A stretch of DNA of 64,000 bases, taken from an uncultured bacterium (GTDB lineage: Bacteria; Cyanobacteriota; Vampirovibrionia; Gastranaerophilales; Gastranaerophilaceae). Position 1 is the first letter of the stretch. The number at the start of each line of letters is the position of its first letter. The stretch is from positions 33,337-97,336 of the forward strand of contig CACYUI010000002.1 in assembly GCA_902777605.1 (NCBI GenBank). The letters are read 5' to 3'. The position numbers were made by a program, and so were the translations under genes. Of the stretch, positions 1 through 64,000 are shown in pieces. Below the pieces are notes generated by a model, which saw nothing but the letters and a program-made list of their open reading frames with translations, was not told the origin of the DNA and made no database searches.

Positions 1-724
1 GTTGAAAATCCAATGTATTAAATTGAACTTTTTTAATTTGTGCTATGGTCTTTAGTGCCTGTTTGCTCTTTTTTGAATCTGCAAGAATTCTTGCTTTTAA
101 GCTTAAATAGTTAATATTGGAATTGTTTTCTAAAATAGCATTATTAATGTATTTTAGTGCAAGTGGCAAGTTATTTGATTTATAATAACCTAATGCAATT
201 AAGTAGTTTTTATAATCGCTTTCTTCTAACTTGGTAGAATTAATAAGTTCAGATGTAGTTTCTAGTGCCATATTGTTGTATACAATGTTTGAGTACGCAT
301 CTGCCATATAAAGAATATCTTTTTGATTTATAAGCGCTGAAGGATAATAATACCTTCTCATATCTGAAACATATGAAGCTGTAAAATGATTATTATCTAA
401 TTTGTTAATTAATTCATCTGATAAATCAAACATTCCATACTCAGCCATTTTAATGCCGTACAACAGAAACACATAATCGTCATGTGTTGCTCTTTGAACT
501 AAATCATTAAAATCATCATAAGAGGCTCTTACATTGCTTTGAATAAATCTGTTTTCCGCAGAAGCATACTTTGCTTTAATAAAGTTATCTTTTATAACCA
601 TATCCATATTAGCAACAGTAGTTTCTGTTTTTGCTTTTAGTGGCTTCAATGTAGTTTCTGCATTAACAGACAGAAATGATGATAATATGATACCAATAAC
701 TATAAATTTATTTATTTTATTCAT
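1..724 (-). CDS. Exported helical (TPR-like) protein, partial (runs off left edge)
   Basis: Missing from the ORF track. Manual translation from ATG at 724: MNKINKFIVIGIILSSFLSVNAETTLKPLK... with a Sec-type signal peptide. The frame stays open to position 1 and the start overlaps the end of the upstream gene. Confidence 0.7.
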   Translation of the reverse strand, partial: MNKINKFIVIGIILSSFLSVNAETTLKPLKAKTETTVANMDMVIKDNFIKAKYASAENRFIQSNVRASYDDFNDLVQRATHDDYVFLLYGIKMAEYGMFDLSDELINKLDNNHFTASYVSDMRRYYYPSALINQKDILYMADAYSNIVYNNMALETTSELINSTKLEESDYKNYLIALGYYKSNNLPLALKYINNAILENNSNINYLSLKARILADSKKSKQALKTIAQIKKVQFNTLDFQ

Positions 725-2396
725 GTTCTAAATCCACACCTACATAGTACTTATTGAATACTTGTAATAACCGATTACTACAATTATTTACTATTGAGTA
801 ATAAAGGTCAAGTAAATTATATTTACTTAATGTATCCATATCTAAATTGTCAATGGATAAATGATTTTCTGTACAAAATACTTTAACAATTTCGCTCAAT
901 TTTATTGCTAAAAATTTTTCTACAACAAGTGGATCAAAATGAGATCCTGAGCCATCTTTAATAATGCTTATTACTTTTTCGATTGGCATTTTGTCACGAT
1001 AGTGTCTTTTTGATGTAATTGCATCGAATACATCTGATACTGCTAAAATTCTGCCGCCGAATGGGATATCTTCGCCTTTCAAGTGTCTGTAATAACCTGT
1101 TCCGTCAAATTTTTCATGGTGAGAACAGGCAATTTCCGTTATTTGATGAAAATCTTTTGACATATGAATTTTTTCTAAGATATGGTGAGTAATTTCTACA
1201 TGTTGTTGTATGTGCTTATACTCTTCAGGAGTAAGTTTTCCTTCTTTTTGAAGTACAGCATCTCGAATACCAATTTTACCAATATCATGTAGAGCTGCGG
1301 CTTTTTCCAGTATATTTAAATCATTTTGTTCCATTCCAAATTCATGAGCAATAAGAGATGCGTACATTTTTACTCTCGTAGAATGACCTGATGTAATTTT
1401 ATCTCTTGCATCAATAGATGTTGACAGCGTTTCAATAAAACTATCCAAAACAATTCTTTGCTCATCTAATAGTTTTCTCTGTCTTTCAAATAGCTGTGCG
1501 TTTTCTAATGATATACCTGCGCTTGAAGCAATTGCTACTAACAAATCTTCATCATCAGGTGTAAAATATTCATCAAATTTATTTAGAACTTGAAAAACAC
1601 CTATTATATCCTGATTAAAATTCTTAATTGGCATGCATAGCATATTTTTCGTTCTGTATCCTGTTTCTTTATCAACATCTGCGTTAAACCGTTTATCACT
1701 ATATGCATCTTTTATATTTATTGTTTCACCTGTCTGTACAACATGTCCTGCAAGTCCTTTATCGGCTGGAATTCTAAGTTCTTGAATATCCAATCCTGTA
1801 GCAACTTTAGAATACAGTTCGTTGTTTTCTTTATCATACAAAAATACAGTACATCTATCAGCATTTAGTGCGGTTTTAGTTTCTTCGGCTATTGTTTTTA
1901 TAAGTAAGTCAATATCTTTTTCTGCAGCCACTGCCTGCCCTATTTTTACAAGCGCAATAAGCGGGTCTTTTGTTTGGGTATGATTATTAATATAATGACT
2001 TATTGGCGGACATTTTAGCATGGAATTGAGCTTTTCAAAGAAATCTGTTCTTTGTGCTTTTATAGATAGCTTACGAGCTTTGTTATAATTTATTGAATAT
2101 AGAGTTGTGTTTTTATCTGTAAAATTTACAAAACCTAGTACCATTTCATGAAAAATCTTAGTAATATCGTCATTAGATTGATCTACTAAAAACGAAGCAT
2201 CATTCATAAACTGATAAAAACTATCAAAATCAAGAGTAACAAAAGATCCTAAGCCTAACAAACAAAAACATATTGCAGTATCGTCATGATAAATTTCTTT
2301 ATGTTTTTCTATCTTAGGTTTAACATTTTCATACTTTCCGTCAAGTATCTCGGCGACTGACTCATATATAAAGTTTTCTATAGGCATCCAACTCAC
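717..2396 (-). CDS. GAF + HD-GYP family cyclic di-nucleotide phosphodiesterase
   Basis: GAF domain (ADRCTVFLYD...GLAGHV...MLCMPI), HDIGKIG, HHEKFDGTGY (GYY rather than GYP), VSDVFDAITSKRHYR. Confidence 0.85.
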   Translation of the reverse strand: MSWMPIENFIYESVAEILDGKYENVKPKIEKHKEIYHDDTAICFCLLGLGSFVTLDFDSFYQFMNDASFLVDQSNDDITKIFHEMVLGFVNFTDKNTTLYSINYNKARKLSIKAQRTDFFEKLNSMLKCPPISHYINNHTQTKDPLIALVKIGQAVAAEKDIDLLIKTIAEETKTALNADRCTVFLYDKENNELYSKVATGLDIQELRIPADKGLAGHVVQTGETINIKDAYSDKRFNADVDKETGYRTKNMLCMPIKNFNQDIIGVFQVLNKFDEYFTPDDEDLLVAIASSAGISLENAQLFERQRKLLDEQRIVLDSFIETLSTSIDARDKITSGHSTRVKMYASLIAHEFGMEQNDLNILEKAAALHDIGKIGIRDAVLQKEGKLTPEEYKHIQQHVEITHHILEKIHMSKDFHQITEIACSHHEKFDGTGYYRHLKGEDIPFGGRILAVSDVFDAITSKRHYRDKMPIEKVISIIKDGSGSHFDPLVVEKFLAIKLSEIVKVFCTENHLSIDNLDMDTLSKYNLLDLYYSIVNNCSNRLLQVFNKYYVGVDLEHE

Positions 2397-2455
2397 TCTT
2401 TTCTTTATATATGATATAATAAATCTAATGTTTTGGCAATAATTGTGGAGAGCTT

Positions 2456-3136
2456 ATGATGAGCAAAATTAGTATAATAATTCCTGTTTTTAATGAAAAA
2501 ATCTTTTTGTTAGAACTTCTAAAAAATGTTGAAGCTGTTGACTTTGGCTTAGAAAAAGAAATCATTTTAGTTGATGATTATTCTACTGACGGAACAAAAG
2601 AGTTATACAAAAATTTACCTTATAAAGTTATTTATCATGAAAAGAATATGGGCAAAGGCGCTGCTCTTCGAGACGGAATAAAAGAAGCAACCGGCGATAT
2701 TATAATAATTCAAGATGCTGATTTGGAATACAATCCTACAGACTACATACCCTTAGTAAATCTTATTAAAAACAATGAAGCAGATGTCGTTTATGGTTCA
2801 AGATTCCGTGGCAATAATAAGAACTTTTTATTGCTTAGTTTTTTAGCTAACAAATTTTTGACTATATTAACGCAGATATTATATAAGACTACTTTAACAG
2901 ATATGGAAACTTGTTATAAGGCTTTTAAAAGTGAAGTGATAAAAAATATTGAAATTAAGTCTAACAGATTTGATTTTGAGCCTGAAATAACAGCAAAAGT
3001 TTTGAAACAAGGGGTAAAGTTTAAAGAACTGCCTATTTCATACAATGCCCGAAAAAATAGCGAAGGTAAAAAGGTAAATTGGAAAGACGGAGTACAGGCA
3101 ATATTTACGCTTATTAAATATAAATTTTTTGATTAA
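2456..3136 (+). CDS. Glycosyltransferase family 2 (DPM1-like)
   Basis: [55 protein letters not shown]. Confidence 0.9.
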
Positions 3137-3149
3137 TATTATATAAAAA

Positions 3150-3176
3150 TAGGACGCATAATCATATGCGCCCTAC
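3150..3176 (-). repeat. GTAG-tagged REP-like hairpin
   Basis: Minus strand reads GTAGGGCGCATA-TGAT-TATGCGTCCTA; lies between convergent genes. Confidence 0.6.
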
Positions 3177-3207
3177 TTTTATTTATTTTGTATTTATCAC
3201 TTAATCA

Positions 3208-5874
3208 TTAAGCATTAACTAATGTCTTGCGTGGGCAAGCGATTGCTGCTTGTGCTGCAGCAAGTTTAGCTTGCGGAATACGGAATGGTGAGCAAGATAC
3301 ATAGTTAAGTCCGATTTTGTGAGCGTACTTAACTGAGTCAGGATCTCCGCCGTGTTCGCCGCAGATACCGCCAACCAATGATGAGTTAATAGCTTTACCT
3401 TCGTTAATAGACATTTCGATAAGTCTTCCAACACCTTTTTGGTCTAAAGTGATGAATGGGTTAGAAGGAAGAATCTTTTGTTCTACATAATTCTTCAAGA
3501 ATTTACCTTCTGCATCATCTCTTGAGTAACCGAATGTCATCTGAGTAAGGTCGTTTGTACCATAAGAGAAGAATTCAGCTTCTGTAGCAACTTCATCTGC
3601 AGTTAAAGCTGCACGAGGAATTTCAATCATTGTACCGAATTTGTAATCAACTCTTACACCCTTTTCAGCCATAACTTGTTCAGCAACTGCAACTAATGTT
3701 GCCTTAGCTGTCTTAAGTTCGTTGATATGACCGATAAGAGGAATCATAATCCATGGTTGGATGTGGTGGCCTTCCTTAGTCAAATCACAGCAAGCTTCGA
3801 AGATTGCTCTAACTTGCATTTCATTGATTTCAGGATAAGTTAAACCTAAACGGCAACCTCTCAAGCCCATCATCGGGTTAGATTCTGACAAGTTCTCAAC
3901 GATTTCTAACATTTTTTCGTCTTCTGAGTAATCTTGATTCAAAGCACGCTTTGTAGCAACTTTTTCAATCAATTCTATCTTAGAAGGTAAGAATTCATGT
4001 AACGGCGGGTCTAATAGACGAACTGTCAAAGGTTTGTCGCCTAAAGCCTTGAACATTGAGTAGAAATCGGAGTATTGCATTGGAAGTAAGTGAGAAAGAG
4101 CTTCTTTTCTTGCTTCTGTAGTTGATGCAATAATCATTTTTTGTACCCAAGGAAGTCTGTCAGGATCCATGAACATGTGTTCAGTTCTGCAAAGACCAAC
4201 ACCTTCAGCACCGAATTTCTTAGCATTTTCGATATCTTTTGGAGTATCAGCGTTAGCTTCTACATGAAGTTCTTTTATTTCATCAACCCAAGAGAAGAAT
4301 GTTTCAAAGTCTTCATCAAGACCTGCTTGAACAAGCTCAATAGCGCCTTCCATAACTTCACCTGTACCACCGTCAAGAGAAATAATATCATCTTTGTGGA
4401 ATACAGTTCCGTCTGAACAAGTAATTGTTTCTTTTGCAAGGTCAATAATCAAGTCTTCACAACCTGAAACGCAAGGTTTACCCATACCTTTTGCAACAAC
4501 TGCAGCATGAGATGTAGCACCGCCTCTTAAAGTAAGAACACCTTGAGAAACAGCCATACCGTGAATATCATCAGGACAAGTTTCGATTCTTACTAAGATA
4601 ACTTTTTCGCCTGCTTCACCGCGACGAGCAGCTTCTTCAGTATCAAATACAATTTTACCTACTGCAGCACCCGGAGATGCGTTAACACCCTTAGAAACCT
4701 TGTGAGAGTGTTTAACTTTATCAGGATTAAAGCAAGGTAACAATACTTGGTATACAGAATAAGGATCAACTTGGTTGATAGCTTCTTCTTTTGTTATAAT
4801 ACCTTCTCTAAACATATCAACAGCAATTTTAATAGCAGCCTTAGCCGTTCTCTTACCGTTACGAGTTTGAAGTATCCAAAGTTTACCGCGTTCAACAGTA
4901 AATTCCATATCTTGAACATCGTGATAACCTTTTTCTAATTGTTTAGCTATATCTACATATTGACGATAGATGTCAGGCATATCTGTTTCAAGTTCTGCAA
5001 TTTGTTTAGGAGTTCTGATACCTGCAACAACATCTTCACCTTGAGCATTAACAAGGTATTCACCGTAGAATTTGTTTTCTCCTGTTGCAGGGTTACGAGT
5101 AAATGAAACACCTGTTGCACAATCGTTACCCATGTTACCGAATACCATTGTTTGAACATTAACTGCAGTACCGAAGTTGTGGTCAATTTTGTTCATGTTT
5201 CTGTAAGCAACTGCTCTCGGAATATTCCAAGATCTAAATACTGCTTCAATAGCTTCTTGAAGTTGTACATAAGGATCTTGCGGGAATTCCTTTCCTGTAA
5301 CTTCTTTAATTTTTGCTTTATATATAGGAATCAATGACTTCCATCCTTCAGCAGAAATCTCAGTATCAGAAGTTACGCCTTCTCTAGCTTTAACTTTTTC
5401 AACTTCAGATTCAAAGTATTTTTGTCTGTCCATTTCCCAAGCAACAGAACCAAACATTGTTAAAAATCTTCTGTATGAATCATAGCAGAAGCGCGGGTTG
5501 TTAGTTAATTTAACCATAGCTTCTACAGTTTCATCATTAAGACCTAAGTTTAATATTGTTTCCATCATACCGGGCATAGAAACTCTAGCACCTGATCTAA
5601 CAGAAACTAAAAGTGGATTGTTCAAATCACCAAACTTTTTACCTGCTTGTTCTTCAACTGTCTTAAGAGCGAATTTAACTTCGTCCATAAGCCCTTCTGG
5701 CATTTTGTTACCGTGATTGATGTAATCCATACATGTTTCAGTTGTAATTGTAAGTCCCGGAGGAACAGGAAGACCTAAATTAGTCATTTCTGCAAGGTTA
5801 GCACCTTTACCGCCGAGGAGTGCACGCATATCTGCGTTACCTTCTTTGAATAGCCATACTCTTTTTTCAGCCAT
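3208..5874 (-). CDS. ppdK: Pyruvate, phosphate dikinase
   Basis: LLGGKGANLAEM, PLLVSVRSGA, GGATSHAAVVA (phospho-His), GVGLCRTEHMF, GICGEHGGDP; full length 888 aa. Confidence 0.98.
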   Translation of the reverse strand: MAEKRVWLFKEGNADMRALLGGKGANLAEMTNLGLPVPPGLTITTETCMDYINHGNKMPEGLMDEVKFALKTVEEQAGKKFGDLNNPLLVSVRSGARVSMPGMMETILNLGLNDETVEAMVKLTNNPRFCYDSYRRFLTMFGSVAWEMDRQKYFESEVEKVKAREGVTSDTEISAEGWKSLIPIYKAKIKEVTGKEFPQDPYVQLQEAIEAVFRSWNIPRAVAYRNMNKIDHNFGTAVNVQTMVFGNMGNDCATGVSFTRNPATGENKFYGEYLVNAQGEDVVAGIRTPKQIAELETDMPDIYRQYVDIAKQLEKGYHDVQDMEFTVERGKLWILQTRNGKRTAKAAIKIAVDMFREGIITKEEAINQVDPYSVYQVLLPCFNPDKVKHSHKVSKGVNASPGAAVGKIVFDTEEAARRGEAGEKVILVRIETCPDDIHGMAVSQGVLTLRGGATSHAAVVAKGMGKPCVSGCEDLIIDLAKETITCSDGTVFHKDDIISLDGGTGEVMEGAIELVQAGLDEDFETFFSWVDEIKELHVEANADTPKDIENAKKFGAEGVGLCRTEHMFMDPDRLPWVQKMIIASTTEARKEALSHLLPMQYSDFYSMFKALGDKPLTVRLLDPPLHEFLPSKIELIEKVATKRALNQDYSEDEKMLEIVENLSESNPMMGLRGCRLGLTYPEINEMQVRAIFEACCDLTKEGHHIQPWIMIPLIGHINELKTAKATLVAVAEQVMAEKGVRVDYKFGTMIEIPRAALTADEVATEAEFFSYGTNDLTQMTFGYSRDDAEGKFLKNYVEQKILPSNPFITLDQKGVGRLIEMSINEGKAINSSLVGGICGEHGGDPDSVKYAHKIGLNYVSCSPFRIPQAKLAAAQAAIACPRKTLVNA

Positions 5875-5893
5875 TAGATTTTCTCCTTCTTTA

Positions 5894-5922
5894 TTTGCGG
5901 CGCGTCAAACGACGCACCCTAC
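5894..5922 (-). repeat. GTAG-tagged REP-like hairpin
   Basis: TTTGCGGCGCGTCAAACGACGCACCCTAC; near-identical to 62784-62812. Confidence 0.7.
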
Positions 5923-6047
5923 TTTGTTATTTTATTTTGCTGGGTCTTGCCCAATATACATTATTTTGACTTGTGATTGTGCAAAAATACATCATTACAA
6001 GCAAAAGCATAACATGAAGGTATTTAGATGTAAATCACTAATAAATT

Positions 6048-6076
6048 AAAAGAGACAGATAATTGTTACCTGTCTC
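6048..6076 (-). terminator. Intrinsic terminator
   Basis: GAGACAG/CTGTCTC stem with a short U-tract on the minus strand, downstream of the 6105-6386 gene. Confidence 0.55.
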
Positions 6077-6104
6077 AATATATTAAATTTTATTTAATAA
6101 AAAG

Positions 6105-6386
6105 TTATTTATTAGGTATGTTTAAGTCTTTTTCAGCCATATGTTTATCAATCATTCTTGTTCTTGTTATATTTAATCTGTTTTTTGCATATAAAAGAAA
6201 ATCCTGTTTTGAAAATGGTAGCGCATCCATTACCTTGATATCACCTAATTTTTCACGATTTACATTAACAAAATCATTGATTTCTTTTTCTGTTTCTTTT
6301 GCAAACGGATAGTATTTATTTACTTTGCCTAATTTAACAAGACCGTTAAAATTTGTTCCGTTAGCATTAATTGGTTGAATATTCAT
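6105..6386 (-). CDS. Hypothetical protein (~93 aa)
   Basis: RBS AGGAG 9 nt before ATG at 6386; TGCTATAAT -10 upstream; N-terminus MNIQPINANGTNFNG. Confidence 0.65.
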   Translation of the reverse strand: MNIQPINANGTNFNGLVKLGKVNKYYPFAKETEKEINDFVNVNREKLGDIKVMDALPFSKQDFLLYAKNRLNITRTRMIDKHMAEKDLNIPNK

Positions 6387-6483
6387 AATCACACACTCCT
6401 TTTGCTATATTATAGCATTTTAAATTAAAGTTACAATATATCTTATGAATATTTTAAAACCTGTAAAAAAATAATTTGCTAGC

Positions 6484-6512
6484 AAAAAAAAATACCCCGA
6501 TGGGTATTTTTT
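6484..6512. terminator. Bidirectional intrinsic terminator
   Basis: A-tract-TACCC-cgat-GGGTA-T-tract directly after the stop of 6511-6765. Confidence 0.7.
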
Positions 6513-6765
6513 ATGCAATTAAATGAAAGTTATATTCATTTGGGTTTTTATGCGCTAATCCTACTCCATCCTGACCAAGCGACACTTTCGTTCCTGATTC
6601 ATCTGTTGTATAGGAGTGATTTTGCGGAATAGAAATTCCGTATTCGTTACCTGTAGATACAGGTGCTACTCTGGGCTGGAAAGTTGTTATTCTGCCCAAT
6701 CGTCCAAGCGAACCTTGTCCGTATTGATAATTTTGTTCTAATGATGTTAATGCTGGTATGCCCAT
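6511..6765 (-). CDS. Hypothetical protein (84 aa) under HLR1/class-A promoter
   Basis: ORF with an AGGT RBS, its own promoter motif and a terminator. Confidence 0.65.
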   Translation of the reverse strand: MGIPALTSLEQNYQYGQGSLGRLGRITTFQPRVAPVSTGNEYGISIPQNHSYTTDESGTKVSLGQDGVGLAHKNPNEYNFHLIA

Positions 6766-6790
6766 ATAAATATACCTATTTTTCTCTGTA

Positions 6791-6859
6791 CATATATATA
6801 AAGTATTCTAAAACTAAAAAATTGCATAATTTATAAAATTTGTTACAAAGATTTACAAT
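6791..6859 (-). promoter_or_regulatory. Class-A promoter with HLR1-like direct repeat
   Basis: Coding strand: HLR1 (6842-6859, + strand GTTACAAA-ga-TTTACAAT) - 14 nt - ATGCAA - 16 nt - TACTTTATATATATG. Confidence 0.7.
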
Positions 6860-6912
6860 TATAAATCAATTTATGTATTTTGGCGCAAAAAATCTAAAAA
6901 TGGTAATTATTC

Positions 6913-7266
6913 GGGTATTTCTTTCTCTTTTTGGTTGCGATGCAAAAGGAGAAAGAAATACCCAAAAGAAAGAGAAAAACACGCAATCGTTTTCTATGCC
7001 CTTACGGGCAATTTTTCATGTTCGGCAAAGCCGAATCTTTAACGCGCCCTAAATAACGGGCGCGGTGCTAAATTCACTCGTATTTAAAAATTATGTCCAA
7101 GCCTGTCGTAACGAATAAACAATGTTTGTGAGACAGGAACAAAGCGGGCATTGTTTGAGCGAAGCGAGTTTGCCCGCTTAAGTCGAGCAATTACAATTGT
7201 TTAATGAGTGAAGACCGAGCTTGGAGAGTTTCTTTGGTTCGTTTCTTTGCGGGCAAAGAAATGAAC
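6913..7266. repeat. Cassette of tandem hairpins (MITE-like or structured RNA)
   Basis: At least six stems: GGGTATTTCTTTCTC/GAGAAAGAAATACCC, TGCCC/GGGCA, TTCGGC/GCCGAA, CGCGCCC/GGGCGCG, AAGCGGGCA/TGCCCGCTT, GTTCGTTTCTTTGC/GCAAAGAAATGAAC. Confidence 0.55.
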
Positions 7267-7348
7267 AATAAAAAGTACGATACTTTTTAAACTTTTGCAC
7301 CATTATACATATTTTGGTGCAATTTAATACTTGTGCTAAAATCAGATT

Positions 7349-8314
7349 ATGAATATTAATAAAGGTGACATAATTGGAATAATTGCTTTATCAGGCGATT
7401 GTGACAGAGATAAAATTGAGAAAGCAAAAGCCAATATTGAGGCTTTAGGATATAGAGTTGAATTGTCACAAAACATTTTTGATAAAGACAGGTATCTTGC
7501 AGGCTCTGATGAGGTTAGAATCAAAGAACTTCACAGATTCTTTAAAGATGACAAAATAAAGATTATACTCTGTGCTCGTGGCGGATATGGCGCAATTAGA
7601 CTGATTAATGATATTGATTATGATTTGATTAAGAATAATCCAAAGCCGTTTTGCGGATTTTCTGATGTTACAGCACTTTTATTAATGATATACAAAAAAA
7701 TAGGAATAGTTACTTATCATTCACCTATGGCTCAAACTGATTTTTACTTCCCCACACCCTGCCCTCTCCCTCTAGGGACGAGTGAAACTGAGCAAGAGGC
7801 ACAAACGGATTTTACAAATCTTCCCTCGCACTTCGGGAGAAGGAATGAGGGTGAGGGGGCAAGCTCTGAAACAATAAGAACCTTTTTCGAAGTTATAAAT
7901 AACAAAAAATCTGAATATAAAATTACAAAAACATATCATAATGATGACACTGCAGGCATTCTTTGGGGTGGAAATCTTTCTACTGTTGTTTCACTTTGCG
8001 GTCAAGATTTTATACCAAACGATGATTTTATATTTTTTACAGAAGATTTATGTGAGCCGGTGTATAAGATTGATAAAATGTTTCAGCAGTTAATAAATAT
8101 AAAAGAGTTTAGAGATAGATGCAGGGCAATTATATTGGGTGATTTTTCAGACACAGATAATCAAGAATGGCTTGAAGAGTATTTTATTGAACTTGCTCAA
8201 AGATTGAATATACCAGTTGTACATATTGATGGTATTACACATTCTGAGAATAAAATAACATTACCGATTGGAGTTCGTGCAAGAATTGAGGAAGAAAAAC
8301 TGATTTTTGAATAG
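7349..8314 (+). CDS. LD-carboxypeptidase (peptidase S66) with in-frame palindromic insertion
   Basis: ARGGYGA, GFSDVTA (Ser), WGGNLS, FTED (Glu), THSENKITLPIG (His); extra ~38 aa Pro/Gly/Glu segment. Confidence 0.88.
   Translation: MNINKGDIIGIIALSGDCDRDKIEKAKANIEALGYRVELSQNIFDKDRYLAGSDEVRIKELHRFFKDDKIKIILCARGGYGAIRLINDIDYDLIKNNPKPFCGFSDVTALLLMIYKKIGIVTYHSPMAQTDFYFPTPCPLPLGTSETEQEAQTDFTNLPSHFGRRNEGEGASSETIRTFFEVINNKKSEYKITKTYHNDDTAGILWGGNLSTVVSLCGQDFIPNDDFIFFTEDLCEPVYKIDKMFQQLINIKEFRDRCRAIILGDFSDTDNQEWLEEYFIELAQRLNIPVVHIDGITHSENKITLPIGVRARIEEEKLIFE
7748..7862. repeat. Palindromic repeat inserted in frame in the S66 peptidase
   Basis: GC-rich island with imperfect terminal inverted repeats CCCCACACCCTGCCCTCTCCC ... 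GGGAGAAGGAATGAGGGTGAGGGGG; boundaries approximate. Confidence 0.65.
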
Positions 8315-8401
8315 TTGTTGTTAATTAGTTATGGCGATTCTTCACATTCGTTCAGAATGACTAATAGAATTAAACCTTATTTTTAGGTTAAAAAATAAAA
8401 A

Positions 8402-8661
8402 GCCGTACCACTGTCTATCGAAATAGAGCGAAAAAGATTTTGCTTATACAACCTACTTCTTAAAACTATAACACCCGCAAGGGTTACCTTAGTGCTGCTA
8501 TGTTTCCATCCTGACACGGTTCGATATCTTACGCCATTATATTCTAAGCTATCAACAATCCTATAAACATAGGCTCATTCGCTATACCCCTCACAACAGG
8601 CTCTGCACCTCGCATAAGCGTTCGAGTCGAGAGAACCGCCAATTCCCCGTGGAGTACGGCA
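8402..8661 (-). ncRNA. ffs: Signal recognition particle RNA, long (Alu-containing) bacterial type
   Basis: Helix 8 core GAACCGTGTCAGG-ATG-GAAA-CAT-AGCAGCACTAAG (CAGG...AGCAG at 8495-8513). The 5' TGCCGTACTCCACGGGGAATTGGCGG and 3' GACAGTGGTACGGC resemble the Bacillus scRNA ends and pair with each other. ~260 nt. Confidence 0.85.
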
Positions 8662-8666
8662 GGGGT

Positions 8667-8695
8667 ATAATAACATAAAAAAATTTTTAACTCAA
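8667..8695 (-). promoter_or_regulatory. Sigma70-type promoter of SRP RNA
   Basis: TTGAGT-N17-TATTAT with extended -10 TG, ending 5 nt before the RNA 5' end. Confidence 0.7.
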
Positions 8696-8700
8696 TATAT

Positions 8701-8728
8701 AAAAGGTGACTTATTAAAAGTCACCTTT
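8701..8728 (-). terminator. Intrinsic terminator of 8735-9922
   Basis: AAAGGTGACTT/AAGTCACCTTT stem. Confidence 0.7.
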
Positions 8729-8734
8729 ATTTTA

Positions 8735-9922
8735 TTAACTCCAGTCTTTTGTACCGTATCCATTATGCCAGCTGTATTGCTTAAGTTCATATTTGCCATC
8801 AGTTGTTTTTTGTAATGCGTATAATTGTCCGCCGGTTGCGTTACTTTTGTATATATATTCACCGTCTATTGTGTCTTGGTATGTATAAGTTATAGTCTTT
8901 GTATCATATATTGTTATTGTTTCAGGATGGTTACCTGTTAAAGAACTTACTATTTTTGTAGTTTTACCGGTTTTATTAACTGTATTTCTTGTCTTACCGC
9001 TAGTATCATTGGCAAGAGTTACATCACCGTTATTTAGTTTTGTTTTTCCATCGTAGTTTGTATAATTACCGTAAAGTTTTTGTTTTATAAGTTTTCTTAG
9101 AGCTTCATCTATTTTTGCTAAATCGTCAGCAGTTGGTTTTGGATTAAGTTCTAAATATTTATTAACAAAAGCTTTCTTTTCATCATCTGTGGTTGGAGTC
9201 AATTTTAACAATTCATCCAATGTTTTTGCATCATTAATTTTTGTTGCATTATCAGCTACAGTTGCAGGCGCCGGTGTAGCTGCAACTGTAGGTTTAGCTG
9301 CAACTTTTTTAGGAGATTTATCCGGTTCTGGCGTAGCTTTTGCTTTTCCGTCATTATCAGGAGTGCCTTTTAGTTCATTAATTTTATCTTGTAATCCAAA
9401 TTTTAATTGTTTAATATAATCTTTGTCCTTTTTATCTTCATTACCGTCAAGATTTTTTTCAAGAGCCACTATATCGTTTAATAAAGTTTCTAAATCTTTA
9501 ACTGAAGGCTTTTCTTGACCTAATAATTTATTTTTTCTTTCAAATAATTTATTAAGTTTTTCATAATCTTTGTTTTCTGCACCTTGTGTATTATTAGTGT
9601 TTCTGCTGCTCAATTGGTGACCACCGAGACCAAAATCACCCCAGCCGCCGCCGAATGATGGAAAGCCAAAACCAAATCCGCCGAAGATATTGCCTAAAAT
9701 ACCTGAGAACAGGTTAGCAAATCCCATTCCGAAGCCCATGCCAATTCCACCCCAAAAGCCGCCGCCCCAAGAGCTACTACCGCACCTACAATGTGGTGTA
9801 TTATATACAACATTAAATACACTAGGGATGTCTCCACAACAAGCTTTATGTCCGTGGAACATTTCGTAGTGTTGATATGCTGTGTGACATCCGACGCGTC
9901 TTGATTGTGAGAAGAATGACAT
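8735..9922 (-). CDS. Hypothetical protein with Gly/Phe-rich hydrophobic N-terminal segment
   Basis: 395 aa; GAGG RBS; GGGFWGGIGMGFGMGFANLFSGILGNIFGGFGFG; Pro/Ala/Thr linker; no Sec signal. Confidence 0.75.
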   Translation of the reverse strand: MSFFSQSRRVGCHTAYQHYEMFHGHKACCGDIPSVFNVVYNTPHCRCGSSSWGGGFWGGIGMGFGMGFANLFSGILGNIFGGFGFGFPSFGGGWGDFGLGGHQLSSRNTNNTQGAENKDYEKLNKLFERKNKLLGQEKPSVKDLETLLNDIVALEKNLDGNEDKKDKDYIKQLKFGLQDKINELKGTPDNDGKAKATPEPDKSPKKVAAKPTVAATPAPATVADNATKINDAKTLDELLKLTPTTDDEKKAFVNKYLELNPKPTADDLAKIDEALRKLIKQKLYGNYTNYDGKTKLNNGDVTLANDTSGKTRNTVNKTGKTTKIVSSLTGNHPETITIYDTKTITYTYQDTIDGEYIYKSNATGGQLYALQKTTDGKYELKQYSWHNGYGTKDWS

Positions 9923-9951
9923 ACTCTGTACCTCGTTTTTTACTTACATCT

Positions 9952-10020
9952 TATATATATAAAGTATATAAAATGTACTTAATTTCATAAGGTAATAAAT
10001 TTGTTACAAAACTTTACATT
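9952..10020 (-). promoter_or_regulatory. Class-A promoter with HLR1-like direct repeat
   Basis: HLR1 10003-10020 (GTTACAAA-ac-TTTACATT) - 14 nt - ATGAAA - 16 nt - TACTTTATATATATA. Confidence 0.7.
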
Positions 10021-11588
10021 GCTTGCTTTAGTTTAAAAACAATAAATACAAATCCTTTACCGACTTGTTTGATTGGAGCATAGTTAGTGAGTATATAATC
10101 ATAAATTTGTTGTGCATAATCTTGCCCGAAATATGAATAATAATAGTTTGAAGTGTCATAGTTGCTTATAACTATGTATTTTGGTTTATTATTGTATAGT
10201 CTTTCGATAATATTTTCTTCTCCAAAGGTTTCTATATATAGAGGAATTAATGAATAAAATTTATTATCAGAACTTCTTTTTGTCAAAAAGTTAATTGCTG
10301 TCGTTTCAGGTAGCACTAATATTTTGTCGTTATCACGAGTATTATCATTAATATAAGAAATTAATTCTTTAATTGAGTTTCCATAATAGTCATTAGAATA
10401 AACAATGCCGTTTTCAGTTTCAATTTTAATATTTTTCTCTGATAATGAAATTATATTCTTTGCAGAGAATGTAAAAGACATTATAAATACAATAATCAAT
10501 AAAGATTTTTTGTATCTTCGTGGTATGACAATAAATAATGATAAAACCGCAAGTGGAAGAAAATAAACTCCATAGGATAAGAGAGTTAGTGCAAAAAACA
10601 GCTTCAATGAGATTGCAAGAGTTGAAAATACGAGAAATTTTTTATTTAAATTTAAATTTTTATAGCTAAATATCAATAATATTAGCAAAAGGGGAAATAT
10701 ATAAACAAATATAGCAGGTGAAATTGTAAAGCAAAAATAGACTAAAATTAGGAGCGTTACTAACCAGTGTCTAAAAAAGTATAAAAATGCTAAAGGAATA
10801 AAGCATTTTAGGAAATTTATACCATAAATTGGTATAAGTTCCAGTCGAAAAGTCAATCCGCTAATTGAATAGAACCAATATAGCGTTTTAGTCGATGACA
10901 TAGTTAGTATTGTTTGACAAATATTAGATAAATCATTTACCCTCAGCCCCATAACCAAAAGAGGTAAAAATACAATAAAAATAGTGGCTATAATATTTAG
11001 TATACTTTTTAAAAACTCTTTTTTACCGCTATACCAAAATAAAATAGGAAGAAGAAATATAAATTCATATTTAGAACAAATTGCTAAAGCATAAAAAATA
11101 TAAGCAAGTTTTGATTTACCTTTCAATGCAAAATAAACAGAAAGAAGAACAAATAATATTCCGTATATAATACCGTATGAATATGGAAATATAAAATTAA
11201 ATACATTTGGAGAAAGAACTGAGGCTGCAATCGTTAGCATCACTATTGATAAACTGTATGTTTTGGGTAAAAATTTGTTTGATATTCTATATAACGAATT
11301 TAAAATTCCTAAAGTTGCCAAAAGTCCCGCAAAATATAAAACTCTGAGTTTTGTTCCAAAAATTAGCATTAAAAAAGCATTAATAATATAAGCTAAAGGC
11401 GGATAGACACAGAAAATATCTTTATACAAAACTTGACCTTTAAGCATTTGCACAGGAATATAAGCTTCTCTAAAAGAATCTATTATAATATGACCAAAAT
11501 GACCGTAAAATACTGCAAATATTAGCAATGTAAGAACATTAAATAATATTAATTGCCAGTGTTTTTTTATTATATTATCCCAATTCAT
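10014..11588 (-). CDS. Multi-pass membrane glycosyltransferase-like protein (GT-C/ArnT-PMT-like)
   Basis: Many TM helices; DSFREAY and YKDIFCVYPPLAY in the first loop; C-terminal soluble domain. Confidence 0.6.
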   Translation of the reverse strand: MNWDNIIKKHWQLILFNVLTLLIFAVFYGHFGHIIIDSFREAYIPVQMLKGQVLYKDIFCVYPPLAYIINAFLMLIFGTKLRVLYFAGLLATLGILNSLYRISNKFLPKTYSLSIVMLTIAASVLSPNVFNFIFPYSYGIIYGILFVLLSVYFALKGKSKLAYIFYALAICSKYEFIFLLPILFWYSGKKEFLKSILNIIATIFIVFLPLLVMGLRVNDLSNICQTILTMSSTKTLYWFYSISGLTFRLELIPIYGINFLKCFIPLAFLYFFRHWLVTLLILVYFCFTISPAIFVYIFPLLLILLIFSYKNLNLNKKFLVFSTLAISLKLFFALTLLSYGVYFLPLAVLSLFIVIPRRYKKSLLIIVFIMSFTFSAKNIISLSEKNIKIETENGIVYSNDYYGNSIKELISYINDNTRDNDKILVLPETTAINFLTKRSSDNKFYSLIPLYIETFGEENIIERLYNNKPKYIVISNYDTSNYYYSYFGQDYAQQIYDYILTNYAPIKQVGKGFVFIVFKLKQAM

Positions 11589-11617
11589 AAACTTATCTTA
11601 ACAAAGCTTAACAAATA

Positions 11618-11652
11618 AAGCAATTTTTTTGAATAAAAAAACTTTATATATG
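11618..11652 (+). promoter_or_regulatory. Class-A promoter (variant)
   Basis: AAGCAA-N16-AACTTTATATATG; only a degenerate upstream repeat (CTTAAC x2). Confidence 0.5.
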
Positions 11653-11679
11653 TGTGTAGTAGATAGAAGGTGTTTTAAT

Positions 11680-12339
11680 ATGGCAATCAATCCATATACT
11701 TTAAATGGTTTATACCAAAAAGGCATATTAGATTATGTTGACCCTGAACTTTGTGCCGGTCAGCCGATTGTTTCTCAATATAACGGCATGTCTAATCCTT
11801 ATGCTAAAAACTACATGAATAATGCAATGCAAGGTAATTTATATCAAAATCACGGAATGCAAAATGATAGTTTTACATTTAACGGTGGCGGAATAGGTTC
11901 AAAGTCTAATTCATTTAATAATATGTTTGGACAAAATGGTGTAGGAGTATATTCTTCTTCAGTAAATAACATGTTTGGAGACGATAAAGTAGGTTCCAGA
12001 TATCAAGGTAATGCATTTGGTACCGGCGATACATCTATTGGTTCGTATTATCAAGGTGGCGGAGAAAATTCTTTTGGTGGATTTAGTGATGCAAGAAACA
12101 GTATAAATGGTGGTGTTGCAAAAGCACAAGCAATTTACAATAATACTCCTTCAGTTATAAAAGGCATTGCAGCTGTTGCGATTGGTTTACTGGGAATAAA
12201 AATGTTATTTAAAGGAAAAGGCAGTAAAACTGCTAAAAAAAGTTTTTTAGAAAAGATTCAGTTTTGGAAAAGTCCTAAGCCTGAACCTAAAAAAGCTGAG
12301 AAAAAAAGTTTCTTATCAAAATTAAAGTTTTGGAAATAA
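11680..12339 (+). CDS. Hypothetical Gly/Asn-rich protein with one TM helix and duplicated C-terminal SFLxKxxFWK motif
   Basis: Start moved to ATG 11680 (GAAGG RBS); NNMFG repeats; KKSFLEKIQFWK and KKSFLSKLKFWK. Confidence 0.7.
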   Translation: MAINPYTLNGLYQKGILDYVDPELCAGQPIVSQYNGMSNPYAKNYMNNAMQGNLYQNHGMQNDSFTFNGGGIGSKSNSFNNMFGQNGVGVYSSSVNNMFGDDKVGSRYQGNAFGTGDTSIGSYYQGGGENSFGGFSDARNSINGGVAKAQAIYNNTPSVIKGIAAVAIGLLGIKMLFKGKGSKTAKKSFLEKIQFWKSPKPEPKKAEKKSFLSKLKFWK

Positions 12340-12393
12340 ATAAACTATATTATTAACCTTATTAAAATACCTTATTAATTAACCAATTATCAC

Positions 12394-12415
12394 GCGCCCA
12401 TAGGCGCTTTTTTTT
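12394..12415 (+). terminator. Intrinsic terminator
   Basis: GCGCC-cata-GGCGC-T8. Confidence 0.7.
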
Positions 12416-12500
12416 ATGAAAACTTTTAATTAATCATTCCCTCTCCAGTAGGATGATTAGTGTTGGGGTTGATAAGAAACCATTCAGTCTCCAGCGGGGA

Positions 12501-12546
12501 GTGTACTAAAAAAGAACAGGCGGGAGTCTTTTGAACTCTCGCCTGC
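12501..12546 (-). terminator. Intrinsic terminator of 12571-14787
   Basis: Minus strand GCAGGCGAGAGT-loop-ACTCCCGCCTGT-TCTTTTTT. Confidence 0.7.
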
Positions 12547-12570
12547 ATCTTTTTCATATTCCGGCTATTA

Positions 12571-14787
12571 TTAACCAAATAGGTTATTAAGTTCAGTAAT
12601 AATACCTTCGTTTGGTGAATGTCCGTCACAAGTGCATTTACATTCAACTTTACCTGTAACATCAACAGTAACTTTGACATCGTGGTCTTCAATTTTGACT
12701 TCAATATCTTTTAAGCCTTTTTTAAGCAATTCTATAATTTCATTTATACCTGCAATCATTGTATCAGCTTTAATATTCATGTCGCCAAGCTTAACATTTG
12801 TTTCATTACCGTTCTTTTCTATTTTTGCTAAGAACTCAAGGATTTTATCCATGTTAACCTTGCCACTATTAATGATAACTTTCAGATTTGCTTGTGTATT
12901 GGCATCGAGAGCTTTGATTGCATTCAGTATTTCATCCATCTTGGCAAGACTCAATTTACCTTGTTCTAACAATGCTTTAAATCCTTCAGCGGTTGTTGTT
13001 CCAAGAGTCTTAATAGCTTCAAGTATTTTTTCGCCGATTTCTTTTGCATCTTTACCATTTTGAACAACATTATTGTTGATTGTCTTCAACAGTTCTGTCA
13101 TATCTTTGAGCTCTTGTGTATTACCATTGATTGCTTCAAGGATTGCTTGTAAGTATGCCTCTGTTTTAGAACCATCACCTATGTTCAAGTTCTTGATTGC
13201 TTTAAGAATTTCTTTCATCAATGCAATACCGGTATCACCTTGTGCTAATACTTTAGCAAATCCTGCTGACATATTTACACCAAGTTTGTTAATAGCCTCA
13301 ACTGTTTGTTTACCAATTTCTTTTGCTTCTTTTCTACCGTCGGTAATATTCTTATTGATGGCGTTGAGTAATGCTGTAATATCATCAAGTTTGCCGCCAT
13401 TTTTAACGATTGCATTTAATAGTGCCGTAAATTGAGCTTTGTTTTCGTCACCAAGATTTGCAAGAGCTTTTAATACTGCATTATAGAATGCTTCTGCTTT
13501 ATCACCTTGTTCATTAATTTTGTCTAATATAGCTTGACTAATACCAAGTTGAACTTTTATGTTATTATTCAATTCAGCTAACTGACCACTAATTTGAACT
13601 GTGGTGAAATCAATGTGTTTCAGAAGTTGCAACATTAACAATAATTTTTCACTATCTTTAGTTTGAGTATTTCTAATTTTTTCAAGAAGAGCCTTAATAT
13701 CTTGTTGCGTAGCACCATTAATTGTTACTTGATTTAGTATAGCATCTATTTTACCTGCTAAAGCTTCTAAAGACCCTCTAATAGAAGAAATATCAGCATT
13801 TCCTGATTTAATTAGATTAATAATCATATTTAAATCGCCTTGGAACTCTGATTTAATTGATGCAGGAAGAGCTTTAATAAGTGCTGTTAAGTCTTTGACA
13901 GCATTTTCTACATTATAAACAGCCTCCAACAAGTCATCAAATCCCATATTCATGTCATTTTGAATCTTTTTAAGCAATGCGTTATTATCTACTACTGCAG
14001 TCAAAATTTGTGGTAAATAGTTTCCACATGTATTTTTGATATCTTGCAATGAATCACCATTTTTAATAGATTGTTCAAGCAACTGTATTAGTATTGCATT
14101 ACTTACATCTTGTTTTTCATTAAGTGCATTAATAGCATCGGCCAATGACTTTAACTCAATTCCTACTTCAACGGTCTGCTCAGTACTGCACATACCCATA
14201 ATACCTGTCGCAGCACCTGCATAGCCAAGTAATGTACTAAATGTATTTTCAATACTAAAATTCCCATTAGCATCTGTAAACCCTCTGTAATTGGATTCTT
14301 TCATTTCATCAGGAAATGGAAATTCTACTTTACCTTTAGTCGCATTATATGCAACTAGTCTTGCGGGAGCAATCTTTTCTTTTTGTCTAAAATATTTTTC
14401 TTTTATTTGAGTACCATCTTTTGCATAAAATTTATAAGTTTCTTTACCGGTTTTCGGATCTTTTTGATATACGATATATCTTCCAGATTTCATAGTACAA
14501 AATTTAGGTTCATATTTTTGCGGATTTTTTGCTCTGTCTTTTTTTACTTCTGCTTGATTTAACTGTGCAAAGTTTTTGGAATGTTTAAAATCTAACTTCT
14601 CGCCTACACCCCAATTAGCATTACCATTTATTGTTTCTAAAGCTGCATCATCTGCTTTTGTCCATGCACCATTTTGCTTTGCCATAGCAATAGCGTCTTC
14701 AACAGATTTTGCAATTGTCATAAATGGTTTTAACTTTGATTGTTGTGTCGGTGTTAAATCACTAAAATCAATTTTTCCAAATGCCAT
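12571..14787 (-). CDS. Large coiled-coil repeat protein (~738 aa), function unknown
   Basis: Start moved to ATG 14787 (GAAAGGAG RBS); long heptad region with internal repeats KEAKEIGKQTVEAINKLG / KDAKEIGEKILEAIKTLG. Confidence 0.8.
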   Translation of the reverse strand: MAFGKIDFSDLTPTQQSKLKPFMTIAKSVEDAIAMAKQNGAWTKADDAALETINGNANWGVGEKLDFKHSKNFAQLNQAEVKKDRAKNPQKYEPKFCTMKSGRYIVYQKDPKTGKETYKFYAKDGTQIKEKYFRQKEKIAPARLVAYNATKGKVEFPFPDEMKESNYRGFTDANGNFSIENTFSTLLGYAGAATGIMGMCSTEQTVEVGIELKSLADAINALNEKQDVSNAILIQLLEQSIKNGDSLQDIKNTCGNYLPQILTAVVDNNALLKKIQNDMNMGFDDLLEAVYNVENAVKDLTALIKALPASIKSEFQGDLNMIINLIKSGNADISSIRGSLEALAGKIDAILNQVTINGATQQDIKALLEKIRNTQTKDSEKLLLMLQLLKHIDFTTVQISGQLAELNNNIKVQLGISQAILDKINEQGDKAEAFYNAVLKALANLGDENKAQFTALLNAIVKNGGKLDDITALLNAINKNITDGRKEAKEIGKQTVEAINKLGVNMSAGFAKVLAQGDTGIALMKEILKAIKNLNIGDGSKTEAYLQAILEAINGNTQELKDMTELLKTINNNVVQNGKDAKEIGEKILEAIKTLGTTTAEGFKALLEQGKLSLAKMDEILNAIKALDANTQANLKVIINSGKVNMDKILEFLAKIEKNGNETNVKLGDMNIKADTMIAGINEIIELLKKGLKDIEVKIEDHDVKVTVDVTGKVECKCTCDGHSPNEGIITELNNLFG

Positions 14788-14842
14788 AGTTTGTATTCTC
14801 CTTTCTAAATTTTCATAACAATACAATCCTACTTTGGTATTG

Positions 14843-14904
14843 TTATCGGCATTTTTTTTTAAAACTTTAGAGAATTATGAAAAATCGTTACATAACTTTA
14901 CATA
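14843..14904 (-). promoter_or_regulatory. Sigma28 (FliA/SigD)-type promoter with HLR1-like repeat
   Basis: Coding strand TAAAGTTT-N11-GCCGATAA (exact sigma28 consensus, 14843-14869); HLR1 14887-14904 (GTTACATA-ac-TTTACATA) 17 nt upstream. Confidence 0.8.
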
Positions 14905-14990
14905 AATTTCTGAAAATCAATTATAATTTCATCTAAAAGAGTGATGAAAAAAATAATTAAATAATTTATCCTTCATATAGCGAGGTAAAT

Positions 14991-15227
14991 GTGAATATCA
15001 AACAACAACTAAAGAAAAAAATTCAGCTTAAAGAACTAGAAATTAAGAAACTAAAGCTCCATGAGTCCTCTTCTGAAATCTGTGCACAATTATATAATAC
15101 ACTTATTTTAGAAAAAGCTATTTTAAAAAAGGAGCTAGATGACACTAAGAAAAACCCTATAATTGAAAAAATAAAAAAAGTACTCCCAAAACGCGAAAAG
15201 CTTATTTGCGATTATTTTAAAGAATAA
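14991..15227 (+). CDS. Small hypothetical coiled-coil protein
   Basis: GAGGT RBS, GTG start, 78 aa, Lys/Leu rich. Confidence 0.55.
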   Translation: MNIKQQLKKKIQLKELEIKKLKLHESSSEICAQLYNTLILEKAILKKELDDTKKNPIIEKIKKVLPKREKLICDYFKE

Positions 15228-15241
15228 TACATAATTTTTCT

Positions 15242-15404
15242 GGATTACTTCGTCGCTTCGCTCCTCGTAATGACACCTTCTGTCATTGCGAGAAAATCTT
15301 AATTTCCACATCAATACATTTTATTTTGGATTATTTCATCGCTTCGCTCCTCGTAATGACACTTTCTGTCATTGCGAGAAAATCTTTGATTTTCGCGGCA
15401 ATCT
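15242..15404. repeat. Tandem TGTC-tagged palindromic repeat halves
   Basis: Right halves GGATTACTTCGTCGCTTCGCTCCTCGTAATGACA at 15242-15275 and 15328-15361; left halves TGTCATTGCGAGAAAATC at 15281 and 15367. Confidence 0.85.
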
Positions 15405-15419
15405 ATATACAATTAAAGT

Positions 15420-15719
15420 ATGAACAAAGAAAAACAATATTATGTATATATTTTATTCAGTAAATATAATGGTACATTGTATGTTGGCGTAACTAATAAT
15501 CTTATAAGAAGGGTTTGGGAGCATAAAAATAAGATACTAAAAGGCTTTACTGAAAAATATAATGTTGATAAATTGGGCTATTTTGAAGCATGTGGAGATA
15601 TAAATTCAGCTATTGCAAGAGAAAAGCAATTAAAAGCAGGTAATAGAAAAAATAAGCTACTTTTAATAGAAAAGATGAATCCTTCATGGAAAGATTTGTA
15701 CTATGAAATAATCAAATAA
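15420..15719 (+). CDS. Small GIY-YIG nuclease (YhbQ/UPF0213-like)
   Basis: YYVYIL...LYVGVTNNLIRRVWEHK...FTEKYNVDKLGYFE...AIAREKQLK...NPSWKDL. Confidence 0.9.
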   Translation: MNKEKQYYVYILFSKYNGTLYVGVTNNLIRRVWEHKNKILKGFTEKYNVDKLGYFEACGDINSAIAREKQLKAGNRKNKLLLIEKMNPSWKDLYYEIIK

Positions 15720-15730
15720 TTATTTTTTTG

Positions 15731-15764
15731 GGATTACTTCGTCGCTTCGCTCCTCGTAATGACA
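15731..15764. repeat. Third right-half repeat copy
   Basis: Identical to 15242-15275. Confidence 0.85.
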
Positions 15765-15824
15765 TGGTATTTAATTCTTTGCGTATAGTTTTTGTTTATG
15801 ATATAATTATCTTAGAGGGGAATT

Positions 15825-16772
15825 ATGCATATAGATTACGATACTAAAAAGTCTATTAGAGGGGCATTTGGAGAAGAATTAGCAGAGCTTGGCAGTAAAA
15901 ATAAAGAAATTGTTGCTTTAGATGCTGATTTGTCAGGTTCTACAAAGTCTTCAACTTTCGCAAAAGCATATCCGGAAAGATTTTTTAATGTAGGCATTGC
16001 TGAGCAAGATTTGATTACTACTGCATTAGGTCTTTCTTTAACAGGCAAAATACCATTTGCATCTACTTTTGCAGTTTTTGCAACAGGCAGGGCATATGAC
16101 CAAATCAGAAATTCTATATGTTATCAAAAAGCTAATGTAAAAATAGTGGGTGCTCATGGCGGAATTACTGTTGGTGAAGACGGAGCAAGCCATCAAGCGT
16201 TAGAGGACATCGCTCTTATGCGTGAACTTCCTAACATGACAGTTATTGCTCCTGCAGATTATGAACAGATGAGGCAAGCTGTTAGATTTGCCGCTGAATA
16301 TAACGGACCGGTTTATATACGCTCATCAAGAGTCGATGTTCCTTGCATTTATGGAAATGATTATAAATTTAATCCTAAAAAAGCAGAAATTTTAATTGAA
16401 GGTAATGATATTACAATTTTGTCGTACGGTGATATTTTTGCAGAAGTTATTAAAGCTGCCGAAATATTGAAAGATAAAGGTATAAACGCTGAAGTTATAA
16501 ATGTTCCGGTAGTTAAACCGTTAGATACTGAAACAATCATTAAAAGTGTAAAAAAAACAAAAAGAGTTTTCACAGTAGAAAATCATTCTATTATAGGCGG
16601 CTTAGGCTCTGCCGTTTGTGAAACACTCGCAGAAGAAATGCCTACAAAAGTAACAAGAATTGGTATTAATGATACATTCGGGCAAAGCGGAACTCCAAAA
16701 GAATTGCTTAAGTTTTATGGTTTGGATGCTGATAGTATAGCAAGCAGAATACTTAAAGAAAAAGATATTTAA
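15825..16772 (+). CDS. Transketolase, C-terminal subunit
   Basis: DADLSGST, NVGIAEQ, RAYDQIR, GEDGASHQALED, ENHSIIGGLGS. Confidence 0.92.
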   Translation: MHIDYDTKKSIRGAFGEELAELGSKNKEIVALDADLSGSTKSSTFAKAYPERFFNVGIAEQDLITTALGLSLTGKIPFASTFAVFATGRAYDQIRNSICYQKANVKIVGAHGGITVGEDGASHQALEDIALMRELPNMTVIAPADYEQMRQAVRFAAEYNGPVYIRSSRVDVPCIYGNDYKFNPKKAEILIEGNDITILSYGDIFAEVIKAAEILKDKGINAEVINVPVVKPLDTETIIKSVKKTKRVFTVENHSIIGGLGSAVCETLAEEMPTKVTRIGINDTFGQSGTPKELLKFYGLDADSIASRILKEKDI

Positions 16773-16788
16773 TGGTGACAGAGGGAAA

Positions 16789-17466
16789 ATGATACAATTA
16801 AGGTCAGTTACAAAAAAATATAAAAATAATTATGCTCTAAAAAATATTAATTTAGATATATTGTCAGGCGAATTTGTTTTTATTACAGGCGCTTCAGGTG
16901 CGGGTAAATCTACGCTTATGAAAATGCTTTATAAAGAAGAAACTCCGACAACAGGAACAGTATTAATTGGAGGAATTAATATTGCAAATCTGCCGCCAGA
17001 GAAAGTTCCTAACCTAAGGCGTTGTATGGGAATTGTTTTTCAGGATTACAAATTACTTCAAAATCAATCAGTATATGATAATATAGCATATGTCATAAGA
17101 ACTTTAGGTATAAGTTCATCAGACATTAGAACTCGCGTAAACGGTGCTTTAAGAGTTGTTGGACTTTTAGATAAAGCTAAAGCTAAACCTAGCGAGTTAT
17201 CCGGTGGTGAACAACAAAGAGTAAGCATTGCAAGAGCTCTTGTAAATGGTCCGCCACTTTTAATCGCTGATGAGCCTACTGGGAATTTAGATCCAAAAAA
17301 CTCTTTAGAAGTTATGCAAATTCTTGAACAAATTAATCAAAGAGGTATTACAGTCATAGTATCTACTCATGATTTCACATTAGTTGATAGGTTTAGAAAA
17401 AGAGTTTTAACCCTAGAAAATGGTGAGATAGTGAGAGATATTCAAGCAGGTACTTATGGACAATAG
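16789..17466 (+). CDS. ftsE: Cell division ATP-binding protein FtsE
   Basis: GASGAGKST, GIVFQDYKLL, LSGGEQQRV, ADEPTGNLDP; precedes ftsX. Confidence 0.92.
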   Translation: MIQLRSVTKKYKNNYALKNINLDILSGEFVFITGASGAGKSTLMKMLYKEETPTTGTVLIGGINIANLPPEKVPNLRRCMGIVFQDYKLLQNQSVYDNIAYVIRTLGISSSDIRTRVNGALRVVGLLDKAKAKPSELSGGEQQRVSIARALVNGPPLLIADEPTGNLDPKNSLEVMQILEQINQRGITVIVSTHDFTLVDRFRKRVLTLENGEIVRDIQAGTYGQ

Positions 17467-18364
17467 CAGACAAAATATTAAAAAAACAGTTAAAAAGCAC
17501 ATCCCAAAAGATTGGCTCTGTGAATTGCGTATTGCATATAGAATCGTAATGGAAGCGGTTAATGATGTTAGAAGAACAGGAATCGTAAACCTTATAATTA
17601 TAACAACAATGGCTGCAATTCTTACAATCTTCGGTGTTCTGTTTAGATTTACACTATCATTATCAACTTTTACTCATGAATTAGGTAATGTATTAGAAAT
17701 TTCTGTTTACTTAAAACAAGGCACTGATAACGGTATTATTAAGGATAGAATAAAAGAGATTAAACATGTTGAACGCGTTCATCTTATAACAAAAGAAACA
17801 TCATGGAATAGTTTAAAACAGGAGCTTGGATTACATGACATAACGAATCCTCTCCCTGATACAATAAGAGTTAAAGTTGATAAACCTGATAATATTGAAG
17901 GTGTTTATAATCAAATTAAACCAATGGCCGGAGTTGAGGAGCTTGGATATGCTAAAGAACTTGCAAAAAAAATGCAGGTTCTGACAAATGTTGTTAATAC
18001 ATCTATGATTTTTGTAATAATTATATCGGCAGCATTGACTATAACGATAATAAATAATACAATACAATTAGTAATTCAATCGAGAAAAGATGAGATTGAA
18101 ATTATGCGTTTAATGGGTGTCAGTAACTGGTATATTAAAACACCACTAGTAATTCAGGGTGCATTCTACGGTTTTGTTTCATCTGTGATTGCGGTGTTAC
18201 CATTAAATGGTGTGCAAGGGCTTTTACAAAATGTGCATAAATTTTTCTTAATACCGTCTCCTGCATATGCACAAGATGTTGTTATTACTACTTTATTATT
18301 AATAGGTATAGCATTTGGAGCAAGTGGAAGTTTATTATCAATTAAAAAACACTTACAAGTATAG
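17456..18364 (+). CDS. ftsX: Cell division permease FtsX
   Basis: EISVYL, NPLPDTIRVK, NNTIQLVIQSRKDEIEIMRLMGVSNWYIKTP. Confidence 0.9.
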   Translation: MDNSRQNIKKTVKKHIPKDWLCELRIAYRIVMEAVNDVRRTGIVNLIIITTMAAILTIFGVLFRFTLSLSTFTHELGNVLEISVYLKQGTDNGIIKDRIKEIKHVERVHLITKETSWNSLKQELGLHDITNPLPDTIRVKVDKPDNIEGVYNQIKPMAGVEELGYAKELAKKMQVLTNVVNTSMIFVIIISAALTITIINNTIQLVIQSRKDEIEIMRLMGVSNWYIKTPLVIQGAFYGFVSSVIAVLPLNGVQGLLQNVHKFFLIPSPAYAQDVVITTLLLIGIAFGASGSLLSIKKHLQV

Positions 18365-18378
18365 AAAAGAAGGTAAAA

Positions 18379-19176
18379 ATGGATAAAACAATTGAACTTG
18401 TTAATAATATTAAAGACATACAAGCAATGCCAAGCGTTATTGTAAAAGCTTTAAATATTATGAAAAAACCTACCGCTAATATGAAAGAGCTTGGAGATAT
18501 TGTTATGTTTGACCAATCTCTTACTATAAAATTTTTGGCTCTTGTTAACTCTGCTTATTATGGCTTTTCACAACAAATAAGTTCAATAAACATTGCTTTA
18601 TCACTTCTTGGCATGACCAAAGTAAAAAATATTATTGTTGCTGTTGCAATGAAACCAATGATGTCAAATGCTGGAGACAAAGAGCTTTGGAAACATTCAA
18701 TGAGGGTTGCTTGCGGTTGTGAATATCTTGCAAATTTGACCAAAATTATGGACTCAGATGAAGCTTTTATATCAGGTTTTATTCATGATGTAGGGAAAAT
18801 TGTATTACATAAAACAAATGATAAAATGTATGCAAAAGTAATATCACTAGTTGAAGAAGGCGGTGATATCTTAACATTAGAAAAAAAATACTTTGATTCT
18901 GATCATGTAAGAACAGGTTCATTGCTTGCTAAAAGATGGCAATTGCCTATTTTGCTTTCAAATATTATATCATATCACCATGCTCCATCTTTATCATCTG
19001 TGCCTGTTCCATGTAATTTAGTTTGTTTTGTAGATAAAATTGTACAAACTAATTTTAATTCAAGTGCAATAGACAAAGATTTTGCGAAAACAATGGGCAT
19101 TGATGAAGAAGATTTTGAAGATTTAAGAAAAGCTATTTTACAAAAATCTGAAGTCTTAATTGCTGAATTATCATAA
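18379..19176 (+). CDS. HDOD domain signalling protein
   Basis: AMPSV, DQSLTIKFLALVNSAYYG, AFISGFIHDVGKIVL, DHVRTGSLLAKRWQLP. Confidence 0.88.
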   Translation: MDKTIELVNNIKDIQAMPSVIVKALNIMKKPTANMKELGDIVMFDQSLTIKFLALVNSAYYGFSQQISSINIALSLLGMTKVKNIIVAVAMKPMMSNAGDKELWKHSMRVACGCEYLANLTKIMDSDEAFISGFIHDVGKIVLHKTNDKMYAKVISLVEEGGDILTLEKKYFDSDHVRTGSLLAKRWQLPILLSNIISYHHAPSLSSVPVPCNLVCFVDKIVQTNFNSSAIDKDFAKTMGIDEEDFEDLRKAILQKSEVLIAELS

Positions 19177-19186
19177 AAGGTGAAAA

Positions 19187-20386
19187 ATGTTGAGCCGTAT
19201 AGTACTTATATCAGATGATACTGACTTTTTTGAATATATGGTTCAAAAACTTTCTTTAAGAAAAAGCGATGAATTGTATCGCTTTTGTTTTAATGAAATA
19301 CCAGAAAAATTACCTGAGATAAAAACATCACTATTTATTATAAACGCTGAAAGAGCAAAAGATAAAACTATTGACATATTAAGGTTGCTTAAAACTACCC
19401 CTGTAATAGTATTTACTTATAACTATAATGAATCTTTTGCCCTTCAAGGATATAGATTGGGAATGTTTGATTATATTACAGTAGATTGCACAGATGCAGA
19501 AATCGAAGCTAAAATTATGTCTGCTCTTAATCTTCTTTCATCATTTGAAAAAAATATGAAATATAGAGAATTGCTTGAAAATAATAATATTATTGCTAAG
19601 CATAATGAAGTATACTTAGACTATTGCGGAATAATTGACCAAGAGCTTTTTTCACTAAATAGAAATAAAAAAGAAGCTGTATTAGTTGCAATATCACCAA
19701 ATGAGCAAACAAAATTTTTACTACAGCCAAATCAAATAGAAACTGTTGTTTTAAGCAATATAAGAGCAAATGACATTCTAATGAGTTATGGTATAAATAA
19801 ATATTTTTTACTATTGCAAAATACAAATATTAAAAATGCTGAAAAAATTTGGAAAAAGATATCATCTTCACTCTCTGAAAAAATATATGCAGGTTTCTCT
19901 TCATCTATGGGGAAAAATCGTCAACAACTTATTAATGACTCATTAAATAAGTTGCATGAAGCAATAAATAAGGATAATATAGTTGCTATAAACAGTTCTA
20001 GAGATCCATTGAGTAACAATTTTAAGTTATTTAAAAAAGAATTCATGAAAAAGATTGAAAATACAATTTCTCCTGTATTTTTCTTAATACAACAAAAATA
20101 TAATGATAAATTATACGGAATAAATATTGAGCAGGGTACAGGTGATGGTTATGGAGTGCTATACATAAAAAGTAAATATTCAAGCGGAAAATTTAGGGTT
20201 ACAAGTCCGGGACTCTCAAAAGTAAATATTGATATTTCGTATGAATCAACTGTAAAAAATAACTCCTTGGAATCAAAAAGAATTTGTCTTGAACCGGATG
20301 AGCTAGAATCTGGTCTATTAGAAGATTTATTAGAACAATTTATATCAGAATTTAAAACAGAGGTAGAAAATGAGTATATTAAATGA
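19187..20386 (+). CDS. Receiver-like + degenerate GGDEF-like protein
   Basis: N-terminal REC-like fold (GMFDYIT); DILMSYGINKYFLLLQNT aligns to the GGDEF loop without the catalytic motif. Confidence 0.5.
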   Translation: MLSRIVLISDDTDFFEYMVQKLSLRKSDELYRFCFNEIPEKLPEIKTSLFIINAERAKDKTIDILRLLKTTPVIVFTYNYNESFALQGYRLGMFDYITVDCTDAEIEAKIMSALNLLSSFEKNMKYRELLENNNIIAKHNEVYLDYCGIIDQELFSLNRNKKEAVLVAISPNEQTKFLLQPNQIETVVLSNIRANDILMSYGINKYFLLLQNTNIKNAEKIWKKISSSLSEKIYAGFSSSMGKNRQQLINDSLNKLHEAINKDNIVAINSSRDPLSNNFKLFKKEFMKKIENTISPVFFLIQQKYNDKLYGINIEQGTGDGYGVLYIKSKYSSGKFRVTSPGLSKVNIDISYESTVKNNSLESKRICLEPDELESGLLEDLLEQFISEFKTEVENEYIK

Positions 20387-20918
20387 TAATGAAAGTCTTT
20401 TATTTATAGTTGACATACAAGAGAGATTATTAAAAGCGGTATTTAATAGAAGTACTGTTCAAAGTAAATCAGAGGTCTTAGTTAAAACAGCAAAAATTCT
20501 GAATATTCCTGTTATTATAACAGAACAGTATCCTAAAGGGCTTGGTTCTACAGTTCAAAGTATAACAGAACCATTACAGGATGATATAAAAGTGTTTGAA
20601 AAAAACTTTTTTTCAGCATTAAAAAATGAAGAAATAGAACAAGCTATGAGTGAAGCTGGCAAGAAACAAGTACTCGTTATGGGCATTGAAACACATATTT
20701 GCGTAAACCAAACGGTAGCAGATTTAATAAAAGCAGGCTATGAAGTGTTTGTTGTTACAGATGCTTGCGGTAGTCGTTCTGAATCAGAGTACAATGCTGG
20801 TTTAGAGCGCATGAAAATGCACGGTGCACAGCTAATAACAACGGAAATTGCTCTTTTTGAATGGCTAAAAAGTTCTAAGCATGAACATTTTAAAGAAATT
20901 CAAAGCTTAATTAAATAA
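20370..20918 (+). CDS. Isochorismatase-family hydrolase (YcaC-like)
   Basis: IVDIQERL, TEQYPKGLGST, GIETHICVNQT, VTDACGSR. Confidence 0.9.
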   Translation: MSILNDNESLLFIVDIQERLLKAVFNRSTVQSKSEVLVKTAKILNIPVIITEQYPKGLGSTVQSITEPLQDDIKVFEKNFFSALKNEEIEQAMSEAGKKQVLVMGIETHICVNQTVADLIKAGYEVFVVTDACGSRSESEYNAGLERMKMHGAQLITTEIALFEWLKSSKHEHFKEIQSLIK

Positions 20919-21934
20919 AAAAGTTTCGATAATTTTGATTTAGATGTACCGATGCCAGTGAGCAACATTGTCGATTTTTCGTTTGTTCTTTCATCTTCTA
21001 TATTATATTTATTAAACAATATTTCAGAAAGTTCAAACCCTGACAGACCTTGCTTTTTAATTAAAATTTTTGTAATGTCATCTCCGTAAAATTCTAGATT
21101 TGTAAGATTTTTTCTTATATTTGTTATTTGGGAGATTAAACTTTCAATCTCTTTTCTACCTTTTGAAGAATTTAAGTAGTTTATGTTTGCTTCGACAGTT
21201 GCAAGCATTGGGTAAGAAGGAGATGTTGTATTAATAAGCTTTAAAGCTTTTTCAACATCAAGTTCTGTATTTGTATGTAAAAGCGCTGTCGGATTAATTC
21301 CACCTGCTGTTTTGTGCAGCGATTGCACTGTAAAATCAGCATACTTGACTGCGCTTTGCGGTAGGTCGTCAGAAAACGGATAAAGAGCGCCATGCGCTTC
21401 ATCCACTATTAAATACACGCCATATTGTTTTGCTATTTTTGAAAACGCAGCTACATCTGATACCTTGCCTTCATAGGTCGGAGAAGTTATTATTATTGCC
21501 TTAGGAGCATTATCTTTTATTAAATTTTCAAATTGATTGGTTGAAAGTGGTTCATATATTCCCCAATCGGAATTGTAATTCAGTTCATACTCAATAATAT
21601 TTGCACCGCTAAGTGTTCCAGCATTTTTGTGACAATGATGAGATTTATTCCAAATTAGAAGATTATCTCCTCTATTGCAGCAGGCAAGAACTGATGCCAA
21701 AATTCCGCTTGTTGAGCCATTTGTTAAAAAGAAAGTTTTTTTTGTACCATATATTGATGCAGCATTTTCTTGTGCTTCTTTTAAGGCATCTTCAGGATTA
21801 TAGGCATCAACTTCTGATATATCAGATTTATACCACTGGTAAAACTTGTGAAAAATTGCCTTCTTTCCTGAGTGAGAAGGAGTTGTAAATAGTAACTTTT
21901 TGTTTTTCTTTCTTAATAATGAAATAAGCCCCAT
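20900..21934 (-). CDS. PLP-dependent Orn/Lys/Arg decarboxylase-family protein (short form)
   Basis: FTTPSHSG, FLTNGSTSG, TSPTYEG, VDEAHGA, QSLHKTAG (PLP Lys), TTSPSYPM; lacks the usual C-terminal domain. Confidence 0.8.
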   Translation of the reverse strand: MGLISLLRKKNKKLLFTTPSHSGKKAIFHKFYQWYKSDISEVDAYNPEDALKEAQENAASIYGTKKTFFLTNGSTSGILASVLACCNRGDNLLIWNKSHHCHKNAGTLSGANIIEYELNYNSDWGIYEPLSTNQFENLIKDNAPKAIIITSPTYEGKVSDVAAFSKIAKQYGVYLIVDEAHGALYPFSDDLPQSAVKYADFTVQSLHKTAGGINPTALLHTNTELDVEKALKLINTTSPSYPMLATVEANINYLNSSKGRKEIESLISQITNIRKNLTNLEFYGDDITKILIKKQGLSGFELSEILFNKYNIEDERTNEKSTMLLTGIGTSKSKLSKLFYLIKL

Positions 21935-22030
21935 AGCTTGATTATAACAAAAATATAGTATTTATTCTTTTTTATTTATATACTAGCTTAATATCTTGCA
22001 TTCAGGCTATAATATTGGTAAAATAAGGGT

Positions 22031-23422
22031 ATGAGGGATTATGAACCGTATTATACAGAAGATGGCTCTATAGGGCTTTATTCTTACGCAGACAAGGATG
22101 TATTTCATTCCAAATTCGGCGCTCTTACAGAAGCATGGGAAAAGTTTGTTATACCTTCTAAAATTGATGAACTTTTAAAATATAAACATGAAATAAATGT
22201 TTTGGATATTTGTTATGGAATTGGATACAATACAAAAGCTCTCATGAGTTTTGTAATTAATCAAAATAAAAATAAAATTTTAAAAAAAAATATTTTCCAA
22301 AAATCAAAAATGTTCGTTTCGATATGTATTAATAACACAAAACGAAAAATCAAAGCATTATTAAGACATTACGATACGATATATGATAATAAAAACAAGG
22401 CTGATGATTTACCAAAAATAAATATTGATTGTTTAGATTTAAATGAAGAACTTTTAAAATTATCTCCGCTTTTTAAAAGAGTAAAAACACCGGCAGAAAT
22501 TTTTTATGATATTGTGCCTGATATTTTTGACTGTTTCGAAAGTTATTATAAATTTAAAGACATATTTGTAGCATTTGCTTCAAAATTCTCACCAAAAAAT
22601 AAAAAAGATATAAAAGCCCTCTTAGAATTACGCTTTAAAAATATGCATATTGAAAGAGAGTATAAAATTAATCCAATAGTAAATTATATTCTTATTAATA
22701 AATTTTCTGAGATGTTTGGTAAAGATTATATTGATGAAAACATAGAAAAAATTCTTCATGAAAGATGGACAAAAAGATTTTTTGCAAAATCTTTAATAAA
22801 ATATGCAAAATTTAATCAATATTGGGGGTATAATTTATCATCTAAGCATAATTTATCAGCCTTCTTACATAATATATATTATCATCATTTATCGAAACGA
22901 AATAAGAATATCGATTTTAACCTAGCTGAGAGCTTATTCAACATAAATTTTCATGTAGATGATGCAAGAAAGAGTATTTTAAGAATAAACAAGCTTTATG
23001 ACTGCATATTTTTAGATGCATTTACTTATACAAAAGCTCCTCAACTATGGTCTGTTGAGTTTGTATCTGAGCTTTCAAAAAGGTTGAAAGAAGATGGAGT
23101 TATACTTACTTATTCAAATTCTGCTCAGGTTCGCAATACATTTTTAGAAAACAATTTATATGTAGGAAAAATTTATAATTTAAAAAACAAAGTTTTTAAT
23201 GGAACAATAGCTTCAAAAGATAAAACTAAAATTGACTATCCTCTTAATAATTATGAAATTGGATTATGTAATACAAAAGCAGGAATTCCATATCATGATC
23301 CAAATCTTTCTTTTGACAATAAGGATATAATAGAATTAAGAGAGTATGAGTTTAGAAATAGTGAGCTCATGAGCTCATCAAAGTATATGAAATTGAGGTC
23401 ACTAAAAGATGATAACGAATAA
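22031..23422 (+). CDS. MnmC/MnmD-like SAM-dependent methyltransferase with large insertion
   Basis: FHSKFGALTEA, LDICYGIGYN, DDARK, IFLDAFTYTKAPQLWS, ILTYS. Confidence 0.75.
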   Translation: MRDYEPYYTEDGSIGLYSYADKDVFHSKFGALTEAWEKFVIPSKIDELLKYKHEINVLDICYGIGYNTKALMSFVINQNKNKILKKNIFQKSKMFVSICINNTKRKIKALLRHYDTIYDNKNKADDLPKINIDCLDLNEELLKLSPLFKRVKTPAEIFYDIVPDIFDCFESYYKFKDIFVAFASKFSPKNKKDIKALLELRFKNMHIEREYKINPIVNYILINKFSEMFGKDYIDENIEKILHERWTKRFFAKSLIKYAKFNQYWGYNLSSKHNLSAFLHNIYYHHLSKRNKNIDFNLAESLFNINFHVDDARKSILRINKLYDCIFLDAFTYTKAPQLWSVEFVSELSKRLKEDGVILTYSNSAQVRNTFLENNLYVGKIYNLKNKVFNGTIASKDKTKIDYPLNNYEIGLCNTKAGIPYHDPNLSFDNKDIIELREYEFRNSELMSSSKYMKLRSLKDDNE

Positions 23423-24674
23423 GTACGATGTAATTGTAGTTGGTGGCGGTACTTCAGGATGTGCCTGCGCATATACTGCTGCAAAATTAGGACTTGATAC
23501 ACTTTTAATAGAAAAAAATTCATATCTTGGAGGAACAATAACTTCGTCACTTGTTGTTCCAGCCATGAAAACTTCTGATAATGCTATTAATACAAACTTT
23601 TTTAATATTTTATGTAACGAATTAAAAAATATTGGCGGCTGTATTACCTATTCAGATGGCAATGCAGGTTGGTTTAATCCAGAGCTAACCAAAATAGCTC
23701 TTGATAAAATGATGAAAGATGTTGGAGTTAATATTTTATTTGAATCATATATAGATAAAATAGAAGAAAAATTATTAGGATATATCGTTACGATTGGTAA
23801 TGATAACACTAATGAACACAACAACGAGTTATTGTTATATACCGAAACGAATAACATAGTAGATGCAACAGGTGATGCAAAAATTTTGAAAAAAATTAAT
23901 GGTATAGAATTTTTAAATGATAATGATTTTTCTCAGCCAATTAATTTAAGATTTATAATGTCTGGAGTAAATTATAAAAAATTTAGTCAATGGCTTCTAA
24001 ATTATGATAAAAATAGAGATATTACATCTGCTACTGATATAGATGGTAAAATATATTTATCTACGGCATATACTTGGGATAGTTGTGTAGATTGGGCATT
24101 AAAGCCTTTATTTGTTGATGCTATTAGAAAAGGTATTATTACAGAAGAAGACAGTAATTATTTCCAAATATTTTCTGTTGCAGGTGCACCGGATTCAATA
24201 GCATTCAATTGTCCGCGAATAATTGATACAACTCTTCCAAGAACAGATGCCTATATTAAAGGCAGAGAAAGTATTCTAAGGCTATCTCAATTCTGCAAAG
24301 AGTATTTTAAAGGATTTGAAAATGCTTATATTTCATCTATCGCAAATGTTCTTGGTGTGCGAGTCTCTAACCGTGTAAAAGGTAAATACATTTATACCAA
24401 AGACGATTTAGTTAGCGGTAAAAAATTTGCTCATCCTGTAGTAATATCAAATTACCCGATAGATGTACATTCTGATAAGAAAAATAGTTCAAAGCTGCAA
24501 AAAGTTTACAAAGAATATCAGCTACCAATAGAGTCCTTAATCGTCAAAGACAACCTATTTGTAGTAGGAAGATGTTTGTCTGCCGAATTTGAAGCTCAAG
24601 CAGCGCTAAGAATTATCCCATCTTGTTTTTCAATGGGCGAAGGAGTCGCTAAATATATAGCAAAAACCATTTAA
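23409..24674 (+). CDS. FAD-dependent oxidoreductase
   Basis: DVIVVGGGTSG, YLGGT, VDATGDA, GRCLSAEFEAQAALRIIPSCFSMGE. Confidence 0.85.
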   Translation: MITNKYDVIVVGGGTSGCACAYTAAKLGLDTLLIEKNSYLGGTITSSLVVPAMKTSDNAINTNFFNILCNELKNIGGCITYSDGNAGWFNPELTKIALDKMMKDVGVNILFESYIDKIEEKLLGYIVTIGNDNTNEHNNELLLYTETNNIVDATGDAKILKKINGIEFLNDNDFSQPINLRFIMSGVNYKKFSQWLLNYDKNRDITSATDIDGKIYLSTAYTWDSCVDWALKPLFVDAIRKGIITEEDSNYFQIFSVAGAPDSIAFNCPRIIDTTLPRTDAYIKGRESILRLSQFCKEYFKGFENAYISSIANVLGVRVSNRVKGKYIYTKDDLVSGKKFAHPVVISNYPIDVHSDKKNSSKLQKVYKEYQLPIESLIVKDNLFVVGRCLSAEFEAQAALRIIPSCFSMGEGVAKYIAKTI

Positions 24675-24687
24675 ACAAACTTAATAT

Positions 24688-25965
24688 TTACCCCTGCTTT
24701 TTAACCCAACCTTCTATAACTCGCATAGGTGCTCTTGTTATCGCAAGCGACCATTCTTGTATATTTTTAGTTATAACGGACAATGCGCCAACATTTGCGC
24801 CTTCTTCAACTGTAACAGGAGCGACAAGGACAGAATTAGAACCTATTTTTACATTATCTTTAATAATAGTTTTGCTTTTTTCTTTTGTTAAAGGATTATA
24901 ATTAGCTGTAATTGTACCTGCGCCTATATTTACATTTGAGCCGATTTCAGAATCACCAATATAAGTTAAGTGACAAGCATTTGTGTGAGATTTAATTATA
25001 GCTTTTTTTACTTCAACAAAATTGCCAATTTTAACATAATCTTCCAATATTACATCTCCTCTTAAGTGAGCAAATGGTCCAATTTTACAGTGTTTACCTA
25101 TTATGTTTTTACCTTCAATATATGTTGACGGATAAATTATTGTGTCCGGTTGAATTTCTGTTTCAGGACTTATCCAAGTTGTTGCAGGATCAATAATTGT
25201 AACTCCGTTTATTAAATGTTTATTAATAATTCTTGAATTCAGCATTTTTGTTGCTTCTGCTAAATTAACCTTAGAATTAATACCAAATATTTCGTTATTA
25301 TCTTTTAAAATATATCCATTAACACTTAAATTATTTTCATTTCCCCACTTAATAATATCTGTTAAATAATATTCTCCTTGAGCATTATTTGTTTTTAAAT
25401 CATTAAAAGCCGGCATAACTTTTTGCCAATTTATACAATAAATACCAGCGTTAATTTCATTAATAGCCTTTTGTTCTTGTGTTGCATCTTTTTCTTCGAC
25501 AATAGAAGAAACCATACCATCTGCTGAACGAACTATTCTTCCATAATTTGTCGGATTATTAAATATCGCACTCATAACCGTTAAGTCTGATTTTTTTTCT
25601 CTATGGTACTCAACAAATTCTTTTAGCGTTTCTGATGTAATAAGAGGTGTATCACCGCATAATATAACAACTTCACCATCAAAATCTTTTAAATACGGAA
25701 GTACCATACTTACGGCATGTCCTGTGCCTAACTGAGGTGATTGCAAAACAGTTTTCGCATTATCATAATTTAATTTTATATATTCTTCAACTCTTTCAGC
25801 TTGATGACCAACAATAACAAAATTTTCATCAGCTAAACCTGTATTATTTACTGCATCAATAACATAACTTACAAGCGCTTTATTAAAAATTTCATGCAGC
25901 ACTTTTGGGGTTTCAGATTTCATTCTTGTACCTTTTCCCGCTGCCAAAATAACTGATTTTAACAT
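24688..25965 (-). CDS. glmU: Bifunctional UDP-GlcNAc pyrophosphorylase / GlcN-1-P acetyltransferase
   Basis: ILAAGKGTRMKS, QLGTGHAV, NAQGEYYLTD, GNFVEVK, HLTYIGD; start moved to ATG 25965 (GGAG RBS). Confidence 0.95.
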   Translation of the reverse strand: MLKSVILAAGKGTRMKSETPKVLHEIFNKALVSYVIDAVNNTGLADENFVIVGHQAERVEEYIKLNYDNAKTVLQSPQLGTGHAVSMVLPYLKDFDGEVVILCGDTPLITSETLKEFVEYHREKKSDLTVMSAIFNNPTNYGRIVRSADGMVSSIVEEKDATQEQKAINEINAGIYCINWQKVMPAFNDLKTNNAQGEYYLTDIIKWGNENNLSVNGYILKDNNEIFGINSKVNLAEATKMLNSRIINKHLINGVTIIDPATTWISPETEIQPDTIIYPSTYIEGKNIIGKHCKIGPFAHLRGDVILEDYVKIGNFVEVKKAIIKSHTNACHLTYIGDSEIGSNVNIGAGTITANYNPLTKEKSKTIIKDNVKIGSNSVLVAPVTVEEGANVGALSVITKNIQEWSLAITRAPMRVIEGWVKKQG

Positions 25966-26218
25966 TTTTATTTCTCCATTTTTTATTATCATAGCACAAT
26001 ATATGGCATAATAAAAACTAAATATGATTTTAGTTATTAAAATAGTGTAAAATATTTTTCATAAAGTATTTGCATTTAAAATATGTTTATTTTATTATTT
26101 ACTCATACGCCGAATTTATAGAATGTGAATAAAAACACATTCTATTTTAAATAGGACGGAATTAAGGTTTTTATACCTTATAAAAACGATAAAATACTAC
26201 AATAAAAAGGATAAAACA

Positions 26219-26386
26219 ATGGGTATCAAAGGTAAAAATGACAGAATGGTAGTTTTAGCTTGTGAAGATTGCAAGGAAAGAAACTATACTACAGTAAAAA
26301 ACAAAAAGAATATTAAAGACAGATTAGAGCTTTCTAAATACTGCCCAACTTGTAAGAAACATACAACTCACAAGGAAACAAAATAA
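26219..26386 (+). CDS. rpmG: 50S ribosomal protein L33 (Zn-binding CxxC/CxxC type)
   Basis: Below the ORF track cutoff; manual translation [55 protein letters not shown]. Confidence 0.95.
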
Positions 26387-26454
26387 AAGTTTAGCCGTTT
26401 AGCTGTATTTTAGTGTTAAAATTTAAAACTGAATAGCTGCTAAACTGCTAATAT

Positions 26455-26527
26455 GCGTCCTTAGTTCAGTTGGTAGAACGTCGGTCTCCAAAACCGGATG
26501 TCGAGGGTTCGAGTCCTTCAGGGCGCG
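26455..26527 (+). tRNA. trnW: tRNA-Trp (CCA)
   Basis: GCGTCCT/AGGGCGC acceptor stem, anticodon loop CTCCAAA, GGTTCGAGTCC T-arm; canonical position between rpmG and secE; 3' CCA not encoded. Confidence 0.95.
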
Positions 26528-26566
26528 ATTTTAGGAGTATATCTCCATATAATATAGGTAGTTAAA

Positions 26567-26767
26567 ATGAACGATAATTTTGAAAAGACAAAACAAGATA
26601 TTATTTCATATTTTAAAGGCGTAAGAACAGAATGGGGTAAAATCACTTGGCCTGAAAGACATCAGGTTGTTGTAGAAACTGTATTTGTCTTAGCTATCGT
26701 TTTTATATTTACGGCTTTTATCTATGTCGTAGATAGAATATTTATAGCTTTGTTCGCGAATTTTTAA
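26567..26767 (+). CDS. secE: Preprotein translocase SecE
   Basis: YFKGVRTEWGKITWPERHQV + TM helix; upstream of nusG. Confidence 0.92.
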   Translation: MNDNFEKTKQDIISYFKGVRTEWGKITWPERHQVVVETVFVLAIVFIFTAFIYVVDRIFIALFANF

Positions 26768-26819
26768 TTGCTAAGTGACAACCTTCATTCTATGAGGGCT
26801 TAAATAAAGGGTAAGAATA

Positions 26820-27443
26820 ATGACTGAAAAAGAAGAAAACATCATTAATGAAGAAACCAATGAAACTCCTGATGTAAATGTAAATGAAGCGGAAGTTTCA
26901 CAAAAGTCTTCTGAAAAAAACCAAAAGCGTTGGTACATTGTTCACACATACTCTGGATATGAAAACAAGGTAAAGAGTAATCTTGAAAAGCGTATTGAGT
27001 ATATGAACATGGCTGATAAAATCTTTAGAGTGGAAGTTCCTCAAAAAACTGTTACTCAGATTAAAAGCGGAAGAAAATTAGAAAAAGAAGAAAAAATCTT
27101 CCCTGGTTATGTTTTGGTTGAAATGATAATGGACGAAGACAGTTGGTATGTTGTTCGTCATACAGCAGGTGTTACAAAATTTGTAGGTTCTGCTAAGAAA
27201 CCAATTCCGGCAAAAGATAGTGAAATCAAAAAGATTATTCACCGTTCAACAACACAAACTCAAAAGATTGAAATGGATATTAAAGTTGGCGAAAAGGTTA
27301 GAATCGTATCAGGACCGTTTGCTGAGTTTGTTGGTGATATTACAGAAGTTTATCCAGATAAGGCGAAACTTAGAGCTATGGTTTCAATATTTGGTCGTGA
27401 AACTCCTGTTGAATTGGAATATAAACAAATACAAAAATTATAA
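26820..27443 (+). CDS. nusG: Transcription termination/antitermination factor NusG
   Basis: WYIVHTYSGYENKVK, KIFPGYVLVEM, KOW motif VRIVSGPFAEF, SIFGRETPVEL. Confidence 0.97.
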   Translation: MTEKEENIINEETNETPDVNVNEAEVSQKSSEKNQKRWYIVHTYSGYENKVKSNLEKRIEYMNMADKIFRVEVPQKTVTQIKSGRKLEKEEKIFPGYVLVEMIMDEDSWYVVRHTAGVTKFVGSAKKPIPAKDSEIKKIIHRSTTQTQKIEMDIKVGEKVRIVSGPFAEFVGDITEVYPDKAKLRAMVSIFGRETPVELEYKQIQKL

Positions 27444-27515
27444 TGTAAAAAATTGGGTGTTGGTTAACACCTCACTCTAACCCTCTTTTTAAGAAGGGGG
27501 ATAGTATGAATGAAT

Positions 27516-27545
27516 GTGGAAGGAGTCGCCCTCCGCTGGTACCAC
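27516..27545 (+). promoter_or_regulatory. Putative L1-binding mRNA site upstream of rplK
   Basis: GTGGAAGGAG-tcgcc-CTCCGCTGGTACCAC; GTGG/CCAC stem with asymmetric internal loop next to the SD. Confidence 0.6.
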
Positions 27546-27559
27546 GAAAGGAGAACAAA

Positions 27560-27988
27560 ATGGCAAAAAAAGTAGTAGGAAAAATCAAGCTTCAAATTGA
27601 AGCCGGAAAAGCAAATCCATCACCTCCGGTTGGTCCTGCTTTAGGTCAACATGGTGTAAACATTATGGATTTCTGTAAGCAATTCAATGCTAAGACAGAA
27701 TCTCAAGCAGGTTACATTATACCTGTAATTATTGATGTATATGAAGACAGAAGTTTTACTTTTGTTATAAAATCACCTCCGGCACCAGTTCTTATTAAGA
27801 AAGCTTTGAACATACCTAAAGGTTCAGCTGTTCCTAACAAGACAAAAGTTGCTGAAATTACAAGAGCTCAATTAGAAGAAATTGCAAAAATCAAAATGAA
27901 TGATTTAAATGCAACGACAATGGATGCTGCAGTTAAAATGATTGCTGGTTCTTGCAGAGCAATGGGTGTTACAGTAAAAGAAGATTAG
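27560..27988 (+). CDS. rplK: 50S ribosomal protein L11
   Basis: [40 protein letters not shown]; start at 27560 after the AAGGAG RBS. Confidence 0.98.
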
Positions 27989-28018
27989 CAGCTGGCTAAG
28001 AGGCACAAAATAAAAAGC

Positions 28019-28047
28019 GTGGAAGGGGACACACCCGTTAATACCAC
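28019..28047 (+). promoter_or_regulatory. Putative L1-binding mRNA site upstream of rplA
   Basis: GTGGAAGGGG-acaca-CCCGTTAATACCAC; same architecture as 27516-27545. Confidence 0.6.
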
Positions 28048-28058
28048 ATAAGGAGAAA

Positions 28059-28790
28059 ATGAAAATGTCTAAAATAACTAAAAAACAAAAGAAACTTCAA
28101 GAAATGTTGGAAGGTTTTGAACAACCGACAACAGGTAAAGAAGCACTTACTAAGTTACAGGAAATATCTAAAGAAGTTGCTAAATTCAACGAAACTGTTG
28201 AATGCCACATGAGATTAGGTATTGATGTAAAACACGCAGAGCAACAAATCAGATCAACAGTTGTATTACCTGCAGGATTAGGTAAAGAAGTTAGAGTCTG
28301 TGTTATTGCTAAAGGCCCTAAGGTTAACGAAGCAAAAGATGCAGGTGCAGATTTCTATGGTACAGAAGATATTATAGATAAGATTTCTGACGGTTGGTTT
28401 GAATTTGATACATTAATAGCAACACCTGATTGTATGGGTATGTTAGGTAAATTAGGTCGTGTTTTAGGTCCAAAAGGCTTAATGCCAAACCCTAAAACAG
28501 GAACTGTTACACTTGATATAGCAAAAGCAGTTAAAGATGCTAAGGCAGGTAAAGTTGAATTCCGTGCTGACAAGCAAGGTATGATTCACTGCCCAATCGG
28601 TAAAGTTCAATTCTCAAATGAAGACTTAGTTAAAAACTATGGTACATTTGTAGAAGCTATATTGAAGGCTAAACCATCAGCTGCAAAAGGTACTTATGTT
28701 AAGTCAATCTATTTGACTACAACAATGGGACCAAGCATTAAGATTGATGCAAAGAACCTTCAAGCAGAAATTAAAGAAATTGTTGGTTGA
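28059..28790 (+). CDS. rplA: 50S ribosomal protein L1
   Basis: [41 protein letters not shown]; start may be 28065. Confidence 0.98.
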
Positions 28791-28796
28791 TATTTT

Positions 28797-28824
28797 GCCT
28801 GACTTTCGAGTCAGGCTTTTTTTT
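28797..28824 (+). terminator. Intrinsic terminator after rplA
   Basis: GCCTGACT-TTCG-AGTCAGGC-T8. Confidence 0.85.
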
Positions 28825-28926
28825 ATACAAGAGGGTGTTTTCAAAATATAAACATCCTCTTTTTAGTTTTTAACTAGCAAAAAAAAATATTTTCAGATTT
28901 TATTCCAGTATTATAAGGAGAAAATT

Positions 28927-29511
28927 ATGAATACAAACTTAAACAACATTTCATTTGATGCTAACATCAAAACATTAGTGAAAACTAAAAATCCTAAGGC
29001 TTTTCAAACAGTTTGTCAAGAGTTTGAAAAGATGACTTCAAAATATCCAAATGAAACATTGTATATAACAAGAAATAAAACAGGAGCTTATTCTTGGCAT
29101 ATATCTGACAAAAAAAGTGGAGATTATTTTAAAGGCGAAGAGATTTTTACAAATAGTGTTGATGAACATATAGAAGAATTGGGTGTAAAAAAATTTGCAA
29201 AAGAATTAGTAAATGCATTTAAAGCAATGAAACTGGAAAGACAAATATACAAGCAAGCTAAGCCTATAAAAATGGAACTTGATAAAACAAGTGGTTTGTA
29301 TGAAGCATATAGAAATATTGCATTAACTCATGAAAAAGACGGCAATAATGTAATGGCTAAAAGGTATTTTAGTTTAAGTGAAAGATTTACTCCCAAAATG
29401 GCAAAGCTTAAAATGGAATATGATAAATGTGTAAATAGCTTCAATTCAAAAAAGAAGCAATATTCGAAGGATTTTCCTGAATTAACACAAGTAGAACTAT
29501 ATTTACCATAA
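28927..29511 (+). CDS. Hypothetical protein (194 aa)
   Basis: AAGGAG RBS; N-terminus MNTNLNNISFDA. Confidence 0.7.
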   Translation: MNTNLNNISFDANIKTLVKTKNPKAFQTVCQEFEKMTSKYPNETLYITRNKTGAYSWHISDKKSGDYFKGEEIFTNSVDEHIEELGVKKFAKELVNAFKAMKLERQIYKQAKPIKMELDKTSGLYEAYRNIALTHEKDGNNVMAKRYFSLSERFTPKMAKLKMEYDKCVNSFNSKKKQYSKDFPELTQVELYLP

Positions 29512-29571
29512 TGTAAATTTTTGTGTATTAAGGATGTAAATCTATATTTACATGATATATAATAATAATAT

Positions 29572-29790
29572 ATGTATATCGTCAAGAACTTAAAGGATTA
29601 TCAATTATCCCATAAGCAAAGGATTTTCGCGGGATACTTGAAGGATAATGTAGATTCGTATGTTTGTTATGAGCGCATAACAAATCGTACTGCTTTGCGT
29701 AAATATTTTGCTCCGGATAATGATTTTAATGAATACACAACAGCTTTCGCAGAATCACCGGAACTTATAAGAAGAGCTTTTGCATCATAA
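29572..29790 (+). CDS. Small hypothetical protein
   Basis: 72 aa ORF filling the gap between co-oriented genes; weak RBS. Confidence 0.45.
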   Translation: MYIVKNLKDYQLSHKQRIFAGYLKDNVDSYVCYERITNRTALRKYFAPDNDFNEYTTAFAESPELIRRAFAS

Positions 29791-29837
29791 TTGTACATTT
29801 GATTTGTATATGCTATTCTATTTTTGGGAGAGTATAT

Positions 29838-31016
29838 ATGAAAAAGATTTTAACAATTATTTTAATGTTATTTTTGAGCTTTAATATATCTTATGCTGCA
29901 AATTCTCAGATTAATAAGATAAATTTTAATGGTAATAAATATTACTTACAATATAGTGCCAAAAATCCTGAATTTAACGGTTATTTAAATGAATATTATA
30001 AACGCGGTGAAACTTATAATCTTTGGTCTGAGATGGTAGCAATTCATCATTTCCCGAATGCATATTCACCACTTGATAGAGTAAAACAATTTAGAGCATA
30101 CTTAGCTGGTATTAATTGTCCAAGTGCTTTAACTTTTAATGATAAAAAAAATATTGCAATGATAGACTTTTTACTTATTCATCATGCAAATAGCAGAACT
30201 TTGTTGGAGTTTAATATATTTAAGTATGAAAAATCTAAAAAATGTGGTTCAAATGCTATTCAATATGCAAGAAGGTATGTTGCATCTAATGCTTTTGAAG
30301 TAGAACAAGTAAAACGCGATTTTGAAAAAAATCGTAAAAAATTAATAAATAATGTTAAAAATATGACAGTTCCAGCAATTATAGAAGAACCAATTGATCT
30401 TTGTAAAGTTGATAAAGAGGTCAAGAATGAAAGTGACAAGGCAGAGGAAATAATTGAAGCTAAAAATACAGTTATAGACGACATCAAAACTAAAGAAACT
30501 AATACAATTTCCGATGAAAATCCTCAAGAGGAAAAAGAAATTGCTTCCGAAACTAAAGAAAATGAGCCAAAATCCGAAATGCAATTAGAAGAAAAATCAG
30601 TTGAAGAAAAAACTGACATTGATGATGAAAATAAAATGATTAAGAATGCCACTTCTACAATAGTTGAAAATTCTTCAGAAATTAAGGAAGATATCGATGA
30701 AAATAATGAAAAAATTGAAACTGTTTCTGAGCAGAAAATAATATTAAAAGAAGAAGATAATAAACCTAAAGAGTTGCCTAAAGACAATAAAGAACAAGTT
30801 AAAAATGATAGTAAAATTATCGAAAATAGTGTATCAGATACAAAAAAACAGTCTCAAAAAGTTAAAAAGAAAAAGAAGAATAAAAAGAGTGAAATATATA
30901 AAGTTGTAAATGATAAAAATTTATACTATAAGTCAACAAAACCAAGAAAAGTAACAAAAAAAGATATAAAAAAACGCGCCAAAGAAACATCAAAAAAATT
31001 GAAAGACTCCTTATAA
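29838..31016 (+). CDS. Exported protein with acidic/basic low-complexity C-terminal tail
   Basis: Start moved to 29838 (GGGAG RBS); signal peptide MKKILTIILMLFLSFNISYA; Glu/Lys-rich tail. Confidence 0.75.
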   Translation: MKKILTIILMLFLSFNISYAANSQINKINFNGNKYYLQYSAKNPEFNGYLNEYYKRGETYNLWSEMVAIHHFPNAYSPLDRVKQFRAYLAGINCPSALTFNDKKNIAMIDFLLIHHANSRTLLEFNIFKYEKSKKCGSNAIQYARRYVASNAFEVEQVKRDFEKNRKKLINNVKNMTVPAIIEEPIDLCKVDKEVKNESDKAEEIIEAKNTVIDDIKTKETNTISDENPQEEKEIASETKENEPKSEMQLEEKSVEEKTDIDDENKMIKNATSTIVENSSEIKEDIDENNEKIETVSEQKIILKEEDNKPKELPKDNKEQVKNDSKIIENSVSDTKKQSQKVKKKKKNKKSEIYKVVNDKNLYYKSTKPRKVTKKDIKKRAKETSKKLKDSL

Positions 31017-31116
31017 AAACTTTACAAAAGCATAAAATTTGCCATAGACCTAAAACATTTGTTAGAATATATTTGGGGGAGAGTCTGTGGCTTTCTTATT
31101 ATATAAGGATTAAAGA

Positions 31117-31869
31117 ATGAGTAAAATAAAAACTTTTTTGGGGATAGTTGGTGTAACGCTATTATCAGCACTACCGGTAAATGCTGCAATGACATTTCCT
31201 AATATAAATATAGGTTTACAACAAGCAAATACACCACAAGATTTTACAAACGGATTACAAATTCTTATTTGGTTAACTATATTAACACTTGCACCAAGTA
31301 TTTTAATTATGGCAACAAGTTTTTTAAGAATTGTTGTCGTTTTAGCTATTACAAGACAAGCAATCGGTGCCGGTAATTTACCGCCAAGTCAAGTAATCAC
31401 AAGTTTAGCATTAATTTTAACTTTTTTTATAATGGCGCCTACATTTAATCAAATAAATGAGAATGCACTTCAACCTTATATGAAGAATCAAATAACACAG
31501 CAAGCTGCTCTTGATAGAGGAATTATCCCTATTAGGAACTTTATGTTTAAACAAACTCATGAAAAAGAGCTTGCACTGTTTGTAAGAATGGCTAAAATTG
31601 AAAAACCTAAAACAAAGGATGATGTTCCCACATATATTTTATTACCCTCATTTATTTTAAGTGAGTTAAAAACAGCATTCACAATAGGTTTTGTAGTTTA
31701 TTTGCCGTTTTTGGTCATAGATATAGTTGTATCATCTGTATTGGTATCAATGGGTATGATGTTTCTGCCACCTACAATGATTGCGCTGCCTTTTAAACTG
31801 ATTATGTTTGTTATGGTAGACGGATGGTACTTGGTTGTAAAATCACTTGTAGAAAGTTTTGTTACATAG
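31117..31869 (+). CDS. fliP: Flagellar export gate protein FliP
   Basis: N-terminal signal peptide (flagellar-type), TSFLRIVVVLAITRQAIG, PPSQV, SELKTAF, DIVVSSVLVSMGMMFLPP, PFKLIMFVMVDGW. Confidence 0.93.
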   Translation: MSKIKTFLGIVGVTLLSALPVNAAMTFPNINIGLQQANTPQDFTNGLQILIWLTILTLAPSILIMATSFLRIVVVLAITRQAIGAGNLPPSQVITSLALILTFFIMAPTFNQINENALQPYMKNQITQQAALDRGIIPIRNFMFKQTHEKELALFVRMAKIEKPKTKDDVPTYILLPSFILSELKTAFTIGFVVYLPFLVIDIVVSSVLVSMGMMFLPPTMIALPFKLIMFVMVDGWYLVVKSLVESFVT

Positions 31870-31889
31870 ACATAATAGGATTATAATAA

Positions 31890-32165
31890 ATGAATCAAGA
31901 TATAGTTATTACTCTTTTACAAAAAATGTTTATACTTACATTAGAAATGTCAGTTCCAATACTTCTTGTCGGTGTTGTATTGGGCTTGATGGTAAGTATT
32001 TTTCAAACTGTAACACAAATTCAGGAATCAACACTTACATTCGTACCAAAGATTGTAGGTTGTGTTATTCTGCTTATTTTCTTAATGCCTTGGATGTTCA
32101 GCGTCTTTGTTAGTACTGTTAATGAATTTATGAGTATGATTCCACAATTAATCGGTGGGGCATAA
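31890..32165 (+). CDS. fliQ: Flagellar export gate protein FliQ
   Basis: GLMVSIFQTVTQIQESTLTFVPK. Confidence 0.93.
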   Translation: MNQDIVITLLQKMFILTLEMSVPILLVGVVLGLMVSIFQTVTQIQESTLTFVPKIVGCVILLIFLMPWMFSVFVSTVNEFMSMIPQLIGGA

Positions 32166-32944
32166 TGTTTAATCTTGATGTACTATTCTCCGTTAGTAAT
32201 ATTATTTTATTTATGGCCATAATTACAAGAATAAGCGGGCTGTTTGCATCTGCGCCAATCTTTTCTACTTATCCGATACCACAGATGGCAAAAATTTGGT
32301 TAGCAGCATTGATAGCATTTATATTGTTCCCGATTGTGCAATATAATACACACTTTACAGTACCTAATTCAGTACCTGCGCTAACTTTAATATTATTTAA
32401 AGAATTTTTGATTGGTTTTGCAATGGGATTTTGCGCAAATATTATCTTTGTAGGAATTGAGCTTGGTGCGAATATGTTTGCAGTTCAAATGGGACTTTCT
32501 GCAGATCAAGCATTGAACCCGACATCGGGAGGAAGCTCACCTGTTATTACACAAGTATACACATATCTAGCGGCAATGTTATTCCTTGCCCTCGGTGCAC
32601 ACCAATGGCTTTTTGCTGCAATATACAACAGTTTTAAAACTTTACCTATAGGATACTCTCTAACATTCTCTCCTGAACTTGTTGGACAAATAGTAACTAT
32701 AACAAGTCAAATGTTTGGTATTGGTTTAGGAATTGCACTTCCGATTTTCGGTATATTATTTATTACAGATGTATTATTAGGTTTTACATCAAAAATGATG
32801 CCTCAAATGAACATTTTTATGGTATCAATGCCGTTGAAAATATATTTAGGATTGCTTTTATCATTAATGTTTATGCGACCAATGGCAGAATACATGTCAG
32901 TTTTAATAGAAAGATTTTTAACAAATATTATGTTAATGTTTTAG
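32165..32944 (+). CDS. fliR: Flagellar export gate protein FliR
   Basis: RISGLFASAPIFS, KEFLIG, QMGLS, GFTSKMMPQMNIFMVSMPLK. Confidence 0.92.
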   Translation: MFNLDVLFSVSNIILFMAIITRISGLFASAPIFSTYPIPQMAKIWLAALIAFILFPIVQYNTHFTVPNSVPALTLILFKEFLIGFAMGFCANIIFVGIELGANMFAVQMGLSADQALNPTSGGSSPVITQVYTYLAAMLFLALGAHQWLFAAIYNSFKTLPIGYSLTFSPELVGQIVTITSQMFGIGLGIALPIFGILFITDVLLGFTSKMMPQMNIFMVSMPLKIYLGLLLSLMFMRPMAEYMSVLIERFLTNIMLMF

Positions 32945-32950
32945 GGTAAT

Positions 32951-34033
32951 ATGGGAAACGAAGCAGCAGAAAGAACAGAAGAAGCCACCGAGCGAAGGCG
33001 GCGTAAAGAACGAGATCGGGGTAATGTATCCAAAAGCCGTGATATGGATGCTGCTCTTGTTATGGTTACAGGTATCGGACTTCTTGCGATTTTTGGGAAA
33101 AAAATGTTTCAAACTATACTCACTATGATGAGAGAAACATTCTCAAATTTGAATCCAAACTCAATTGATGCTACTAATATACAAGGTCTATTACTTCCAT
33201 ATTTTAGATATTTAGCAGTAATTGTACTGCCATTTTTTGTTTTACTTATGATTTTTGCAATTATTATTATAAGAATGGATGTAGGCCCTGTTTTTGCACT
33301 TGAAAAAGTTAAATTTAATCCTGAGAATTTATCGCCAAGAAAATGGATACAAAATGCTAAGCGTTTAATTAATCCATTTGAGCCTCGTTCGTTAGTTGAA
33401 CTTGCAAAATCAATTTTAAAAATAGTAGTGGTTGCTGCTTGTGGTTATTCAGCAGTAAATGCAAGGCGTGGCGATTTGATGGGACTAATTGGTTTGGAAC
33501 CTTCGGTTGCATTACATATAATTTTAACTGTATTAATAAATATGATTATAAACATGTGTCTTGCAATGCTTATATTAGGTTATATTGATAAAAAATATCA
33601 GCATTACGAGTACGAAAAATCTATCAAGATGACTAAACAAGAAATTAAGGATGAACAAAAAGATACTGAAGGAGACCCCAAAGTTAAAGCAAGAATAAAG
33701 TCGATACAAATGCAAATGGCTCGTCAACGCATGATGTCTTCTGTACCGGGAGCAGATGTGGTTGTAACAAACCCTACGCACTATGCTGTTGCAATTAAAT
33801 ATGATAAGACAAAAGCTCCTGCACCAATGGTAGTTGCAAAAGGTGTTGATTATTTAGCATTTGAAATTAAACAAATGGCAAAGGAGCACGGTGTTCCTAT
33901 TGTTGAAAACAGACCTGTTGCAAGAGCACTTTATAATACAGTACCTGTTGACGGTGTTATACCTTCTGATTTGTATGTTGCAGTAGCTGAAATACTTGCT
34001 TATGTTTATAAACAGAAGAACGGCGAAGGCTAA
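32951..34033 (+). CDS. flhB: Flagellar export substrate-switch protein FlhB
   Basis: ERTEEATERRR, KMTKQEIKDEQKDTEGDPKVK, NPTH autocleavage site, PIVENRPVARAL. Confidence 0.95.
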   Translation: MGNEAAERTEEATERRRRKERDRGNVSKSRDMDAALVMVTGIGLLAIFGKKMFQTILTMMRETFSNLNPNSIDATNIQGLLLPYFRYLAVIVLPFFVLLMIFAIIIIRMDVGPVFALEKVKFNPENLSPRKWIQNAKRLINPFEPRSLVELAKSILKIVVVAACGYSAVNARRGDLMGLIGLEPSVALHIILTVLINMIINMCLAMLILGYIDKKYQHYEYEKSIKMTKQEIKDEQKDTEGDPKVKARIKSIQMQMARQRMMSSVPGADVVVTNPTHYAVAIKYDKTKAPAPMVVAKGVDYLAFEIKQMAKEHGVPIVENRPVARALYNTVPVDGVIPSDLYVAVAEILAYVYKQKNGEG

Positions 34034-34116
34034 TATATATTAGTACAAATATATGAAAATATTGTTACAAATTGCTAATTTAACGCAAAGAGTGATATTA
34101 TATAGTTGGTGGAGAG

Positions 34117-36210
34117 ATGGAATTAGGTAAACTTGCAAAACTATTGAGCAATAATGATATAGTCCTTGCTATTGGCTTGGTCATTATTGTCGTTATGATG
34201 GTTATTCCGATTCCGGCTCCTTTTTTGGATTTATTACTTACAATTAATATATCCCTCGCTGTTGTAATTCTTTTGGTTTGTTTATATACACAAGAACCGC
34301 TTGATTATTCATCTTTTCCGACAGTATTATTAATAGCAACACTTTTTCGTTTAGGTTTAAATGTAAGCTCCACTCGTTTAATTCTTTTAAATGGAGAAGC
34401 TGGTAATGTTATTAATTCTTTTGGAGAATTTGTTGTCGGTGGTAATTATGTTGTCGGTGCAGTCATATTTTGTATCTTAGTATTAATCAACTTTATGGTT
34501 ATCACCGGTGGTGCAACTCGTGTAGCTGAAGTTTCTGCTCGTTTTACATTGGATAAAATGCCAGGTAAACAATTGAGTATCGATGCTGACTTAAACTCTG
34601 GTTTAATCAACGAAGATCAAGCAAAAGAAAGGCGCAAAAAGCTTGAAAGAGAAACTGATTTCTATGGTACTATGGATGGTGCTTCTAAATTTGTTAAAGG
34701 TGATGCAACAGCAGGTATTGTAATAACTATAATTAACATTGTCGGTGGTTTAGTAATTGGTGTTATACAGCTACACATGAATGTTCAAACAGCATTATCG
34801 ACTTATACTATATTAACAGTTGGTGATGGTCTTGTATCACAAATTCCAGCACTTCTTATTTCTACCGCTACAGGTTTAATTGTATCAAGAGCATCAGGAA
34901 AAGAAGAATCTTTATCACAAGACATAAAAAATGAAATGTTCTCAGATCCGAGGGTGCTTGGTGTTGTATCAGGTTTATTAGGTTTTATGGGAATTGTCCC
35001 CGGTATGCCTACTATACCATTTTTAACTATTGCATTGATAGCAGGCGGACTTGCATTTTATAAATCAAAACAAAAAGTTGTTGCAAAAGAAACTCAAGAA
35101 GCCGAAAAAATTGCACAAGAAAAACAAGAACAGCTTGGCAAGAAAGAAAGTCGTGCTAAAGCTACCAGAGAAAGCGTTATGGAACTTCTTAATGTTGATA
35201 CAATTGAAATTGAAGTCGGGTATCGGCTTGTTCAATTACTTAATGTTGAGATGGGAGGTGACTTATTAGAGCGTATTGCTCAAATAAGAAGACAAACAGC
35301 ACTTGATTTAGGTATAATTTTACCTTCAATAAGAGTCAGAGATAACTTACAGCTTTCACCAAATTCTTATCAAATCAAATTAAAGGGAGTTGCATTAGAA
35401 TCCGGTGAAGTTTATCCGGAAAGATTTTTAGCAATGTCAGCCGGTGATCCGGTAGGGAATTTAGCAATAAACGGCATCCATGCTATAGAACCGGCTTTTG
35501 GTCTTCCTGCTTTGTGGATTGAAGCTAAGGATAAAGATATGGCTGAAATGTCAGGATTTACAGTCGTTTCTGCATCTGCAGTAATTTCTACTCACATAAC
35601 AGAGGTTATCAAAAAATGTGCTTCTGAAATACTTTCAAGATTTGATGTTCAACAACTTATTGATAATCTTAAAAAAGAAGTTTCTGAAGATTATGTTGAA
35701 GATATTATGAAAGATATAACCATTGGTGATGTACAGCTTGTAATGCAGAATTTGCTTAAAGAAGGTGTTGCTGTAAGAGACTTAAAAACAATACTGGAAA
35801 CAATGAGTGTTCAAGCTAAAATTAATAAGAATCCCGGGTATCTTACTGAACATGTTCGTCAAGCATTATCAAGAAATATTTGCAAACAAAATCTTGGTGA
35901 CACAGGTGAGTTATATGTAATAACACTGGCTCCGGATGTAGAAAATACTATTGCAAAAGGTGCAAGTCCTGATGGACAAAGTGTAACCCTTGATCCTTCA
36001 TTCACGCGAAATATGTTTGATAAGATGAATTTAGAGCTTGAGAAAGCTATTACCGCAACAGGAAATCAACCAGTTATATTATGTTCTTCACCAATTCGTC
36101 TGTTATTCAGAAAGCTTGTCGAAAGAACTTATCCACAAATTGCGATTATGTCATATAATGAAATAAGTCCAAATGTAAAAGTAAAATCAGTCGGTATGGT
36201 AAAAGTTTAA
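34117..36210 (+). CDS. flhA: Flagellar export protein FlhA
   Basis: FPTVLLIATLFRLGLNVSSTR, RVAEVSARFTLDKMPGKQLSIDADL, DFYGTMDGASKFVKGDA, LPSIRVRDN. Confidence 0.96.
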   Translation: MELGKLAKLLSNNDIVLAIGLVIIVVMMVIPIPAPFLDLLLTINISLAVVILLVCLYTQEPLDYSSFPTVLLIATLFRLGLNVSSTRLILLNGEAGNVINSFGEFVVGGNYVVGAVIFCILVLINFMVITGGATRVAEVSARFTLDKMPGKQLSIDADLNSGLINEDQAKERRKKLERETDFYGTMDGASKFVKGDATAGIVITIINIVGGLVIGVIQLHMNVQTALSTYTILTVGDGLVSQIPALLISTATGLIVSRASGKEESLSQDIKNEMFSDPRVLGVVSGLLGFMGIVPGMPTIPFLTIALIAGGLAFYKSKQKVVAKETQEAEKIAQEKQEQLGKKESRAKATRESVMELLNVDTIEIEVGYRLVQLLNVEMGGDLLERIAQIRRQTALDLGIILPSIRVRDNLQLSPNSYQIKLKGVALESGEVYPERFLAMSAGDPVGNLAINGIHAIEPAFGLPALWIEAKDKDMAEMSGFTVVSASAVISTHITEVIKKCASEILSRFDVQQLIDNLKKEVSEDYVEDIMKDITIGDVQLVMQNLLKEGVAVRDLKTILETMSVQAKINKNPGYLTEHVRQALSRNICKQNLGDTGELYVITLAPDVENTIAKGASPDGQSVTLDPSFTRNMFDKMNLELEKAITATGNQPVILCSSPIRLLFRKLVERTYPQIAIMSYNEISPNVKVKSVGMVKV

Positions 36211-36224
36211 AAGAAAGGGAATAT

Positions 36225-36818
36225 ATGAGAGAGTTAATAAAAAATGACCAGTTAGTAACAATTGTTCCTCAAGATTTTAAGAATACAAACAAAGGAAAAG
36301 TACTTAATGTTTCAATAGATGGATTTAAAATGGAGTTAAAATATAAACCGGAAGGACTATTTGTTAATCATATTTGTGATTTTTACTCATTTACTGATAA
36401 CGGATATTTATATTTCGAATCATATATTCAATCATTAGAAAATAACATTATAACCATTGCAAATCCGGTAAAACATAGATTCTTACAAAGGCGTAAGTTT
36501 ACTCGTATCAAATTTATTGAAGAATTGGAGCTAACATGTAATAACATTACTCATAAAATTAGAACTCTTGACTTGTCAGCAGGAGGAATGAAAATTCAGA
36601 CACAGGAGAATATTGATATTGAAACTGAGTATAATGTTAGTCTCAAGCTAAGTGATGAACAAGAAATTAAGTGTAAATATCAATTAATAAGAATTGAAAA
36701 AGGTGATAACGGATTATACACAATATCAGGAAGATTTACATCTCTAAGTAACATTGATAAAATGACTTTAGTTCAGTTCTGTATGAAAAAAGACATGGAA
36801 AATATTAATAAGAAATAA
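36225..36818 (+). CDS. PilZ-domain (YcgR-like) c-di-GMP receptor
   Basis: QRRKFTR (RxxxR) and DLSAGGM (DxSxxG). Confidence 0.85.
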   Translation: MRELIKNDQLVTIVPQDFKNTNKGKVLNVSIDGFKMELKYKPEGLFVNHICDFYSFTDNGYLYFESYIQSLENNIITIANPVKHRFLQRRKFTRIKFIEELELTCNNITHKIRTLDLSAGGMKIQTQENIDIETEYNVSLKLSDEQEIKCKYQLIRIEKGDNGLYTISGRFTSLSNIDKMTLVQFCMKKDMENINKK

Positions 36819-36823
36819 GATAA

Positions 36824-37165
36824 ATGAACTATTCAAATGATATTAAAAATTTACTAGTAGCACTTACAATGCTTATAATTGGAGGCATTTGTCTAACACG
36901 CATGGGTGCAGTTAATATGCACACTATAATAGCAACATCTTCAATTTTAATACCTGCAGTAGTTGTAATGGGATATTTAGGTCAAAGAATGGGACAAATT
37001 CTTGATAACCCGAAAAATAGAGCAGATGCCGATTATAAGATTGCTGTTCTAAACGCTTTAAAGAAAATGGATAAGTCTATAACACTGGAAGAATTAAATC
37101 AAAAACTTACGAAGCAAGTAGAAGAACCTGATTTGCCAGATGAAAAAGATGATATTGACGAATAA
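36824..37165 (+). CDS. Hypothetical two-TM membrane protein
   Basis: Two hydrophobic helices and an acidic tail; co-oriented with the flh cluster. Confidence 0.6.
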   Translation: MNYSNDIKNLLVALTMLIIGGICLTRMGAVNMHTIIATSSILIPAVVVMGYLGQRMGQILDNPKNRADADYKIAVLNALKKMDKSITLEELNQKLTKQVEEPDLPDEKDDIDE

Positions 37166-37229
37166 CTAATTCGACTATTATTTTTATGATAAAATTAATA
37201 AAGGGATAAATTTACCCATGGAGGATTAA

Positions 37230-39719
37230 ATGAAAGAGGCTTATTTTCCGCAAGAAATAGAAAAAAAGTGGCAGTCAGAGTGGGAGAAAAACAATGTTTT
37301 TCAAACACCTGACAATAGTGATAAACCAAAATATTTTGCGTTATCAATGTTTCCATACCCATCAGGGAAATTACATATGGGACATGTCAGAAATTATACA
37401 ATTACTGATGTAATTGCAAGGTTTAAAAAGATGCAAGGGTATAATGTATTGCATCCAATGGGATGGGATAGTTTTGGATTACCTGCTGAAAATGCAGCAA
37501 TGAAACATGGTGCAGATCCTGCAAAATGGACTGATGAAAATATTGCATATATGACTAAGCAACTAAAGATGTTAGGGCTTTCTTACGATTGGCAAAGAGA
37601 AGTTACAACTTGCAAACCTGATTATTATAAATGGACACAATGGTTATTTCTTCAATTGTATAAAAAAGGATTAGCATATAAAAAGGAAGCTGCTGTAAAT
37701 TGGTGTGAAACTTGCGGTACAGTTTTAGCTAACGAACAAGTAATTGATGGCAAATGCTGGAGATGTGATTCAGTAGTTGAGAAAAAATATCTTTCGCAAT
37801 GGTTTTTCAAGATTACTGATTATGCAGAACAATTATTAAAAGACCTTGATAAGCTTGATGGTTGGGGCGATAATGTTAAGACAATGCAAGCCAACTGGAT
37901 TGGAAAATCTCAAGGTGCAATATTTAGATTTAAGGTAAAAGAGATTGAAGGTATGGAAGTGCCTGTATATACTACAAGACCTGATACGGTTCACGGCATA
38001 ACTTATCTTGTAGTTGCACCTGAATATAAAGATATTGAAAAACTAACAACACCTGAAAACAAAAATGCAGTAGAAGAATATAGAGCAAACGCTCGGAAAA
38101 TGACTGAAATAGAAAGACTTTCAACAGACAGAGTTAAAACAGGTGTGCCTCTTGGTACACACTGCATAAATCCTTTTAATGGTGAAGAATTTCCTCTGTG
38201 GACTGCAGACTATGCGCTAGTTGAATATGGCACAGGCGCAGTAATGGCCGTACCAACACACGATACAAGGGATTTTGATTTTGCTAAAAAATACAATTTA
38301 CCATTAAAAGTTGTAATACAAGATCCGCAAAATCCTTCAGATTGCAAAGATGTAGCATATACTGAAGAAGGGGTTCTTGTTAACTCAAACGAATTTAACG
38401 GCATGAAAAATACAGAAGCTAAAAAAGCTATTACACAAAAGGCTGTAGATGGTGGTTTCGGTGAATTCAAAACACAATACAGACTTAGAGATTGGTTAAT
38501 TTCAAGACAAAGATATTGGGGTGCTCCAATACCTGTTGTTTACTGTGACAAGTGTGGTATTGTTCCAGAAAAAGAAGAAAACTTACCTGTTATGCTACCT
38601 ACTGATGTGGATTTTTCTGTTGTAGGAAAATCACCAATTACTACATCAAAAACATTTAAAGATACAACTTGTCCTGTATGTGGCGGACCTGCTACAAGAG
38701 AGATGGATACAATGGATACTTTTGTATGTTCAAGTTGGTATTACCTAAGGTATTCAGATGCAAAGAACAGTGAAAAATGTTTTGATAAAGAAAAAGTTAA
38801 TCACTGGCTGCCAGTAGATCAGTATGTAGGCGGAATAGAACATGCAATCTTACACTTACTATATTCAAGATTCTTTACTAAAGCACTTAGAGATTGCGGT
38901 TTATTAGACTTTGATGAGCCGTTTAAAAATCTTTTAACTCAAGGTATGGTATTAAAAGATGGATCAAAAATGTCTAAATCTAAAGGTAATACTGTCGATC
39001 CTGATGAAATATTTGAAAATTTTGGTGCAGATACAGCAAGATTATTCATACTTTCTGACTCTCCGCCAGCAAGAGATTTTGATTGGTCGGATGCCGGTGT
39101 AGAAGGCTGTTACAAATTCTTAAATAGAGTTTGGAGGCTTATAAGTGATGGAGTTAATAAAAGAGAAATTGCTAAAGATTACAAATTAGCATTTCCTCTT
39201 TCAAGAGAAAATGACGACTTAGTAAGAATTGTAAATATTGCAATGAAAGGAATTACAAACGACATATCTAATGATTTTCAGTTCAATACTGTCATTTCTA
39301 AATATCGTGAACTAACTAATGCTATTTACGATTGGAGAGGCAAATGCAAAGGCGAACTAGATAACGAACAAAAGAATGTATTCAGCTTTGCGACAACCTC
39401 TTTAATAAAACTTATGTCACCTGTTACAGTACATATGGCAGAAGAAATTTGGCATGAATTAGGTTACAAAAATTCAATTCACGAAGAAAAATGGTGTGAG
39501 TGGGATGAGAGCTTAGCAAAAGCCAGCAAAATTACACTTGTTATTCAAGTTAACGGAAAAGTGAAAGATAAACTTGAGGTTGATGAAGGAGTGACAGATG
39601 AAGATCTTAAACAAATTGCTCTTTCTACCGAAAAGATAAAAGAAATCACTTCAGGAAAAGAAATTGTCAAAACAATTGTTGTTCCGAAAAAACTTGTTAA
39701 TATTGTTGTTAAAGGATAA
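37230..39719 (+). CDS. leuS: Leucine--tRNA ligase
   Basis: MFPYPSGKLHMGH, TTRPDT, DWLISRQRYWG, GGIEHAILHLLY, KMSKSKGN. Confidence 0.98.
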   Translation: MKEAYFPQEIEKKWQSEWEKNNVFQTPDNSDKPKYFALSMFPYPSGKLHMGHVRNYTITDVIARFKKMQGYNVLHPMGWDSFGLPAENAAMKHGADPAKWTDENIAYMTKQLKMLGLSYDWQREVTTCKPDYYKWTQWLFLQLYKKGLAYKKEAAVNWCETCGTVLANEQVIDGKCWRCDSVVEKKYLSQWFFKITDYAEQLLKDLDKLDGWGDNVKTMQANWIGKSQGAIFRFKVKEIEGMEVPVYTTRPDTVHGITYLVVAPEYKDIEKLTTPENKNAVEEYRANARKMTEIERLSTDRVKTGVPLGTHCINPFNGEEFPLWTADYALVEYGTGAVMAVPTHDTRDFDFAKKYNLPLKVVIQDPQNPSDCKDVAYTEEGVLVNSNEFNGMKNTEAKKAITQKAVDGGFGEFKTQYRLRDWLISRQRYWGAPIPVVYCDKCGIVPEKEENLPVMLPTDVDFSVVGKSPITTSKTFKDTTCPVCGGPATREMDTMDTFVCSSWYYLRYSDAKNSEKCFDKEKVNHWLPVDQYVGGIEHAILHLLYSRFFTKALRDCGLLDFDEPFKNLLTQGMVLKDGSKMSKSKGNTVDPDEIFENFGADTARLFILSDSPPARDFDWSDAGVEGCYKFLNRVWRLISDGVNKREIAKDYKLAFPLSRENDDLVRIVNIAMKGITNDISNDFQFNTVISKYRELTNAIYDWRGKCKGELDNEQKNVFSFATTSLIKLMSPVTVHMAEEIWHELGYKNSIHEEKWCEWDESLAKASKITLVIQVNGKVKDKLEVDEGVTDEDLKQIALSTEKIKEITSGKEIVKTIVVPKKLVNIVVKG

Positions 39720-39727
39720 AATAAATT

Positions 39728-39760
39728 AGCCGTTTTGGTAATATCCAAAACGGCTTTTTT
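39728..39760 (+). terminator. Intrinsic terminator after leuS
   Basis: AGCCGTTTTGG-taatat-CCAAAACGGCT-T5. Confidence 0.8.
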
Positions 39761-39777
39761 GTGTTTTATATAATTAT

Positions 39778-39990
39778 ATGAAAAAGATTATTTGTTTATT
39801 AATTCTGATAGGTTTAAATTTATCTGTATCTGCTATTGCTGATACTGTAGTGTACAATACTAAAACAGGTAAATACCACTCAATAGGCTGCCAATGGGCA
39901 AAAAAATGCACTGTCAACTGTATAAATATTGACCGTAAACAAGCTAAAGCCAGAGGCGGTGTTCCTTGTAAAGTATGCGGCGGGTACTAA
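39778..39990 (-). CDS. Small exported protein with Ada-like Zn-binding motif
   Basis: Signal peptide; VVYNTKTGKYHSIGC...GGVPCKVCGG. Confidence 0.7.
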
Positions 39991-40002
39991 AAATTATTAA
40001 TA

Positions 40003-40124
40003 TGGTGGGCGTTACAAGACTGTCTTGCTCGGTGGCGTTAAACGGGTCTGCGGTTTTTCTTTTCAGAAACTTCGTTTCTCCCAAAGAAAACACCTCCGCC
40101 CTCTGCCACCTCGCGCTCGAACTT
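40003..40124 (-). repeat. tRNA-Val 3'-end duplicate interrupted by a 96-nt hairpin
   Basis: 40003-40021 identical to 40210-40228; 40116-40124 (CTCGAACTT) identical to 40227-40235; nested palindrome in between. Confidence 0.7.
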
Positions 40125-40173
40125 TGGCACAGCTTTGCTATGCAAGTTCTCCTACCTTATAAACTCCGTATAA

Positions 40174-40209
40174 CTAAAGAGACAGTAACAAATGTTACCG
40201 TCTCTTTAG
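40174..40209 (-). terminator. Hairpin directly downstream of tRNA-Val
   Basis: CTAAAGAGAC-A-GTAACA/TGTTAC-C-GTCTCTTTAG. Confidence 0.6.
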
Positions 40210-40285
40210 TGGTGGGCGTTACAAGACTCGAACTTGTGACCCTCTGAATGTCGTTCAGATGCGCTACCAACTGCGCCAAACGCCC
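40210..40285 (-). tRNA. trnV: tRNA-Val (GAC)
   Basis: GGGCGTT/AACGCCC acceptor + ACCA, D-arm GCGC/GCGC, anticodon stem TCTGA/TCAGA with loop ACGACAT, T-loop TTCGAGT; 76 nt. Confidence 0.9.
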
Positions 40286-40523
40286 ATATTTAATTTTCAA
40301 AAAGCTGTAGCGCATCTACGATGCTACCTCTCCTCGGAAGATACTTAATCTTCCTCGTCGGCAGAGTCAACTGCGCTGCGTTTTCCTTGTAGTTTGACTT
40401 TGGTATATTTTGCATTTACCCCCGCCAAACGCCCGTATTTAATTTTCAAAAGCTGTAGCGCATCTACGATGCTACCTCTCCTCGGAAGATACTCAATCTT
40501 CCTCGTTAGCAGAATTAACTACA
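40274..40523. repeat. Imperfect tandem duplication (149-nt offset) containing the tRNA-Val 5' end and a GTAG hairpin
   Basis: CGCCAAACGCCC at 40274 and 40423, each followed by ATTTAATTTTCAAAAGCTGTAGCGCATCTACGATGCTACCTCTCCTCGGAAGATACT. Confidence 0.8.
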
Positions 40524-40749
40524 CCAATATAATAATTTACTTATATCATAAATTATTAAATTTTTAAATATCACTTTAGTTAAGGATTGTAAACTTTAAA
40601 GAAAAAGCTTGCAATAATAAATAAAATGTGTATAATAGGAGACATAAAGGGTTATGATACCTGTTGAGAGAGAGATGCGAGGATATCACAAATCTATATA
40701 ACAGATATTTCAATCCTTGAAGGTAGAAAAAGTGTATAGGAGATTTATC

Positions 40750-41022
40750 ATGAACAAAGAAGAACTAGTTAAAGAAATTTCTAAGAAAACAAAACTTTCT
40801 CAAAAAATGTCATCAGATGTTTTATCTGCAACTTTAGAAATTATCCAAAAAACAGTTGCTAAAGGTAAAAAAGTAACTTTAGTTGGTTTTGGTACTTGGG
40901 AAGCTCGTAAGAGAGCTGCTAGAACAGGCAGAAACCCACAAACTGGTAAAGAATTAAAAATTGCTGCTAAGACTGTTCCAGCATGGTCTGCAGGCAAATC
41001 ATTCAAAGAACTTGTAAAATAG
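40750..41022 (+). CDS. hup: DNA-binding protein HU
   Basis: MNKEELV, VTLVGFGTW, RTGRNPQTG; AGGAG RBS before 40750; TTGCAA-N16-TATAAT at 40609-40636. Confidence 0.96.
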   Translation: MNKEELVKEISKKTKLSQKMSSDVLSATLEIIQKTVAKGKKVTLVGFGTWEARKRAARTGRNPQTGKELKIAAKTVPAWSAGKSFKELVK

Positions 41023-41040
41023 TTTTTGTTAGTAGATTTG

Positions 41041-41077
41041 ATAACGGCGGTGTTTATTAATACCGCCGTTATTTTTT
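41041..41077 (+). terminator. Intrinsic terminator after hup
   Basis: ATAACGGCGGT/ACCGCCGTTAT-T5. Confidence 0.8.
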
Positions 41078-41118
41078 ATTTATGATAAAATTGTATATTA
41101 TCATGTGAGGATTAAAAG

Positions 41119-41871
41119 TTGAGTATAAAAATTGCAATAACAGGTAAAAGTGGCAGCGGTAAAACAACCATTACTAAGTCATTTTTAAAAATTATTCAAG
41201 AAAATTTTCCTGATAAATCGGTATTATTGTTTGATAATGATTTAACAGGGGAACTTGGTCATTCTTTTGGGCTAGATATCAGAAATACGATATATGGTAT
41301 AAGAAGCGGTAAGCATGAGTATAAAACTGGTATCCCCGATGGTATGAATAAACATGAATATGTTGAATGGGCAATTGAGGATATATTAGTACCAATAAAT
41401 GATAATGTCGATATTATTGTTTCTTGGTTTGTTGGAGCAAAGGACTGTAGATGTCCTATAACCGGGCAAATAAATGATGCTTGTCAAAAACTTATTGAAC
41501 GATATGACTATGTTATTTTTGACTGCGAATTTGACCTTAAATATTTAAATCAGTTGGTTGATACAAATATTGATTTAACACTTGTTGTAGCTAATCCGAC
41601 AATTGAGTCTGTTAAGTTGACAAAAAGAATAGCCGAGTTTTCTTCAAAATATGCAGCTGGCGGACAATTCGGTATTATCATGAACAAAGTTGATAACCAA
41701 AATTTAGGTGAAATATACAACATGATAAAAGATGCTGATCTTGAAATACTAGGTTCGGTTCCGCTTGATAATAATTTATCATTAGGAACTGTTAATTGGG
41801 AATCTGATATTGTAAAAAATGCAGTTAAAGAATTCTATTTTAGACTCAACCTTCCACAGGAGAATCAATAA
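41119..41871 (+). CDS. CooC/AcsF-like P-loop ATPase
   Basis: KIAITGKSGSGKTT (deviant Walker A), CRC metal motif, YVIFDCE, IIMNKV. Confidence 0.7.
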   Translation: MSIKIAITGKSGSGKTTITKSFLKIIQENFPDKSVLLFDNDLTGELGHSFGLDIRNTIYGIRSGKHEYKTGIPDGMNKHEYVEWAIEDILVPINDNVDIIVSWFVGAKDCRCPITGQINDACQKLIERYDYVIFDCEFDLKYLNQLVDTNIDLTLVVANPTIESVKLTKRIAEFSSKYAAGGQFGIIMNKVDNQNLGEIYNMIKDADLEILGSVPLDNNLSLGTVNWESDIVKNAVKEFYFRLNLPQENQ

Positions 41872-42707
41872 TGATATTACTAGATGGTAAAAAAACTTCT
41901 GAAAAAATATTAAAAAAGGTTAAATTTAATGTAGAAAAAACTATTAACAATACAGGAAGAGTACCACATCTTGTTGTAATAATTGTAGGAGAAAATCCTG
42001 CCAGTCAAATTTATGTTCGCAATAAAAAAAATACTGCCGAAAAAATTGGAATTAAATCTACAGTTATAGAATTTCCCGAAAATGTATCCGAAAAAAATTT
42101 ACTAAAAAAAATTGCTGAGCTTAACAAAGATAATGATGTAACAGGAATTCTTGTACAATTACCATTGCCTAAGCATATTAATAAAAATAATATTGTTCAA
42201 GCAATTGCACCACAAAAAGATGTTGATGGATTTACGCCGGAAAATGTTGGAAAGTTAGCTATTGGCATAGAGCCTTATTTTTATCCTGCAACACCTCAGG
42301 GAATAATTATGCTGTTGGATGAATATAAAATTAAAATAGAGGGAGCTGACATTCTTGTAATTGGTCGTTCCAATATAGTTGGCAGACCAATGTCACAAAT
42401 GCTGATAAATAGAAATGCAACCGTTACTACTGCGCATTCATACACTAAAGATTTGGATGACAAAATAAAAACCGCCGATATTGTAATATCCGCGGTGGGT
42501 AAAAAAATTGTAAGATGTAAGATGGTTAAGAAAAATTCTGTTATAGTTGATGTTGGCATATTTAAGGATGCCAACGGCAAGCTTACCGGTGATGTAGATT
42601 TTGAATATGTATCTCCGTCCTGCGAGTTTATTTCGCCTGTACCGGGCGGTGTTGGACCTATGACAATAGCCTCTCTTATGTATAACGCTTCGAAAGTCTA
42701 TGTCTAA
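41871..42707 (+). CDS. folD: Methylenetetrahydrofolate dehydrogenase/cyclohydrolase
   Basis: ASQIYVRNK, GILVQLPLP, KDVDGF, GRSNIVGRP, SPVPGGVGPMT. Confidence 0.97.
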   Translation: MILLDGKKTSEKILKKVKFNVEKTINNTGRVPHLVVIIVGENPASQIYVRNKKNTAEKIGIKSTVIEFPENVSEKNLLKKIAELNKDNDVTGILVQLPLPKHINKNNIVQAIAPQKDVDGFTPENVGKLAIGIEPYFYPATPQGIIMLLDEYKIKIEGADILVIGRSNIVGRPMSQMLINRNATVTTAHSYTKDLDDKIKTADIVISAVGKKIVRCKMVKKNSVIVDVGIFKDANGKLTGDVDFEYVSPSCEFISPVPGGVGPMTIASLMYNASKVYV

Positions 42708-42715
42708 ATTAATTA

Positions 42716-43150
42716 TTAGCCTCCTTGAAGTAATCCTGTGTCTTGAGCTGCTGTAGAAGTTGCTGTCTTTGCAGATTCTTTTTGAGCTCTTAATTCTTCA
42801 AGCATTGTATCCATTGTTTGTCTCATTGTATCGTAATCAATATCTAAGTCTTCTAATTCTTCTAACAATTCTTCGTTAAATTGTTTTACTTTTGCGTGTG
42901 CATATGCATCTGCTATCGAAGTATTTTGGTTATCTATTGCAACTGTGATGCTGCCACATCTTTTTTCTTTATCATTGCCAATAGCATCATCGTAAGCTTT
43001 TTCCCATTTTTCTTCGTACTTAACTTGCTCTTCAAGTTTTGCACTTACGCCTTCATATTTACTATTCCAATAAATAGATTGCTGAGTATAATAGTTTATG
43101 TCTGCATTGATTGCTAATAAATTTCCTAATAAAGCTGCTGTGTTTGACAT
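42716..43150 (-). CDS. Lineage-specific helical protein (144 aa), homolog of 57533-58645
   Basis: AAGG RBS; N-terminal LLAINA; C-terminal DIDYD...MDT...ES.K motif shared with 57533-58645. Confidence 0.75.
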   Translation of the reverse strand: MSNTAALLGNLLAINADINYYTQQSIYWNSKYEGVSAKLEEQVKYEEKWEKAYDDAIGNDKEKRCGSITVAIDNQNTSIADAYAHAKVKQFNEELLEELEDLDIDYDTMRQTMDTMLEELRAQKESAKTATSTAAQDTGLLQGG

Positions 43151-43176
43151 TTTCTTATACCTTTTGTTTCATCTTA

Positions 43177-43245
43177 CATATATATAAAGTATTTAAAAAT
43201 TATTGAATTTCAAAAAGGTTTTATTTTGTTACAAAAGTTTACATT
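43177..43245 (-). promoter_or_regulatory. Class-A promoter with HLR1-like direct repeat
   Basis: HLR1 43228-43245 (GTTACAAA-ag-TTTACATT) - 14 nt - TTGAAA - 16 nt - TACTTTATATATATG. Confidence 0.7.
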
Positions 43246-43387
43246 TACCATGAAATAAGTAATAATAGTGATTCTAACATTCATTTAAATAAGAAAATAA
43301 TTTTTAATAAAATTTTTGTATTATTAAATACATATTAACCAATACGGTAATAAGAAAAATTTTTTTAAATGTGTTATCCTTATATTT

Positions 43388-45217
43388 ATGAAAAGAGTTT
43401 TGGGATTAATTTTAATATTTTTATTTGTAGTTTTAGCAGCAAAGTCTTGTTTAAAGGCTGATATTCCTGAAAAGTGCTCATGCATATACTTGCAAGATAA
43501 CAATGAATCAGTAGAGTATCCGGCTCCAAGCAAAAATGTAACAATAAATGGCATAGATTACATACAAACACAAGCTCCAATAGGAAACTTTGGCGGAGAG
43601 CTGATAATATCTACAATAGGAGAAGGTCCGAAAACATTTAATCCTTGTAATACAAAAGATGCAACATCTTCTTCTATGGCAGGACTTATGTATGACGGTT
43701 TATTGTCTACAGAACCAAGAACAGGAGATGTAATCCCACAACTTGCAAAATCTTTTGAAATTAACGGCAATGAATATACAATTCACTTAAGAAAAGGAAT
43801 TAAATGGTCTGATGGAAAACCTATAACGGCAGATGATGTAATGTACACATACAATGATATTGTTTTTAAAGGATTGGGGAATCCATCAACAATGGATGCA
43901 ATGATGATTGATGGTAAGTTGCCTGAACTCGAAAAAATTGATGATTTTACAGTAAAATTTATTGTTACAAAACCGTTTGCACCGTTTTTAAGGCAATTGT
44001 CTTATCCTATTGTGCCAAAACACTATTTTAAACCTTATTCAGATAAAGGTACCTCTGCATTTAACACTTTTTTAAATCCTAACACCAAGCCTGAAACAAT
44101 CGTAACAAATGGAGCATTTAGGCTAAAAGAATATGTTGCTGCTCAAAGAGTTGTATTTGTAAAAAATCCAAATTATTATAAGATAAATCTTCAAAATCAG
44201 AAACTGCCGTATTTAGATAAACTTGTTTATTTAATAGTAGGTGATACAAATAATGAAATATTAAAGTTTGAAGCAAAAGAAACTGACATACTCTCTCTTA
44301 AAGGAGATAATGTTGCAAGATATAAGCAAAAAGAAAAATTTTCAGATTACTCTGTATATAATTTAGGTGCAGATACAGGAACTCTTTTTATAGTTATAAA
44401 TTTAAATAACCGTAAAGATAAAGACGGAAAGTATTATGTCAATCCGATTAAACAAACTTGGTTTTCAAATAGAAGCTTCCGTTCAGCATTAGATTGGGCA
44501 ATCGATAGAAAAGGTATCGTTCAAAACATAGCATTTGGTGTTGCAGAGCCGTTATTTACAGCAGAAAGTCTAAACTCAATATACTTAAATAAATCCATAA
44601 AAGGACACAAAATGGATAAACAGATGGCGCTAATGCGGCTTAAAGAGGGCGGTTTTAAACTAAATAATGGCAATCTTTATGACAATAAAGGTAATCGAGT
44701 TGAATTTGATATATATACAAATGCAGGAAATTTAGAAAGAGAAGCAATTGGAGTCATGGTAAAACAGGATTTAGAGGATTTAGGCATGAAAGTCAACTTT
44801 AAGCCTGTAGAATTTAATTCTCTAGTTAATAAACTTACAAATACACATGATTGGGACATGGCAATAATGGGACTAACGGGTTCGCCTCTTGAACCTCACG
44901 ATGGTAAAAATGTATGGACATCTTCAGGTTCTCTGCACATGTTCAATATGCGTCCGGCCGGATATAAAATAGATGACCGACTAAGTTGGGAAAAAGAATT
45001 AGATGATATTTTCAACGAGGCTTCGTTGAAATTAAATTATAGCGAACGAAAACCGCTATATGACAGATATCAGGAAATTGTATACAACGAAAAACCGCTT
45101 ATTTATTTATATTCTCCAATTAGAATTACAGCAATAAGAAAAAAATTTAAAAATATTTTCCCGACACCATTGAGCGGTCTTTTGTACAATTTAGAAGAAA
45201 TATATATAGGTAAATAA
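43388..45217 (+). CDS. Oligopeptide/nickel ABC transporter substrate-binding protein (family 5)
   Basis: GPKTFNP, LRKGIKWSDGKPITADDV, NGAFRLKEY, FRSALDWAIDR. Confidence 0.9.
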   Translation: MKRVLGLILIFLFVVLAAKSCLKADIPEKCSCIYLQDNNESVEYPAPSKNVTINGIDYIQTQAPIGNFGGELIISTIGEGPKTFNPCNTKDATSSSMAGLMYDGLLSTEPRTGDVIPQLAKSFEINGNEYTIHLRKGIKWSDGKPITADDVMYTYNDIVFKGLGNPSTMDAMMIDGKLPELEKIDDFTVKFIVTKPFAPFLRQLSYPIVPKHYFKPYSDKGTSAFNTFLNPNTKPETIVTNGAFRLKEYVAAQRVVFVKNPNYYKINLQNQKLPYLDKLVYLIVGDTNNEILKFEAKETDILSLKGDNVARYKQKEKFSDYSVYNLGADTGTLFIVINLNNRKDKDGKYYVNPIKQTWFSNRSFRSALDWAIDRKGIVQNIAFGVAEPLFTAESLNSIYLNKSIKGHKMDKQMALMRLKEGGFKLNNGNLYDNKGNRVEFDIYTNAGNLEREAIGVMVKQDLEDLGMKVNFKPVEFNSLVNKLTNTHDWDMAIMGLTGSPLEPHDGKNVWTSSGSLHMFNMRPAGYKIDDRLSWEKELDDIFNEASLKLNYSERKPLYDRYQEIVYNEKPLIYLYSPIRITAIRKKFKNIFPTPLSGLLYNLEEIYIGK

Positions 45218-45218
45218 T

Positions 45219-46202
45219 ATGGAATTTGCAAAATATATACTTAAAAGATGTTTACAAACTATACCATTATTGATAATAGTGTCGATAATAAGTTTCTTTA
45301 TAATAAGGCTTGCTCCAATTGATCCTCTTGCGGAATTGAGATTAAATCCTTCTATTTCGCAAGAAACACTAAATAAAGAAATTAAAAGGTTAAATTTAGA
45401 CAAGCCCATTTATATACAGTATTTTTCATGGGCGAAATCATTTATTAAAGGAGATTTAGGATATACCTCCGCAGGAGAAAAAGTATCAACAAAGCTAAAA
45501 GAACGAATACCAAATACACTGTTACTTACTGTAATTGTTATATTTATGACATGGATAGTAGGAATACCGCTTGGTATTTTTGCTGCAATAAAAAAAGGAA
45601 CTGTTTTTGACAGAATACTTACTGTGATTTCTAGTATAGGAATGGCAATTCCATCATTTTTCTTTGCAATTTTAATGCTAATGTTTGCAGTAAAAACAGG
45701 ATGGTTTCCGGTTGGGGGTCTTACAAGTTACAACTATAATGAAATGAGTTTTATTGGTAAGTTAATTGATCTTTCACGACATTTATGTCTTCCTGTAATA
45801 GTTCTATTTACTATATCTCTTTCCGGATTACAAAGACAAATGAGAGCAAACATGCTAGAAGTATTAGATTCAGATTATATAAAATTTGCGAGAGCAAAAG
45901 GTCTTAGCGAAGCAAAAGTTATATATAAACACGCACTCAGAAATGCAATTAATCCAATGATAACACTTTTAGGATTTGAGTTTGCAGGACTTCTCAGCGG
46001 CGCAGCTTTGACAGAATATGTATTTCAATATCCTGGGCTTGGTAGATTGATTCTTGAGGCAGTTATGAAATCGGACATAAATCTAGTTATGGCTTCTTTG
46101 ATGATGGGTACAATAATGTTAATCTTAGGTAATTTGATTGCAGATATTCTTTTAATGATTACCGATCCTCGCGTGAGAAAAACTTCTGCGGAGGTACAAT
46201 GA
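45219..46202 (+). CDS. Oligopeptide ABC transporter permease (OppB/DppB-like)
   Basis: DYIKFARAKGL (EAA loop), KHALRNA, EYVFQYPGLG. Confidence 0.92.
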   Translation: MEFAKYILKRCLQTIPLLIIVSIISFFIIRLAPIDPLAELRLNPSISQETLNKEIKRLNLDKPIYIQYFSWAKSFIKGDLGYTSAGEKVSTKLKERIPNTLLLTVIVIFMTWIVGIPLGIFAAIKKGTVFDRILTVISSIGMAIPSFFFAILMLMFAVKTGWFPVGGLTSYNYNEMSFIGKLIDLSRHLCLPVIVLFTISLSGLQRQMRANMLEVLDSDYIKFARAKGLSEAKVIYKHALRNAINPMITLLGFEFAGLLSGAALTEYVFQYPGLGRLILEAVMKSDINLVMASLMMGTIMLILGNLIADILLMITDPRVRKTSAEVQ

Positions 46203-47266
46203 TGGAATTTATAAAGAAACTATTTGATGATAAATTTGCAAAAGCAGCATTTTTAATACTTTCAATTTTATATTTATTAATAATTTTTGCAGATTTTATT
46301 GCACCTTATTCAAGCAATTATTCTAACAGGGAAATGTCTTATGCACCACCATCTCAAATATATACAATTAATGAGAAGGGCAAACTCTCTCGACCATATA
46401 CTTATAATTATATTAGAAAATATGATCCTGCTCTTATGCAAACTGTATACAAACAAGACCGATGTAAAAAACACTATCTAAGGCTTTTACCAAAAGGTGA
46501 AGGATATAAATTTTTAGGTATAATACCAACTCACAGGCACTTGTTCGGAACAAACGATGGAGGACAATTATACTTATTAGGAACTGATATAAATGGAAGA
46601 GATGTTTTTTCCAGATTGCTATTTGGGGGTAGAATTTCTATGACAGTAGGATTCTTATCTTTATTAATAGTCTTTCCAATAGGTCTATTGTACGGAGGTA
46701 TTTCAGGATATTTCGGAGGAATTATTGATACATTAATGATGAGATTTGCCGAAGCTATAATGGCGATTCCAAGCTTTTACCTTTTAATTATTCTTGCTGC
46801 AATTTTACCGAGTGGAATGACAAGTGTTCAGAGGTTTGCTCTAATTGTTGTAATTTTAGCTCTTATCGGCTGGGCAGGGTTTGCGAGAGTTGTGAGAGGT
46901 ATGGTTCTTTCTATTAAACAAGAGGATTTTGTTCAGGCTGAAAAAGTTATTGGAGCATCAACACTAAGAATTATTCTAAAACACATTATTCCACAGACAA
47001 CGAGTTATGTTATTATTGCAATGACATTAAGTGTACCTTCATATATATTAGCGGAATCTGGTCTAAGCTTTCTAGGTTTAGGAATACAACAACCTGATGC
47101 GAGTTGGGGAAATATGCTTAAAGAAGCACAAGAATTTACAAATATTCTATACAGGCCCTGGCTTCTAGCTCCAGGGGGATTAATATTTATTGCAGTTTTG
47201 TCATTCAACATACTAGGAGATGCAATTCGAGATATACTTGATCCTAAAGGTGAAGTCAGAAGATAA
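46199..47266 (+). CDS. Oligopeptide ABC transporter permease (OppC/DppC-like)
   Basis: LGTDINGRDVFSRLLFGGRISM, KHIIPQ, ESGLSFLGLGIQQPDASWG. Confidence 0.92.
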   Translation: MMEFIKKLFDDKFAKAAFLILSILYLLIIFADFIAPYSSNYSNREMSYAPPSQIYTINEKGKLSRPYTYNYIRKYDPALMQTVYKQDRCKKHYLRLLPKGEGYKFLGIIPTHRHLFGTNDGGQLYLLGTDINGRDVFSRLLFGGRISMTVGFLSLLIVFPIGLLYGGISGYFGGIIDTLMMRFAEAIMAIPSFYLLIILAAILPSGMTSVQRFALIVVILALIGWAGFARVVRGMVLSIKQEDFVQAEKVIGASTLRIILKHIIPQTTSYVIIAMTLSVPSYILAESGLSFLGLGIQQPDASWGNMLKEAQEFTNILYRPWLLAPGGLIFIAVLSFNILGDAIRDILDPKGEVRR

Positions 47267-47282
47267 GCTGATATTTAGCATA

Positions 47283-48296
47283 TTAAATAATTTCTTTACC
47301 CACAATCGGGGCAATTTGCTTAATTTGTTTATATAAAAGATCATATTGCCATGGATACAAAGATTGAGCACCGTCACAGACAGCTCTGTCAGGATCATAA
47401 TGAACTTCTATTATCAAACCGTCACAACCTGCAGCTACTGCAGCTCTGGACATTGGTTCTACCTTATCACGCAGCCCAGTTGCATGAGATGGGTCTATAA
47501 TGATTGGCAAATGACTCAATTTTTTGATTACAGGAATTGAAGTCAAGTCTAAAGTGTTACGAGTGAATTTTTCAAAAGTTCTTATCCCTCTTTCGCAAAG
47601 TATAACTTGGTTGTTTCCGCCAGCCATAATATATTCTGCTGACATAAGCCATTCTTCATATGTAGAGGACAGCCCTCTTTTTAAAATTACAGGCTTATGG
47701 GCGTGACCAAGTTCTTTTAGCAAATTAAAGTTCTGCATATTTCTTGCGCCTACTTGAAGAATATCAACATATTTTTCAAACATAGTTAATTGAGAGCTTT
47801 CCATAATTTCAGAAGTTACTGCCATACCGTGGTTATCTGCAACACTTCTTATAATTTTGAGCCCTTCTTCTCCCATACCTTGAAATGCATATGGGCTCGT
47901 TCTTGGCTTAAACGCTCCCCCTCTTATGATTTTAACATTTGATTCAGATAGTTCTTGTGCTGTTTCATCCATTTGGTCATAAGATTCAATCGTGCAAGGA
48001 CCTGCGATAAGTCCAGTATACTTGTCACCAAATTTTACTCCATTAACTTCTACAATTGTATCTTTACCCTGACAAGCTCTAGCAGCTAGTTTGTAGTTAG
48101 TAGAAAGTTTTATAACTTCATCAACACCTTGCAGAAGTTCGAAATCTCTTAAGTCGACTTCTTTTGTACCTATTGCATGAACTACCGTTCTTGCTTCCCC
48201 ATGTGATACACGAGCTTCAAAACCTTTTGATTCTATAAATAACGCAACTCTTTGGATATCTTTTTCGGTTGCGTGACTATTCATTACAACGAGCAT
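47283..48296 (-). CDS. aroF: DAHP synthase (type I-beta, N-terminal ferredoxin-like regulatory domain)
   Basis: IAGPCTIES, GGAFKPRTSPYAFQG, QVGARNMQNF, LCERGIRTF, DPSHATG. Confidence 0.93.
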   Translation of the reverse strand: MLVVMNSHATEKDIQRVALFIESKGFEARVSHGEARTVVHAIGTKEVDLRDFELLQGVDEVIKLSTNYKLAARACQGKDTIVEVNGVKFGDKYTGLIAGPCTIESYDQMDETAQELSESNVKIIRGGAFKPRTSPYAFQGMGEEGLKIIRSVADNHGMAVTSEIMESSQLTMFEKYVDILQVGARNMQNFNLLKELGHAHKPVILKRGLSSTYEEWLMSAEYIMAGGNNQVILCERGIRTFEKFTRNTLDLTSIPVIKKLSHLPIIIDPSHATGLRDKVEPMSRAAVAAGCDGLIIEVHYDPDRAVCDGAQSLYPWQYDLLYKQIKQIAPIVGKEII

Positions 48297-48381
48297 TCTT
48301 AAATCCTCCGATTAAGTCAATTATACATCAAAATTTTTTAAATAATTACCAATCAAAAATACATCATGCTATAATTTTGGT

Positions 48382-51204
48382 ATGACAGAAAAGATTACGA
48401 TTAAGGGAGCAAGAGAACATAACCTAAAGAATGTATCATTAGAAATTCCAAAGAATGAACTTGTTGTTTTTACAGGCGTTTCAGGTTCTGGAAAAAGTTC
48501 ACTTGCATTTGATACTATTTTTGCTGAAGGTCAAAGACGCTATATAGAAAGTCTTTCTACTTATGCACGCCAATTCTTAGGACAAATGGATAAGCCTGAT
48601 GTTGACTATATAGACGGGCTTACACCGGCAATTTCAATTGATCAAAAATCGACTAGCAACAACCCTCGTTCCACAGTAGGAACTGTTACAGAAATTTATG
48701 ATTATTTAAGGCTTTTGTATGCAAGAATTGGTACTCCTTATTGTCCTAAATGCGGAAAACCTATAAAACCGCAAACTATTGACGAAATTGTAGACAGCAT
48801 ATTAAAAATGCCTGCAGGCACGAAAATACAAATACTTGCCCCGCTGGCAAAAGGCAAAAAGGGAGAATTTGTTTCTTTGTTCGAAGAGCTCAGACAAGAA
48901 GGTTTTGTTAGAGTAAAAGTTGATGGCGAAATATATAATCTTGATGAGGATGAAGTTAAACTTGCTAAAACAAAGGCACATACAATTTCTGTTGTTGTAG
49001 ATAGAGTTGTTGTAAAACCGGAAGCCCGTTCAAGAATTGCAGATTCTGTTCAAATTGCTCTTAAAAAGGCGGACGGAATTACAAATATTGATAAGCTCGA
49101 CGGAGAAGAAATAATTTACAGTGAAAAGCTGGCATGTCCTGATTGTAATACAAGTTTTGAAGAATTAACACCGAGAATATTCTCATTTAATGCCCCATAT
49201 GGCGCCTGCCCAAAGTGTGGCGGCTTGGGAGTAGATTTTAGAATTGATCCCGATCTTGTAGTACCCGACAGAGCGAAATCTGTTAATGAAGGTGCAATTT
49301 ACCCTTGGAGCAAGTCATCAACTTCTTATTATGATGATGTATTGGCGGCAGTAGAACTTGCTTATAATATCGATTATGATATTCCGTTTGAGGATTTACC
49401 AAAAGAACATCAAGATATTTTATTATATGGTTCAAACGAGAGAATACCGATGAGAATAAGAGAATTTGGTTCTCACAGATACAGAAATGTCTTGCAAAAA
49501 TTTATCGGAGTTATCCCATTTTTGATGAAACATTACAACATAGAAAGCGAATATTGGAAAGCAGAAATAGAAAAATATATGGTTACTACTCCTTGCGAAG
49601 AATGTGGTGGTGCAAGGCTTAAACCATTCCCACTTGCTGTTAGAATCAATGGAGTTAACATTTATGAATTCTGTAAAATGCCTATAGATAAAGCACATGA
49701 ATTTATAACAGATTTGTATTTAACCCTAACAGATTTTCAAATGAAAATTGGTAAACAAATTTTGGATGAACTTCGTGCAAGACTTAAATTTTTGTGTGAT
49801 GTAGGTTTAAATTACTTGGATTTAGCAAGAGCTGCAGGTACCCTTTCAGGCGGAGAAGCCCAGAGAATTAGATTGGCAACACAAATAGGAAGCGGACTCT
49901 CAGGAGTCTTGTATGTTCTCGATGAACCATCTATTGGATTGCATCAAAGAGATAATGACAGGCTTATTAAAACTCTTATGAAGCTCAGAAATATGGGCAA
50001 TTCTTTGATTGTTGTAGAGCACGACGAGGATACAATAAGAAATGCAGATTATGTAGTTGATATTGGACCAAAAGCAGGAGTTAACGGTGGAAATGTAATA
50101 GCACAAGGAAGAGTAGATGATATTATTTCCTGCGAAAAATCCATAACCGGTAAATACCTGAGCGGTGAATGGAATATTCCATTACCTAAAAAAACAAGAG
50201 AAGGAAACGGAAATTTCTTACAAATAAGAAACGCTTTTAGAAATAACCTAAAAAATATTGACCTCGATATTCCTTTAGGTAAGATTGTTGTACTGACAGG
50301 AGTTTCAGGTTCAGGCAAATCAACACTTATGCAGGATTTGATTTATGAGTACGCAATACATAAATTAAGAAAAAATAAACCAAAACCGCAAGGAGTAGGT
50401 GAAATATTAGGGTTTGAAAACCTTGATAAAATTATAGACATTGACCAATCACCAATTGGCAGAACACCTAGGTCTAACCCTGCAACATATACGGATGTTT
50501 TTACTCCTATAAGAGAGCTCTATGCAAAGACTAACGAAGCTAAAATGCGAGGATATAAAGCCGGAAGATTTAGCTTTAATGTAAAGGGCGGAAGATGTGA
50601 AGCTTGCCAAGGTGATGGTGTTTTAAAAATAGAAATGAACTTCTTATCAGATGTTTATGTAAAATGTGATGTTTGTAAAGGGAAACGCTACAATAATGAA
50701 ACACTAGAGGTTAAGTACAAAGGGAAAACAATTTCAGATGTCTTAGAAATGAGTGTAAAAGAAGCATATGAGTTTTTTGAAAACATACCTCAAATCGCAA
50801 ACAAGCTAAAAACTCTTAATGATGTCGGCTTAGATTATATAAAGCTTGGGCAGAGTGCAACTACACTTTCAGGAGGAGAAGCGCAAAGAATTAAACTTGC
50901 ATCAGAACTAAATAAACGCGCAACAGGAAAAACTCTTTATCTTTTGGATGAACCAACAACTGGTTTACATTGGTACGATTTAGATAAGCTCATAAAGATT
51001 ATTCAGCAGCTTGCCGATAACGGAAACACTATTTTGATAATTGAACACAACTTGGATTTGATAAAAGTTGCTGATTACATCATCGATCTTGGGCCTGAAG
51101 GCGGTAATGCGGGCGGAGAAGTCGTTGCCTGCGGGACACCAAAAGAAGTATCAAAAAATCCGAAGTCATATACAGGTCAATATCTAAAACAATATTTTTC
51201 ATAA
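48382..51204 (+). CDS. uvrA: Excinuclease ABC subunit A
   Basis: GAREHNLKN, two GVSGSGKS Walker A motifs, LSGGEAQRI twice, Zn fingers. Confidence 0.98.
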
Positions 51205-51266
51205 TAATTGTTGATTATTACACAATTATCACTGACAAATTGTAATATTTAAAATATAATATTAAT

Positions 51267-52421
51267 ATGAAAAATTATGCACAAAAAGCAATTATATGGT
51301 TATGTTTAGGGCATTTAGTTTGTGATATTTATACAGGTTTTCTTAATCCGATAATGCCGTTTATAGCTGCAAAACTTGGTTTTTCAATGGCAGTAGCGAC
51401 TGTTATTATAAGTATTTCTCATATATGTTCATCTATGTTACAGCCATTATTTGGATTTTTTGCTGATAATATGCTAAAGAGATTTTTCATATTTTGGGGA
51501 CTAATATTAGTTTCAGTTTTTATTCCTATGGCACCATTAACTCCAAATGTTTATTTTCTTTTGATTTTTATGATACTTGGAAGTCTTGGCGGAAGTTTTT
51601 TTCACCCGCAATCAATGGGATTTGTAAATATTTTTTCAGGGAATAAATGCTCCGAATATATGGGAATATTTATTAGCGTTGGCTCGTTAGGTTTTGCTTT
51701 AGGACCTTTACTTGCAGCATACATAACACAAATTATAGGACTTGACCACATTGCATTCACATCTGTTTTAGGTCTGACACTTGCGTTTACAATGTTTGCT
51801 TTTGTACCTAAGCTTTCAGTAACAGAAAAATTACCTAAACATAAAGAATTTATAAAATCTTTTAAAGAAATCCTCAATAATCGCCAGATGGACTATTTAA
51901 TGCTTATTGCAATGATGAAATCACTTGTAACAAATAGTTCTTGCATATTGCTACCATTTTTATGGAAAAATATGGGATACACGCCATTTTATATCGGATT
52001 TGCACTCTTCTTATTTGTATTTGCAGGAGCAGTCGGATCATTTTTAAGTCCTAAAGCAGAAAAAATATTCGGTTCAAAATCTATAATATATTTTTCTATG
52101 TGGGCAACATTCCCGATGTTATTGGCATTTGGATTTTTATATAAAACACACGCAATAATTTCTTTAATAATGTTTGCAACAATTGGGTTTACAACAATGT
52201 TGGCACAACCGGTAACTATGGTATGGGCACAAAGAACCCTACCGCAATATAGAAGCATTGTTGCTGGATTTATTAACGGATTTTGTTGGGGAACAGTAGC
52301 GCTTTGTATGTCGATTTTAGGTGCAGTTGCACAAAAATTTGGAATAATGAATGTACTTATTATTTTGAGTATAATTCCAATACTATCGTCACATTTTGTA
52401 AAATACTTAAAAGAAGATTAA
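51267..52421 (+). CDS. MFS transporter (Fsr/fosmidomycin-resistance-like)
   Basis: ~12 TM; QPLFGFFAD, FHPQS, GSLGFALGP. Confidence 0.8.
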   Translation: MKNYAQKAIIWLCLGHLVCDIYTGFLNPIMPFIAAKLGFSMAVATVIISISHICSSMLQPLFGFFADNMLKRFFIFWGLILVSVFIPMAPLTPNVYFLLIFMILGSLGGSFFHPQSMGFVNIFSGNKCSEYMGIFISVGSLGFALGPLLAAYITQIIGLDHIAFTSVLGLTLAFTMFAFVPKLSVTEKLPKHKEFIKSFKEILNNRQMDYLMLIAMMKSLVTNSSCILLPFLWKNMGYTPFYIGFALFLFVFAGAVGSFLSPKAEKIFGSKSIIYFSMWATFPMLLAFGFLYKTHAIISLIMFATIGFTTMLAQPVTMVWAQRTLPQYRSIVAGFINGFCWGTVALCMSILGAVAQKFGIMNVLIILSIIPILSSHFVKYLKED

Positions 52422-52456
52422 TTTTATAGTATAATACCTTTCAGGGAGCTAATATT

Positions 52457-53584
52457 TTGACAAACCTATTTAATAAGTATTTTGATGATTTTAAAAATCC
52501 AAAACTGCTGGATAAATATATTTTAAAGCAGGTAATTGAAATGTTCATAATGGGCGTTTTAGTATTCACATCTATTATTTTTGCTTCTGATACATTTATT
52601 ACACTAATAAAACAGATTTCCATGTACGGAATTCCTTTTAAAATTGCGTTTCTAATTATTATATTACATCTGCCTGCTGTATTCGTAATGACAATTCCAA
52701 TGGGAGTTCTACTTGCAACGGTAATGACATTAAATGGTTTAAGTCTTAGCTCCGAAATCACTGTTATGAGAGCATGTGGAATCGGATTAAATAGAATTGC
52801 AAAACCAATATTTATATTTGCAATTGTAATGGCATGCATTAGCTTTGTTGTTAATGAAACAATAGTACCAATTATGACAAAACAATCAACAGACTTGGCT
52901 TTATATGCGTTTAGCAAAAAGAATATACCGGAAGGAAAACATAATTTTACATTTAAAGAAGTCAAAGACGGAGGGTCATTAAAGCGTCTTTTTTATGTAG
53001 GTGATTGCACAAATGAAACATTGCATAATATTACAGTTATGGATGCTTCAAAAGACGGAACAATTCAAATTCTACAGGCAAGAGAAGGTACAACAACAGA
53101 AGAAGGTTGGAAATTTCAAAAAGGTGCTATATACACTGTAACTAACAGAGGTAAAGCTTTAGACACTACTATGTTTGAAGATTCTACAATAAATTTCGGT
53201 ATGGATTTATCTGACGAAATAAACAGAAATATGGCAAATGAGCGTAATTTTATTAAATTATTTAAATTTATAAAAACGGCAAAACCGGAGGATAGACAAT
53301 GGCTTGCTGTAAGCATGTATGATAAAATTGCTCTTCCCTTAACAACAGTTGTATTAGTTCTGATAGGAGTTCCACTGGCAATTACTCCTCCAAGAGTTAG
53401 ATATAACAGAGGATTTTTATTCAGCATTTTAATTATTTTTGCGTATTACCTTATTAGAGCCTTATCAATATCATTTGGAGAAGCCGGTTCATTAGCGCCG
53501 TCATTGGCAGCATTTATGCCTAATATAGTACTAGCTATAGCAGGTATTGGTTTGTATTATAGAAAAGTTTATACAATTTGTTAG
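52457..53584 (+). CDS. LPS export permease LptF/LptG family
   Basis: TTG start; LDKYILKQ, SEITVMRACGIGL, PLTTVVLVLIGVPLA, AAFMPN. Confidence 0.88.
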   Translation: MTNLFNKYFDDFKNPKLLDKYILKQVIEMFIMGVLVFTSIIFASDTFITLIKQISMYGIPFKIAFLIIILHLPAVFVMTIPMGVLLATVMTLNGLSLSSEITVMRACGIGLNRIAKPIFIFAIVMACISFVVNETIVPIMTKQSTDLALYAFSKKNIPEGKHNFTFKEVKDGGSLKRLFYVGDCTNETLHNITVMDASKDGTIQILQAREGTTTEEGWKFQKGAIYTVTNRGKALDTTMFEDSTINFGMDLSDEINRNMANERNFIKLFKFIKTAKPEDRQWLAVSMYDKIALPLTTVVLVLIGVPLAITPPRVRYNRGFLFSILIIFAYYLIRALSISFGEAGSLAPSLAAFMPNIVLAIAGIGLYYRKVYTIC

Positions 53585-53593
53585 GCACTGCAT

Positions 53594-54421
53594 ATGGATA
53601 GATATAGGTTAATTGGAAGTATAATTTTTCTATATGTGATGCTTTTAACAGAATATCCGTTACCTACTATTATAACAACGATTGTGATTATTGCAGCATA
53701 CTTGATTATCAGATTTGCACCAAATATCGGTGCAAACAATAAAGGCTTTTACAATATACATTCTAATAGAGGAGCTAGATTAGCTGCATTGGATGTAGCA
53801 GCAATATATCTATCACCTTATACAGACATTTGGCGAAATCTTAAGCTAACCAACAAGAATTGCATTGCAATATTAGGACATAACGGAGAAAGAATTGTAG
53901 TCAGAGAAAAAACGCATAATACTAATGCTCCCTATAGAACATTCCGTATTATACAATCTAAAAGGTATAATATGCAAGAAGTTTGGAATATGTTTTGCTT
54001 AAATTTTGATTACCATACAACTTATGATGATTTAGTATTTAAGTGTAAAGAACTTTTTAAAGTATCAATATTAGAAAGTTATAACGGCAACACATCTGTA
54101 TCAAGCACTGCTTCTAAAATTTATAAGAACAATAAATCCGTAATTGAAAACAACACAAGCAATGATAATATCAAAAAAGTTGATATTAATAATGCATCAG
54201 AGATTGAATTAACGGAGCTTCCGGGAATAAGTATTGTAATATCTAAAAAGATAATAAAAAAACGAGAAGAAATAAACGGTTTTAAAAATATTCATGACTT
54301 CTTCATGTTTATCAAAGTTAAACCTCACATGGAAGAACAATTAAAAGATAAAATATGTGTAAATGAAATGAAAGGTTCACTAAAAATTGAGCGTTTTCAG
54401 GAAAGGCATATTGATTTTTAA
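53594..54421 (+). CDS. Membrane protein with C-terminal ComEA-like helix-hairpin-helix
   Basis: Two N-terminal TM helices; VDINNASEIELTELPGISIVISKKII. Confidence 0.75.
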   Translation: MDRYRLIGSIIFLYVMLLTEYPLPTIITTIVIIAAYLIIRFAPNIGANNKGFYNIHSNRGARLAALDVAAIYLSPYTDIWRNLKLTNKNCIAILGHNGERIVVREKTHNTNAPYRTFRIIQSKRYNMQEVWNMFCLNFDYHTTYDDLVFKCKELFKVSILESYNGNTSVSSTASKIYKNNKSVIENNTSNDNIKKVDINNASEIELTELPGISIVISKKIIKKREEINGFKNIHDFFMFIKVKPHMEEQLKDKICVNEMKGSLKIERFQERHIDF

Positions 54422-55237
54422 ATGGATATAATTAATTTGATTGATATTATAGTTATCATATTTGTTTTATTAGTTATATATATAGCTAGAAGTATAGAAC
54501 GAAAAAATATTCAAAAGCGTTCAGAATTAGAAAGACGCTTGCACATTTTTATGAATCAAGGAAAAATTAAAAACAGACTAATAAACGCCAACTGTGAAAT
54601 ACGACTTATAAACATTGGGTCATTAACTAAAAACAATAATTTAGTATTGTTCTGCAAAGAGCACCCACTACCGGGTAGATTAGGCAAAAAATTTACATTA
54701 TCTGATACAAGAGAGCATGTTGCTACTATATGGGCAATGTTCAACATGGAATTTAATAATGCAACAAATATTAATTCTTTAAAGACATTATACGCTCTGC
54801 TAAACCCAAGATACAAATATTTATTGAATGAAAATAGTAAAACTTATGAAAACCTATTGCCTGAAAATATGGCAGAAAATGAATATTGCAGAATGGAACT
54901 GGTACAACAAAAACTAAACGAATTTGTATTAATTGTATATGATATTTGGGATTGTTCTGAAGAACCAAGAAATTTTATAATAAAAGGAAGTTATGACTAT
55001 CTCAACAGAATATTAACAGAATTTAAATTGAAAAAAAATAAATTTAGAATGTTTTATGAAATAAAAAATGATTATCAATTACAAAATGATAATGAAGTTA
55101 TAGTAAAACCTCAAGATGAAATTGTTAATCCTGAATCAAACGAAAAGACAGTTTACAGTAATGAAAAGGAAAATTTTTATAAAAATACTATTGAACAATA
55201 TATTCAAAAGAATAACGAGAGAAAGCTGGATTTATAG
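54422..55237 (+). CDS. Hypothetical membrane-anchored protein, partial paralog of 53594-54421
   Basis: N-terminal TM; shared WxMFxxxFxxxT motif; C-terminal ERKLDL versus ERHIDF. Confidence 0.65.
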   Translation: MDIINLIDIIVIIFVLLVIYIARSIERKNIQKRSELERRLHIFMNQGKIKNRLINANCEIRLINIGSLTKNNNLVLFCKEHPLPGRLGKKFTLSDTREHVATIWAMFNMEFNNATNINSLKTLYALLNPRYKYLLNENSKTYENLLPENMAENEYCRMELVQQKLNEFVLIVYDIWDCSEEPRNFIIKGSYDYLNRILTEFKLKKNKFRMFYEIKNDYQLQNDNEVIVKPQDEIVNPESNEKTVYSNEKENFYKNTIEQYIQKNNERKLDL

Positions 55238-55834
55238 ATGAAGCTTAGAGTATATAATATTGTAAAAAATACTAAAGTTGAAGGTCCTGAAACGAGATAT
55301 TGCATCTGGGTACAAGGATGCTCCAAACACTGCAAAGGATGTCAAGCTACTCATACTTGGTCACACAATGGCGGTAGATTATATAAAGTAAGTGATATTA
55401 TAGACGATATAAAATTTCACAAAAATAAGGTTGAAGGAGTAACCTTTCTAGGTGGTGAACCTTTTGAACAATCAGAGGCATTGGGAATAATAGCAGAAGA
55501 AGTCCAAAAAATGGGACTTGGAGTTTTATGTTTTACTGGAAATTTATTGGAAGATTTACTTAAAAACAAAAAACATACAAAACTTCTTAAAAATACTGAT
55601 TTACTTATTGACGGCGCATTTGAAAAAGACAAAGTTGATTATTCGCGTCCTTGGTGCGGATCCTCAAATCAAAGATACCATTTTTTATCAAAAAGATATA
55701 ATGAAGAAATTTTTACAAAATACAAAAACAAAGTAGAAGTTAACATAAATCCTAATGGCATAGTTTTTATGAACGGAATGGGAAATTTTGAAAAAATTCT
55801 CAAAAAAATTGATTTGAAAAATATCGAAAAATAA
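55238..55834 (+). CDS. NrdG-like radical SAM / 4Fe-4S single-cluster protein
   Basis: VEGPETR...WVQGCSKHCKGC (CxxxCxxC), GVTFLGGEPFEQ, DLLIDG, WCGSSNQ. Confidence 0.85.
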   Translation: MKLRVYNIVKNTKVEGPETRYCIWVQGCSKHCKGCQATHTWSHNGGRLYKVSDIIDDIKFHKNKVEGVTFLGGEPFEQSEALGIIAEEVQKMGLGVLCFTGNLLEDLLKNKKHTKLLKNTDLLIDGAFEKDKVDYSRPWCGSSNQRYHFLSKRYNEEIFTKYKNKVEVNINPNGIVFMNGMGNFEKILKKIDLKNIEK

Positions 55835-55865
55835 GAGAAGGTACACTATTATGTACCTTCTCTTA
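55832..55865. terminator. Hairpin between convergent genes
   Basis: TAAGAGAAGGTACA-ctatta-TGTACCTTCTCTTA. Confidence 0.7.
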
Positions 55866-55882
55866 CATATATTTCATTAAAA

Positions 55883-57346
55883 TTAAATATTAGCAAGTTT
55901 CTTATAGTAATCATGTGATTGCTCAAACTTATAAGCAAAGTTAAATAATTTAGCTTCTGCCAGTTGAGGTGCCATTATTTGCAGTCCTATCGGCATACCA
56001 TCTTTATCAAACCCAGCCGGTATTGAAATAGCAGGTATTCCTGAAAGATTTGCACCAATAGTGGCAATATCTGTCAAATACATAGCGAGCGGATCCTCTG
56101 TTTTTGAACCTAAGTCAAAAGCTGTATTAGGGCATGTTGGTGCTATTAGTACATCTACTTGTTCAAAAGCCTTCAAAAAGTCTTCGTGAACAACTCTTCT
56201 CATTTGCAAGGCTTTTTTATAATATGCATCATAATATCCTGAGCTTAAAGCATATGTCCCAAGCATTATACGGCGTTTAACTTCAGGCCCAAACCCTTCT
56301 GCACGAGATTTGCAATAAAGTTCGAGCAAATTCTTAGCATCAGGAGTCCTGTGACCGTATCTTACACCATCGAATCTGGCTAAGTTAGAACTACATTCCG
56401 CTGTTGCTAGGATATAATAAATACCAATTGAATGCTTTATATTTGGTAAAGAAATTTCAATAATTTCTGCACCTATTGATTTATATGTATCAATTGCACC
56501 TTGAATTGCTTTTGATACATCTTCTGATAAGCCTTCACCGACAAGTTCTTTAACTACACCGACTTTCAATCCTTTAATATCATTATTTAAACTCTTTCTG
56601 TAATTTTCCACAGGAAGATTAAGTGAAGTAGAGTCATGATAATCATAACCCGATATAACCTCTAAAAGAGCAGCTGCATCTTCTACAGTTCTAGCAAATG
56701 GACCTATTTGGTCAAGAGATGATGCAAACGCAATCAAACCATACCTTGATACCTTACCGTACGTAGGTTTCATACCAACAATCCCACAGAAGCTTGCAGG
56801 TAAACGAATACTTCCACCTGTATCTGATCCTAATGCAAGCGTAGCTTCACAAGAAGCAACGGAAGCTGCAGAACCACCTGAAGAACCTCCCGGGACTTTA
56901 TTTAAATTCCAAGGATTATGAACTTTTTTAAACGCTGAGTTTTCATTAGAAGAACCCATCGCAAACTCATCTAAATTTGCTTTACCAACAATTGGAATTA
57001 AGTTATCCAAAAGTTTTTGTGTTGCAGTTGCGTTATATGGTGAGACAAAGTTCTCTAAAATTTTGCTGGATGCTGTAGTTTTAGAGCCTTTAAGGTTCAT
57101 GTTATCTTTCAGCGCAAGCGGTACCCCTGCAAGAAGCGGTAATTCTTCACCAGCTGCGATTTTTTCATCGACTTTTTTTGCAGTATTGAGTGCAATTTCC
57201 TCCGTTAATGAATTAAAAGCACCTAACTTTTCATCAACTGACTTAATTCTATCTAATGCAGCACTCGTAAGCTCAACTGCTGATACTTCTTTATTTTTAA
57301 GCGCTTCTGATTGTTCTATTGCGCTCTTCTTTAATATCTCTAGCAT
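55883..57346 (-). CDS. gatA: Asp/Glu-tRNA amidotransferase subunit A
   Basis: GKANLDEFAMGSS, PGGSSGGSAA, GSDTGGSIR, VSRYGLIAFASSLD, EVKRRIMLGTY. Confidence 0.97.
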   Translation of the reverse strand: MLEILKKSAIEQSEALKNKEVSAVELTSAALDRIKSVDEKLGAFNSLTEEIALNTAKKVDEKIAAGEELPLLAGVPLALKDNMNLKGSKTTASSKILENFVSPYNATATQKLLDNLIPIVGKANLDEFAMGSSNENSAFKKVHNPWNLNKVPGGSSGGSAASVASCEATLALGSDTGGSIRLPASFCGIVGMKPTYGKVSRYGLIAFASSLDQIGPFARTVEDAAALLEVISGYDYHDSTSLNLPVENYRKSLNNDIKGLKVGVVKELVGEGLSEDVSKAIQGAIDTYKSIGAEIIEISLPNIKHSIGIYYILATAECSSNLARFDGVRYGHRTPDAKNLLELYCKSRAEGFGPEVKRRIMLGTYALSSGYYDAYYKKALQMRRVVHEDFLKAFEQVDVLIAPTCPNTAFDLGSKTEDPLAMYLTDIATIGANLSGIPAISIPAGFDKDGMPIGLQIMAPQLAEAKLFNFAYKFEQSHDYYKKLANI

Positions 57347-57465
57347 ACTTTCTCCTTAGGGGCAAATCATCCCATACCCCACAACATTAATTATATCAAA
57401 AACAAAAATAGAAACAAAATTTTAGTATCTAACCTGCTACTATATTAGCTTATTAGGATTTTAAT

Positions 57466-57493
57466 AAAAAAAAAGCTTGAGTAAAACTCAAGC
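57466..57493 (-). terminator. Intrinsic terminator
   Basis: Minus strand GCTTGAGT-ttt-ACTCAAGC-T9. Confidence 0.8.
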
Positions 57494-57532
57494 GGAAAAA
57501 GGGAAAAGGGATTAAAAAGGGAAATCTTACAT

Positions 57533-58645
57533 CTATGAGAAGATACCGAATGTTCTTTCGATATTATCCTCAATAACTTTTTTGACAGAATCATACTCAG
57601 TTTTGAGAGCTGATCTTTCGGTTTCAAGTTTTGATAAATCCATATCAAATCTTTTATCTTTTTGGTCAATTTGTTTTCTTTTGTGTTCATACTCGGCTTC
57701 GGCTTTTGCATAAGCTGTTTTATCAATTGTTGTAGTTGCAACTTCTTCAAGACCTGAATCCGACGCAACAGTTGTAGCTTTGAACGAAACTTTACCTGTT
57801 TTAGAATCTCTTTCTGATACATCAACAATAATTTTTCCAGAACTAATCATTTGCTTTAACCATTCAGAATCATTTGCAGCATCACCGATTCCATCAATAC
57901 CATCAAATTCAGAAATTGCTACACATCCATTAGCTTGTTGAATTTCTTGGAAAATACGTACATAGTAATCAAATTCAGCGCTATCTTTGTCGGTAGGTTC
58001 ACCACCTATTGCATAATCATATACCTCACTGAAAGTGGAACTAAAGAATCTAAAATTGTATTCGTCTTCTAATGCTTGAAGTTTTTCTAAATCTTCATCA
58101 CTTATATCTTCATTATCACCATCTTCATCATATCCGATGTCTTCTTTGAATTTATCTATTTTACTTTGTATATTATCAAGATAAGATGTATTTTCTAATA
58201 AATCATACACATCCTCTTTTAATCCTATATAGTCATATTCATCTTCTATGTCAAACATAGCAAAAAGAGCAAATGCGTAAGGATCATTCTTATTAGCAGC
58301 AGAGCTATTTATAAAATCTTCATAATCTTCTTTTATCTGATCGGGAACAATAAGTCTACCCTTATCATCAATAAGTGCATATCTACCGTTTTTTGAATGA
58401 GGTACTACAAGTTCAGAACCATCAATTCCGCAAATATTATTAAAGTTAGCTGTAATTAAATTCCCTTGATAATCTTTAGCAACTAAAGTAGTAGCACTTG
58501 TAGCATTTAGGAAATCTTGGTATACCTGGTCTTCTTGTGTAGCCAGGGCAATCTTCGCGTTCTGAATACTTTGTGCTTGGTATTCAACGTCGTGCATTCT
58601 TGCTGTAATTGTTAGCAATCTAGCTTGCGATGCCGCCATTCCCAT
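57533..58645 (-). CDS. Lineage-specific helical protein (MGMAASQARLL family), 370 aa
   Basis: Start moved to ATG 58645 (AAGGA RBS); helical N-terminus MGMAASQARLLTITARM; helical C-terminus ending IERTFGIFS; acidic middle. Confidence 0.8.
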   Translation of the reverse strand: MGMAASQARLLTITARMHDVEYQAQSIQNAKIALATQEDQVYQDFLNATSATTLVAKDYQGNLITANFNNICGIDGSELVVPHSKNGRYALIDDKGRLIVPDQIKEDYEDFINSSAANKNDPYAFALFAMFDIEDEYDYIGLKEDVYDLLENTSYLDNIQSKIDKFKEDIGYDEDGDNEDISDEDLEKLQALEDEYNFRFFSSTFSEVYDYAIGGEPTDKDSAEFDYYVRIFQEIQQANGCVAISEFDGIDGIGDAANDSEWLKQMISSGKIIVDVSERDSKTGKVSFKATTVASDSGLEEVATTTIDKTAYAKAEAEYEHKRKQIDQKDKRFDMDLSKLETERSALKTEYDSVKKVIEDNIERTFGIFS

Positions 58646-58680
58646 AATTCTAATTTCCTTTTGTTGTCCCTTTGACATGT

Positions 58681-58743
58681 ATATCGGCATCTAAGGTTGA
58701 AAACTTTAGGATTTCACAGAATATTGTTACAAATCGTTACAAT
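58681..58743 (-). promoter_or_regulatory. Sigma28-type promoter with HLR1-like repeat
   Basis: TAAAGTTT-N12-GCCGATAT (58681-58708); HLR1 58726-58743 (GTTACAAA-tc-GTTACAAT) 17 nt upstream. Confidence 0.75.
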
Positions 58744-58803
58744 TGCATAAAAATTAAAACATGTTAAAACAAACAAAATGCAGTAATTACGGTATTTTTT
58801 AAT

Positions 58804-58835
58804 AAAAAAAACCGAGATAAAATGTTACCTCGGTT
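58804..58835 (-). terminator. Intrinsic terminator after rpoC2
   Basis: AACCGAG/CTCGGTT stem with a U-tract on the minus strand. Confidence 0.65.
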
Positions 58836-58864
58836 CTCTCTTAATATTATAATGTTACCATTAA

Positions 58865-61800
58865 CTATTCTTCGTTTTTATCACCCGCTGTAAGCTCAGG
58901 AGCACCAAACATACCTTCAATTTCTTCTAATATTGCAGAAGGTTTTCTTGCTTGGTTTCTTTGAGCAGCTCTTCTTTGAGCTTCTTTGTCTCTTTCTTCA
59001 CTTGCAAATGTTAGGTGATGGAAACCTGTACCGGCAGGAATTAATCTACCAATAATTACATTTTCCTTCAAGCCACGAAGCATATCTTTCTTACCATCAA
59101 CAGCAGCCTCGGTAAGAATTCTTGTAGTTTCTTGGAATGATGCTGCTGATATAAAGCTTTCAGTGTTCAATGAAGCTTTTGTTATACCTAACAACATATA
59201 TTCACAAGTTGCTTCTTGACCATCGTGTTCCTTAACAGCTTTATTTTCGTTCTCAAAAGTTTGAACTTCAACAAGCTCACCCGGAAGCAAGTTAGTGTCG
59301 CCAGAATCAACAACACGAACTTTCTTAGTCATTTGTCTTACGATGATTTCTACATGCTTATCAGCAATTTCTACACCTTGTGAACGATAAACCCGCTGTA
59401 CTTCATCTACTAAGTATTGTTGAGCTTCTTCCGGTCCACAGAGCCTTATAATATCATGCGGATTAAGAGGACCGCTTGTTAATGGCTGACCTTTCTTAAT
59501 TTTTTGACCATTTGTAACTACAATACTTGCATCAATTGCAAACTTAATTTCTGTAGAAGAACCTTCATCAGAAACAAGATACAATCTAGGAACATCATCT
59601 TCAATTTCAATTTTTGCAGTACCATCATATTCTGCTAAAATAGCACAATCTTTAGGTTTACGAGCTTCAAGAAGTTCTTCAACTCTCGGAAGACCTTGAA
59701 CGATATCACCTGTTTTTTCTCTTTCAAATACAAGTGATGCTAACATATCACCATGTTGTACCAAAGAGCCTTCTTCAACCTGTAACATAGTACCAGGGCT
59801 AATTAAGTATGGACGACCATTTCTGATGGTTACTGATTTAGCAGAAACATCAACTATCTTACCTGATACAGTAGCAGTTTCACCTGAACTTGCGATTTCT
59901 GTATCAAGTTTGATGAAATCACCCTTCTTAACTGAAGGTTTATCCTTTGTTGTAATTACAGTTTCGTAAGCTGCACTATTCAAAAGCAATCTTCTTGATT
60001 CAGAAACATCACCATTTATAGAAGCTGATCCGTCATTTAAAGCTAGAACATCAGTTTTTGCAACAGGAGTTTTTGCATCAATAACATCACCGTTCTTAAC
60101 TAAAAGTTCTGTTTGTAATGAACTGTTCAGTTTAGAATTACCTTCCAATTCACGACGAACAATTAATGTTTCAAGGACAACTATCTTTAAGCTGCCGGTT
60201 TCATCAAGTTCTACTAAGCCTTTTAAGTGAGATAGATAACCTTGCATTTGAAGAACTAAAGAAGTTCTTGTTAATGTTGCCCCATCAAGATTTCTAACTC
60301 TGGCACCATCTTTGTATTGTAATTGAGTTACAGGAACAATATTGATTAACTCATCAGTAGAATTAAATTTTATGTTAACATTCTTAGGCTCAATATACAT
60401 AGGTTGAACAGGTCTTACTAAAATTTGAATAGGCTTGTCCTCAATTGATTCATCTTCAAGTGAAGTTGTATCGATTTCTTCATCCAAATCATCGATATCT
60501 AAGTCATCAAAATCCATTTCCATTATAGAAACTATTGATGTTTCTTTCGCCTTAATACCCTTAGCAATTTGTGTTCCTGCTTCAAGTACAGCGCCTTCTT
60601 CAACTTTTAGTTCAGACATACTTGAAAGAGTATGCACTTCTCCTGGTCTAACTGTAATTTCATGAATTGCCCCATTGAATTCTTTGAACTCAACAATACC
60701 ATCAATATGGCAATAAACATCTTTTACAACTTCAGTACCAGCTGTTACAAAAGTTCCGTTTTCAACCATTCTTAAAGAAACATCTTTATTAATTTGATGA
60801 ACTTCTTCTGGCACAAAAACGATATTACCAGGTTTTGTAACAATTTGATTATCATCAACTTCAATATCTACATATTTAATTTCACCTGATGAAGATACAG
60901 AACATTCATCGTCGATAAGTTCTGCAATAATCATACCGTTTTCAACAGTTGTATCAACAGGAGCTTTAACAATATATTTCTCATCAGACTTTTTAACAGT
61001 CCAAAGTTGTTCTTTTTTAGTTTGTTCAAATTTAGCATTTGAAGGAGCAAGTGAAGCGATAACAATTGTTATTTCTTTACCTGAAACAATCTTATTGATT
61101 TTATTCTTACCCGATTTAATTTCTTCAACTACTAAATCTTCACCATATCTTACTTCGCCACCGTGTTCAGATATTATAAGAGTTTCAGCAAGTCTATCAC
61201 CGGCTTTAACTTTTTGTTCATCTTTTACAAGAACTTTAGATCCGCCCGGAAGATTATAAACATCACCGCCGATTACCCAAACAATACCATTTTTATTTGC
61301 TGTTCTTGAAATATTACCTTGTCTGTCTTTCTTTTCATCAGCAACAAAATCTTCAAATAATACCATACCTGAAATATCAGCATTAATATCTTTTGTAGCT
61401 TTTTCTGTTAAACGAGATTCATTTGATGATGGCTTAAATTCAGCAAGTTTATAATTCTTATCAATTTTTTGACCATCTTCAAAAAATACTGTTGCACCAG
61501 CAGGAATATGAACTTTTTCAGACTTTTTACCTGAAACAATTTCAATATCTGCTTCATAGATAGAAACTCTAACAACATCGCCGTGACGAGTTCTTAATTC
61601 TCTTGTCTTAATTTTTGATGAAATTGTACCTGCAGAAGCTGCATGAATTTCTTTAGTAGCTTCTTTTACACCAACAGCACCGCCTGTGTGGAATGTTCTC
61701 ATTGTTAACTGAGTACCAGGCTCACCAATTGATTGAGCAGCAATAATACCAATTGCTTCACCAACATCTACAAGTTTTTGAGAAGTTAGTGCCCAACCAT

Positions 61801-62719
61801 AACATTTTTGACAAACACCATATTCAAGTCCGCAAGTTAATCCTGAACGAACTTTTAACTCGGTAAGATTCAAGTGAGAAATTTTCTTAATATCTTTTCT
61901 GTCCATTGTTGTATTTTTAGCAACAAGAAGTGTCTTACCATCTTCATCAAAAATATCTTGAGCAACTGTTCTTCCTAATAATCTGTCTAATAACGGAACG
62001 ATTATTGCATCACCATCCATAATAGGCTTCATATTGATGTATTTTTCACCACCACAATCTTCTGCACGAATAATAACATCTTGTGCTACATCTACAAGTC
62101 TTCTTGTCAAATATCCTGAGTCAGCTGTTTTAAGTGCTGTATCTACAAGACCTTTTCTTGCACCATATGATGAAATAATGTATTCGGTAACTGACAAACC
62201 TTCTTTAAAGTTAGATGTAATAGGTAAGTCGATAATTTGACCTTGCGCATCTGCCATCAAACCTCTCATACCGACTAACTGTGATACCTGAGACAAGTTA
62301 CCTCTTGCACCAGAGAATGCCATCATATATACAGGATTTAATTTATCAAAGTTCTCAACAACTTGTTCTGTTAACTTTGCAGTTGTTTCAGACCAAGTAT
62401 CAATAACCTTTGTATATCTTTCAACTTCGGTAATTTCACCTTTTAAATATCTGTGTGTTGACTTTTCAATTTCTTTTTCAGCTTCTGCTAAAAGTTCTTT
62501 TTTGGTATCAGGAACTGACAAGTCAGAAATAGAAATTGTAACACCTGATTGAGTTGCCATTTTATAACCCAAGTTCTTCAGAGTATCAGCCAAATCAGCT
62601 GTTTTTGCTCCGCCGTATTCCAAATAGATTTGAGCCAGCAACTTATTCAAACCCTTTTTATCCATCTGCTTGTTGATGAATTCTGGAGTATGAGTTTTAT
62701 GTGTGTAAGTATTTTCCAT
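58865..62719 (-). CDS. rpoC2: RNA polymerase beta'' subunit (C-terminal part of split beta')
   Basis: GARKGLVDTALKTADSGYLTRRL, IGEPGTQLTMRTFH, large SI3 insertion, DIVQGLPRVEELLEAR, LKENVIIGRLIPAGTG. Confidence 0.97.
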   Translation of the reverse strand: MENTYTHKTHTPEFINKQMDKKGLNKLLAQIYLEYGGAKTADLADTLKNLGYKMATQSGVTISISDLSVPDTKKELLAEAEKEIEKSTHRYLKGEITEVERYTKVIDTWSETTAKLTEQVVENFDKLNPVYMMAFSGARGNLSQVSQLVGMRGLMADAQGQIIDLPITSNFKEGLSVTEYIISSYGARKGLVDTALKTADSGYLTRRLVDVAQDVIIRAEDCGGEKYINMKPIMDGDAIIVPLLDRLLGRTVAQDIFDEDGKTLLVAKNTTMDRKDIKKISHLNLTELKVRSGLTCGLEYGVCQKCYGWALTSQKLVDVGEAIGIIAAQSIGEPGTQLTMRTFHTGGAVGVKEATKEIHAASAGTISSKIKTRELRTRHGDVVRVSIYEADIEIVSGKKSEKVHIPAGATVFFEDGQKIDKNYKLAEFKPSSNESRLTEKATKDINADISGMVLFEDFVADEKKDRQGNISRTANKNGIVWVIGGDVYNLPGGSKVLVKDEQKVKAGDRLAETLIISEHGGEVRYGEDLVVEEIKSGKNKINKIVSGKEITIVIASLAPSNAKFEQTKKEQLWTVKKSDEKYIVKAPVDTTVENGMIIAELIDDECSVSSSGEIKYVDIEVDDNQIVTKPGNIVFVPEEVHQINKDVSLRMVENGTFVTAGTEVVKDVYCHIDGIVEFKEFNGAIHEITVRPGEVHTLSSMSELKVEEGAVLEAGTQIAKGIKAKETSIVSIMEMDFDDLDIDDLDEEIDTTSLEDESIEDKPIQILVRPVQPMYIEPKNVNIKFNSTDELINIVPVTQLQYKDGARVRNLDGATLTRTSLVLQMQGYLSHLKGLVELDETGSLKIVVLETLIVRRELEGNSKLNSSLQTELLVKNGDVIDAKTPVAKTDVLALNDGSASINGDVSESRRLLLNSAAYETVITTKDKPSVKKGDFIKLDTEIASSGETATVSGKIVDVSAKSVTIRNGRPYLISPGTMLQVEEGSLVQHGDMLASLVFEREKTGDIVQGLPRVEELLEARKPKDCAILAEYDGTAKIEIEDDVPRLYLVSDEGSSTEIKFAIDASIVVTNGQKIKKGQPLTSGPLNPHDIIRLCGPEEAQQYLVDEVQRVYRSQGVEIADKHVEIIVRQMTKKVRVVDSGDTNLLPGELVEVQTFENENKAVKEHDGQEATCEYMLLGITKASLNTESFISAASFQETTRILTEAAVDGKKDMLRGLKENVIIGRLIPAGTGFHHLTFASEERDKEAQRRAAQRNQARKPSAILEEIEGMFGAPELTAGDKNEE

Positions 62720-62752
62720 TTTTATATTTCCTCAATTTCTCTATTTTATTGC

Positions 62753-62812
62753 GTAGAGTGTGGTTTTAACCGCACCGATTATCTTTGCGGCGCATCAAAC
62801 GATGCACCCTAC
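62753..62812. repeat. Inverted pair of GTAG-tagged REPs (REPIN-like)
   Basis: GTAGAGTGTGG-TTTTAA-CCGCACC facing GGCGCATC-AAAC-GATGCACCCTAC between rpoC1 and rpoC2. Confidence 0.65.
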
Positions 62813-62814
62813 AA

Positions 62815-64000
<1,186 letters not shown>

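Follow-up and report, generated by a model that had tools for sequence, protein, structure and literature searches.

The stretch of DNA analysed here, referred to as the window, spans 64,000 nucleotides of a Gastranaerophilales (Melainabacteria) genome from the bovine gut with a G+C content of 32%. Four of its genes, encoding proteins of 84, 395, 219 and 144 amino acids, are preceded by a common two-box motif, G(C/A)AATT-N15-ACTTTATATA (GMAATT-N15-ACTTTATATA). The match is exact at all four sites, including the one before the 219-aa gene that had been regarded as weaker, and the motif can be refined to GMAATTTT-N11-ATACTTTA-TATATA. The downstream element ACTTTATATAT lies 39–43 nt from the ATG and on the strand of the gene in each case. 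Two promoters of the sigma-28 type also occur in the window (Table 1). An earlier note had described the four genes as orphans with a shared upstream motif of fixed spacing. All of the sites are present as described, but the word orphan is wrong: the 144-aa product has 373 homologues, and diverged relatives of the other genes are found behind the same promoter. The 219-aa product has a weak homologue behind this promoter in locus L121, and the 5′ leader of the 84-aa gene has a near-identical counterpart in the metagenome locus L153.

Table 1. Positions of the promoters in the window and of their elements.
Promoter of	Span	Strand	Upstream repeat	-35 octamer	-10 octamer	AT region of putative start	ACTTTATATAT site	Remark
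84-aa gene (ATG 6765)	6791–6859	(-)	HLR1-like, 6840–6859 (ATTGTAAATCTTTGTAACAA)	6818–6825 (GCAATTTT)	6799–6806 (ATACTTTA)	6791–6798	6794–6804(-)	exact motif match
395-aa Gly/Phe-rich protein gene (ATG 9922)	9952–10020	(-)	HLR1-like, 10001–10020 (AATGTAAAGTTTTGTAACAA)	9979–9986 (GAAATTAA)	9960–9967 (ATACTTTA)	9952–9959	9955–9965(-)	exact motif match
219-aa gene (ATG 11680)	11586–11654	(+)	degenerate CTTAAC direct repeats within 11586–11615	11620–11627 (GCAATTTT)	11639–11646 (AAACTTTA)	11647–11654	11641–11651(+)	exact motif match
Conserved 144-aa helical-hairpin protein gene (ATG 43150)	43177–43245	(-)	HLR1-like, 43226–43245 (AATGTAAACTTTTGTAACAA)	43204–43211 (GAAATTCA)	43185–43192 (ATACTTTA)	43177–43184	43180–43190(-)	exact motif match
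738-aa gene (ATG 14787)	14843–14910	(-)	TATGTAAAGTTATGTAAC	CTAAAGTTT	GCCGATAA			sigma-28 type, 11-nt spacer; core at 14843–14870(-)
370-aa gene (ATG 58645)	58681–58748	(-)	ATTGTAACGATTTGTAAC	CTAAAGTTT	GCCGATAT			sigma-28 type, 12-nt spacer; core at 58681–58708(-)

The composite motif is far more frequent than base composition would allow, with four exact matches in the window against a calculated expectation of about 0.001. When up to two mismatches were accepted, five matches were found against 0.74 expected from 100 shuffles. ACTTTATATAT with one mismatch is enriched only about 2-fold. Two further exact copies of ACTTTATATAT, at 2364(-) and 30894(-), were rejected as members since no upstream box accompanies them. 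Neither in their spacers nor in their flanks are the four copies related.

Related sites were found well beyond the window. Both boxes are kept upstream of the 143-aa orthologue of the 144-aa gene in 43 species, in a conserved housekeeping neighborhood (folD, parA-like, rpoC2), with intervening spacers that have diverged without constraint. Within the -10 block, ACTT and TATA are invariant across the 43 species and variation is confined to the middle and 3′ positions; judged from these sequences, a sigma-70 hexamer would be conserved differently. Counted between the G of GMAAT and the A of ACTTT, the spacing is 21 nt in 70 of 71 sites belonging to 11 gene families, and the distance to the start codon is also tightly fixed, with a mode of 38–41 nt. 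Metagenome contigs contributed 112 distinct sites upstream of dozens of lineage-specific gene families. Their extended consensus is aaaaaG(C/A)AATTtTtt..tAwAT-ACTTTATATATA-YR, in which conservation is inflated at the required positions because part of the sites were gathered by exact pattern. Genuine phage contigs, encoding an SU10-like portal, DnaB and OLD-TOPRIM proteins, also carry the full motif, once per fetched stretch, which suggests that a factor of the host reads it.

Housekeeping promoters here, such as those of HU, tkt, gatA and uvrA, have the canonical form TTGnnn-N17-TATAAT with spacers of 16–18 nt, and the SRP RNA gene is preceded by TTGAGT-N17-TATTAT, ending 7 nt before the 5′ end of the RNA. 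In keeping with the earlier note, the motif is absent before housekeeping genes, where TATAAT-type -10 boxes stand instead. The motif resembles a sigma-70/SigA promoter (TTGACA-17-TATAAT) in that TACTTT meets the minimal TAnnnT rule and in that its G sits, at a 16-nt gap, where the G of TTGACA would be. In contrast to that class, the TT of the -35 element is not conserved; ahead of the G, A, G and T occur at both positions without preference, and these positions vary among orthologues. A sigma-70 -10 hexamer is most conserved at the A at -11 and the T at -7 and is loose in its middle. Here, in the 43 species, the middle CTT of TACTTT never changes but the -12 T does, and the seven bases downstream are invariant as well. 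The rigid spacing likewise departs from the variable 17 ± 1 nt spacer of SigA promoters.

The layout is closer to that of sigma-28 promoters. The consensus for sigma-28 (FliA/SigD/WhiG) is TAAAGTTT-n11-GCCGATAA (PMC2859248), and in these genomes it takes the form TAAAGTTT-N11-GCCGATAT. The alignment of the motif with the sigma-28 promoter upstream of the 370-aa gene, suggested earlier, holds, and that upstream of the 738-aa gene is a second such promoter; both have the core CTAAAGTTT-N11/12-GCCGATA(T/A). The two classes share the 8-N11-8 layout (GMAATTTT-N11-ATACTTTA at the window sites), with octamers closer together than sigma-70 boxes. In these genomes both are also preceded by an HLR1-like repeat, equally far upstream, and have a run of alternating A and T beyond the -10 box. 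Of the -35 octamers, GAAATTTT agrees with TAAAGTTT at 6 of 8 positions, differing at the first and fifth bases, and the class form G(C/A)AATT(t)(T) agrees at 5–6 of 8, a likeness that is only suggestive, and weak evidence by itself, since both are AT-rich. The -10 octamers are unlike, with ATACTTTA and GCCGATAA matching at 2 of 8 positions. Because true sigma-28 promoters coexist with the motif in the same window, with the genes of the two classes interspersed, the motif represents a separate class.

The HLR1-like repeat that had been reported upstream of the core is present, and its GTAAC lies 37 nt from ACTTT in three promoters; in the sigma-28-type promoter at 14850, GTAAC was counted 36 nt from GCCG. 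HLR1 consists of two 8-nt direct repeats, (G/T)TTACA(T/A)(T/A), 2 nt apart, and RpaB of cyanobacteria activates transcription when the HLR1 centre lies at -66 to -45 from the start (PMC6525291). The repeats met here are imperfect and include TTTACATT-tc-TTAACATT in the 67-aa and 96-aa families and TGTAAA-nn-TTTGTAAC in the 143-aa family and in sigma-28 promoters. They resemble HLR1 in having two imperfect 8-nt units 2 nt apart, and differ from it in a proximal half-site of (G/T)TAACA rather than TTACA. They are centred some 45 nt ahead of the A of ACTTT, which would place the centre at -54 to -57, inside the activating range, provided that the start at position 9–12 is correct. Unlike in cyanobacteria, the host is non-photosynthetic and the repeat stands before sigma-28-type and new-class cores rather than SigA promoters. 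The repeat is missing from some members of the motif class, and 1.6 Mb of loci contained only NarL-type response regulators and no gene for an RpaB (OmpR-family) protein.

The position of the start can be bounded by the Shine-Dalgarno sequence, which in several true members begins as early as 13–16 nt past the A of ACTTT, so that the start should lie at about position 12 or earlier. We infer that transcription starts inside the ATATATA run. TATATA as the -10 hexamer was ruled out by the same limit. Coverage in RNA runs was nil or about 2-fold in depth, and some RNA contigs cross the promoter, a point against the interpretation that follows.

We interpret the motif, with a probability of roughly 0.5, as the core promoter of a dedicated alternative, FliA-like sigma factor helped by a protein at the HLR1-like repeat. 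A rigid two-box motif that is unlike housekeeping promoters, is kept across species and has a sigma-28-like layout points to the regulon of an alternative sigma factor. The putative sigma is most likely a group-3, FliA-like paralogue of Gastranaerophilales. Its DNA-binding domain 4 would recognize the -35 octamer G(C/A)AATTTT and, after an 11-nt gap, its domain 2 the -10 octamer (A)TACTTTA; transcription would begin within the invariant ATATATA, about 11–13 nt after the A of ACTTT, giving leaders of about 27–30 nt. In many members, an activator of the response-regulator type may bind the HLR1-like direct repeat, whose centre lies about 55 nt before this start, and the same repeat would serve the sigma-28 promoters of these genomes. 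We expect the regulon to be large, to consist mainly of fast-evolving, lineage-specific small or low-complexity proteins, and to have lent its promoter to phages of these bacteria. The earlier note had proposed a paralogous group-3 sigma with altered -10 specificity. A sigma-28 layout in which the -35 octamer is similar but the -10 octamer differs is what such a paralogue would be expected to produce. The proposal is thus supported in part, by the distinct class with rigid spacing, its absence before housekeeping genes and its layout; neither the window nor 1.6 Mb of related loci yielded a sigma factor gene of any type.

The missing sigma gene keeps alive an explanation that we consider rather unlikely, in which the primary (SigA) or a group-2 sigma reads TACTTT or (T/A)ATACT as its -10 element. 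With no usable -35 element, such a promoter would need an activator on the HLR1 repeat and a second protein on GMAATTTT at about -30, as in activator-dependent or sigma-appropriation promoters such as the middle promoters of phage T4, where the MotA box lies about 12 nt upstream of the -10 element. TACTTT satisfies TAnnnT with a 16-nt gap to nnGMAA, and positions -3 to +2 form (T/A)ATACT (A 88%, T 88%), a near-consensus sigma-70 -10 box, so that such a sigma could be the reader; the repeat is also placed as RpaB-type activation of SigA promoters requires (centre -66 to -45; PMC6525291). Against this, the TT of a sigma-70 -35 box is unconserved here whereas the two bases following it are kept, the invariant CTT occupies bases that a sigma-70 -10 element tolerates changing while its -12 T varies, and the spacing is rigid where housekeeping promoters here range over 16–18 nt. 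Two separate extra factors would moreover be required in place of one sigma factor.

It is improbable that ACTTTATATATA(YR) and GMAATT serve a repressor or another regulatory DNA-binding protein as its operator, overlapping an otherwise ordinary weak promoter, rather than being a sigma recognition sequence. The conserved block of about 16–18 nt is longer than the usual -10 element and the box starts are 21 bp apart, or two helical turns, which would suit an operator, but neither box repeats the other in direct or inverted orientation, these regions conserve no other TATAAT/-35 pair, and a distance to the start codon as tightly fixed as this one is what core promoters typically show. The full motif in phage contigs, with a conserved block that continues into a purine-rich initial sequence, raises the very improbable reading that a phage-type single-subunit RNA polymerase or a phage-encoded sigma is served and that the chromosomal copies belong to prophage-derived genes. 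Against it stand the single copy in each phage stretch, where no polymerase gene was seen, the housekeeping synteny of the 143-aa gene, and a bipartite motif with a free 11-nt spacer and the HLR1 and sigma-28 architecture of the host, rather than a contiguous block of about 20 bp. That AT-rich upstream regions look alike by chance, or that a single promoter cassette was recently duplicated, might have been suspected from the low G+C content and the slight enrichment of ACTTTATATAT; both are refuted by the shuffle test, the number of exact composites, the unrelated spacers and flanks, the rigid spacing and the conservation of the boxes in 43 species and more than 100 distinct promoters.

A search of the accessible literature on sigma factors and transcription in Melainabacteria/Gastranaerophilales and on this motif returned nothing relevant. 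The motif carries enough information to predict a whole regulon of an uncultured gut lineage using nothing but sequence, and it also flags the phages of that lineage. Through it, dozens of uncharacterised families of proteins come together as a single co-regulated group, and fast-evolving genes beyond the reach of homology gain promoter and start-codon anchors for annotation. In addition, it connects the HLR1/RpaB system of cyanobacteria with flagellar-type sigma promoters of a non-photosynthetic sister lineage in a concrete way that can be tested. More tentatively, a second FliA-like sigma with a new -10 specificity (ATACTTTA) and an RpaB-like regulator at the HLR1-like repeats may together drive a large regulon, probably tens of genes per genome, whose low-complexity proteins evolve fast, are lineage-specific and are linked to the regulon of flagellar sigma-28, with the promoter captured by phages. 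If so, the HLR1/RpaB circuit would predate or be independent of photosynthesis and would originally have been wired to group-3 sigma promoters.

Partial likenesses to other systems were also observed. The sporulation sigmas of Bacillus (sigma-E, -K, -G and -F) belong to group 3, use G(A/C)AT-type -35 and CATAnnnTA-type -10 elements, and control regulons rich in small low-complexity structural proteins. The sequence tATACTTTA fits cATAnnnTA except at the first base, whereas the spacers there are 14–18 nt against 11 here, and sporulation in Gastranaerophilales is without evidence. The extended -10 element of E. coli sigma-S is TCTATACTTAA. RpoS is proteobacterial and has an ordinary -35 geometry, and the C at -13 that is specific to sigma-S is absent here, whereas ATATACTTTA and CTATACTTAA agree at 8 of 10 positions, among them the C at -8.

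Six exact copies of ACTTTATATAT are present in the window, and four of these have a common architecture and the same orientation as the gene that follows. Each of the four promoters, which represent a new class, consists of a TGTAAA-nn-TTTGTAAC direct repeat followed by G(C/A)AATT, exactly 15 nt and ACTTTATATAT, with the ATG, fronted by a Shine-Dalgarno sequence, lying 39-43 nt downstream of the A in ACTTT. The claim of the earlier note that four genes share an upstream motif was borne out: the refined pattern GMAATT-N15-ACTTTATATA matches all four sites with zero mismatches and, when up to two mismatches are allowed, was found five times vs. 0.74 expected from shuffles. By our calculation, about 0.001 exact matches are expected from base composition. 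The four promoters have nothing in common in the stretches separating their boxes and are therefore not duplicated DNA. The remaining two copies of ACTTTATATAT have no upstream box. One of them is placed 41 nt before an in-frame ATG of a GAF/HD-GYP gene, a distance equal to the mode for the class, and may be a degenerate member; the gene itself may start at this ATG and not at the GTG at 2396.

Coordinates of promoters, genes and loci of the new class and its surroundings (L-numbers are related or metagenome/viral loci fetched for comparison)
Feature	Location	Details
New-class gene	ATG 6765	84-aa product
New-class gene	8735-9922(-)	395-aa product, Gly/Phe-rich N-terminus
New-class gene	ATG 11680	219-aa product
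New-class gene	42716-43150(-); L007-L049	144-aa product, orthologues 143 aa
ACTTTATATAT copy, no GMAATT box	2364-2374(-)	GAF/HD-GYP gene, ATG ~2333
ACTTTATATAT copy, no upstream box	30894	
Sigma-28 promoter	58681-58748(-)	370-aa gene
Sigma-28 promoter	14843-14910(-)	738-aa gene, ATG 14787
SRP RNA gene, large bacterial type	8403-8659(-)	Rfam RF01854, 88.9 bits
PilZ-domain protein gene	36225-36818(+)	immediately 3' of flhA
Divergent new-class and sigma-28-type promoters	L027 ~1590-1700	
NarL/LuxR-type regulator gene pair	L029 7718-9000(+); L036 13530-14810(-)	
Other genes with Gly/Phe/Met/Cys-rich N-termini	L158, L186, L197, L209, L223, L225	
Other IMG/VR loci with complete promoter	L056, L063, L070, L080, L084, L102, L109-L111, L115	

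The 144-aa product has 373 homologues at about 70% identity and no family in Pfam, and its gene was compared in 43 species-level genomes and further metagenome contigs. In every one of these it is preceded by TTAAGwwTTGTAAC, (G/T/C)TGAAATT, 14 nt, and (T)ACTT(T/a)(A/t)TATA(T/a/c)(A/g)(T/c)GTAAGAT. ACTT and TATA are constant in all orthologues, the T preceding ACTT can be replaced by C, G or A, and the bases between the boxes vary freely. The protein itself has a mean column identity of 84%, and its segments at both termini are invariant. A confident model (pLDDT 84) predicts a long helical hairpin ending in a small beta tip, and this model had no match in the PDB at E <= 0.001.

The motif extends to many other genes. 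ACTT[TA][AT]TATA occurs 104 times in 830 kb of related loci; 73 of these copies carry a -35-like box and lie upstream of at least nine further gene families, and the distance from the G of GMAAT to the A of ACTTT is 21 nt in 70 of 71 cases. Metagenome contigs yielded at least 120 stretches with the exact pattern, representing at least 112 distinct sites before dozens of families; regulon size per genome is an estimate from the four sites in 64 kb and these lower-bound counts. The extended consensus, built partly from pattern-selected sites, also shows conservation where the search pattern sets no requirement: an A-run 5' of the G, TtTtt 3' of GMAAT, tA(T/A)AT immediately 5' of ACTTT (A, 84%; A, 88%; T, 88%) and Y-R after TATATA. 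The proteins encoded behind these promoters are mostly small or of low complexity, with Gly/Phe/Met/Cys/Asn-rich N-termini or coiled coils, and a few have enzyme-like sequence motifs as judged by eye. In many of them an unusual Gly-, Phe-, Met- and Cys-rich N-terminal region (e.g., GFGMGFANLFSG and FGGCGMPGMFGG repeats) leads into coiled coils or small globular domains. At L131, L224, L228, L231, L235 and others, the promoter runs into C/A-rich sequence free of G and T, such as taaataaacacgaaacacataacacaa, and no ATG-started ORF occurs within 110 nt; such stretches could represent long leaders or small RNAs.

Spacing between the ACTTT box (counted from its A) and the ATG shows a sharp peak at 38-41 nt; on the same count, Shine-Dalgarno-like sequences are most frequent at positions 25-29. 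In members L178, L170, L220, L119, L223, L145 and L027 the Shine-Dalgarno sequence starts as early as positions 13-16, which places the start of transcription at about position 12 or earlier, and we infer a start within the ATATATA run. TATATA was rejected as the -10 hexamer, as it needs a 19-21-nt spacer and the Shine-Dalgarno sequence begins at 13-16. The candidate -10 element is then (A)TACTTT(A), with melting and initiation assigned to the AT run. In bovine metatranscriptomes, contigs from a relative cover 43004-43156 only and gave nothing usable over 6400-12400; no RNA run containing the 395-aa gene was found. Mouse metatranscriptomes have a depth of about 2 at the orthologous locus L045, with contigs that span the promoter.

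The earlier note had not noticed the motif before housekeeping genes, and the window agrees: HU, transketolase, gatA, uvrA, DAHP synthase and other upstream regions have TTGnnn-N16-18-(TGn)TATAAT. TATAAT was never seen in new-class promoters, which differ from the housekeeping type in both -35 box and spacing; the TT of the sigma-70 -35 box is not conserved in them, and the two bases after that hexamer are. The SRP RNA promoter, TTGAGT-N17-TATTAT, provides a calibrated case in which the promoter ends 7 nt before the first base of the RNA. The SRP RNA gene is located between the LD-carboxypeptidase and 395-aa genes, and short RNA contigs from bovine metatranscriptomes match it at 8486-8525 because the SRP RNA core is conserved. 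A Bacteroidetes-type promoter (TTG-N19-TAnnTTTG) was discarded, given the cyanobacterial organism, the Shine-Dalgarno sequences and the TATAAT housekeeping promoters.

Sigma-28 promoters in the window and related loci have the textbook form CTAAAGTTT-N11(12)-GCCGATA(T/A), matching the consensus TAAAGTTT-n11-GCCGATAA (PMC2859248). Written in octamers, the new class is GMAATTTT-N11-ATACTTTA. The earlier note had aligned the motif loosely with a sigma-28 promoter. Between the two classes the 11-nt gap is identical; the -35 octamers, both AT-rich, agree at five to six of eight positions, a suggestive similarity, and the -10 octamer, which defines sigma-28 promoters, at only two of eight. Both classes share a short box spacing, which in sigma-28 promoters is 2-3 bp shorter than in sigma-70 promoters (PMC2859248), and ATAT-rich sequence after the -10 box. 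Both also often have a direct repeat upstream at equal distance with a 10-nt period. This repeat, for example AATGTAAACTTTTGTAACAA, resembles the cyanobacterial HLR1 site, two (G/T)TTACA(T/A)(T/A) units 2 nt apart (PMC6525291), and is a putative RpaB target. Given the proposed start, its center is at about -54 to -57, inside the range of -66 to -45 from which RpaB activates (PMC6525291). An NtcA site (GTA-N8-TAC) and an ECF-type TGTAAC -35 box were excluded, since the same GTAAC box occurs upstream of the sigma-28 -35 box. Genes of both classes adjoin, as at 11680 and 14787 in the window and in a divergent pair in L027, where the two promoters seemingly have one HLR1-like repeat region in common. 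The two near-consensus sigma-28 promoters in the window each have an upstream HLR1-like repeat and drive coiled-coil proteins with no family match; in related loci such promoters also precede lineage-specific uncharacterized proteins, not flagellins.

On these sequence features, the new class is best read as a set of promoters specific to one sigma factor and provided with an activator site; the factors and the start site are those we infer. The idea of the earlier note that one dedicated sigma factor reads it fits a rigid bipartite high-information motif, its fixed position before the ATG, a non-housekeeping signal and the sigma-28 layout. Such a factor would have a FliA-like domain 4 and a domain 2 of different specificity. 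We give this reading a probability of about 0.5 because the sigma factor itself was not seen: no sigma gene was found in the window annotation or by phmmer in 1.6 Mb of related loci using approximate queries (E. coli FliA and generic sigma regions 2 and 4). An OmpR probe retrieved only NarL-type regulators from the same loci, indicating that the search method works, and no OmpR/RpaB-type regulator was seen in the related loci examined. In some species, a pair of adjoining NarL/LuxR-type response regulator genes is found near the 143-aa gene. The main rival, which we consider possible but doubtful, is that SigA or a group-2 holoenzyme acts on TACTTT or (T/A)ATACT with the help of an HLR1-binding protein and of another protein that occupies GMAATTTT, around -30. 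That the motif is an operator is unlikely and fits the data poorly, and chance, a still poorer candidate beside the shuffle counts, can be practically dismissed. Searches of the literature available, on the motif and on sigma factors and transcription in Melainabacteria/Gastranaerophilales, found nothing relevant.

Reading by a phage polymerase or phage sigma factor is very improbable and also fits poorly. The whole IMG/VR collection contains only 69 stretches with the same pattern, of which 13 have the full architecture by our reading, and each fetched viral stretch has one promoter copy. Three viral contigs were confirmed as phage by an SU10-like portal (L061 and L095) or DnaB helicase and OLD-TOPRIM (L075). 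In these and the other IMG/VR loci tabulated above, the copies are complete, HLR1-like repeat included, and are often upstream of a 96-aa 'MLFT...FYGANRFGNNFIA' gene; these contigs are probably Gastranaerophilales phages using the host factor. Megablast of 6000-12500 against phage records revealed no similarity.

Among the products encoded by the window (G+C 27-38%) are a split RNA polymerase subunit of the cyanobacterial type (rpoC2), FlhA (flagellar export), pyruvate phosphate dikinase, UvrA, LeuS, GatA, a GAF/HD-GYP protein and an LD-carboxypeptidase. Its DNA is present in bovine and sheep gut metagenome runs, and relatives of one of its proteins are on contigs of Candidatus Gastranaerophilales or Melainabacteria; it is from a gut-dwelling bacterium of the sister lineage of cyanobacteria that is non-photosynthetic. 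Prochlorococcus, considered at first for the HLR1 repeat and a G+C content of 32%, was rejected as the source, given split rpoC2 alongside flhA and pyruvate phosphate dikinase and the Gastranaerophilales affiliation of those relatives. A PilZ-domain gene within the fliPQR-flhB-flhA cluster region, together with HDOD and GAF/HD-GYP proteins, hints at c-di-GMP control of motility.

Follow-up and report, generated by a model that had tools for sequence, protein, structure and literature searches.

What does RpaB control in a bacterium that does not photosynthesize? Two genome papers (2013, 2014) reported that Melainabacteria retain RpaA, RpaB and NblS, regulators tied to light responses in cyanobacteria, without photosynthesis, and left the role of these proteins open. 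Homologs of all three were reported in every order of the Melainabacteria, a lineage described as non-photosynthetic, and each of three gut genomes analysed carried one RpaB-type and two RpaA-type genes. The question is raised here by a 64-kb stretch of DNA (the window) with HLR1-type boxes upstream of five genes, from a bacterium of the ruminant gut that belongs to the Gastranaerophilales (Melainabacteria). Strict HLR1-type geometry at defined promoters makes the role of the regulator testable, through its DNA targets, a predicted regulon and a predicted mechanism, and the conserved geometry may point to what this "orphan" regulator controls in a gut relative. The finding is also relevant to the way in which a regulator of deep conservation, together with its site, can persist while the regulon is exchanged.

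The assignment of the host to the non-photosynthetic Cyanobacteriota, part of the original prediction, is supported by a split rpoC gene and by a family of target proteins whose relatives were found only in Melainabacteria/Gastranaerophilales MAGs.

Five exact HLR1 boxes in the window

The HLR1 consensus is KTTACAWW-N2-KTTACAWW (PMC13421787). Exact matches to KTTACAWWNNKTTACAWW occur five times in the window, all on the plus strand, where 0.02 are expected and where none of 100 shuffles reached five or more; well under one chance match had been estimated beforehand. All five satisfy the HLR1 consensus. Read along transcription, the box is WWTGTAAM-NN-WWTGTAAC, each copy standing upstream of a minus-strand gene, and at 5/5 sites the half-sites are spaced by N4, which gives a 10-bp period. 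In this direction (minus strand) the exact matches are ATTGTAAATCTTTGTAAC (box 1, 6842..6859), AATGTAAAGTTTTGTAAC (box 2, 10003..10020), TATGTAAAGTTATGTAAC (box 3, 14887..14904), AATGTAAACTTTTGTAAC (box 4, 43228..43245) and ATTGTAACGATTTGTAAC (box 5, 58726..58743), at the predicted positions and in a single orientation.

When a weight matrix whose training sites all came from other genomes was run on the window, it retrieved exactly these five sites. The boxes scored 21.9, 28.1, 25.5, 28.8 and 27.4, respectively, compared with 12.5 for the next-best match in the window and 16.5 for the top score in simulated sequence. Half-site pairs with one mismatch occurred in the window at the chance rate, and neither the mismatch scan nor the matrix found looser boxes above background elsewhere in it. 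The boxes are therefore confirmed as real, non-random and placed as described earlier. A search for known RNA families at the five boxes found none. Box 2 overlaps the stop codon of its upstream gene (10014-11588). Read on the opposite strand, the HLR1-type repeat contains TTTACA, which resembles a -35 hexamer.

One box upstream of two core promoters

Two kinds of core promoter follow the boxes, at the distances that had been predicted. At sites 6842, 10003 and 43228 the box is followed after 14 nt by WTGMAA, N16 and TACTTTATATAT (class A), while at sites 14887 and 58726 it is followed after 17 nt by TAAAG, N14-15 and GCCGATAW (sigma-28). All lie on the minus strand. The class-A cores are ATGCAA (6822-6827), N16, TACTTT (6800-6805) and then ATATAT for target gene t1 (6794..6827); ATGAAA, N16, TACTTTATATAT for t2 (9955..9988); and TTGAAA, N16, TACTTTATATAT for t4 (43180..43213). 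The sigma-28 promoters are TAAAG (14865-14869), N14, GCCGATAA (14843-14850) for t3 (14843..14869) and TAAAG (58704-58708), N15, GCCGATAT (58681-58688) for t5 (58681..58708). Both fit the sigma-28 (FliA) promoter, with TAAA-N15-GCCGATAA-type elements, and the sigma-28 consensus is TAAAGTTTT-N11-GCCGWTAA. The -10 element of the class-A consensus, WTGMAA-N16-TACTTTATATAT, is poor; set against the canonical housekeeping promoters found here, this weakness is consistent with activator dependence. Sigma-28 promoters without a box also exist, and the box is therefore a separate module.

With the start taken as 7 nt after the -10 and positions estimated from the consensus elements, the window boxes are centred about -57 to -61 from the predicted start (-57.5 to -60.5). 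These estimated centres lie within the published activating range for HLR1 and RpaB (-66 to -45), as would suit the original prediction of an activating position. Repressing boxes, which overlap the start site, were not seen in the window. Among public RNA data no run holds this strain; metatranscriptome contigs cover the coding region of a human-gut ortholog at a depth too low to place its 5′ end.

Some flagellin promoters need an upstream element for high expression; in sigma-D promoters the classical element of this kind is an A/T tract that the alpha subunit reads, not a repeat of two hexamers. The box could act with no dedicated factor, either as an UP-like element read by RNA polymerase, since it lies upstream of the -35 roughly where UP elements lie, or as the -35-like hexamer (TTTACA) of a divergent promoter. 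Both forms of this explanation appear highly improbable. An UP element is an A/T tract at about -40 to -60 with no specific G/C, whereas the box is a two-hexamer repeat with G and C conserved in both hexamers, and it reaches about -70. The existence of box-free sigma-28 promoters also argues against an UP-like element, as does a dichotomy between spacings of 17 and 27 nt (see below), which fits a protein on one face of the helix. A divergent promoter is also at odds with sites 2 and 5: no divergent gene lies there, since the neighbour on that side is a co-oriented gene that presents its 3′ end.

Conservation of the box and its spacing

Promoters of the t5 family were compared at 74 loci from different species, the genomes sampled being those of Gastranaerophilales only. 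A sigma-28 promoter is present at 70/74 of these loci, and the proximal TGTAAM half-site is kept in 65/74. The distance from the half-site to the sigma-28 -35 is 16-17 nt at 48/74 loci and 27-28 nt at 17/74, with none in between. For the longer spacing the estimated box centre falls near -71, outside the published activating range. Within these promoters only the half-sites, -35 and -10 are conserved, the spacers being variable, and the box is kept upstream of orthologs with 30-85% protein identity. In the main clade the two-octamer direct repeat of HLR1, with its 10-bp period, is conserved as a unit. A deep sub-clade (L075-L079) departs from this pattern, having a variant box with an 11-bp period.

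The class-A arrangement also recurs. The composite was found at more than 120 metagenome loci in a scan that demanded only the proximal TGTAAC, and a T-R-T-W-A-M hexamer stands exactly 10 bp upstream of TGTAAC in 115/121 of the matches. Among class-A cores in the window and at the genome loci, 19/19 carry the box or a close variant. The box is conserved with both promoter types across the order, at fixed spacing and with helical phasing. The original prediction had named a lack of positional conservation upstream of orthologs as the finding that would count against it; across the order, the position held. Taken together, the pattern identifies the box as a putative helical-phase-dependent activator site. 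A further claim, that the boxes mark an ancestral, pre-photosynthesis regulon, is unsupported: only Gastranaerophilales were sampled, and the box of the deep sub-clade has an 11-bp period.

Could the likeness among sites be inherited rather than functional, the boxes having been left behind by a promoter cassette that was duplicated or mobile and may have come from a phage? An identical 15-mer core recurs at three window sites, and each genome has several paralogs of the target families. We nevertheless find this barely credible. Only the functional elements are conserved while the spacers differ, the box is shared by core promoters of two unrelated kinds, and it is kept before orthologs even at the protein identities given above. 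A phage cassette in particular was rejected on the viral-contig counts (1 and 4 matches, against more than 120 in metagenomes).

Candidate regulators

The known system closest to these boxes is that of HLR1 and RpaB (Ycf27) in oxygenic cyanobacteria and red-lineage plastids. Its 18-bp consensus is the one found here, with direct octamers at a 10-bp period; there, as here, the box lies upstream of the core promoter, and its estimated centre in the window is within the activating range. Both belong to the same phylum, and the present lineage is reported to have homologs of RpaB and NblS. The systems also differ. The host here lacks photosynthesis and no target is a known RpaB target; the partners are sigma-28 and non-canonical class-A promoters rather than group-1/group-2 sigma promoters; and the boxes have a single orientation and quantised spacing (14, 17 or 27 nt). 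RpaB binding is established there and is predicted from sequence here.

The binder is likely an OmpR-family regulator, the prime and most likely candidate being the homolog of RpaB that has been reported in Melainabacteria. The recognition helix of RpaB contains …DTRVVDVHISRLR.KLE…. A search for OmpR-type genes found none in the window, in about 18 kb of flanking contig (which could be followed for ~7.5 kb on the left and 8.7 kb on the right) or in ~1.4 Mb of related DNA, nor was one found beside rpoB. With an RpaB probe sequence, genuine RpaB proteins were retrieved at 90-94% identity. A search of a 50%-clustered protein library with Gloeobacter RpaB did not recover a Gastranaerophilales homolog, and AT-rich RpaB-like representatives considered for that role were identified as plastid Ycf27, marine sequences or paralogs from cyanobacteria.

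WalR shares the half-site TGTAAM, so this hexamer does not by itself single out RpaB. Another OmpR/PhoB regulator might read the box, namely one of the two RpaA-type paralogs that each gut genome analysed has in addition to its single RpaB-type gene, or a WalR/MtrA-like reader of TGTAAM. MtrA, RpaA and RegX3 are the closest relatives of RpaB with solved structures. The WalR (YycF/VicR) box of Firmicutes, TGTWAH-N5-TGTWAH, is likewise a direct repeat bound by an OmpR-family protein, its hexamer agrees with the one here (TGTAAA or TGTAAC), and L076, with an 11-bp period, would suit such a reader. The WalR box differs in phylum and in its regulon (cell-wall turnover), and its N5 spacing occurs neither at the five window sites nor in the main clade, whose strict 10-bp period fits HLR1 and not the 11 bp of WalR. 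RpaA offers a parallel in mechanism. At PkaiBC it binds a tandem direct repeat, TAAA-N7-TTAA, as a head-to-tail dimer and recruits polymerase via the alpha-CTD; that site has an 11-bp period and abuts the -35, where RpaA also contacts sigma region 4. The boxes here differ from it in sequence, period and position, lying 14-27 nt further upstream, and none has TAAA-N7-TTAA directly before the -35. We therefore consider a different OmpR/PhoB regulator unlikely.

A binder from outside the OmpR family appears less probable still. It could be a NarL/GerE-type response regulator encoded to the left of the window, where two Response_reg+GerE genes adjoin a GAF-HD-GYP gene ~4-5 kb from site 1, or a DNA-binding protein that was not recognised, given that no OmpR-type gene was found near any target. 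However, lying near just one of five scattered sites counts for little, and GerE-type dimers usually read inverted repeats, whereas the repeats here are direct, with a 10-bp period and half-sites of unequal strength.

A proposed mechanism of activation

We lean, by a small degree, towards the box being a putative OmpR-family (RpaB) class-I activator site that serves two holoenzymes. In this model a response-regulator dimer of the OmpR/PhoB (winged-helix) family would bind the two TGTAAM half-sites head-to-tail, 10 bp apart, the proximal half-site (TGTAAC(A/G)AT) being strong and the distal one (T-R-T-W-A-M) weaker. [quoted passage not shown] The pairing of the box with two distinct core promoters points to contact with some part of the polymerase other than sigma, and because the contact would be independent of the sigma factor, one box could serve both the sigma-28 holoenzyme and the class-A reader. 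The class-I positions of CRP, -61.5 and -71.5, are also one helical turn apart and support sigma-independent activation; the protein and motif differ from those considered here. The binder would be the RpaB homolog, presumably under the control of an NblS-type kinase, and the regulon would comprise lineage-specific proteins. We infer activation rather than repression, the alpha-CTD contact, an OmpR-family binder, RpaB specifically and the start positions.

The target genes and the meaning of the predicted regulon

The five targets, all on the minus strand, are t1 (6511..6765; 84 aa, no family match), t2 (8735..9922; 395 aa, its N-terminus rich in Cys and Gly, no family match), t3 (12571..14787; a 738-aa helical-repeat protein, no family match), t4 (42716..43150; a 144-aa acidic helical protein) and t5 (57533..58645; 370 aa, a member of a large Melainabacteria-specific family). 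The starts of t3 and t5, corrected to ATG 14787 and ATG 58645, agree with the gene calls of the source contig, on which the 84-aa t1 gene is also called. The proteins are lineage-specific and without signal peptides, most of them being helical or Gly-rich.

The targets had been described as orphans. This holds insofar as no target protein matches Pfam or NCBIfam, but the targets are not orphans confined to a single genome. The t5 protein has 2016 homologs, in a family with near-invariant N- and C-terminal helices and a hypervariable middle; a t2 ortholog in L054 has the same class-A promoter and a box variant; and the same promoter type precedes six t4 homologs in metagenomes. No photosynthesis or light-acclimation gene is among the targets. 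Assignment of the boxes to an export/surface programme is unsupported, since no target has a Pfam match and the sole functional link is sigma-28, the flagellar sigma factor. The earlier interpretation is thus partly supported: it stands for the boxes, their geometry and their conservation, and lacks support for its ancestral and export/surface claims.

A more specific reading, which we hold tentatively and with rather more doubt than the class-I site itself, is that RpaB-NblS acts via HLR1 as a class-I activator of a sigma-28-linked regulon in non-photosynthetic Cyanobacteriota, including a family built like flagellin. If true, the regulon would consist of dozens of lineage-specific structural proteins, one family of which has conserved terminal helices; the RpaB-HLR1 pair would predate photosynthesis or exist independently of it and would work with an alternative sigma factor; and RpaB and NblS would gain a first functional handle in Melainabacteria. 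The boxes also flag a large group of uncharacterised, co-regulated proteins of common gut bacteria, which may have a link to motility.

Identification of t5 as a flagellin is unproven. It has no Pfam, NCBIfam or PDB sequence match, and its AlphaFold model (pLDDT 78), which has long terminal helices, gave a best Foldseek E of 0.038, which is not significant. Canonical flagellins are present in the lineage. A FliA gene was not found within the window; a FliA-type sigma factor is encoded at L020:2961-3812 (228 bits on TIGR02479, cut-off 189.6), and its gene adjoins a t5 ortholog.

Five HLR1-type boxes precede two kinds of core promoter

The pattern KTTACAWWNNKTTACAWW has five exact matches in the window (at 6842, 10003, 14887, 43228 and 58726), all on the plus strand and each with a minus-strand gene (t1-t5) directly downstream. 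The chance level is 0.02 matches, and five were reached in none of 100 dinucleotide-preserving shuffles. Read in the direction of transcription, the box is WWTGTAAM-NN-WWTGTAAC. At 6842, 10003 and 43228 it is followed by 14 nt and then by WTGMAA, N16 and TACTTTATATAT (class A), and the 15-mer ATACTTTATATATAT is common to these three sites without a difference. At 14887 and 58726 it is followed by 17 nt and then by TAAAG, N14-15 and GCCGATAW, which make up a classic sigma-28 promoter. Pattern search and shuffles thus confirmed the original prediction of five exact boxes at spacings of 14 and 17 nt. A weight matrix trained on foreign sites, anchored by core promoters only, picked exactly these five sites (scores 21.9-28.8); the next-best window match scored 12.5 and the top score over 20 simulated windows was 16.5. 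One-mismatch half-site pairs in the window showed no excess over chance, and no Rfam family overlaps the boxes. The box is unlikely to form part of a divergent promoter, as no divergent gene is found at 10003 or 58726.

The lineage had been guessed correctly. A split beta-prime subunit is a hallmark of Cyanobacteriota, and such a gene (RpoC2) adjoins the box at 58726; relatives of the protein encoded there were found only in metagenome-assembled genomes (MAGs) labelled Melainabacteria, Gastranaerophilales or Vampirovibrio, a few evident mislabels aside. The window (G+C ~32%) carries the flagellar genes fliP, fliQ, fliR, flhB and flhA together with a gene for a PilZ protein, and its sequence is present in gut metagenomes of cattle, sheep and goat.

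Spacing is quantised at sigma-28 promoters

Relatives of t5 were collected at 79 loci from species-representative genomes, of which 74 had usable upstream regions. The sigma-28 promoter CTAAAGTTTT-N11-12-GCCG(T/A)TAA was present in 70 of the 74. At 65 loci TGTAAM lay 16 (n = 8), 17 (n = 40), 27 (n = 16) or 28 nt (n = 1) from TAAAG, and at none of these did it lie at 18-26 nt, so that the box is positionally conserved upstream of orthologs, as the original prediction required. Two spacing classes exactly one helical turn apart are expected of a protein held on one DNA face relative to RNA polymerase. It is unlikely that the box is a UP-like element recognised by the polymerase without another protein: its G and C positions are conserved, it reaches as far as roughly -70, and the split into 17 and 27 nt agrees with a bound protein. 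Conservation in the t5 family is confined to both hexamers, the 3 nt after the proximal hexamer (nearer the -35), the -35 and the -10, while spacers vary freely. Such free variation speaks against an inherited or mobile cassette, as do the service of one box to two core promoters and the low number of matches in viral contigs (only 1 and 4); this explanation too is unlikely.

Across 1.4 Mb of related DNA, a full box accompanied 49/57 t5-family sigma-28 promoters and 17/32 other sigma-28-like sites. Clean sigma-28 promoters without a box exist (loci L095, L136, L161 and L202), and the box is therefore a separate module, not part of sigma-28 recognition. In one Gastranaerophilales MAG a FliA/WhiG-family sigma factor gene (L020, 2961-3812, minus strand) is the divergent neighbour of the t5 ortholog.

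An "ancestral, pre-photosynthesis" origin is unsupported, since sampling covered Gastranaerophilales only and a deep sub-clade (L075-L079) has a box variant with an 11-bp period. Upstream of position 4001 in these loci, GTTAC-N6-TTAAC (L075, L077-L079) replaces the 10-bp-period box; L076 has TGTAAC-N5-TGTAAC.

The tandem architecture recurs at class-A promoters

The class-A composite also occurs in genome loci of other species, in some cases adjoining, back-to-back, the boxed sigma-28 promoter that serves a t5 ortholog. The core ATACTTTATATAT occurs 19 times in the window and genome loci taken together, each time with the box or a close variant at unchanged distance. Metagenomes were scanned for proximal TGTAAC plus the class-A core, leaving the distal hexamer free, and at least 120 stretches were found in human-gut and rumen samples. 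Although not required by the scan, the hexamer exactly 10 bp upstream was TGTAAA, TATTAA, TGTTAA, TATTAC or TGTAAC in 115 of the 121 matches listed; the tandem architecture is therefore independent of locus selection, with a strong proximal and a weaker distal site. The class-A -10 element is poor (TACTTT), as expected of an activator-dependent promoter. The window's housekeeping promoters have canonical elements: TTGAGT-N17-TATTAT at the large bacterial SRP RNA gene (8403-8659, minus strand) and TTGCAA-N16-TGTATAAT at the gene for HU.

Two boxes on opposite strands stand back-to-back, ~14 nt apart, in L042, L044, L046, L051 and L062 (~3870-3915), one for the t5-ortholog sigma-28 promoter and the other for a divergent class-A promoter. 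Class-A conservation runs beyond the -10 into the presumed transcript start (ATATATGTAAGATGTAAA; window 6780-6806, 9941-9967 and 43166-43192), likewise in these five loci and L061. Some class-A genes seem to carry leaders of at least 160 nt.

An RpaB homolog is the prime candidate binder

Direct repeats in tandem, with a period of 10-11 bp, are characteristic of head-to-tail OmpR/PhoB-family dimers. The WalR box has the same hexamer, but an 11-bp period. The RpaA complex exemplifies such a dimer (PMC12916501); the RpaA site (TAAA-N7-TTAA abutting the -35) does not fit the box, which is the HLR1 consensus recognised by RpaB. RpaB activates when HLR1 is centred between -66 and -45 (PMC6525291, PMC13421787), and the box centres were estimated, with the start assumed 7 nt after the -10, at -57.5 (class A) and -59.5 to -60.5 (sigma-28). 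RpaA, RpaB and NblS homologs, function unknown, are reported in Melainabacteria (Di Rienzi et al. 2013; Soo et al. 2014). Each of the three gut genomes analysed had two RpaA-type genes and a single gene each of the RpaB and NblS types. The HLR1 identity, the estimated position, the reported homologs and the misfit of RpaA and WalR make an RpaB homolog the prime candidate. A NarL/GerE-type regulator is a weaker rival; two are encoded just outside the window, but this family usually reads inverted repeats.

In the mechanism we propose, the box would be occupied by a phosphorylated dimer of an OmpR-family regulator, probably the RpaB homolog, which recruits RNA polymerase from a position near -60 or -70. 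As one box in near-identical geometry serves two core promoters with different sigma factors, the dimer would most simply contact a sigma-independent part of the polymerase, the alpha C-terminal domain.

No OmpR-type gene was found near any target, and all RpaB-like representatives followed up were plastid Ycf27, a marine sequence or a cyanobacterial paralog. Plastid contigs (L086-L091, L215, L216) have ycf27, the plastid counterpart of rpaB, immediately upstream of rpoB-rpoC1-rpoC2, and in the window boxed t5 immediately follows rpoC2, with a terminator-like hairpin (58810-58835) between them. This is probably coincidence, because no regulator gene lies upstream of rpoB here.

In the literature searched, neither HLR1 nor promoter architecture of any sort was described for Melainabacteria. 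The kind of element, an HLR1-type OmpR-family site, is already known; new are the non-photosynthetic host, the sigma-28 pairing, strict orientation with quantised spacing, and a regulon that is uncharacterised throughout. The boxes make the role of RpaB and NblS in non-photosynthetic cyanobacteria directly testable.

Target proteins and neighbouring genes

No match in Pfam, NCBIfam or PDB sequences was obtained for any of the five target proteins. They are not orphans in the sense of single-genome proteins, the t5 family having 2016 database matches. An "export/surface programme" finds no support, as all target families, boxed sigma-28 and class-A alike, lack any family match; the one functional connection they have is that they are co-regulated with the flagellar sigma factor. 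Starts were corrected to 58645 for t5 (MGMAASQARLL…, 370 aa) and 14787 for t3 (738 aa), both with a good ribosome-binding site and an agreeing independent gene call. The t5 family (window 57533-58680; loci L003-L079), with several paralogs in each genome, has 50 N-terminal and 70 C-terminal near-invariant residues around a hypervariable middle, its terminal helices being MGMAASQARLLTITARMHDVEYQAQSIQNAK and …LSKLETER.AL.TEY.SVKKVI.DNIERTFGIFS. The AlphaFold model of t5 (pLDDT 78) has an alpha/beta domain flanked by long terminal helices. We did not call t5 a flagellin because structural search of this model gave no significant match; canonical flagellins are present in the lineage.

In leaders of the t5 family AAGGGACAA…AAGGA is retained, its second GGA falling within the ribosome-binding site; this arrangement resembles CsrA sites in flagellin leaders. 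Many regulon proteins (t4, t5 and the L097 and L115 families) share the N-terminus MA(I/L/V)xxLL… and the C-terminus …FG(L/I)x or …GL(L/I)QGG, possibly a signal for assembly or export that they have in common. The commonest class-A product is a peptide of 51-62 aa (41 loci).

Two tRNA genes lie at 26455-26527 (plus strand) and 40213-40285 (minus strand). A gene cluster on the source contig just left of the window (L222, 5492-9932) encodes a TPR protein, the two response regulators of the NarL/GerE type (208 aa and 215 aa) and a GAF-HD-GYP phosphodiesterase, whose gene corresponds to window 717-2396. Seen with this cluster, the PilZ gene that follows flhA (36225-36818) and a weak receiver/GGDEF-like protein (19187-20386) suggest c-di-GMP signalling near the motility genes.

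Follow-up and report, generated by a model that had tools for sequence, protein, structure and literature searches.

Class 3 late flagellar promoters are read by sigma-28, namely FliA in E. coli and Salmonella and SigD in B. subtilis, and share the core TAAAGTTT-N11/12-GCCGATAA, as in fliC of E. coli and Salmonella and hag of B. subtilis; they need no activator, and the hag leader carries GGA motifs for CsrA. In some mRNAs the Shine-Dalgarno region pairs with a C-rich 3'UTR, as in S. aureus icaR, or with a UCCC-bearing small RNA, as with the RsaE/RoxS-type small RNAs. In cyanobacteria, the 18-nt HLR1 motif, (G/T)TTACA(T/A)(T/A)-N2-(G/T)TTACA(T/A)(T/A), is the binding site of RpaB, an OmpR-family response regulator, and HLR1 sites located upstream activate transcription (Riediger et al. 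2019, PMC6525291). Moreover, the pilA1 promoter of Synechocystis depends on SigF, a group 3 sigma factor reported to differ from sigma-28, its recognition sequences being TAGGC at -32 and GGTAA at -12 (Asayama and Imamura 2008, PMC2532724).

The window analysed here, a 64-kb stretch of a bovine-gut Gastranaerophilales (Melainabacteria) genome, comes from a non-photosynthetic cyanobacterial relative with the rpoC1/rpoC2 split, and in it the class 3 core and the HLR1 motif stand side by side. The lineage has a FliA/WhiG-family sigma factor, as the class 3 systems do; unlike in those systems, the conserved upstream regulator site is integral, and the targets are neither flagellin nor any recognisable flagellar protein. 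As in the RpaB-activated promoters of cyanobacteria (PMC6525291), the box lies upstream of the core, and it heads promoters of protein genes as well as of small RNAs (PsrR1 in Synechocystis, a predicted C-rich small RNA in relatives of the present organism), but its partner here is a sigma-28-type factor, RpaB binding is putative, and the targets are unrelated to photosynthesis or light. The SigF-pilA1 pair is similar in that a group 3, sigma-28-related factor of the cyanobacterial lineage drives the gene of an abundant surface-filament subunit; the present consensus, however, is that of classical sigma-28. We favour, with a probability of roughly 0.6, that sigma-28 RNA polymerase together with an OmpR/RpaB-type activator bound near -60 drives lineage-specific genes, which probably encode exported or surface proteins.

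Two composite promoters in the window

The original prediction had placed sigma-28 motifs at 14843-14869 and 58681-58708, each with an HLR1 box 17 nt upstream. Both cores were recovered, but on the minus strand, as TAAAGTTT-N11-GCCGATAA (site 1, 14869..14843) and TAAAGTTT-N12-GCCGATAT (site 2, 58708..58681), and the distance to the box proved exact at both (Table 1). The sigma-28 pattern occurs twice in the window and in none of 100 dinucleotide-preserving shuffles. Scored with a weight matrix built from 60 related promoters, all from other genomes, the two sites obtained 28.5 and 30.9, and no further site in the 64 kb reached 14. The boxes of both sites match the HLR1 consensus perfectly (that of site 2 reads ATTGTAAC-GA-TTTGTAAC on the transcribed strand) and have their centres some 60 nt ahead of the predicted starts. 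In addition, the window contains five copies of TTACA-N5-TTACA where 0.56 would be expected, and all five are intergenic and upstream of minus-strand genes. From these sequences we infer promoter activity and the -60 geometry at both sites.

The genes served are separate transcription units bounded by terminators. The leader of the 370-aa gene contains a AAAGGGAC motif and the Shine-Dalgarno sequence AAAGGAA, both conserved in relatives, and that of the 738-aa gene a conserved CAAAGTAGGATTGTATTG motif and AAAGGAG. A longer open reading frame from 58690 was rejected as the 370-aa gene, the true start being the ATG at 58645.

Table 1. Positions in the window of the promoters, genes and other elements considered here
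Feature	Position	Strand	Basis or remark
Class B box for 84-aa gene (6765..6511)	6843..6857	-	box and class B motif
Class B box for 395-aa gene (9922..8735)	10004..10018	-	box and class B motif
Hairpin and T run, terminator-like, after 738-aa gene	12507..12546	-	read by eye
738-aa protein gene	12571..14787	-	sequence and ortholog comparison
Predicted 5' leader of 738-aa gene	14788..14836	-	start inferred
Site 1 sigma-28 -10 element GCCGATAA, 11-nt spacer	14843..14850	-	motif search and weight matrix
Site 1 sigma-28 -35 element TAAAGTTT	14862..14869	-	motif search
Site 1 HLR1-type box, plus strand GTTACATA-AC-TTTACATA	14887..14904	-	ends 17 nt upstream of -35
fliP, fliQ, fliR, flhB, flhA (flagellar type III export genes)	31117..36210	+	context
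Class B box for 144-aa coiled-coil gene (43150..42716)	43229..43243	-	box and class B motif
Intrinsic terminator GCTTGAGT-TTTA-CTCAAGC, then T run	57466..57493	-	after 370-aa gene
C-rich 3' element AUGUAAGAUUUCCCUUUUUAAUCCCUUUUCCCUUUUUCC after 370-aa gene	57494..57532	-	conserved
370-aa protein gene	57533..58645	-	family comparison and AF2 model
Predicted 5' leader of 370-aa gene	58646..58674	-	predicted start near 58674
Site 2 sigma-28 -10 element GCCGATAT, 12-nt spacer	58681..58688	-	motif search and weight matrix
Site 2 sigma-28 -35 element TAAAGTTT	58701..58708	-	TAAAGTTT in 71/81 family promoters
Site 2 HLR1-type box, plus strand GTTACAAA-TC-GTTACAAT	58726..58743	-	ends 17 nt upstream of -35

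Conservation of the box, and a putative regulator

T[AT]AAGnnn-N11/12-GCCGnnnn was found upstream of all 81 examined family genes of the 370-aa protein, with the end of the -10 element 31-46 nt upstream of the ATG, and box and sigma-28 core precede all three orthologs of the 738-aa protein (L082-L084). The promoter is kept even though the proteins in the relatives' genomes are as little as 31-35% identical. The -10 sequence GCCGATA, as originally proposed, is that of the window sites, but among the 81 family promoters GCCGTAA prevails, which in register differs by one base from the classical GCCGATAA of class 3 promoters. Among 93 core matches, 76 have TGTAA[AC] ending 16-17 nt upstream, and about nine more have it at 27 nt, which equals the shorter spacing plus one helical turn. 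The full HLR1 consensus, flanking A/T pairs included, is matched by 40 of the 76 sites with 16-17 nt spacing, and about half of the related promoters carry a degenerate distal half-site. That the pairing of box and sigma-28 core is kept in every relative examined suggests an undescribed regulon for a very large hypervariable family.

The predicted arrangement of an activator site with sigma-28 is thus conserved, but the box also heads a second, non-sigma-28 promoter class (class B: box, N14, TGAAATT, N13, ATACTTTATATATATG), represented in the window by three genes, one of which, the 395-aa gene, encodes a product with a Gly-rich N-terminal half. In 630 kb there are 71 strict boxes, 48 of which stand before a sigma-28 core and 14 before the class B motif, and the predicted box-to-start distance is the same in both classes.

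The core promoter would be read by RNA polymerase carrying a FliA-type sigma factor, and a response regulator bound at the box may recruit the polymerase from upstream, in the manner of a class I activator. Transcription would in that case depend on both the state of sigma-28 and the signal of the regulator. The strongest candidate for this role would be the RpaB homolog reported in Melainabacteria, where homologs of RpaA, RpaB and NblS have been described, their role there being unknown (PMC3787301). About 650 kb of lineage DNA showed no regulator of the OmpR type, so that the link to RpaB is drawn from the identity of the motif and from published work. It is conceivable, if less probable, that the likeness to HLR1 is convergent and that the TGTAAC repeat is a sequence-specific upstream element or the site of some other factor, such as a repressor, a master regulator of motility or a winged-helix regulator other than RpaB. 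Direct repeats spaced by 10 bp are typical of many OmpR/PhoB-family regulators, and the degenerate distal half-site would fit such a factor, as would a centre near -60 (or near -70), compared with about 50 nt for activating HLR1 sites of Synechocystis (PMC6525291). Against it stand the full 18-nt consensus in both window sites and in 40 of the 76 related ones, the small-RNA promoter under the box, as in cyanobacteria, and the position of the lineage as sister to Cyanobacteria, with RpaB and NblS homologs reportedly kept (PMC3787301).

The sigma factor and the flagellin genes

In two related genomes (L018, L053), a FliA/WhiG sigma factor gene adjoins a family gene. Its products score 228-230 bits against TIGR02479 (cutoff 189.6) and 211-215 bits against NF005413 (cutoff 201), but only 84-88 bits as cyanobacterial SigF (cutoff 261), which sets them apart from the SigF-pilA1 system. 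Looked for locally, as the original prediction had suggested, fliA turned up neither in the window nor in a further 6.8 kb read past its left end, so that its presence in the window genome is presumed from relatives; no flgM was identified.

Canonical flagellin genes coexist with the 370-aa family, in several loci within 4 kb of a family gene. Within 700 nt of them, in a comparison comprising five related loci only, the composite promoter is absent, unlike in class 3 systems, and their best matrix score is at most 3.5, against at least 17.7 for family genes. These flagellin genes without the promoter suggest that the sigma factor may, in this lineage, be uncoupled from flagellar assembly. A FliA/WhiG factor repurposed for a non-flagellar, lineage-specific surface or secretion regulon, with a flagellar link that is only historical, is accordingly worth weighing, and we hold it to be possible but rather unlikely. 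In its favour, every identified target lacks known domains, and in L018 and L053 fliA lies beside a family gene and not in a flagellar cluster. Many Gastranaerophilales that lack a full flagellum have kept flagellar export genes, for which a role in secretion has been proposed, and about 75% of their genomes are reported to lack the full flagellar set (10.64898/2026.04.24.720558). Nevertheless, the window itself carries fliPQR-flhBA, and its genome thus has a flagellar export gate; the proximity of flagellin and family genes also speaks against repurposing, as does the consensus, which is the very one used by flagellar sigma-28 of distant phyla.

The 370-aa family, the 738-aa protein and the 3' elements

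The 370-aa gene had been described as an orphan, a view that does not hold, since its family comprises 3,368 clusters at 50% identity, with several copies per genome. In the genome collection, the best 80 of 410 matches all belong to MAGs of the Gastranaerophilales/Melainabacteria type from gut and rumen, a few of which carry other taxon labels, and among these 80 the family is seen only in the Gastranaerophilales lineage. The commonest residue of a column has an average share of 0.92 at positions 1-48 and 0.88 at 301-370, compared with 0.42 at 131-225, that is, near-invariant terminal helices enclose a hypervariable, indel-rich core. The AF2 model (pLDDT 81) places helices at 3-49 and 309-367 and an alpha/beta core between them; the protein is therefore helical, as predicted, at its ends only. 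No Sec signal was detected. The statement that the two products are not flagellins was borne out, as neither has a Pfam, NCBIfam or structural match to flagellin, nor sequence or structural similarity to flagellar axial proteins; for the 370-aa protein, PDB sequence search and Foldseek likewise returned no flagellin homology. The 370-aa protein is probably an exported or surface-exposed subunit, which may leave the cell through the flagellar type III gate.

More specifically, but only tentatively, the family could be filament-forming, either a functional analogue of flagellin or part of a sheath or second filament; its members would leave by the flagellar gate, polymerise by their invariant terminal helices and expose their hypervariable core. 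Flagellins (Flagellin_N/Flagellin_C) have the same conservation pattern, with invariant extreme termini and a variable, indel-rich core, several paralogs per genome, no signal peptide and sigma-28 control, and the GGA-bearing leader of the 370-aa gene recalls that of hag. The extreme diversification of the family is in line with this proposal, and so is a GT-C (PMT_2) glycosyltransferase gene about 1.2 kb downstream of the family gene in 25 loci, even if this synteny may only mirror the close relatedness of those genomes. However, flagellins show a D0/D1 four-helix arrangement, as opposed to a single long helix at each end of the 370-aa protein, and the lack of detectable similarity to axial proteins as well as the coexistence with canonical flagellins weigh against a filament role. 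Finally, that the promoter matches are functionless chance in an AT-rich genome, where at about 32% G+C A/T-rich motifs are frequent, is already refuted by their conservation upstream of all 81 and all three homologous genes across such divergent proteins, by their constant spacing to the start codon and by the lack of any match in the shuffles.

Downstream of the 370-aa gene, the C-rich element is complementary to the G-rich leader, the Shine-Dalgarno sequence and the start region of the same gene, and pairing between the two likely adds a further layer of control, judging from their sequences. Against composition-matched shuffles this complementarity has a z of about -1.4 and is largely compositional. 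No Rfam match was found for the C-rich 3' element or small RNA. As in icaR and the RsaE/RoxS-type small RNAs, UCCC motifs occur, here both in the 3' element and in the relatives' separate small RNA, complementary to AAGGGA/AAGGA, with the difference that the present pairing is computational only and its signal partly compositional. The 738-aa protein consists of a small N-terminal domain, a weakly hydrophobic stretch ending at an invariant Cys200, helical repeats at 215-700 and a Cys-rich C-terminus, and in this composition it looks like a membrane-anchored helical-repeat surface protein.

Sigma-28-type promoters in the window and in related genomes

Two sites in the window carry a sigma-28-type (FliA/SigD) promoter, taken here as a -35 TAAA(GTTT) and a -10 GCCGATAA separated by a spacer of 11-12 nt. 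Site 1, upstream of the gene for a 738-aa protein, matches this consensus exactly, and site 2, upstream of the gene for a 370-aa protein, departs from it by a single mismatch, the last A being replaced by T. The pattern was counted twice in the window, as against 0 in 100 dinucleotide-preserving shuffles. Moreover, with a weight matrix trained on related promoters of other genomes only, the two sites score 28.5 and 30.9, and everything else in the 64 kb stays below 14. At both promoters, an HLR1-type box (a TGTAAC tandem repeat) is present as a perfect repeat ending exactly 17 nt from the -35. The original prediction was thus right about the coordinates, about the exact and near-exact consensus and about the box 17 nt upstream at each promoter; the motifs are to be read on the minus strand.

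Positions of promoters, boxes, genes and RNA elements, in the window unless a related locus (L number) is named
Feature	Position	Strand	Details
Site 1 promoter	14869..14843	minus	-35 TAAAGTTT (14869..14862), N11, -10 GCCGATAA (14850..14843); exact consensus
Site 1 box	14887-14904		plus-strand reading GTTACATA-AC-TTTACATA; ends 17 nt upstream of -35
738-aa gene	14787..12571	minus	served by site 1
Site 2 promoter	58708..58681	minus	-35 TAAAGTTT (58708..58701), N12, -10 GCCGATAT (58688..58681); one mismatch
Site 2 box	58726-58743		plus-strand reading GTTACAAA-TC-GTTACAAT; ends 17 nt upstream of -35
370-aa gene	58645..57533	minus	served by site 2
C-rich 3' element and terminator	57532..57466	minus	after 370-aa gene
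rpoC1 and rpoC2	58865-63897	minus	
rpoC2 terminator	~58835-58802		between rpoC2 and promoter of 370-aa gene
Class B box	6843-6857	minus	serves 84-aa gene
Class B box	10004-10018	minus	serves 395-aa gene, product with Gly-rich region
Class B box	43229-43243	minus	serves 144-aa coiled-coil gene
Large bacterial SRP RNA	8403-8659	minus	Rfam
tRNA gene	26455-26527	plus	Rfam
tRNA gene	40213-40285	minus	Rfam
HDOD/HD-domain gene	18379-19176		adjoins 399-aa protein without family match
PilZ-domain gene	36225-36818		directly after flhA
GAF-HD protein, TPR protein, two NarL/GerE-type response regulators in a row	L081 13488-17928		just past left end of window
FliA/WhiG sigma gene	L018 2961-3812	minus	beside family gene
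FliA/WhiG sigma gene	L053 1587-2402	minus	beside family gene
Further box and sigma-28-type promoters	L012, L036 1438-1803, L042, L043, L061, L064	minus in L012 and in L042, L043, L061 and L064	relatives; L042, L043, L061 and L064 near locus end
~90-nt transcript (GUAAGAUGUAAA...AAUCCCUAAAUCCCUUCCUAAC...)	~170-340 nt upstream of family gene		L029, L035, L038, L040, L042, L043, L046, L047, L052, L059, L061, L064, L065, L072

The upstream regions of 80 loci from related genomes, each with a member of the 370-aa protein's family, were compared together with the window (n=81). T[AT]AAGnnn-N11/12-GCCGnnnn is present in 81/81; the -35 is TAAAGTTT in 71/81, the -10 is GCCGTAAA or GCCGTAAT in 64/81 and GCCGATAx in 10/81, and the -10 ends 31-46 nt upstream of the ATG in the 81 family promoters. 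The orthologs of the 738-aa gene (3/3; 31-52% identity) retain the box, the core and the leader motif CAAAGTAGGATTGTATTG. That both promoter elements are kept in genomes whose proteins are as little as 31-35% identical indicates that they are under selection. In 630 kb, TGTAA[AC] ends 16-17 nt upstream in 76 of 93 core matches and 27 nt upstream in ~9 more; the whole HLR1 consensus is matched by 40 of the 76 related boxes, with the promoter-proximal half invariant. The box lies 27 nt, not 17 nt, upstream of the -35 in one clade (L003, L005, L009, L010, L030, L031, L032, L058 and L080), a spacing of 17 nt plus one helical turn that preserves the helical face. The further targets in relatives include a 121-133 aa protein (MTDGIGRLSGYGN...) behind a -10 GCCGTTA and a 144-154 aa protein (MRKLKGITINGEW...) behind GCCGATA; these MTDGIGR... 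and MRKLKGITING... proteins, with four homologs in all, matched no known family. Overall, the observation is confirmed, and is wider in extent than could be seen from the window.

Neither the window nor the 6.8 kb added beyond its left end contains a sigma factor gene. In two related genomes, a FliA/WhiG sigma gene lies directly beside a family gene and is divergently transcribed. The two products score 228-230 bits against TIGR02479 (cutoff 189.6) and 211-215 bits against NF005413 FliA (cutoff 201), and fall far under the cutoff for cyanobacterial SigF; a tblastn search for fliA in ~650 kb of lineage DNA gave matches in these two loci (L018 and L053) only. The sigma-28-family factor on which the original prediction depends is therefore present in the lineage, and the related genomes suggest that the window's own genome also encodes fliA. 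Among public RNA runs searched for transcription starts, none contained the window locus, and the single run found for a sheep-rumen relative (L009) yielded just short, low-depth contigs.

The HLR1-type box and a second promoter class

HLR1 is defined as two 8-nt direct repeats, (G/T)TTACA(T/A)(T/A), with 2 nt between them (PMC6525291), and every constrained position is matched by the boxes of both window sites, the motif being identical to HLR1, the site of RpaB. The window contains 5 copies of TTACA-N5-TTACA, where 0.56 would be expected, in 5/5 cases in intergenic DNA upstream of minus-strand genes. Strict boxes (TGTAA-N5-TGTAA) number 71 in 630 kb; a sigma-28 core follows 48 of them, and 14 are followed by the motif of a second, non-sigma-28 promoter type, class B, whose highly conserved layout is box, N14, TGAAATT, N13 and TATATACTTTATATATATGTAAGATG. 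The remaining three window boxes belong to class B, and the products of the genes they serve matched no known family. Class B promoters were also seen in L038, L040, L042, L046, L049, L052, L064, L072 and L075. Homology of the 370-aa family to the small class B coiled-coil proteins was rejected (hhalign probability ~1%).

The box centre lies at ~-60 relative to the inferred start. Position counts made by eye put the -35-like and -10-like elements of class B at the same distances from the box as those of the sigma-28 class, and the box centre then falls ~60 nt upstream of the inferred start in both classes. A tandem repeat with 10-bp spacing, kept on one helical face at two promoter types, is the pattern of OmpR/PhoB-type class I activators, and the arrangement of the boxes is what such an activator would be expected to give. 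In Synechocystis, HLR1 is activating when located upstream of the promoter and repressing near the start (PMC6525291). Melainabacteria have been reported to encode homologs of RpaB, RpaA and NblS, whose role without photosynthesis has been noted as unknown since 2013 (PMC3787301), and NblS orthologs in this group are also described in 10.1101/2025.01.21.633742. Neither OmpR-type regulators, including RpaB, nor CsrA were found in ~650 kb of lineage DNA, and a literature search returned no publication linking HLR1 with Melainabacteria.

The 370-aa family, flagellin and the 738-aa protein

The original prediction had both promoters driving non-flagellin orphan genes. The promoter type, the HLR1-type site and the non-flagellin nature of the genes hold, and the 370-aa gene turned out to be a member of a very large family: its product matches >2,000 clusters at 90% identity, its profile matches 3,368 clusters at 50% identity, and there are several copies per genome. 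A species-level genome collection holds 410 relatives of the protein, and the best 80 of these, which were retained, derive from gut and rumen MAGs of Gastranaerophilales, Melainabacteria or 'Vampirovibrio', with a few under other taxon labels. The protein starts at ATG 58645 with MGMAASQARLL, which opens all homologs. On average, the commonest residue takes up 0.92 of an alignment column in residues 1-48, 0.88 in residues 301-370 and 0.42 in the indel-rich centre, and C-terminal conservation reaches the very last residues (...ERTFGIFS). In the AlphaFold2 model (pLDDT 81), an alpha/beta core is flanked by helices 3-49 and 309-367.

Conserved termini, a hypervariable centre and several paralogs make the family flagellin-like, and a divergent flagellin was considered. 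However, flagellin has a D0/D1 helical fold, whereas the 370-aa model has one long helix per end. Pfam and NCBIfam gave no match at E below 0.01-0.1, Flagellin_N and Flagellin_C included, the PDB sequence search gave nothing relevant, and Foldseek (PDB and BFVD) gave matches with E >0.001 throughout and no flagellin. With all these searches empty, and with canonical flagellins coexisting in the lineage, this reading was rejected. Canonical flagellin genes were found in L032 (minus strand), L046 (1965-3729), L068, L071 and L073, some of them <4 kb from a family gene, in agreement with Di Rienzi et al. 2013 (PMC3787301). Their upstream regions (five loci, 700 nt each) reach a best matrix score of <=3.5, as against at least 17.7 (median 32.7) for family promoters with the same matrix and a 95th percentile of 7.1 for random 700-nt windows. 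As the five flagellin genes score low and the family genes high, the sigma-28 consensus goes with the new family rather than with flagellin in the cases available. A late flagellar or chemotaxis identity of the targets was also sought, and no flagellar domains were found in their products; sigma-28 may or may not be tied to flagella in this lineage. Altogether, the interpretation in the original prediction is partly supported: the promoters are of sigma-28 type, have an HLR1-type site built in, and stand on non-flagellin genes, one of the two belonging to a very large family. We classify the sigma-28 promoter and the HLR1 site as known kinds of element, and the protein family attached to them as undescribed.

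The flagellin leaders of the five loci are long, and inspection by eye shows several GGA motifs placed in hairpin loops, similar to CsrA sites; a degenerate box lies further upstream of flagellin in L046 and L068. The neighbourhood of family genes is mostly ribosomal-protein and rpoBC synteny, and is uninformative. Downstream of the family gene, at a distance of ~1.2 kb, 25 loci within L033-L079 have a gene for a PMT_2 (GT-C) glycosyltransferase in the same orientation, with rplJ-rplL after it, which may be mere synteny or a hint of glycosylation of the family protein. This glycosyltransferase has no detectable relation to the 524-aa polytopic membrane protein of the window (10014-11588).

Homologs of the 738-aa protein are few and fast-diverging. 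The protein comprises a small N-terminal domain, a weakly hydrophobic stretch (residues ~180-200) closed by an invariant Cys200, helical repeats (215-700) and a Cys-rich C-terminus, and Foldseek returned designed helical repeat proteins only. At the Cys200 point, L[AS][AS]C in the homologs resembles a lipobox; it lies ~170-250 residues from the N-terminus, an internal position that is odd for a lipoprotein signal. A leader hairpin for this gene was dropped, as its 5' arm would fall upstream of the inferred start.

The family leaders conserve AAAGGGAC and the Shine-Dalgarno AAAGGA, with AUGGGAAUG as the start region. Past the stop codon of nearly every family gene (most of L001-L080), at 4-260 nt, come UCCCUUUU(U)CCCUUUUUCC and a terminator. 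This C-rich 3' element is complementary to AAGGGAC of the leader, to AAAGGA and to AUGGGAAUG, with a mean predicted duplex energy of -15.3 kcal/mol, as against -6.9 for random 30-mers from the same loci and -11.8 for composition-matched shuffles. The 5'/3' pairing is thus suggestive of a post-transcriptional layer, but is partly compositional. Moreover, one clade has a ~90-nt C-rich predicted non-coding transcript, with a terminator and its own class B promoter, which appears to be related to the 3' element. Rfam assigned neither the C-rich element nor the leaders nor this transcript to a known family.

Proposed regulation and lineage context

The window, part of a contig that is a 127-kb ENA assembly, has a G+C of ~32%, rpoC is split into rpoC1/rpoC2 as in Cyanobacteria, the gene order fliP-fliQ-fliR-flhB-flhA is followed by the PilZ gene, and its strain is present in a bovine gut metagenome run. 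The split rpoC, the flagellar export genes, the taxonomy of the relatives and the gut run indicate a gut bacterium of the non-photosynthetic lineage that is sister to Cyanobacteria, one that has a flagellar export apparatus. Gastranaerophilales live as symbionts in the guts of humans, primates and ruminants, where they are widespread; no cultured member was encountered in this work.

Judging from the promoter layout, the core would be read by a FliA-type RNA polymerase recruited by a response regulator on the box, RpaB being the best candidate, so that expression would need both inputs. Class 3 promoters of the classical kind work without an activator, which makes a fixed activator and sigma-28 architecture unusual, and it offers a simple two-input promoter for study. 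The members of the 370-aa family may be subunits that are exported or displayed on the surface, and might be substrates of the flagellar gate, which would fit their lack of a Sec signal, their flagellin-like conservation pattern and their extreme diversification, and also the report that most Gastranaerophilales retain export genes without a complete flagellum (10.64898/2026.04.24.720558). We give about one chance in four to the broader reading in which an inherited NblS-RpaB system has a light-unrelated job in gut Gastranaerophilales: acting with sigma-28, it would turn on hypervariable, multi-copy exported subunits, secreted or polymerised via the flagellar type III gate, as well as small proteins specific to the lineage and a C-rich small RNA/3'UTR feeding back on translation of the family. 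If true, this would be the first RpaB regulon outside photosynthetic organisms, and the family would be an antigen of a new kind, surface-bound or secreted, in a gut symbiont that is widespread.

The HLR1-type box on >80 promoters provides a concrete target set for the question of the role of RpaB, RpaA and NblS. Moreover, the presence of a textbook sigma-28 promoter on a very large, unannotated and hypervariable family alters what 'flagellar sigma factor' predicts in this lineage, and makes the family a candidate antigen, secreted or on the surface, that may matter for host interaction. Finally, the PilZ and HDOD/HD genes of the window may belong to signalling, e.g., related to cyclic-di-GMP.

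What the first reader, a model, noticed from the sequence alone, without database searches (positions are those of the whole stretch)
15242..15764. GIY-YIG nuclease enclosed by TGTC-tagged palindromic repeats: candidate autonomous element for a REP class with no known mobiliser
The array reads R(15242-15275) - 5 nt - L(15281) ... R(15328-15361) - 5 nt - L(15367-15404) - GIY-YIG ORF - R(15731-15764). L starts TGTCATTGCGAG and R ends CTCGTAATGACA, an 11/12 inverted match. So there is a gene-bearing L...R unit of 398 bp, an empty L...R unit of 81 bp and an orphan R, in tandem. This mirrors RAYT/REPIN organisation but with a GIY-YIG nickase-type protein instead of a HUH transposase. As far as I know, (C/T)GTC-tagged REPs have no assigned mobilising enzyme.
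Basis: partly seen in the sequence, partly recalled or inferred. Interest (0 to 1): 0.7.

Follow-up and report, generated by a model that had tools for sequence, protein, structure and literature searches.

The report
Ssn ssDNA nuclease with hairpin repeats
The small GIY-YIG gene flanked by TGTC-headed hairpin repeats is real, but it belongs to the Ssn family of repeat-specific single-stranded-DNA nucleases described in 2025; the added result is that this gene-plus-repeat cassette is present in some near-identical ruminant-gut strains and absent from others.

Summary
Three copies of a 34-nt repeat (R) and two of its inverted partner (L) surround a 99-aa GIY-YIG ORF (15420-15719), and there are no other copies in the 64 kb.

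The pairing is not new. Chenal et al. 2025 (PMC11893778) described Ssn: about 94-aa single-domain GIY-YIG nucleases flanked by CGTC/TGTC-headed hairpin repeats (NTS/SRM), which they bind and cut only as single-stranded DNA.

Evidence for membership:
- The window protein is 49% identical to the N. gonorrhoeae SsnA orthologue (pairwise E 2e-34), and the catalytic Tyr/Tyr/Glu align.
- Of 76 relatives from more than 15 phyla, 71 have GTC-headed hairpins within 250 nt and 62 have them on both sides. Some carry the canonical Neisseria NTS.
- The repeats here share the NTS head (YGTCATT) and tail (AATCC) but are longer, so the published SRM search pattern misses them.

New here:
- Paralogous cassettes in other genomes are alike exactly from head to head.
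- At this locus near-identical strains carry the cassette (X1, X6, X8) or lack it (X2, X3, X4, probably X7). The breakpoints lie inside the R copies.
- This shows gain or loss, not transposition. The "autonomous element" idea, which the 2025 authors also raised, remains unproven.

Verdict: new member of a known kind, of moderate-to-low interest.

The parts
15226..15386 (.). 86-bp tandem duplication (1.9 copies) that holds the two head-to-head R-5nt-L dimers
   Evidence: Tandem Repeats Finder: period 86, 90% matches, score 273. The repeat finder family D1.
15242..15275 (-). Repeat unit R1. The sense strand is the - strand: TGTCATTACGAGGAGCGAAGCGACGAAGTAATCC, followed by AG (tail CCAG).
   Evidence: Exact 34-mer. 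The head TGTCATT and tail AATCCAG are the same as in the Neisseria NTS, CGTCATT...AATCYRG.
15276..15280 (.). 5-nt spacer CCTTC between the heads of R1 and L1 (head-to-head dimer). As ssDNA, R1's end plus the spacer plus L1's start fold into a 12-bp hairpin.
   Evidence: I24. Fold of -10.5 kcal/mol, z -4.0.
15281..15317 (+). Unit L1, degenerate. The first 20 nt equal L2; the rest has decayed and has no intact stem or tail.
   Evidence: (D1).
15328..15361 (-). Repeat unit R2 (2 mismatches to R1 and R3), followed by the 5-nt spacer CTTTC (15362-15366)
15367..15404 (+). Unit L2, intact: TGTC-ATTGC-GAG-[AAAATC ttt GATTTT]-CGCG-GCAAT-CT. Predicted ssDNA hairpin with its head pointing away from the gene.
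   Evidence: DNA fold of -8.3 kcal/mol, z -3.3, 0 of 200 shuffles as good. Homologous loci have the same frame with a different, still complementary inner stem.
15386..15413 (+). Promoter-like site: -35 TTGATT inside the L2 hairpin, 16-nt spacer, -10 TACAAT ending 6 nt before the ATG. This suggests a leaderless or near-leaderless transcript.
   Evidence: Consensus scan only: 9 of 12 positions match, and such sites are no more frequent than in shuffles. Inference.
15420..15719 (+). ssn-type gene: a 99-aa single-domain GIY-YIG nuclease
   Evidence: Pfam PF01541, E 2.9e-14. 49% identity to the N. gonorrhoeae SsnA orthologue, pairwise E 2e-34, with Y10/Y21/E68 aligned to Y6/Y17/E64. 2586 homologues.
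15731..15764 (-). Repeat unit R3, identical to R1. Its tail lies 11 nt after the stop codon and its head points away from the gene.
   Evidence: The same tail-in geometry predominates in homologous loci: upstream + 49:26, downstream - 62:22.

Best explanation
The ORF is a member of the Ssn family: small, monomeric, single-domain GIY-YIG endonucleases that act only on single-stranded DNA. The repeats around it are its cognate recognition sites, a long-stem variant of the CGTC/TGTC-tagged NTS/SRM hairpin repeats.

By analogy with the characterised Neisseria, N. elongata, N. wadsworthii and Wolbachia enzymes, the inferred mechanism is as follows. The protein binds the unit when that strand is single-stranded and folded, for example during transformation, conjugation, replication or repair. 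The stem and the C just 3' of it are needed for binding. The enzyme then cuts a few nucleotides 5' of the YGTC head.

In this locus the heads of L2 (top strand) and R3 (bottom strand) point outward. The predicted cut sites therefore bracket the L2-gene-R3 cassette: about 15360-15366 on the top strand and just right of 15764 on the bottom strand.

The cassette is a discrete, horizontally spread unit that is gained or lost. At this locus it is polymorphic among near-identical strains. The simplest route between the observed alleles is recombination between the direct R copies.

Shown here: family membership, repeat association, cassette boundaries and polymorphism. Inferred: ssDNA binding and cleavage by this protein, the cut positions, and the biological role (modulating incoming or exposed ssDNA and recombination).
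For: - Published system: PMC11893778.
- Protein: 99 aa, GIY-YIG domain only. tblastn finds the N. gonorrhoeae 94-aa orthologue (MQPAVY..., Y6/Y17/E64, surrounded by 9 canonical NTS in 3.3 kb) at E 5e-24. Pairwise identity is 49%, E 2e-34, full length, with catalytic residues aligned.
- Repeats: same head YGTCATT and tail AATCC(AG) as the NTS. L2 folds as an ssDNA hairpin.
- Generality, specific head: among the best 80 relatives in one genome per species (56-76% identity, more than 15 phyla), 44 of 75 have GTCATTGCGAG within 200 nt and 41 of 75 have it on both sides, a 27-fold local enrichment.
- Generality, any GTC-headed hairpin: 71 of 76 loci have one and 62 of 76 have them on both sides, against 18% of control windows. 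Several loci carry the exact Neisseria-type NTS, TGTCATTCCCGCGAAGGCGGGAATCCA.
- Inner stems differ between loci but stay complementary.
- Protein similarity tracks repeat type: 0.617 within type against 0.587 between types, 0 of 2000 permutations as extreme.
- Cassette boundaries: paralogous copies in L185 and L195 are 72-100% identical from head to head and at background level outside. L152 is a perfect 426-bp tandem.
- Polymorphism: X1, X6 and X8 hold gene plus flanks. X2, X3 and X4 (and probably X7) hold flanks at 97% identity or more but nothing of the gene body. Contigs join 15241 to 15731 (X2) and 15327 to 15731 (X3) through one R copy.
- Syntenic species-level relatives lack the gene at this site.
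Against: - The published SRM search pattern finds 0 matches in the window.
- The R-type units are not predicted to fold stably as ssDNA (-0.8 kcal/mol, z +1.1), so their status as substrates is uncertain.
- CDD cd10448 assignment could not be run.
- No biochemical data exist for this protein or for this repeat variant.
- Orientation of units relative to the gene is not universal. Neisseria and Campylobacter loci have heads facing the gene.
- The polymorphism evidence rests on low-depth (2-5x) k-mer contigs, not raw reads.
Confidence: 0.85

Rival explanations
1. Autonomous mobile element. L-ssn-R would be an IS-like element whose GIY-YIG protein cuts at its own hairpin ends and moves the cassette. 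It would also move gene-less L..R doublets or solo units, preferentially inserting next to the head of a resident unit and so creating head-to-head dimers with a 5-nt spacer. This is compatible with the best explanation rather than exclusive of it.
For: - Inverted head-out ends bracket the gene in most loci.
- Paralogous cassettes share identity exactly from GTC head to GTC head.
- Identity is 60-76% across more than 15 phyla, including 74% to Campylobacter. The neighbouring transketolase gene finds nothing above 79% besides itself.
- Genomes carry several copies.
- The three alleles at this locus match stepwise addition of L..R units next to an R head: solo R; R plus an empty L..R; R plus an empty L..R plus L-gene-R.
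- Gene-less L..spacer..R doublets occur in Campylobacter. An L-CAAAAC-R doublet occurs elsewhere in the source genome.
- Most motif copies are far from any ssn gene (0 of 120 within 300 nt), as REPINs are far from RAYTs.
Against: - No target-site duplication or conserved target was seen outside the heads.
- All breakpoints fall within direct repeats, so host recombination suffices.
- Characterised Ssn enzymes cut one strand orientation only and have no known strand-transfer or ligation activity. With inverted ends, each strand is cut only once.
- No paper in the held library reports transposition.
- No homologue was found in GenBank phages. In the plasmid collection 31 of 32 hit records are non-mobilizable, and several are megabase-sized replicons or mislabelled chromosomes.
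Confidence: 0.3
2. Free-standing homing endonuclease. The GIY-YIG protein would make a double-strand break in gene-less repeat alleles, and the gene would be copied in by repair.
For: GIY-YIG is a classical homing-endonuclease fold. There is a weak match to TIGR01453, group I intron endonuclease (E 2.7e-4). The locus shows presence/absence polymorphism.
Against: - The TIGR01453 score is 21 bits against a cut-off of 56, and only residues 9-38 match.
- The protein has no DNA-binding extension, being 99 aa with domain 6-79.
- Family members do not cut dsDNA.
- The gene is not inside an intron, an intein or a conserved host gene.
Confidence: 0.05
3. A housekeeping repair nuclease of the UPF0213/YhbQ or Slx1 type that happens to sit among unrelated REP or terminator hairpins.
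For: Small GIY-YIG proteins of the YhbQ type exist in many bacteria. R3 lies just after the stop codon, where a terminator would be.
Against: - Solved UPF0213 structures (1zg2, 1ywl) match only at E 0.5-0.8.
- The repeats co-occur with homologues across phyla on both sides.
- The R strand does not fold, and no terminator-like site was found at R3.
- The gene is absent from syntenic relatives and from near-identical strains.
Confidence: 0.03

Closest known systems
Ssn nuclease family with NTS/SRM repeats (SsnA of Neisseria meningitidis, NMB0047/NMV_0044; Chenal et al., Nat Commun 2025, PMC11893778)
   Same: - Single-domain GIY-YIG protein of about 94-99 aa.
- 49% identity to the gonococcal orthologue with catalytic Y/Y/E aligned.
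- Gene flanked on both sides by oriented hairpin repeats with head YGTCATT, a stem starting AT, a C after the stem and tail CCAG.
- Wide cross-phylum distribution.
- Most repeat copies lie away from the gene.
   Different: - The repeat interior is longer and bipartite: a 5-bp ATTGC/GCAAT (or ATTAC/GTAAT) outer stem, a GAG/CGNN internal loop and a variable inner stem. It escapes the published SRM pattern.
- The R-type unit has no predicted stable hairpin.
- In the predominant geometry the heads point away from the gene, whereas at the Neisseria locus they face it.
- Only 5 units occur in 64 kb, against hundreds per Neisseria genome.
- The host is a low-GC (32%) ruminant-gut bacterium, probably Gastranaerophilales-like.
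- There is no biochemistry for this member.
CGTC-tagged REPs (families CGTC-1 to -4; Di Nocera et al. 2013, PMC3733652), including Neisseria dRS3 and Rickettsia RPE-4/-6
   Same: CGTC or TGTC head, stems beginning AT, a CCA-type tail and predominantly head-to-head dimers. The window has two head-to-head dimers with 5-nt spacers.
   Different: The described stems are 8-9 bp with 4-5-nt loops, and the families are high-copy and mostly alphaproteobacterial. Here the unit is 34-38 nt and low-copy in the window. The 2013 paper knew of no associated enzyme.
RAYT/REPIN systems (REP-associated tyrosine transposases of the IS200/IS605 HUH superfamily)
   Same: A single small gene is flanked by inverted copies of a hairpin repeat that is otherwise dispersed as singlets and inverted doublets. 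The enzyme recognises hairpins in ssDNA and needs a conserved unpaired tetranucleotide beside the stem.
   Different: The catalytic fold is different (GIY-YIG hydrolase, not an HUH/Y1 transesterase) and the tag is different (YGTC, not GTAG). Ssn has no covalent intermediate or strand-joining chemistry known, and its transposition is unproven.

Membership tests
Ssn nuclease family (cd10448; Chenal 2025) | Small single-domain GIY-YIG protein (about 94 aa, under 150 aa) with no extra DNA-binding domain | tested here: met
   99 aa; PF01541 covers residues 6-79 and no other Pfam family matches.
Ssn nuclease family (cd10448; Chenal 2025) | Homology to Neisseria SsnA at E < 1e-10 (the authors' criterion) | tested here: met
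   tblastn hits the N. gonorrhoeae chromosome at E 5e-24. The hit is a 94-aa ORF with Y6/Y17/E64, as published for N. meningitidis SsnA, inside a cluster of 9 NTS. Pairwise identity is 49%, E 2e-34.
Ssn nuclease family (cd10448; Chenal 2025) | Catalytic Tyr, Tyr and Glu (Y6, Y17, E64 in N. meningitidis SsnA) | tested here: met
   Y10, Y21 and E68 align without gaps between them. All three are invariant in 28 homologues.
Ssn nuclease family (cd10448; Chenal 2025) | Top CDD assignment cd10448 (GIY-YIG_unchar_3) and placement in the Ssn clade | not testable with these tools
   No CDD library is on hand. Indirect support: the protein is not UPF0213 (E 0.5-0.8 to 1zg2 and 1ywl).
Ssn nuclease family (cd10448; Chenal 2025) | [quoted passage not shown] | tested here: not met
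   0 matches in the whole window, while the NTS control matches. The units do have the SRM architecture (head TGTCAT, AT-start stem, C after the stem, tail CCAG) but a longer interior.
Ssn nuclease family (cd10448; Chenal 2025) | Oriented hairpin repeats flank the gene across homologues | tested here: met
   71 of 76 loci have a GTC-headed hairpin within 250 nt and 62 of 76 have one on both sides, against 18% of control windows. Some homologues at 59-68% identity carry the canonical NTS.
Ssn nuclease family (cd10448; Chenal 2025) | Binds and cuts the repeat only as ssDNA, a few nt 5' of the head; inactive on dsDNA and RNA | not testable with these tools
   Requires purified protein and labelled oligonucleotides.
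CGTC-tagged REP (Di Nocera 2013) | Unpaired CGTC/TGTC head, stem starting AT, short CCA-like tail | tested here: met
   TGTC-ATT...AAT-CCAG (R1), -CCCA (R3), -CT (L2).
CGTC-tagged REP (Di Nocera 2013) | Stem of 8-9 bp with a 4-5-nt loop | tested here: not met
   L2 has a 5-bp outer stem, an internal loop and a 7-bp inner stem with a 3-nt loop. The R units have no stable predicted fold.
CGTC-tagged REP (Di Nocera 2013) | Predominantly head-to-head dimers | tested here: met
   R1-CCTTC-L1 and R2-CTTTC-L2.
CGTC-tagged REP (Di Nocera 2013) | High copy number dispersed through the genome | tested here: inconclusive
   Only 5 units in 64 kb, all at the gene. Contigs of the source run show at least one more L.R doublet elsewhere. 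The whole genome is not available.
RAYT/REPIN | HUH/Y1 transposase and GTAG-tagged REPs | tested here: not met
   The protein is GIY-YIG and the tag is TGTC.
Insertion sequence / transposon | Defined ends plus target-site duplication or a fixed target, and near-identical copies at unrelated sites | tested here: inconclusive
   Paralogue identity ends sharply at the GTC heads, but no target-site duplication was seen. The copies found are local (the same contig). The alleles at this locus are also explicable by R x R recombination.
GIY-YIG homing endonuclease (I-TevI type) | N-terminal GIY-YIG domain plus linker and C-terminal DNA-binding domain; passes TIGR01453 | tested here: not met
   21 bits against a cut-off of 56; 99 aa in total.
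UPF0213 / YhbQ | Sequence similarity to the BH0048/EF2693/YhbQ group | tested here: not met
   E 0.48 and 0.77 to PDB 1zg2 and 1ywl.

The most novel reading that the evidence does not exclude
L-ssn-R cassettes would be genuinely autonomous mobile elements of a new mechanistic class. In this reading a hydrolytic GIY-YIG ssDNA endonuclease cuts 5' of the outward-facing YGTC heads on the two strands. The cassette, or gene-less L..R doublets and single units acting as its non-autonomous derivatives, then inserts next to the head of a resident unit, building head-to-head dimers. The CGTC-tagged REPs of many phyla would then be its MITE-like progeny. The three alleles seen at this locus (solo R; R plus an empty L..R; R plus an empty L..R plus L-gene-R) would be successive insertion states.
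Probability: 0.25. Interest if true: 0.75.

Novelty: new member of a known kind. Interest (0 to 1): 0.35.

Why it matters
The finding independently rediscovers, from raw sequence, a pairing that had been open since 2013 and was published only in 2025: small GIY-YIG (Ssn) nucleases and CGTC/TGTC-tagged hairpin repeats.

It adds three modest points:
1. A widespread long-stem repeat subtype (GTCATTGCGAG...GCAATCC) escapes the published SRM pattern, so the reported association rates (71% and 42%) may be underestimates.
2. The unit that duplicates is exactly head-to-head L-gene-R.
3. There is a natural presence/absence polymorphism of the cassette among near-identical ruminant-gut strains. This gives a concrete locus at which the authors' hypothesis of a domesticated mobile element can be tested.

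If mobility were shown, CGTC REPs would gain a mobiliser with chemistry unlike that of any known transposase.

Tried and rejected
- Rfam: nothing at the locus at gathering thresholds, and only chance-level snoRNA-type hits at E up to 10. An RNA-motif reading was dropped. The promoter-like site lies between L2 and the ATG, so L2 is probably not in the mRNA.
- Literature by sequence string: only primers turned up. "GIY-YIG + repetitive extragenic palindromic" gave 0 papers and "GIY-YIG + REPIN" gave only author-name hits. "GIY-YIG + CGTC" found the key paper.
- Empty-site search by exact neighbour proteins: only the same strain was found, in contigs broken at R.
- Motif to gene direction in IMG/VR: 120 loci hold the motif, 2 have a family ORF and none within 300 nt. 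The repeats are therefore mostly dispersed, and proximity to the gene is a property of the gene, not of the repeat.
- GenBank phages: no homologue at E 1e-10.
- PADLOC: only marginal matches, PDC-S14 at E 1.4e-3 over the N-terminal motif. The gene is not a recognised defence gene.
- Supplementary data of the Ssn paper are not held, so the N. meningitidis SsnA sequence itself could not be used.
- Structure prediction and the 1.84-billion-protein scan were not run, because they would not change the verdict.

Full report
**1. The observation**

- The 34-mer GGATTACTTCGTCGCTTCGCTCCTCGTAATGACA (R) occurs at 15242, 15328 (2 mismatches) and 15731. It occurs nowhere else in 64 kb, and shuffles gave no match.
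- TGTCATTGCGAG (L) occurs at 15281 and 15367. It is an 11/12 inverted match to the end of R, across 5-nt spacers.
- The ORF 15420-15719 encodes 99 aa with a GIY-YIG domain (PF01541, E 2.9e-14).

Two refinements apply.
- R and L are one kind of unit in the two orientations: head YGTC, stem beginning ATT, tail AATCC.
- Tandem Repeats Finder shows that 15226-15386 is an 86-bp tandem duplication. The "empty 81-bp L..R unit" can therefore equally be read as the second copy of a duplicated head-to-head R-5nt-L dimer.
- L1 is degenerate after 20 nt. L2 is intact and folds as an ssDNA hairpin (-8.3 kcal/mol, z -3.3). The R-type sense strand is not predicted to fold (-0.8 kcal/mol, z +1.1).

**2. Generality**

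Homologues are very numerous: 2586 at E <= 1e-5. ORF calls that run long at either end read through the same repeats, giving peptides such as MSLRGGQRIDRRSNP and DCFTSFAMT.

A scan of one genome per species found 558 relatives. The best 80 are 56-76% identical and come from more than 15 phyla. Gastranaerophilales/Melainabacteria are closest, followed by Campylobacter, Helicobacter, Elusimicrobia, Patescibacteria, Nitrospirota, Bacillota, Bacteroidota and others.

Flank statistics for these loci:

| Measure | Result |
|---|---|
| GTCATTGCGAG (up to 1 mismatch) within 200 nt, either side | 44 of 75 loci |
| Same head on both sides | 41 of 75 loci |
| Density of that head | 5.0 per kb near the gene, 0.19 per kb further away |
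| Orientation of units | upstream mostly +, downstream mostly -, so tails face the gene |
| Any GTC-headed hairpin within 250 nt | 71 of 76 loci |
| GTC-headed hairpin on both sides | 62 of 76 loci |
| Control windows with such a hairpin | 18% |

Loci that lack this head carry other GTC-headed hairpins. These include TGTCATTCCCGCGAAGGCGGGAATCCA, which is the Neisseria NTS.

The unit has a constant frame, YGTC-ATTGC-GAG-[inner stem-loop]-CG(A/T)(A/G)-GCAAT-CC(AG). Its inner stem differs between loci but stays complementary.

In the reverse direction, the motif is common in IMG/VR contigs, with more than 120 loci. Only 2 of 120 hold a family ORF and none has one within 300 nt. The repeats are thus mostly dispersed.

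**3. What is known**

Di Nocera et al. 2013 defined CGTC-tagged REPs: a CGTC or TGTC head, stems starting AT, a CCA tail, mostly head-to-head dimers, and no known transposase.

Chenal et al. 2025 (PMC11893778) then reported the following.
- Neisseria NTS repeats (CGTCATTCCCGCGMAVGCGGGAATCYRG, which include dRS3) and related "SRM" hairpins flank a 94-aa single-domain GIY-YIG gene, ssnA (cd10448), across bacteria. 71% of homologues have at least one SRM and 42% have one on both sides.
- SsnA and three homologues bind the repeat only as ssDNA and cut a few nt 5' of it.
- The C after the stem is critical for binding, and the three nt before the stem are critical for cutting.
- SsnA lowers transformation by NTS-bearing DNA.
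- The authors note that NTS-ssnA-NTS looks like an IS and propose a domesticated mobile element. They do not show mobility.

No later paper in the held library does so either.

**4. Membership**

The plasmid collection contains gonococcal chromosomes mislabelled as plasmids. The window protein hits one of them at E 5e-24. The hit is a 94-aa ORF, MQPAVYILASQRNGTLYIGV..., with Y6, Y17 and E64 as published, and it sits among 9 canonical NTS in 3.3 kb.

Pairwise identity is 49% (E 2e-34) over the full length, and Y10/Y21/E68 align to the catalytic residues. UPF0213 structures match only at E about 0.5, and the homing-endonuclease model TIGR01453 scores far below its cut-off.

The published SRM pattern finds nothing in the window, because the interior of these units is longer. 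The head (YGTCATT) and tail (AATCCAG) are the same. I therefore file the gene as a member of the Ssn family, and the repeats as a long-stem variant of SRM/CGTC REPs.

**5. Mobility**

Evidence for a discrete, moving or exchanging cassette:
- Paralogous copies in L185 and L195 are 72-100% identical from the GTC head of L to the GTC head of R, and at background level outside. L152 holds a perfect 426-bp tandem of the cassette.
- The protein is 74% identical to a Campylobacter protein, whereas the adjacent transketolase subunit finds nothing above 79% other than itself.
- Syntenic relatives (transketolase 76% identical) keep the order 78-aa ORF, transketolase, ftsE, ftsX but have no ssn gene between. 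They have 278-432 nt there, carrying a different SRM-like type (GTCATTCTGAG...GAAGAATC).
- In ruminant-gut runs laid at 97% identity or more, X1, X6 and X8 hold the gene joined to these flanks. X2, X3, X4 and probably X7 hold the flanks but nothing of 15468-15689.
- In those runs a contig joins 15241 to 15731 through one R copy (X2, a solo-R allele), and another joins 15327 to 15731 (X3, an R.L1-spacer-R allele).

Limits of this evidence:
- The contigs are low-depth k-mer assemblies.
- All breakpoints lie inside direct R copies, so insertion cannot be told apart from R x R deletion.
- No target-site duplications were seen.
So does loss by recombination.

**6. Mechanism proposed**

Shown here: family membership, repeat association, cassette boundaries and polymorphism.

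Inferred from the characterised homologues: the protein binds L2 (top strand) and possibly the R units (bottom strand) when those strands are single-stranded, and cuts a few nt 5' of the TGTC head. These positions lie in the 5-nt spacer left of L2 and just right of 15764, so the cuts would bracket the cassette.

A promoter-like -35/-10 pair overlaps the L2 hairpin and ends 6 nt before the ATG (a consensus match only). This would allow binding at L2 to affect the gene's own expression, which is speculative.

The role is most likely the one shown in Neisseria: cutting exposed or incoming ssDNA at the repeats and thereby shaping recombination. A selfish, mobile origin or present is not excluded (probability about 0.25-0.3).

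**7. Verdict**

The central claim of a previously unassigned enzyme is superseded by the 2025 paper, and autonomy is unproven. This is a new member of a known kind. The useful additions are the long-stem repeat subtype, the head-to-head cassette boundaries and a natural presence/absence polymorphism.

Noticed in passing
L211-L214 (3568-4001 and 3722-4001), syntenic with window 15227-15825: Species-level relatives have no ssn gene between the 78-aa ORF and the transketolase subunit. The intergenic DNA instead holds units of another SRM-like type (CGTCATTCTGAGG...GAAGAATCGC). The site therefore collects GTC-headed repeats of different subtypes in different lineages.
   Followed up: partly
window 15403 joined to 15235 in contigs of runs X1 and X3: Contigs at genome-level depth (36x in X1) read L2-tail + CAAAAC + the sequence just before R. 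This is a gene-less tail-to-tail L.R doublet somewhere outside the window, resembling a REPIN-like derivative of the cassette.
   Followed up: no
L002 vs L003 (2800-2900): Two assemblies share an identical ssn cassette and right flank (L27/L21 operon) but have unrelated left flanks. The break lies about 25 nt 5' of the L head. In this cassette the inverted symmetry extends about 12 nt outside both heads (CGTTAATGTG...CACATTAACG). This could be a rearrangement at the repeat or a MAG misassembly.
   Followed up: partly
L049 2670-2857 and 5030-5104; L066; L017 11382-11520; L044: IMG/VR contigs carry tandem arrays of up to 15 same-orientation units at a 37-54-nt period, with no ssn gene on the contig.
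   Followed up: no
L216 (Planktothrix agardhii plasmid p1, NZ_LR882964.1 18847-19131): A 58%-identical homologue sits between a type IIL MmeI restriction-modification gene and DISARM drmA, that is, inside a defence island, with no NTS/SRM pattern match nearby.
   Followed up: no
L215 (NZ_CP119140.1): PLSDB lists 2.17-Mb Neisseria gonorrhoeae chromosomes as "plasmids". This was useful here, but it is a database error. The ssnA orthologue there has no feature in the gene table.
   Followed up: no
window 12571-14826 (-): A 751-aa low-complexity, repeat-rich ORF with no significant Pfam match is divergently placed upstream. Its orthologues vary between 734 and 781 aa among close relatives.
   Followed up: no
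window 15386-15413: A promoter-like -35 TTGATT lies inside the L2 hairpin, and a -10 TACAAT ends 6 nt before the ATG, with no Shine-Dalgarno sequence. L002 likewise has TATAAT abutting its ATG. ssn genes of this clade may be leaderless, with the repeat overlapping the promoter.
   Followed up: no
L004/L005 (Campylobacter sp., 2700-3500): The gene lies between two gene-less L-(about 90 nt AT-rich spacer)-R doublets whose spacers are similar to each other (MITE-like). The two strains differ in the number of upstream units.
   Followed up: partly
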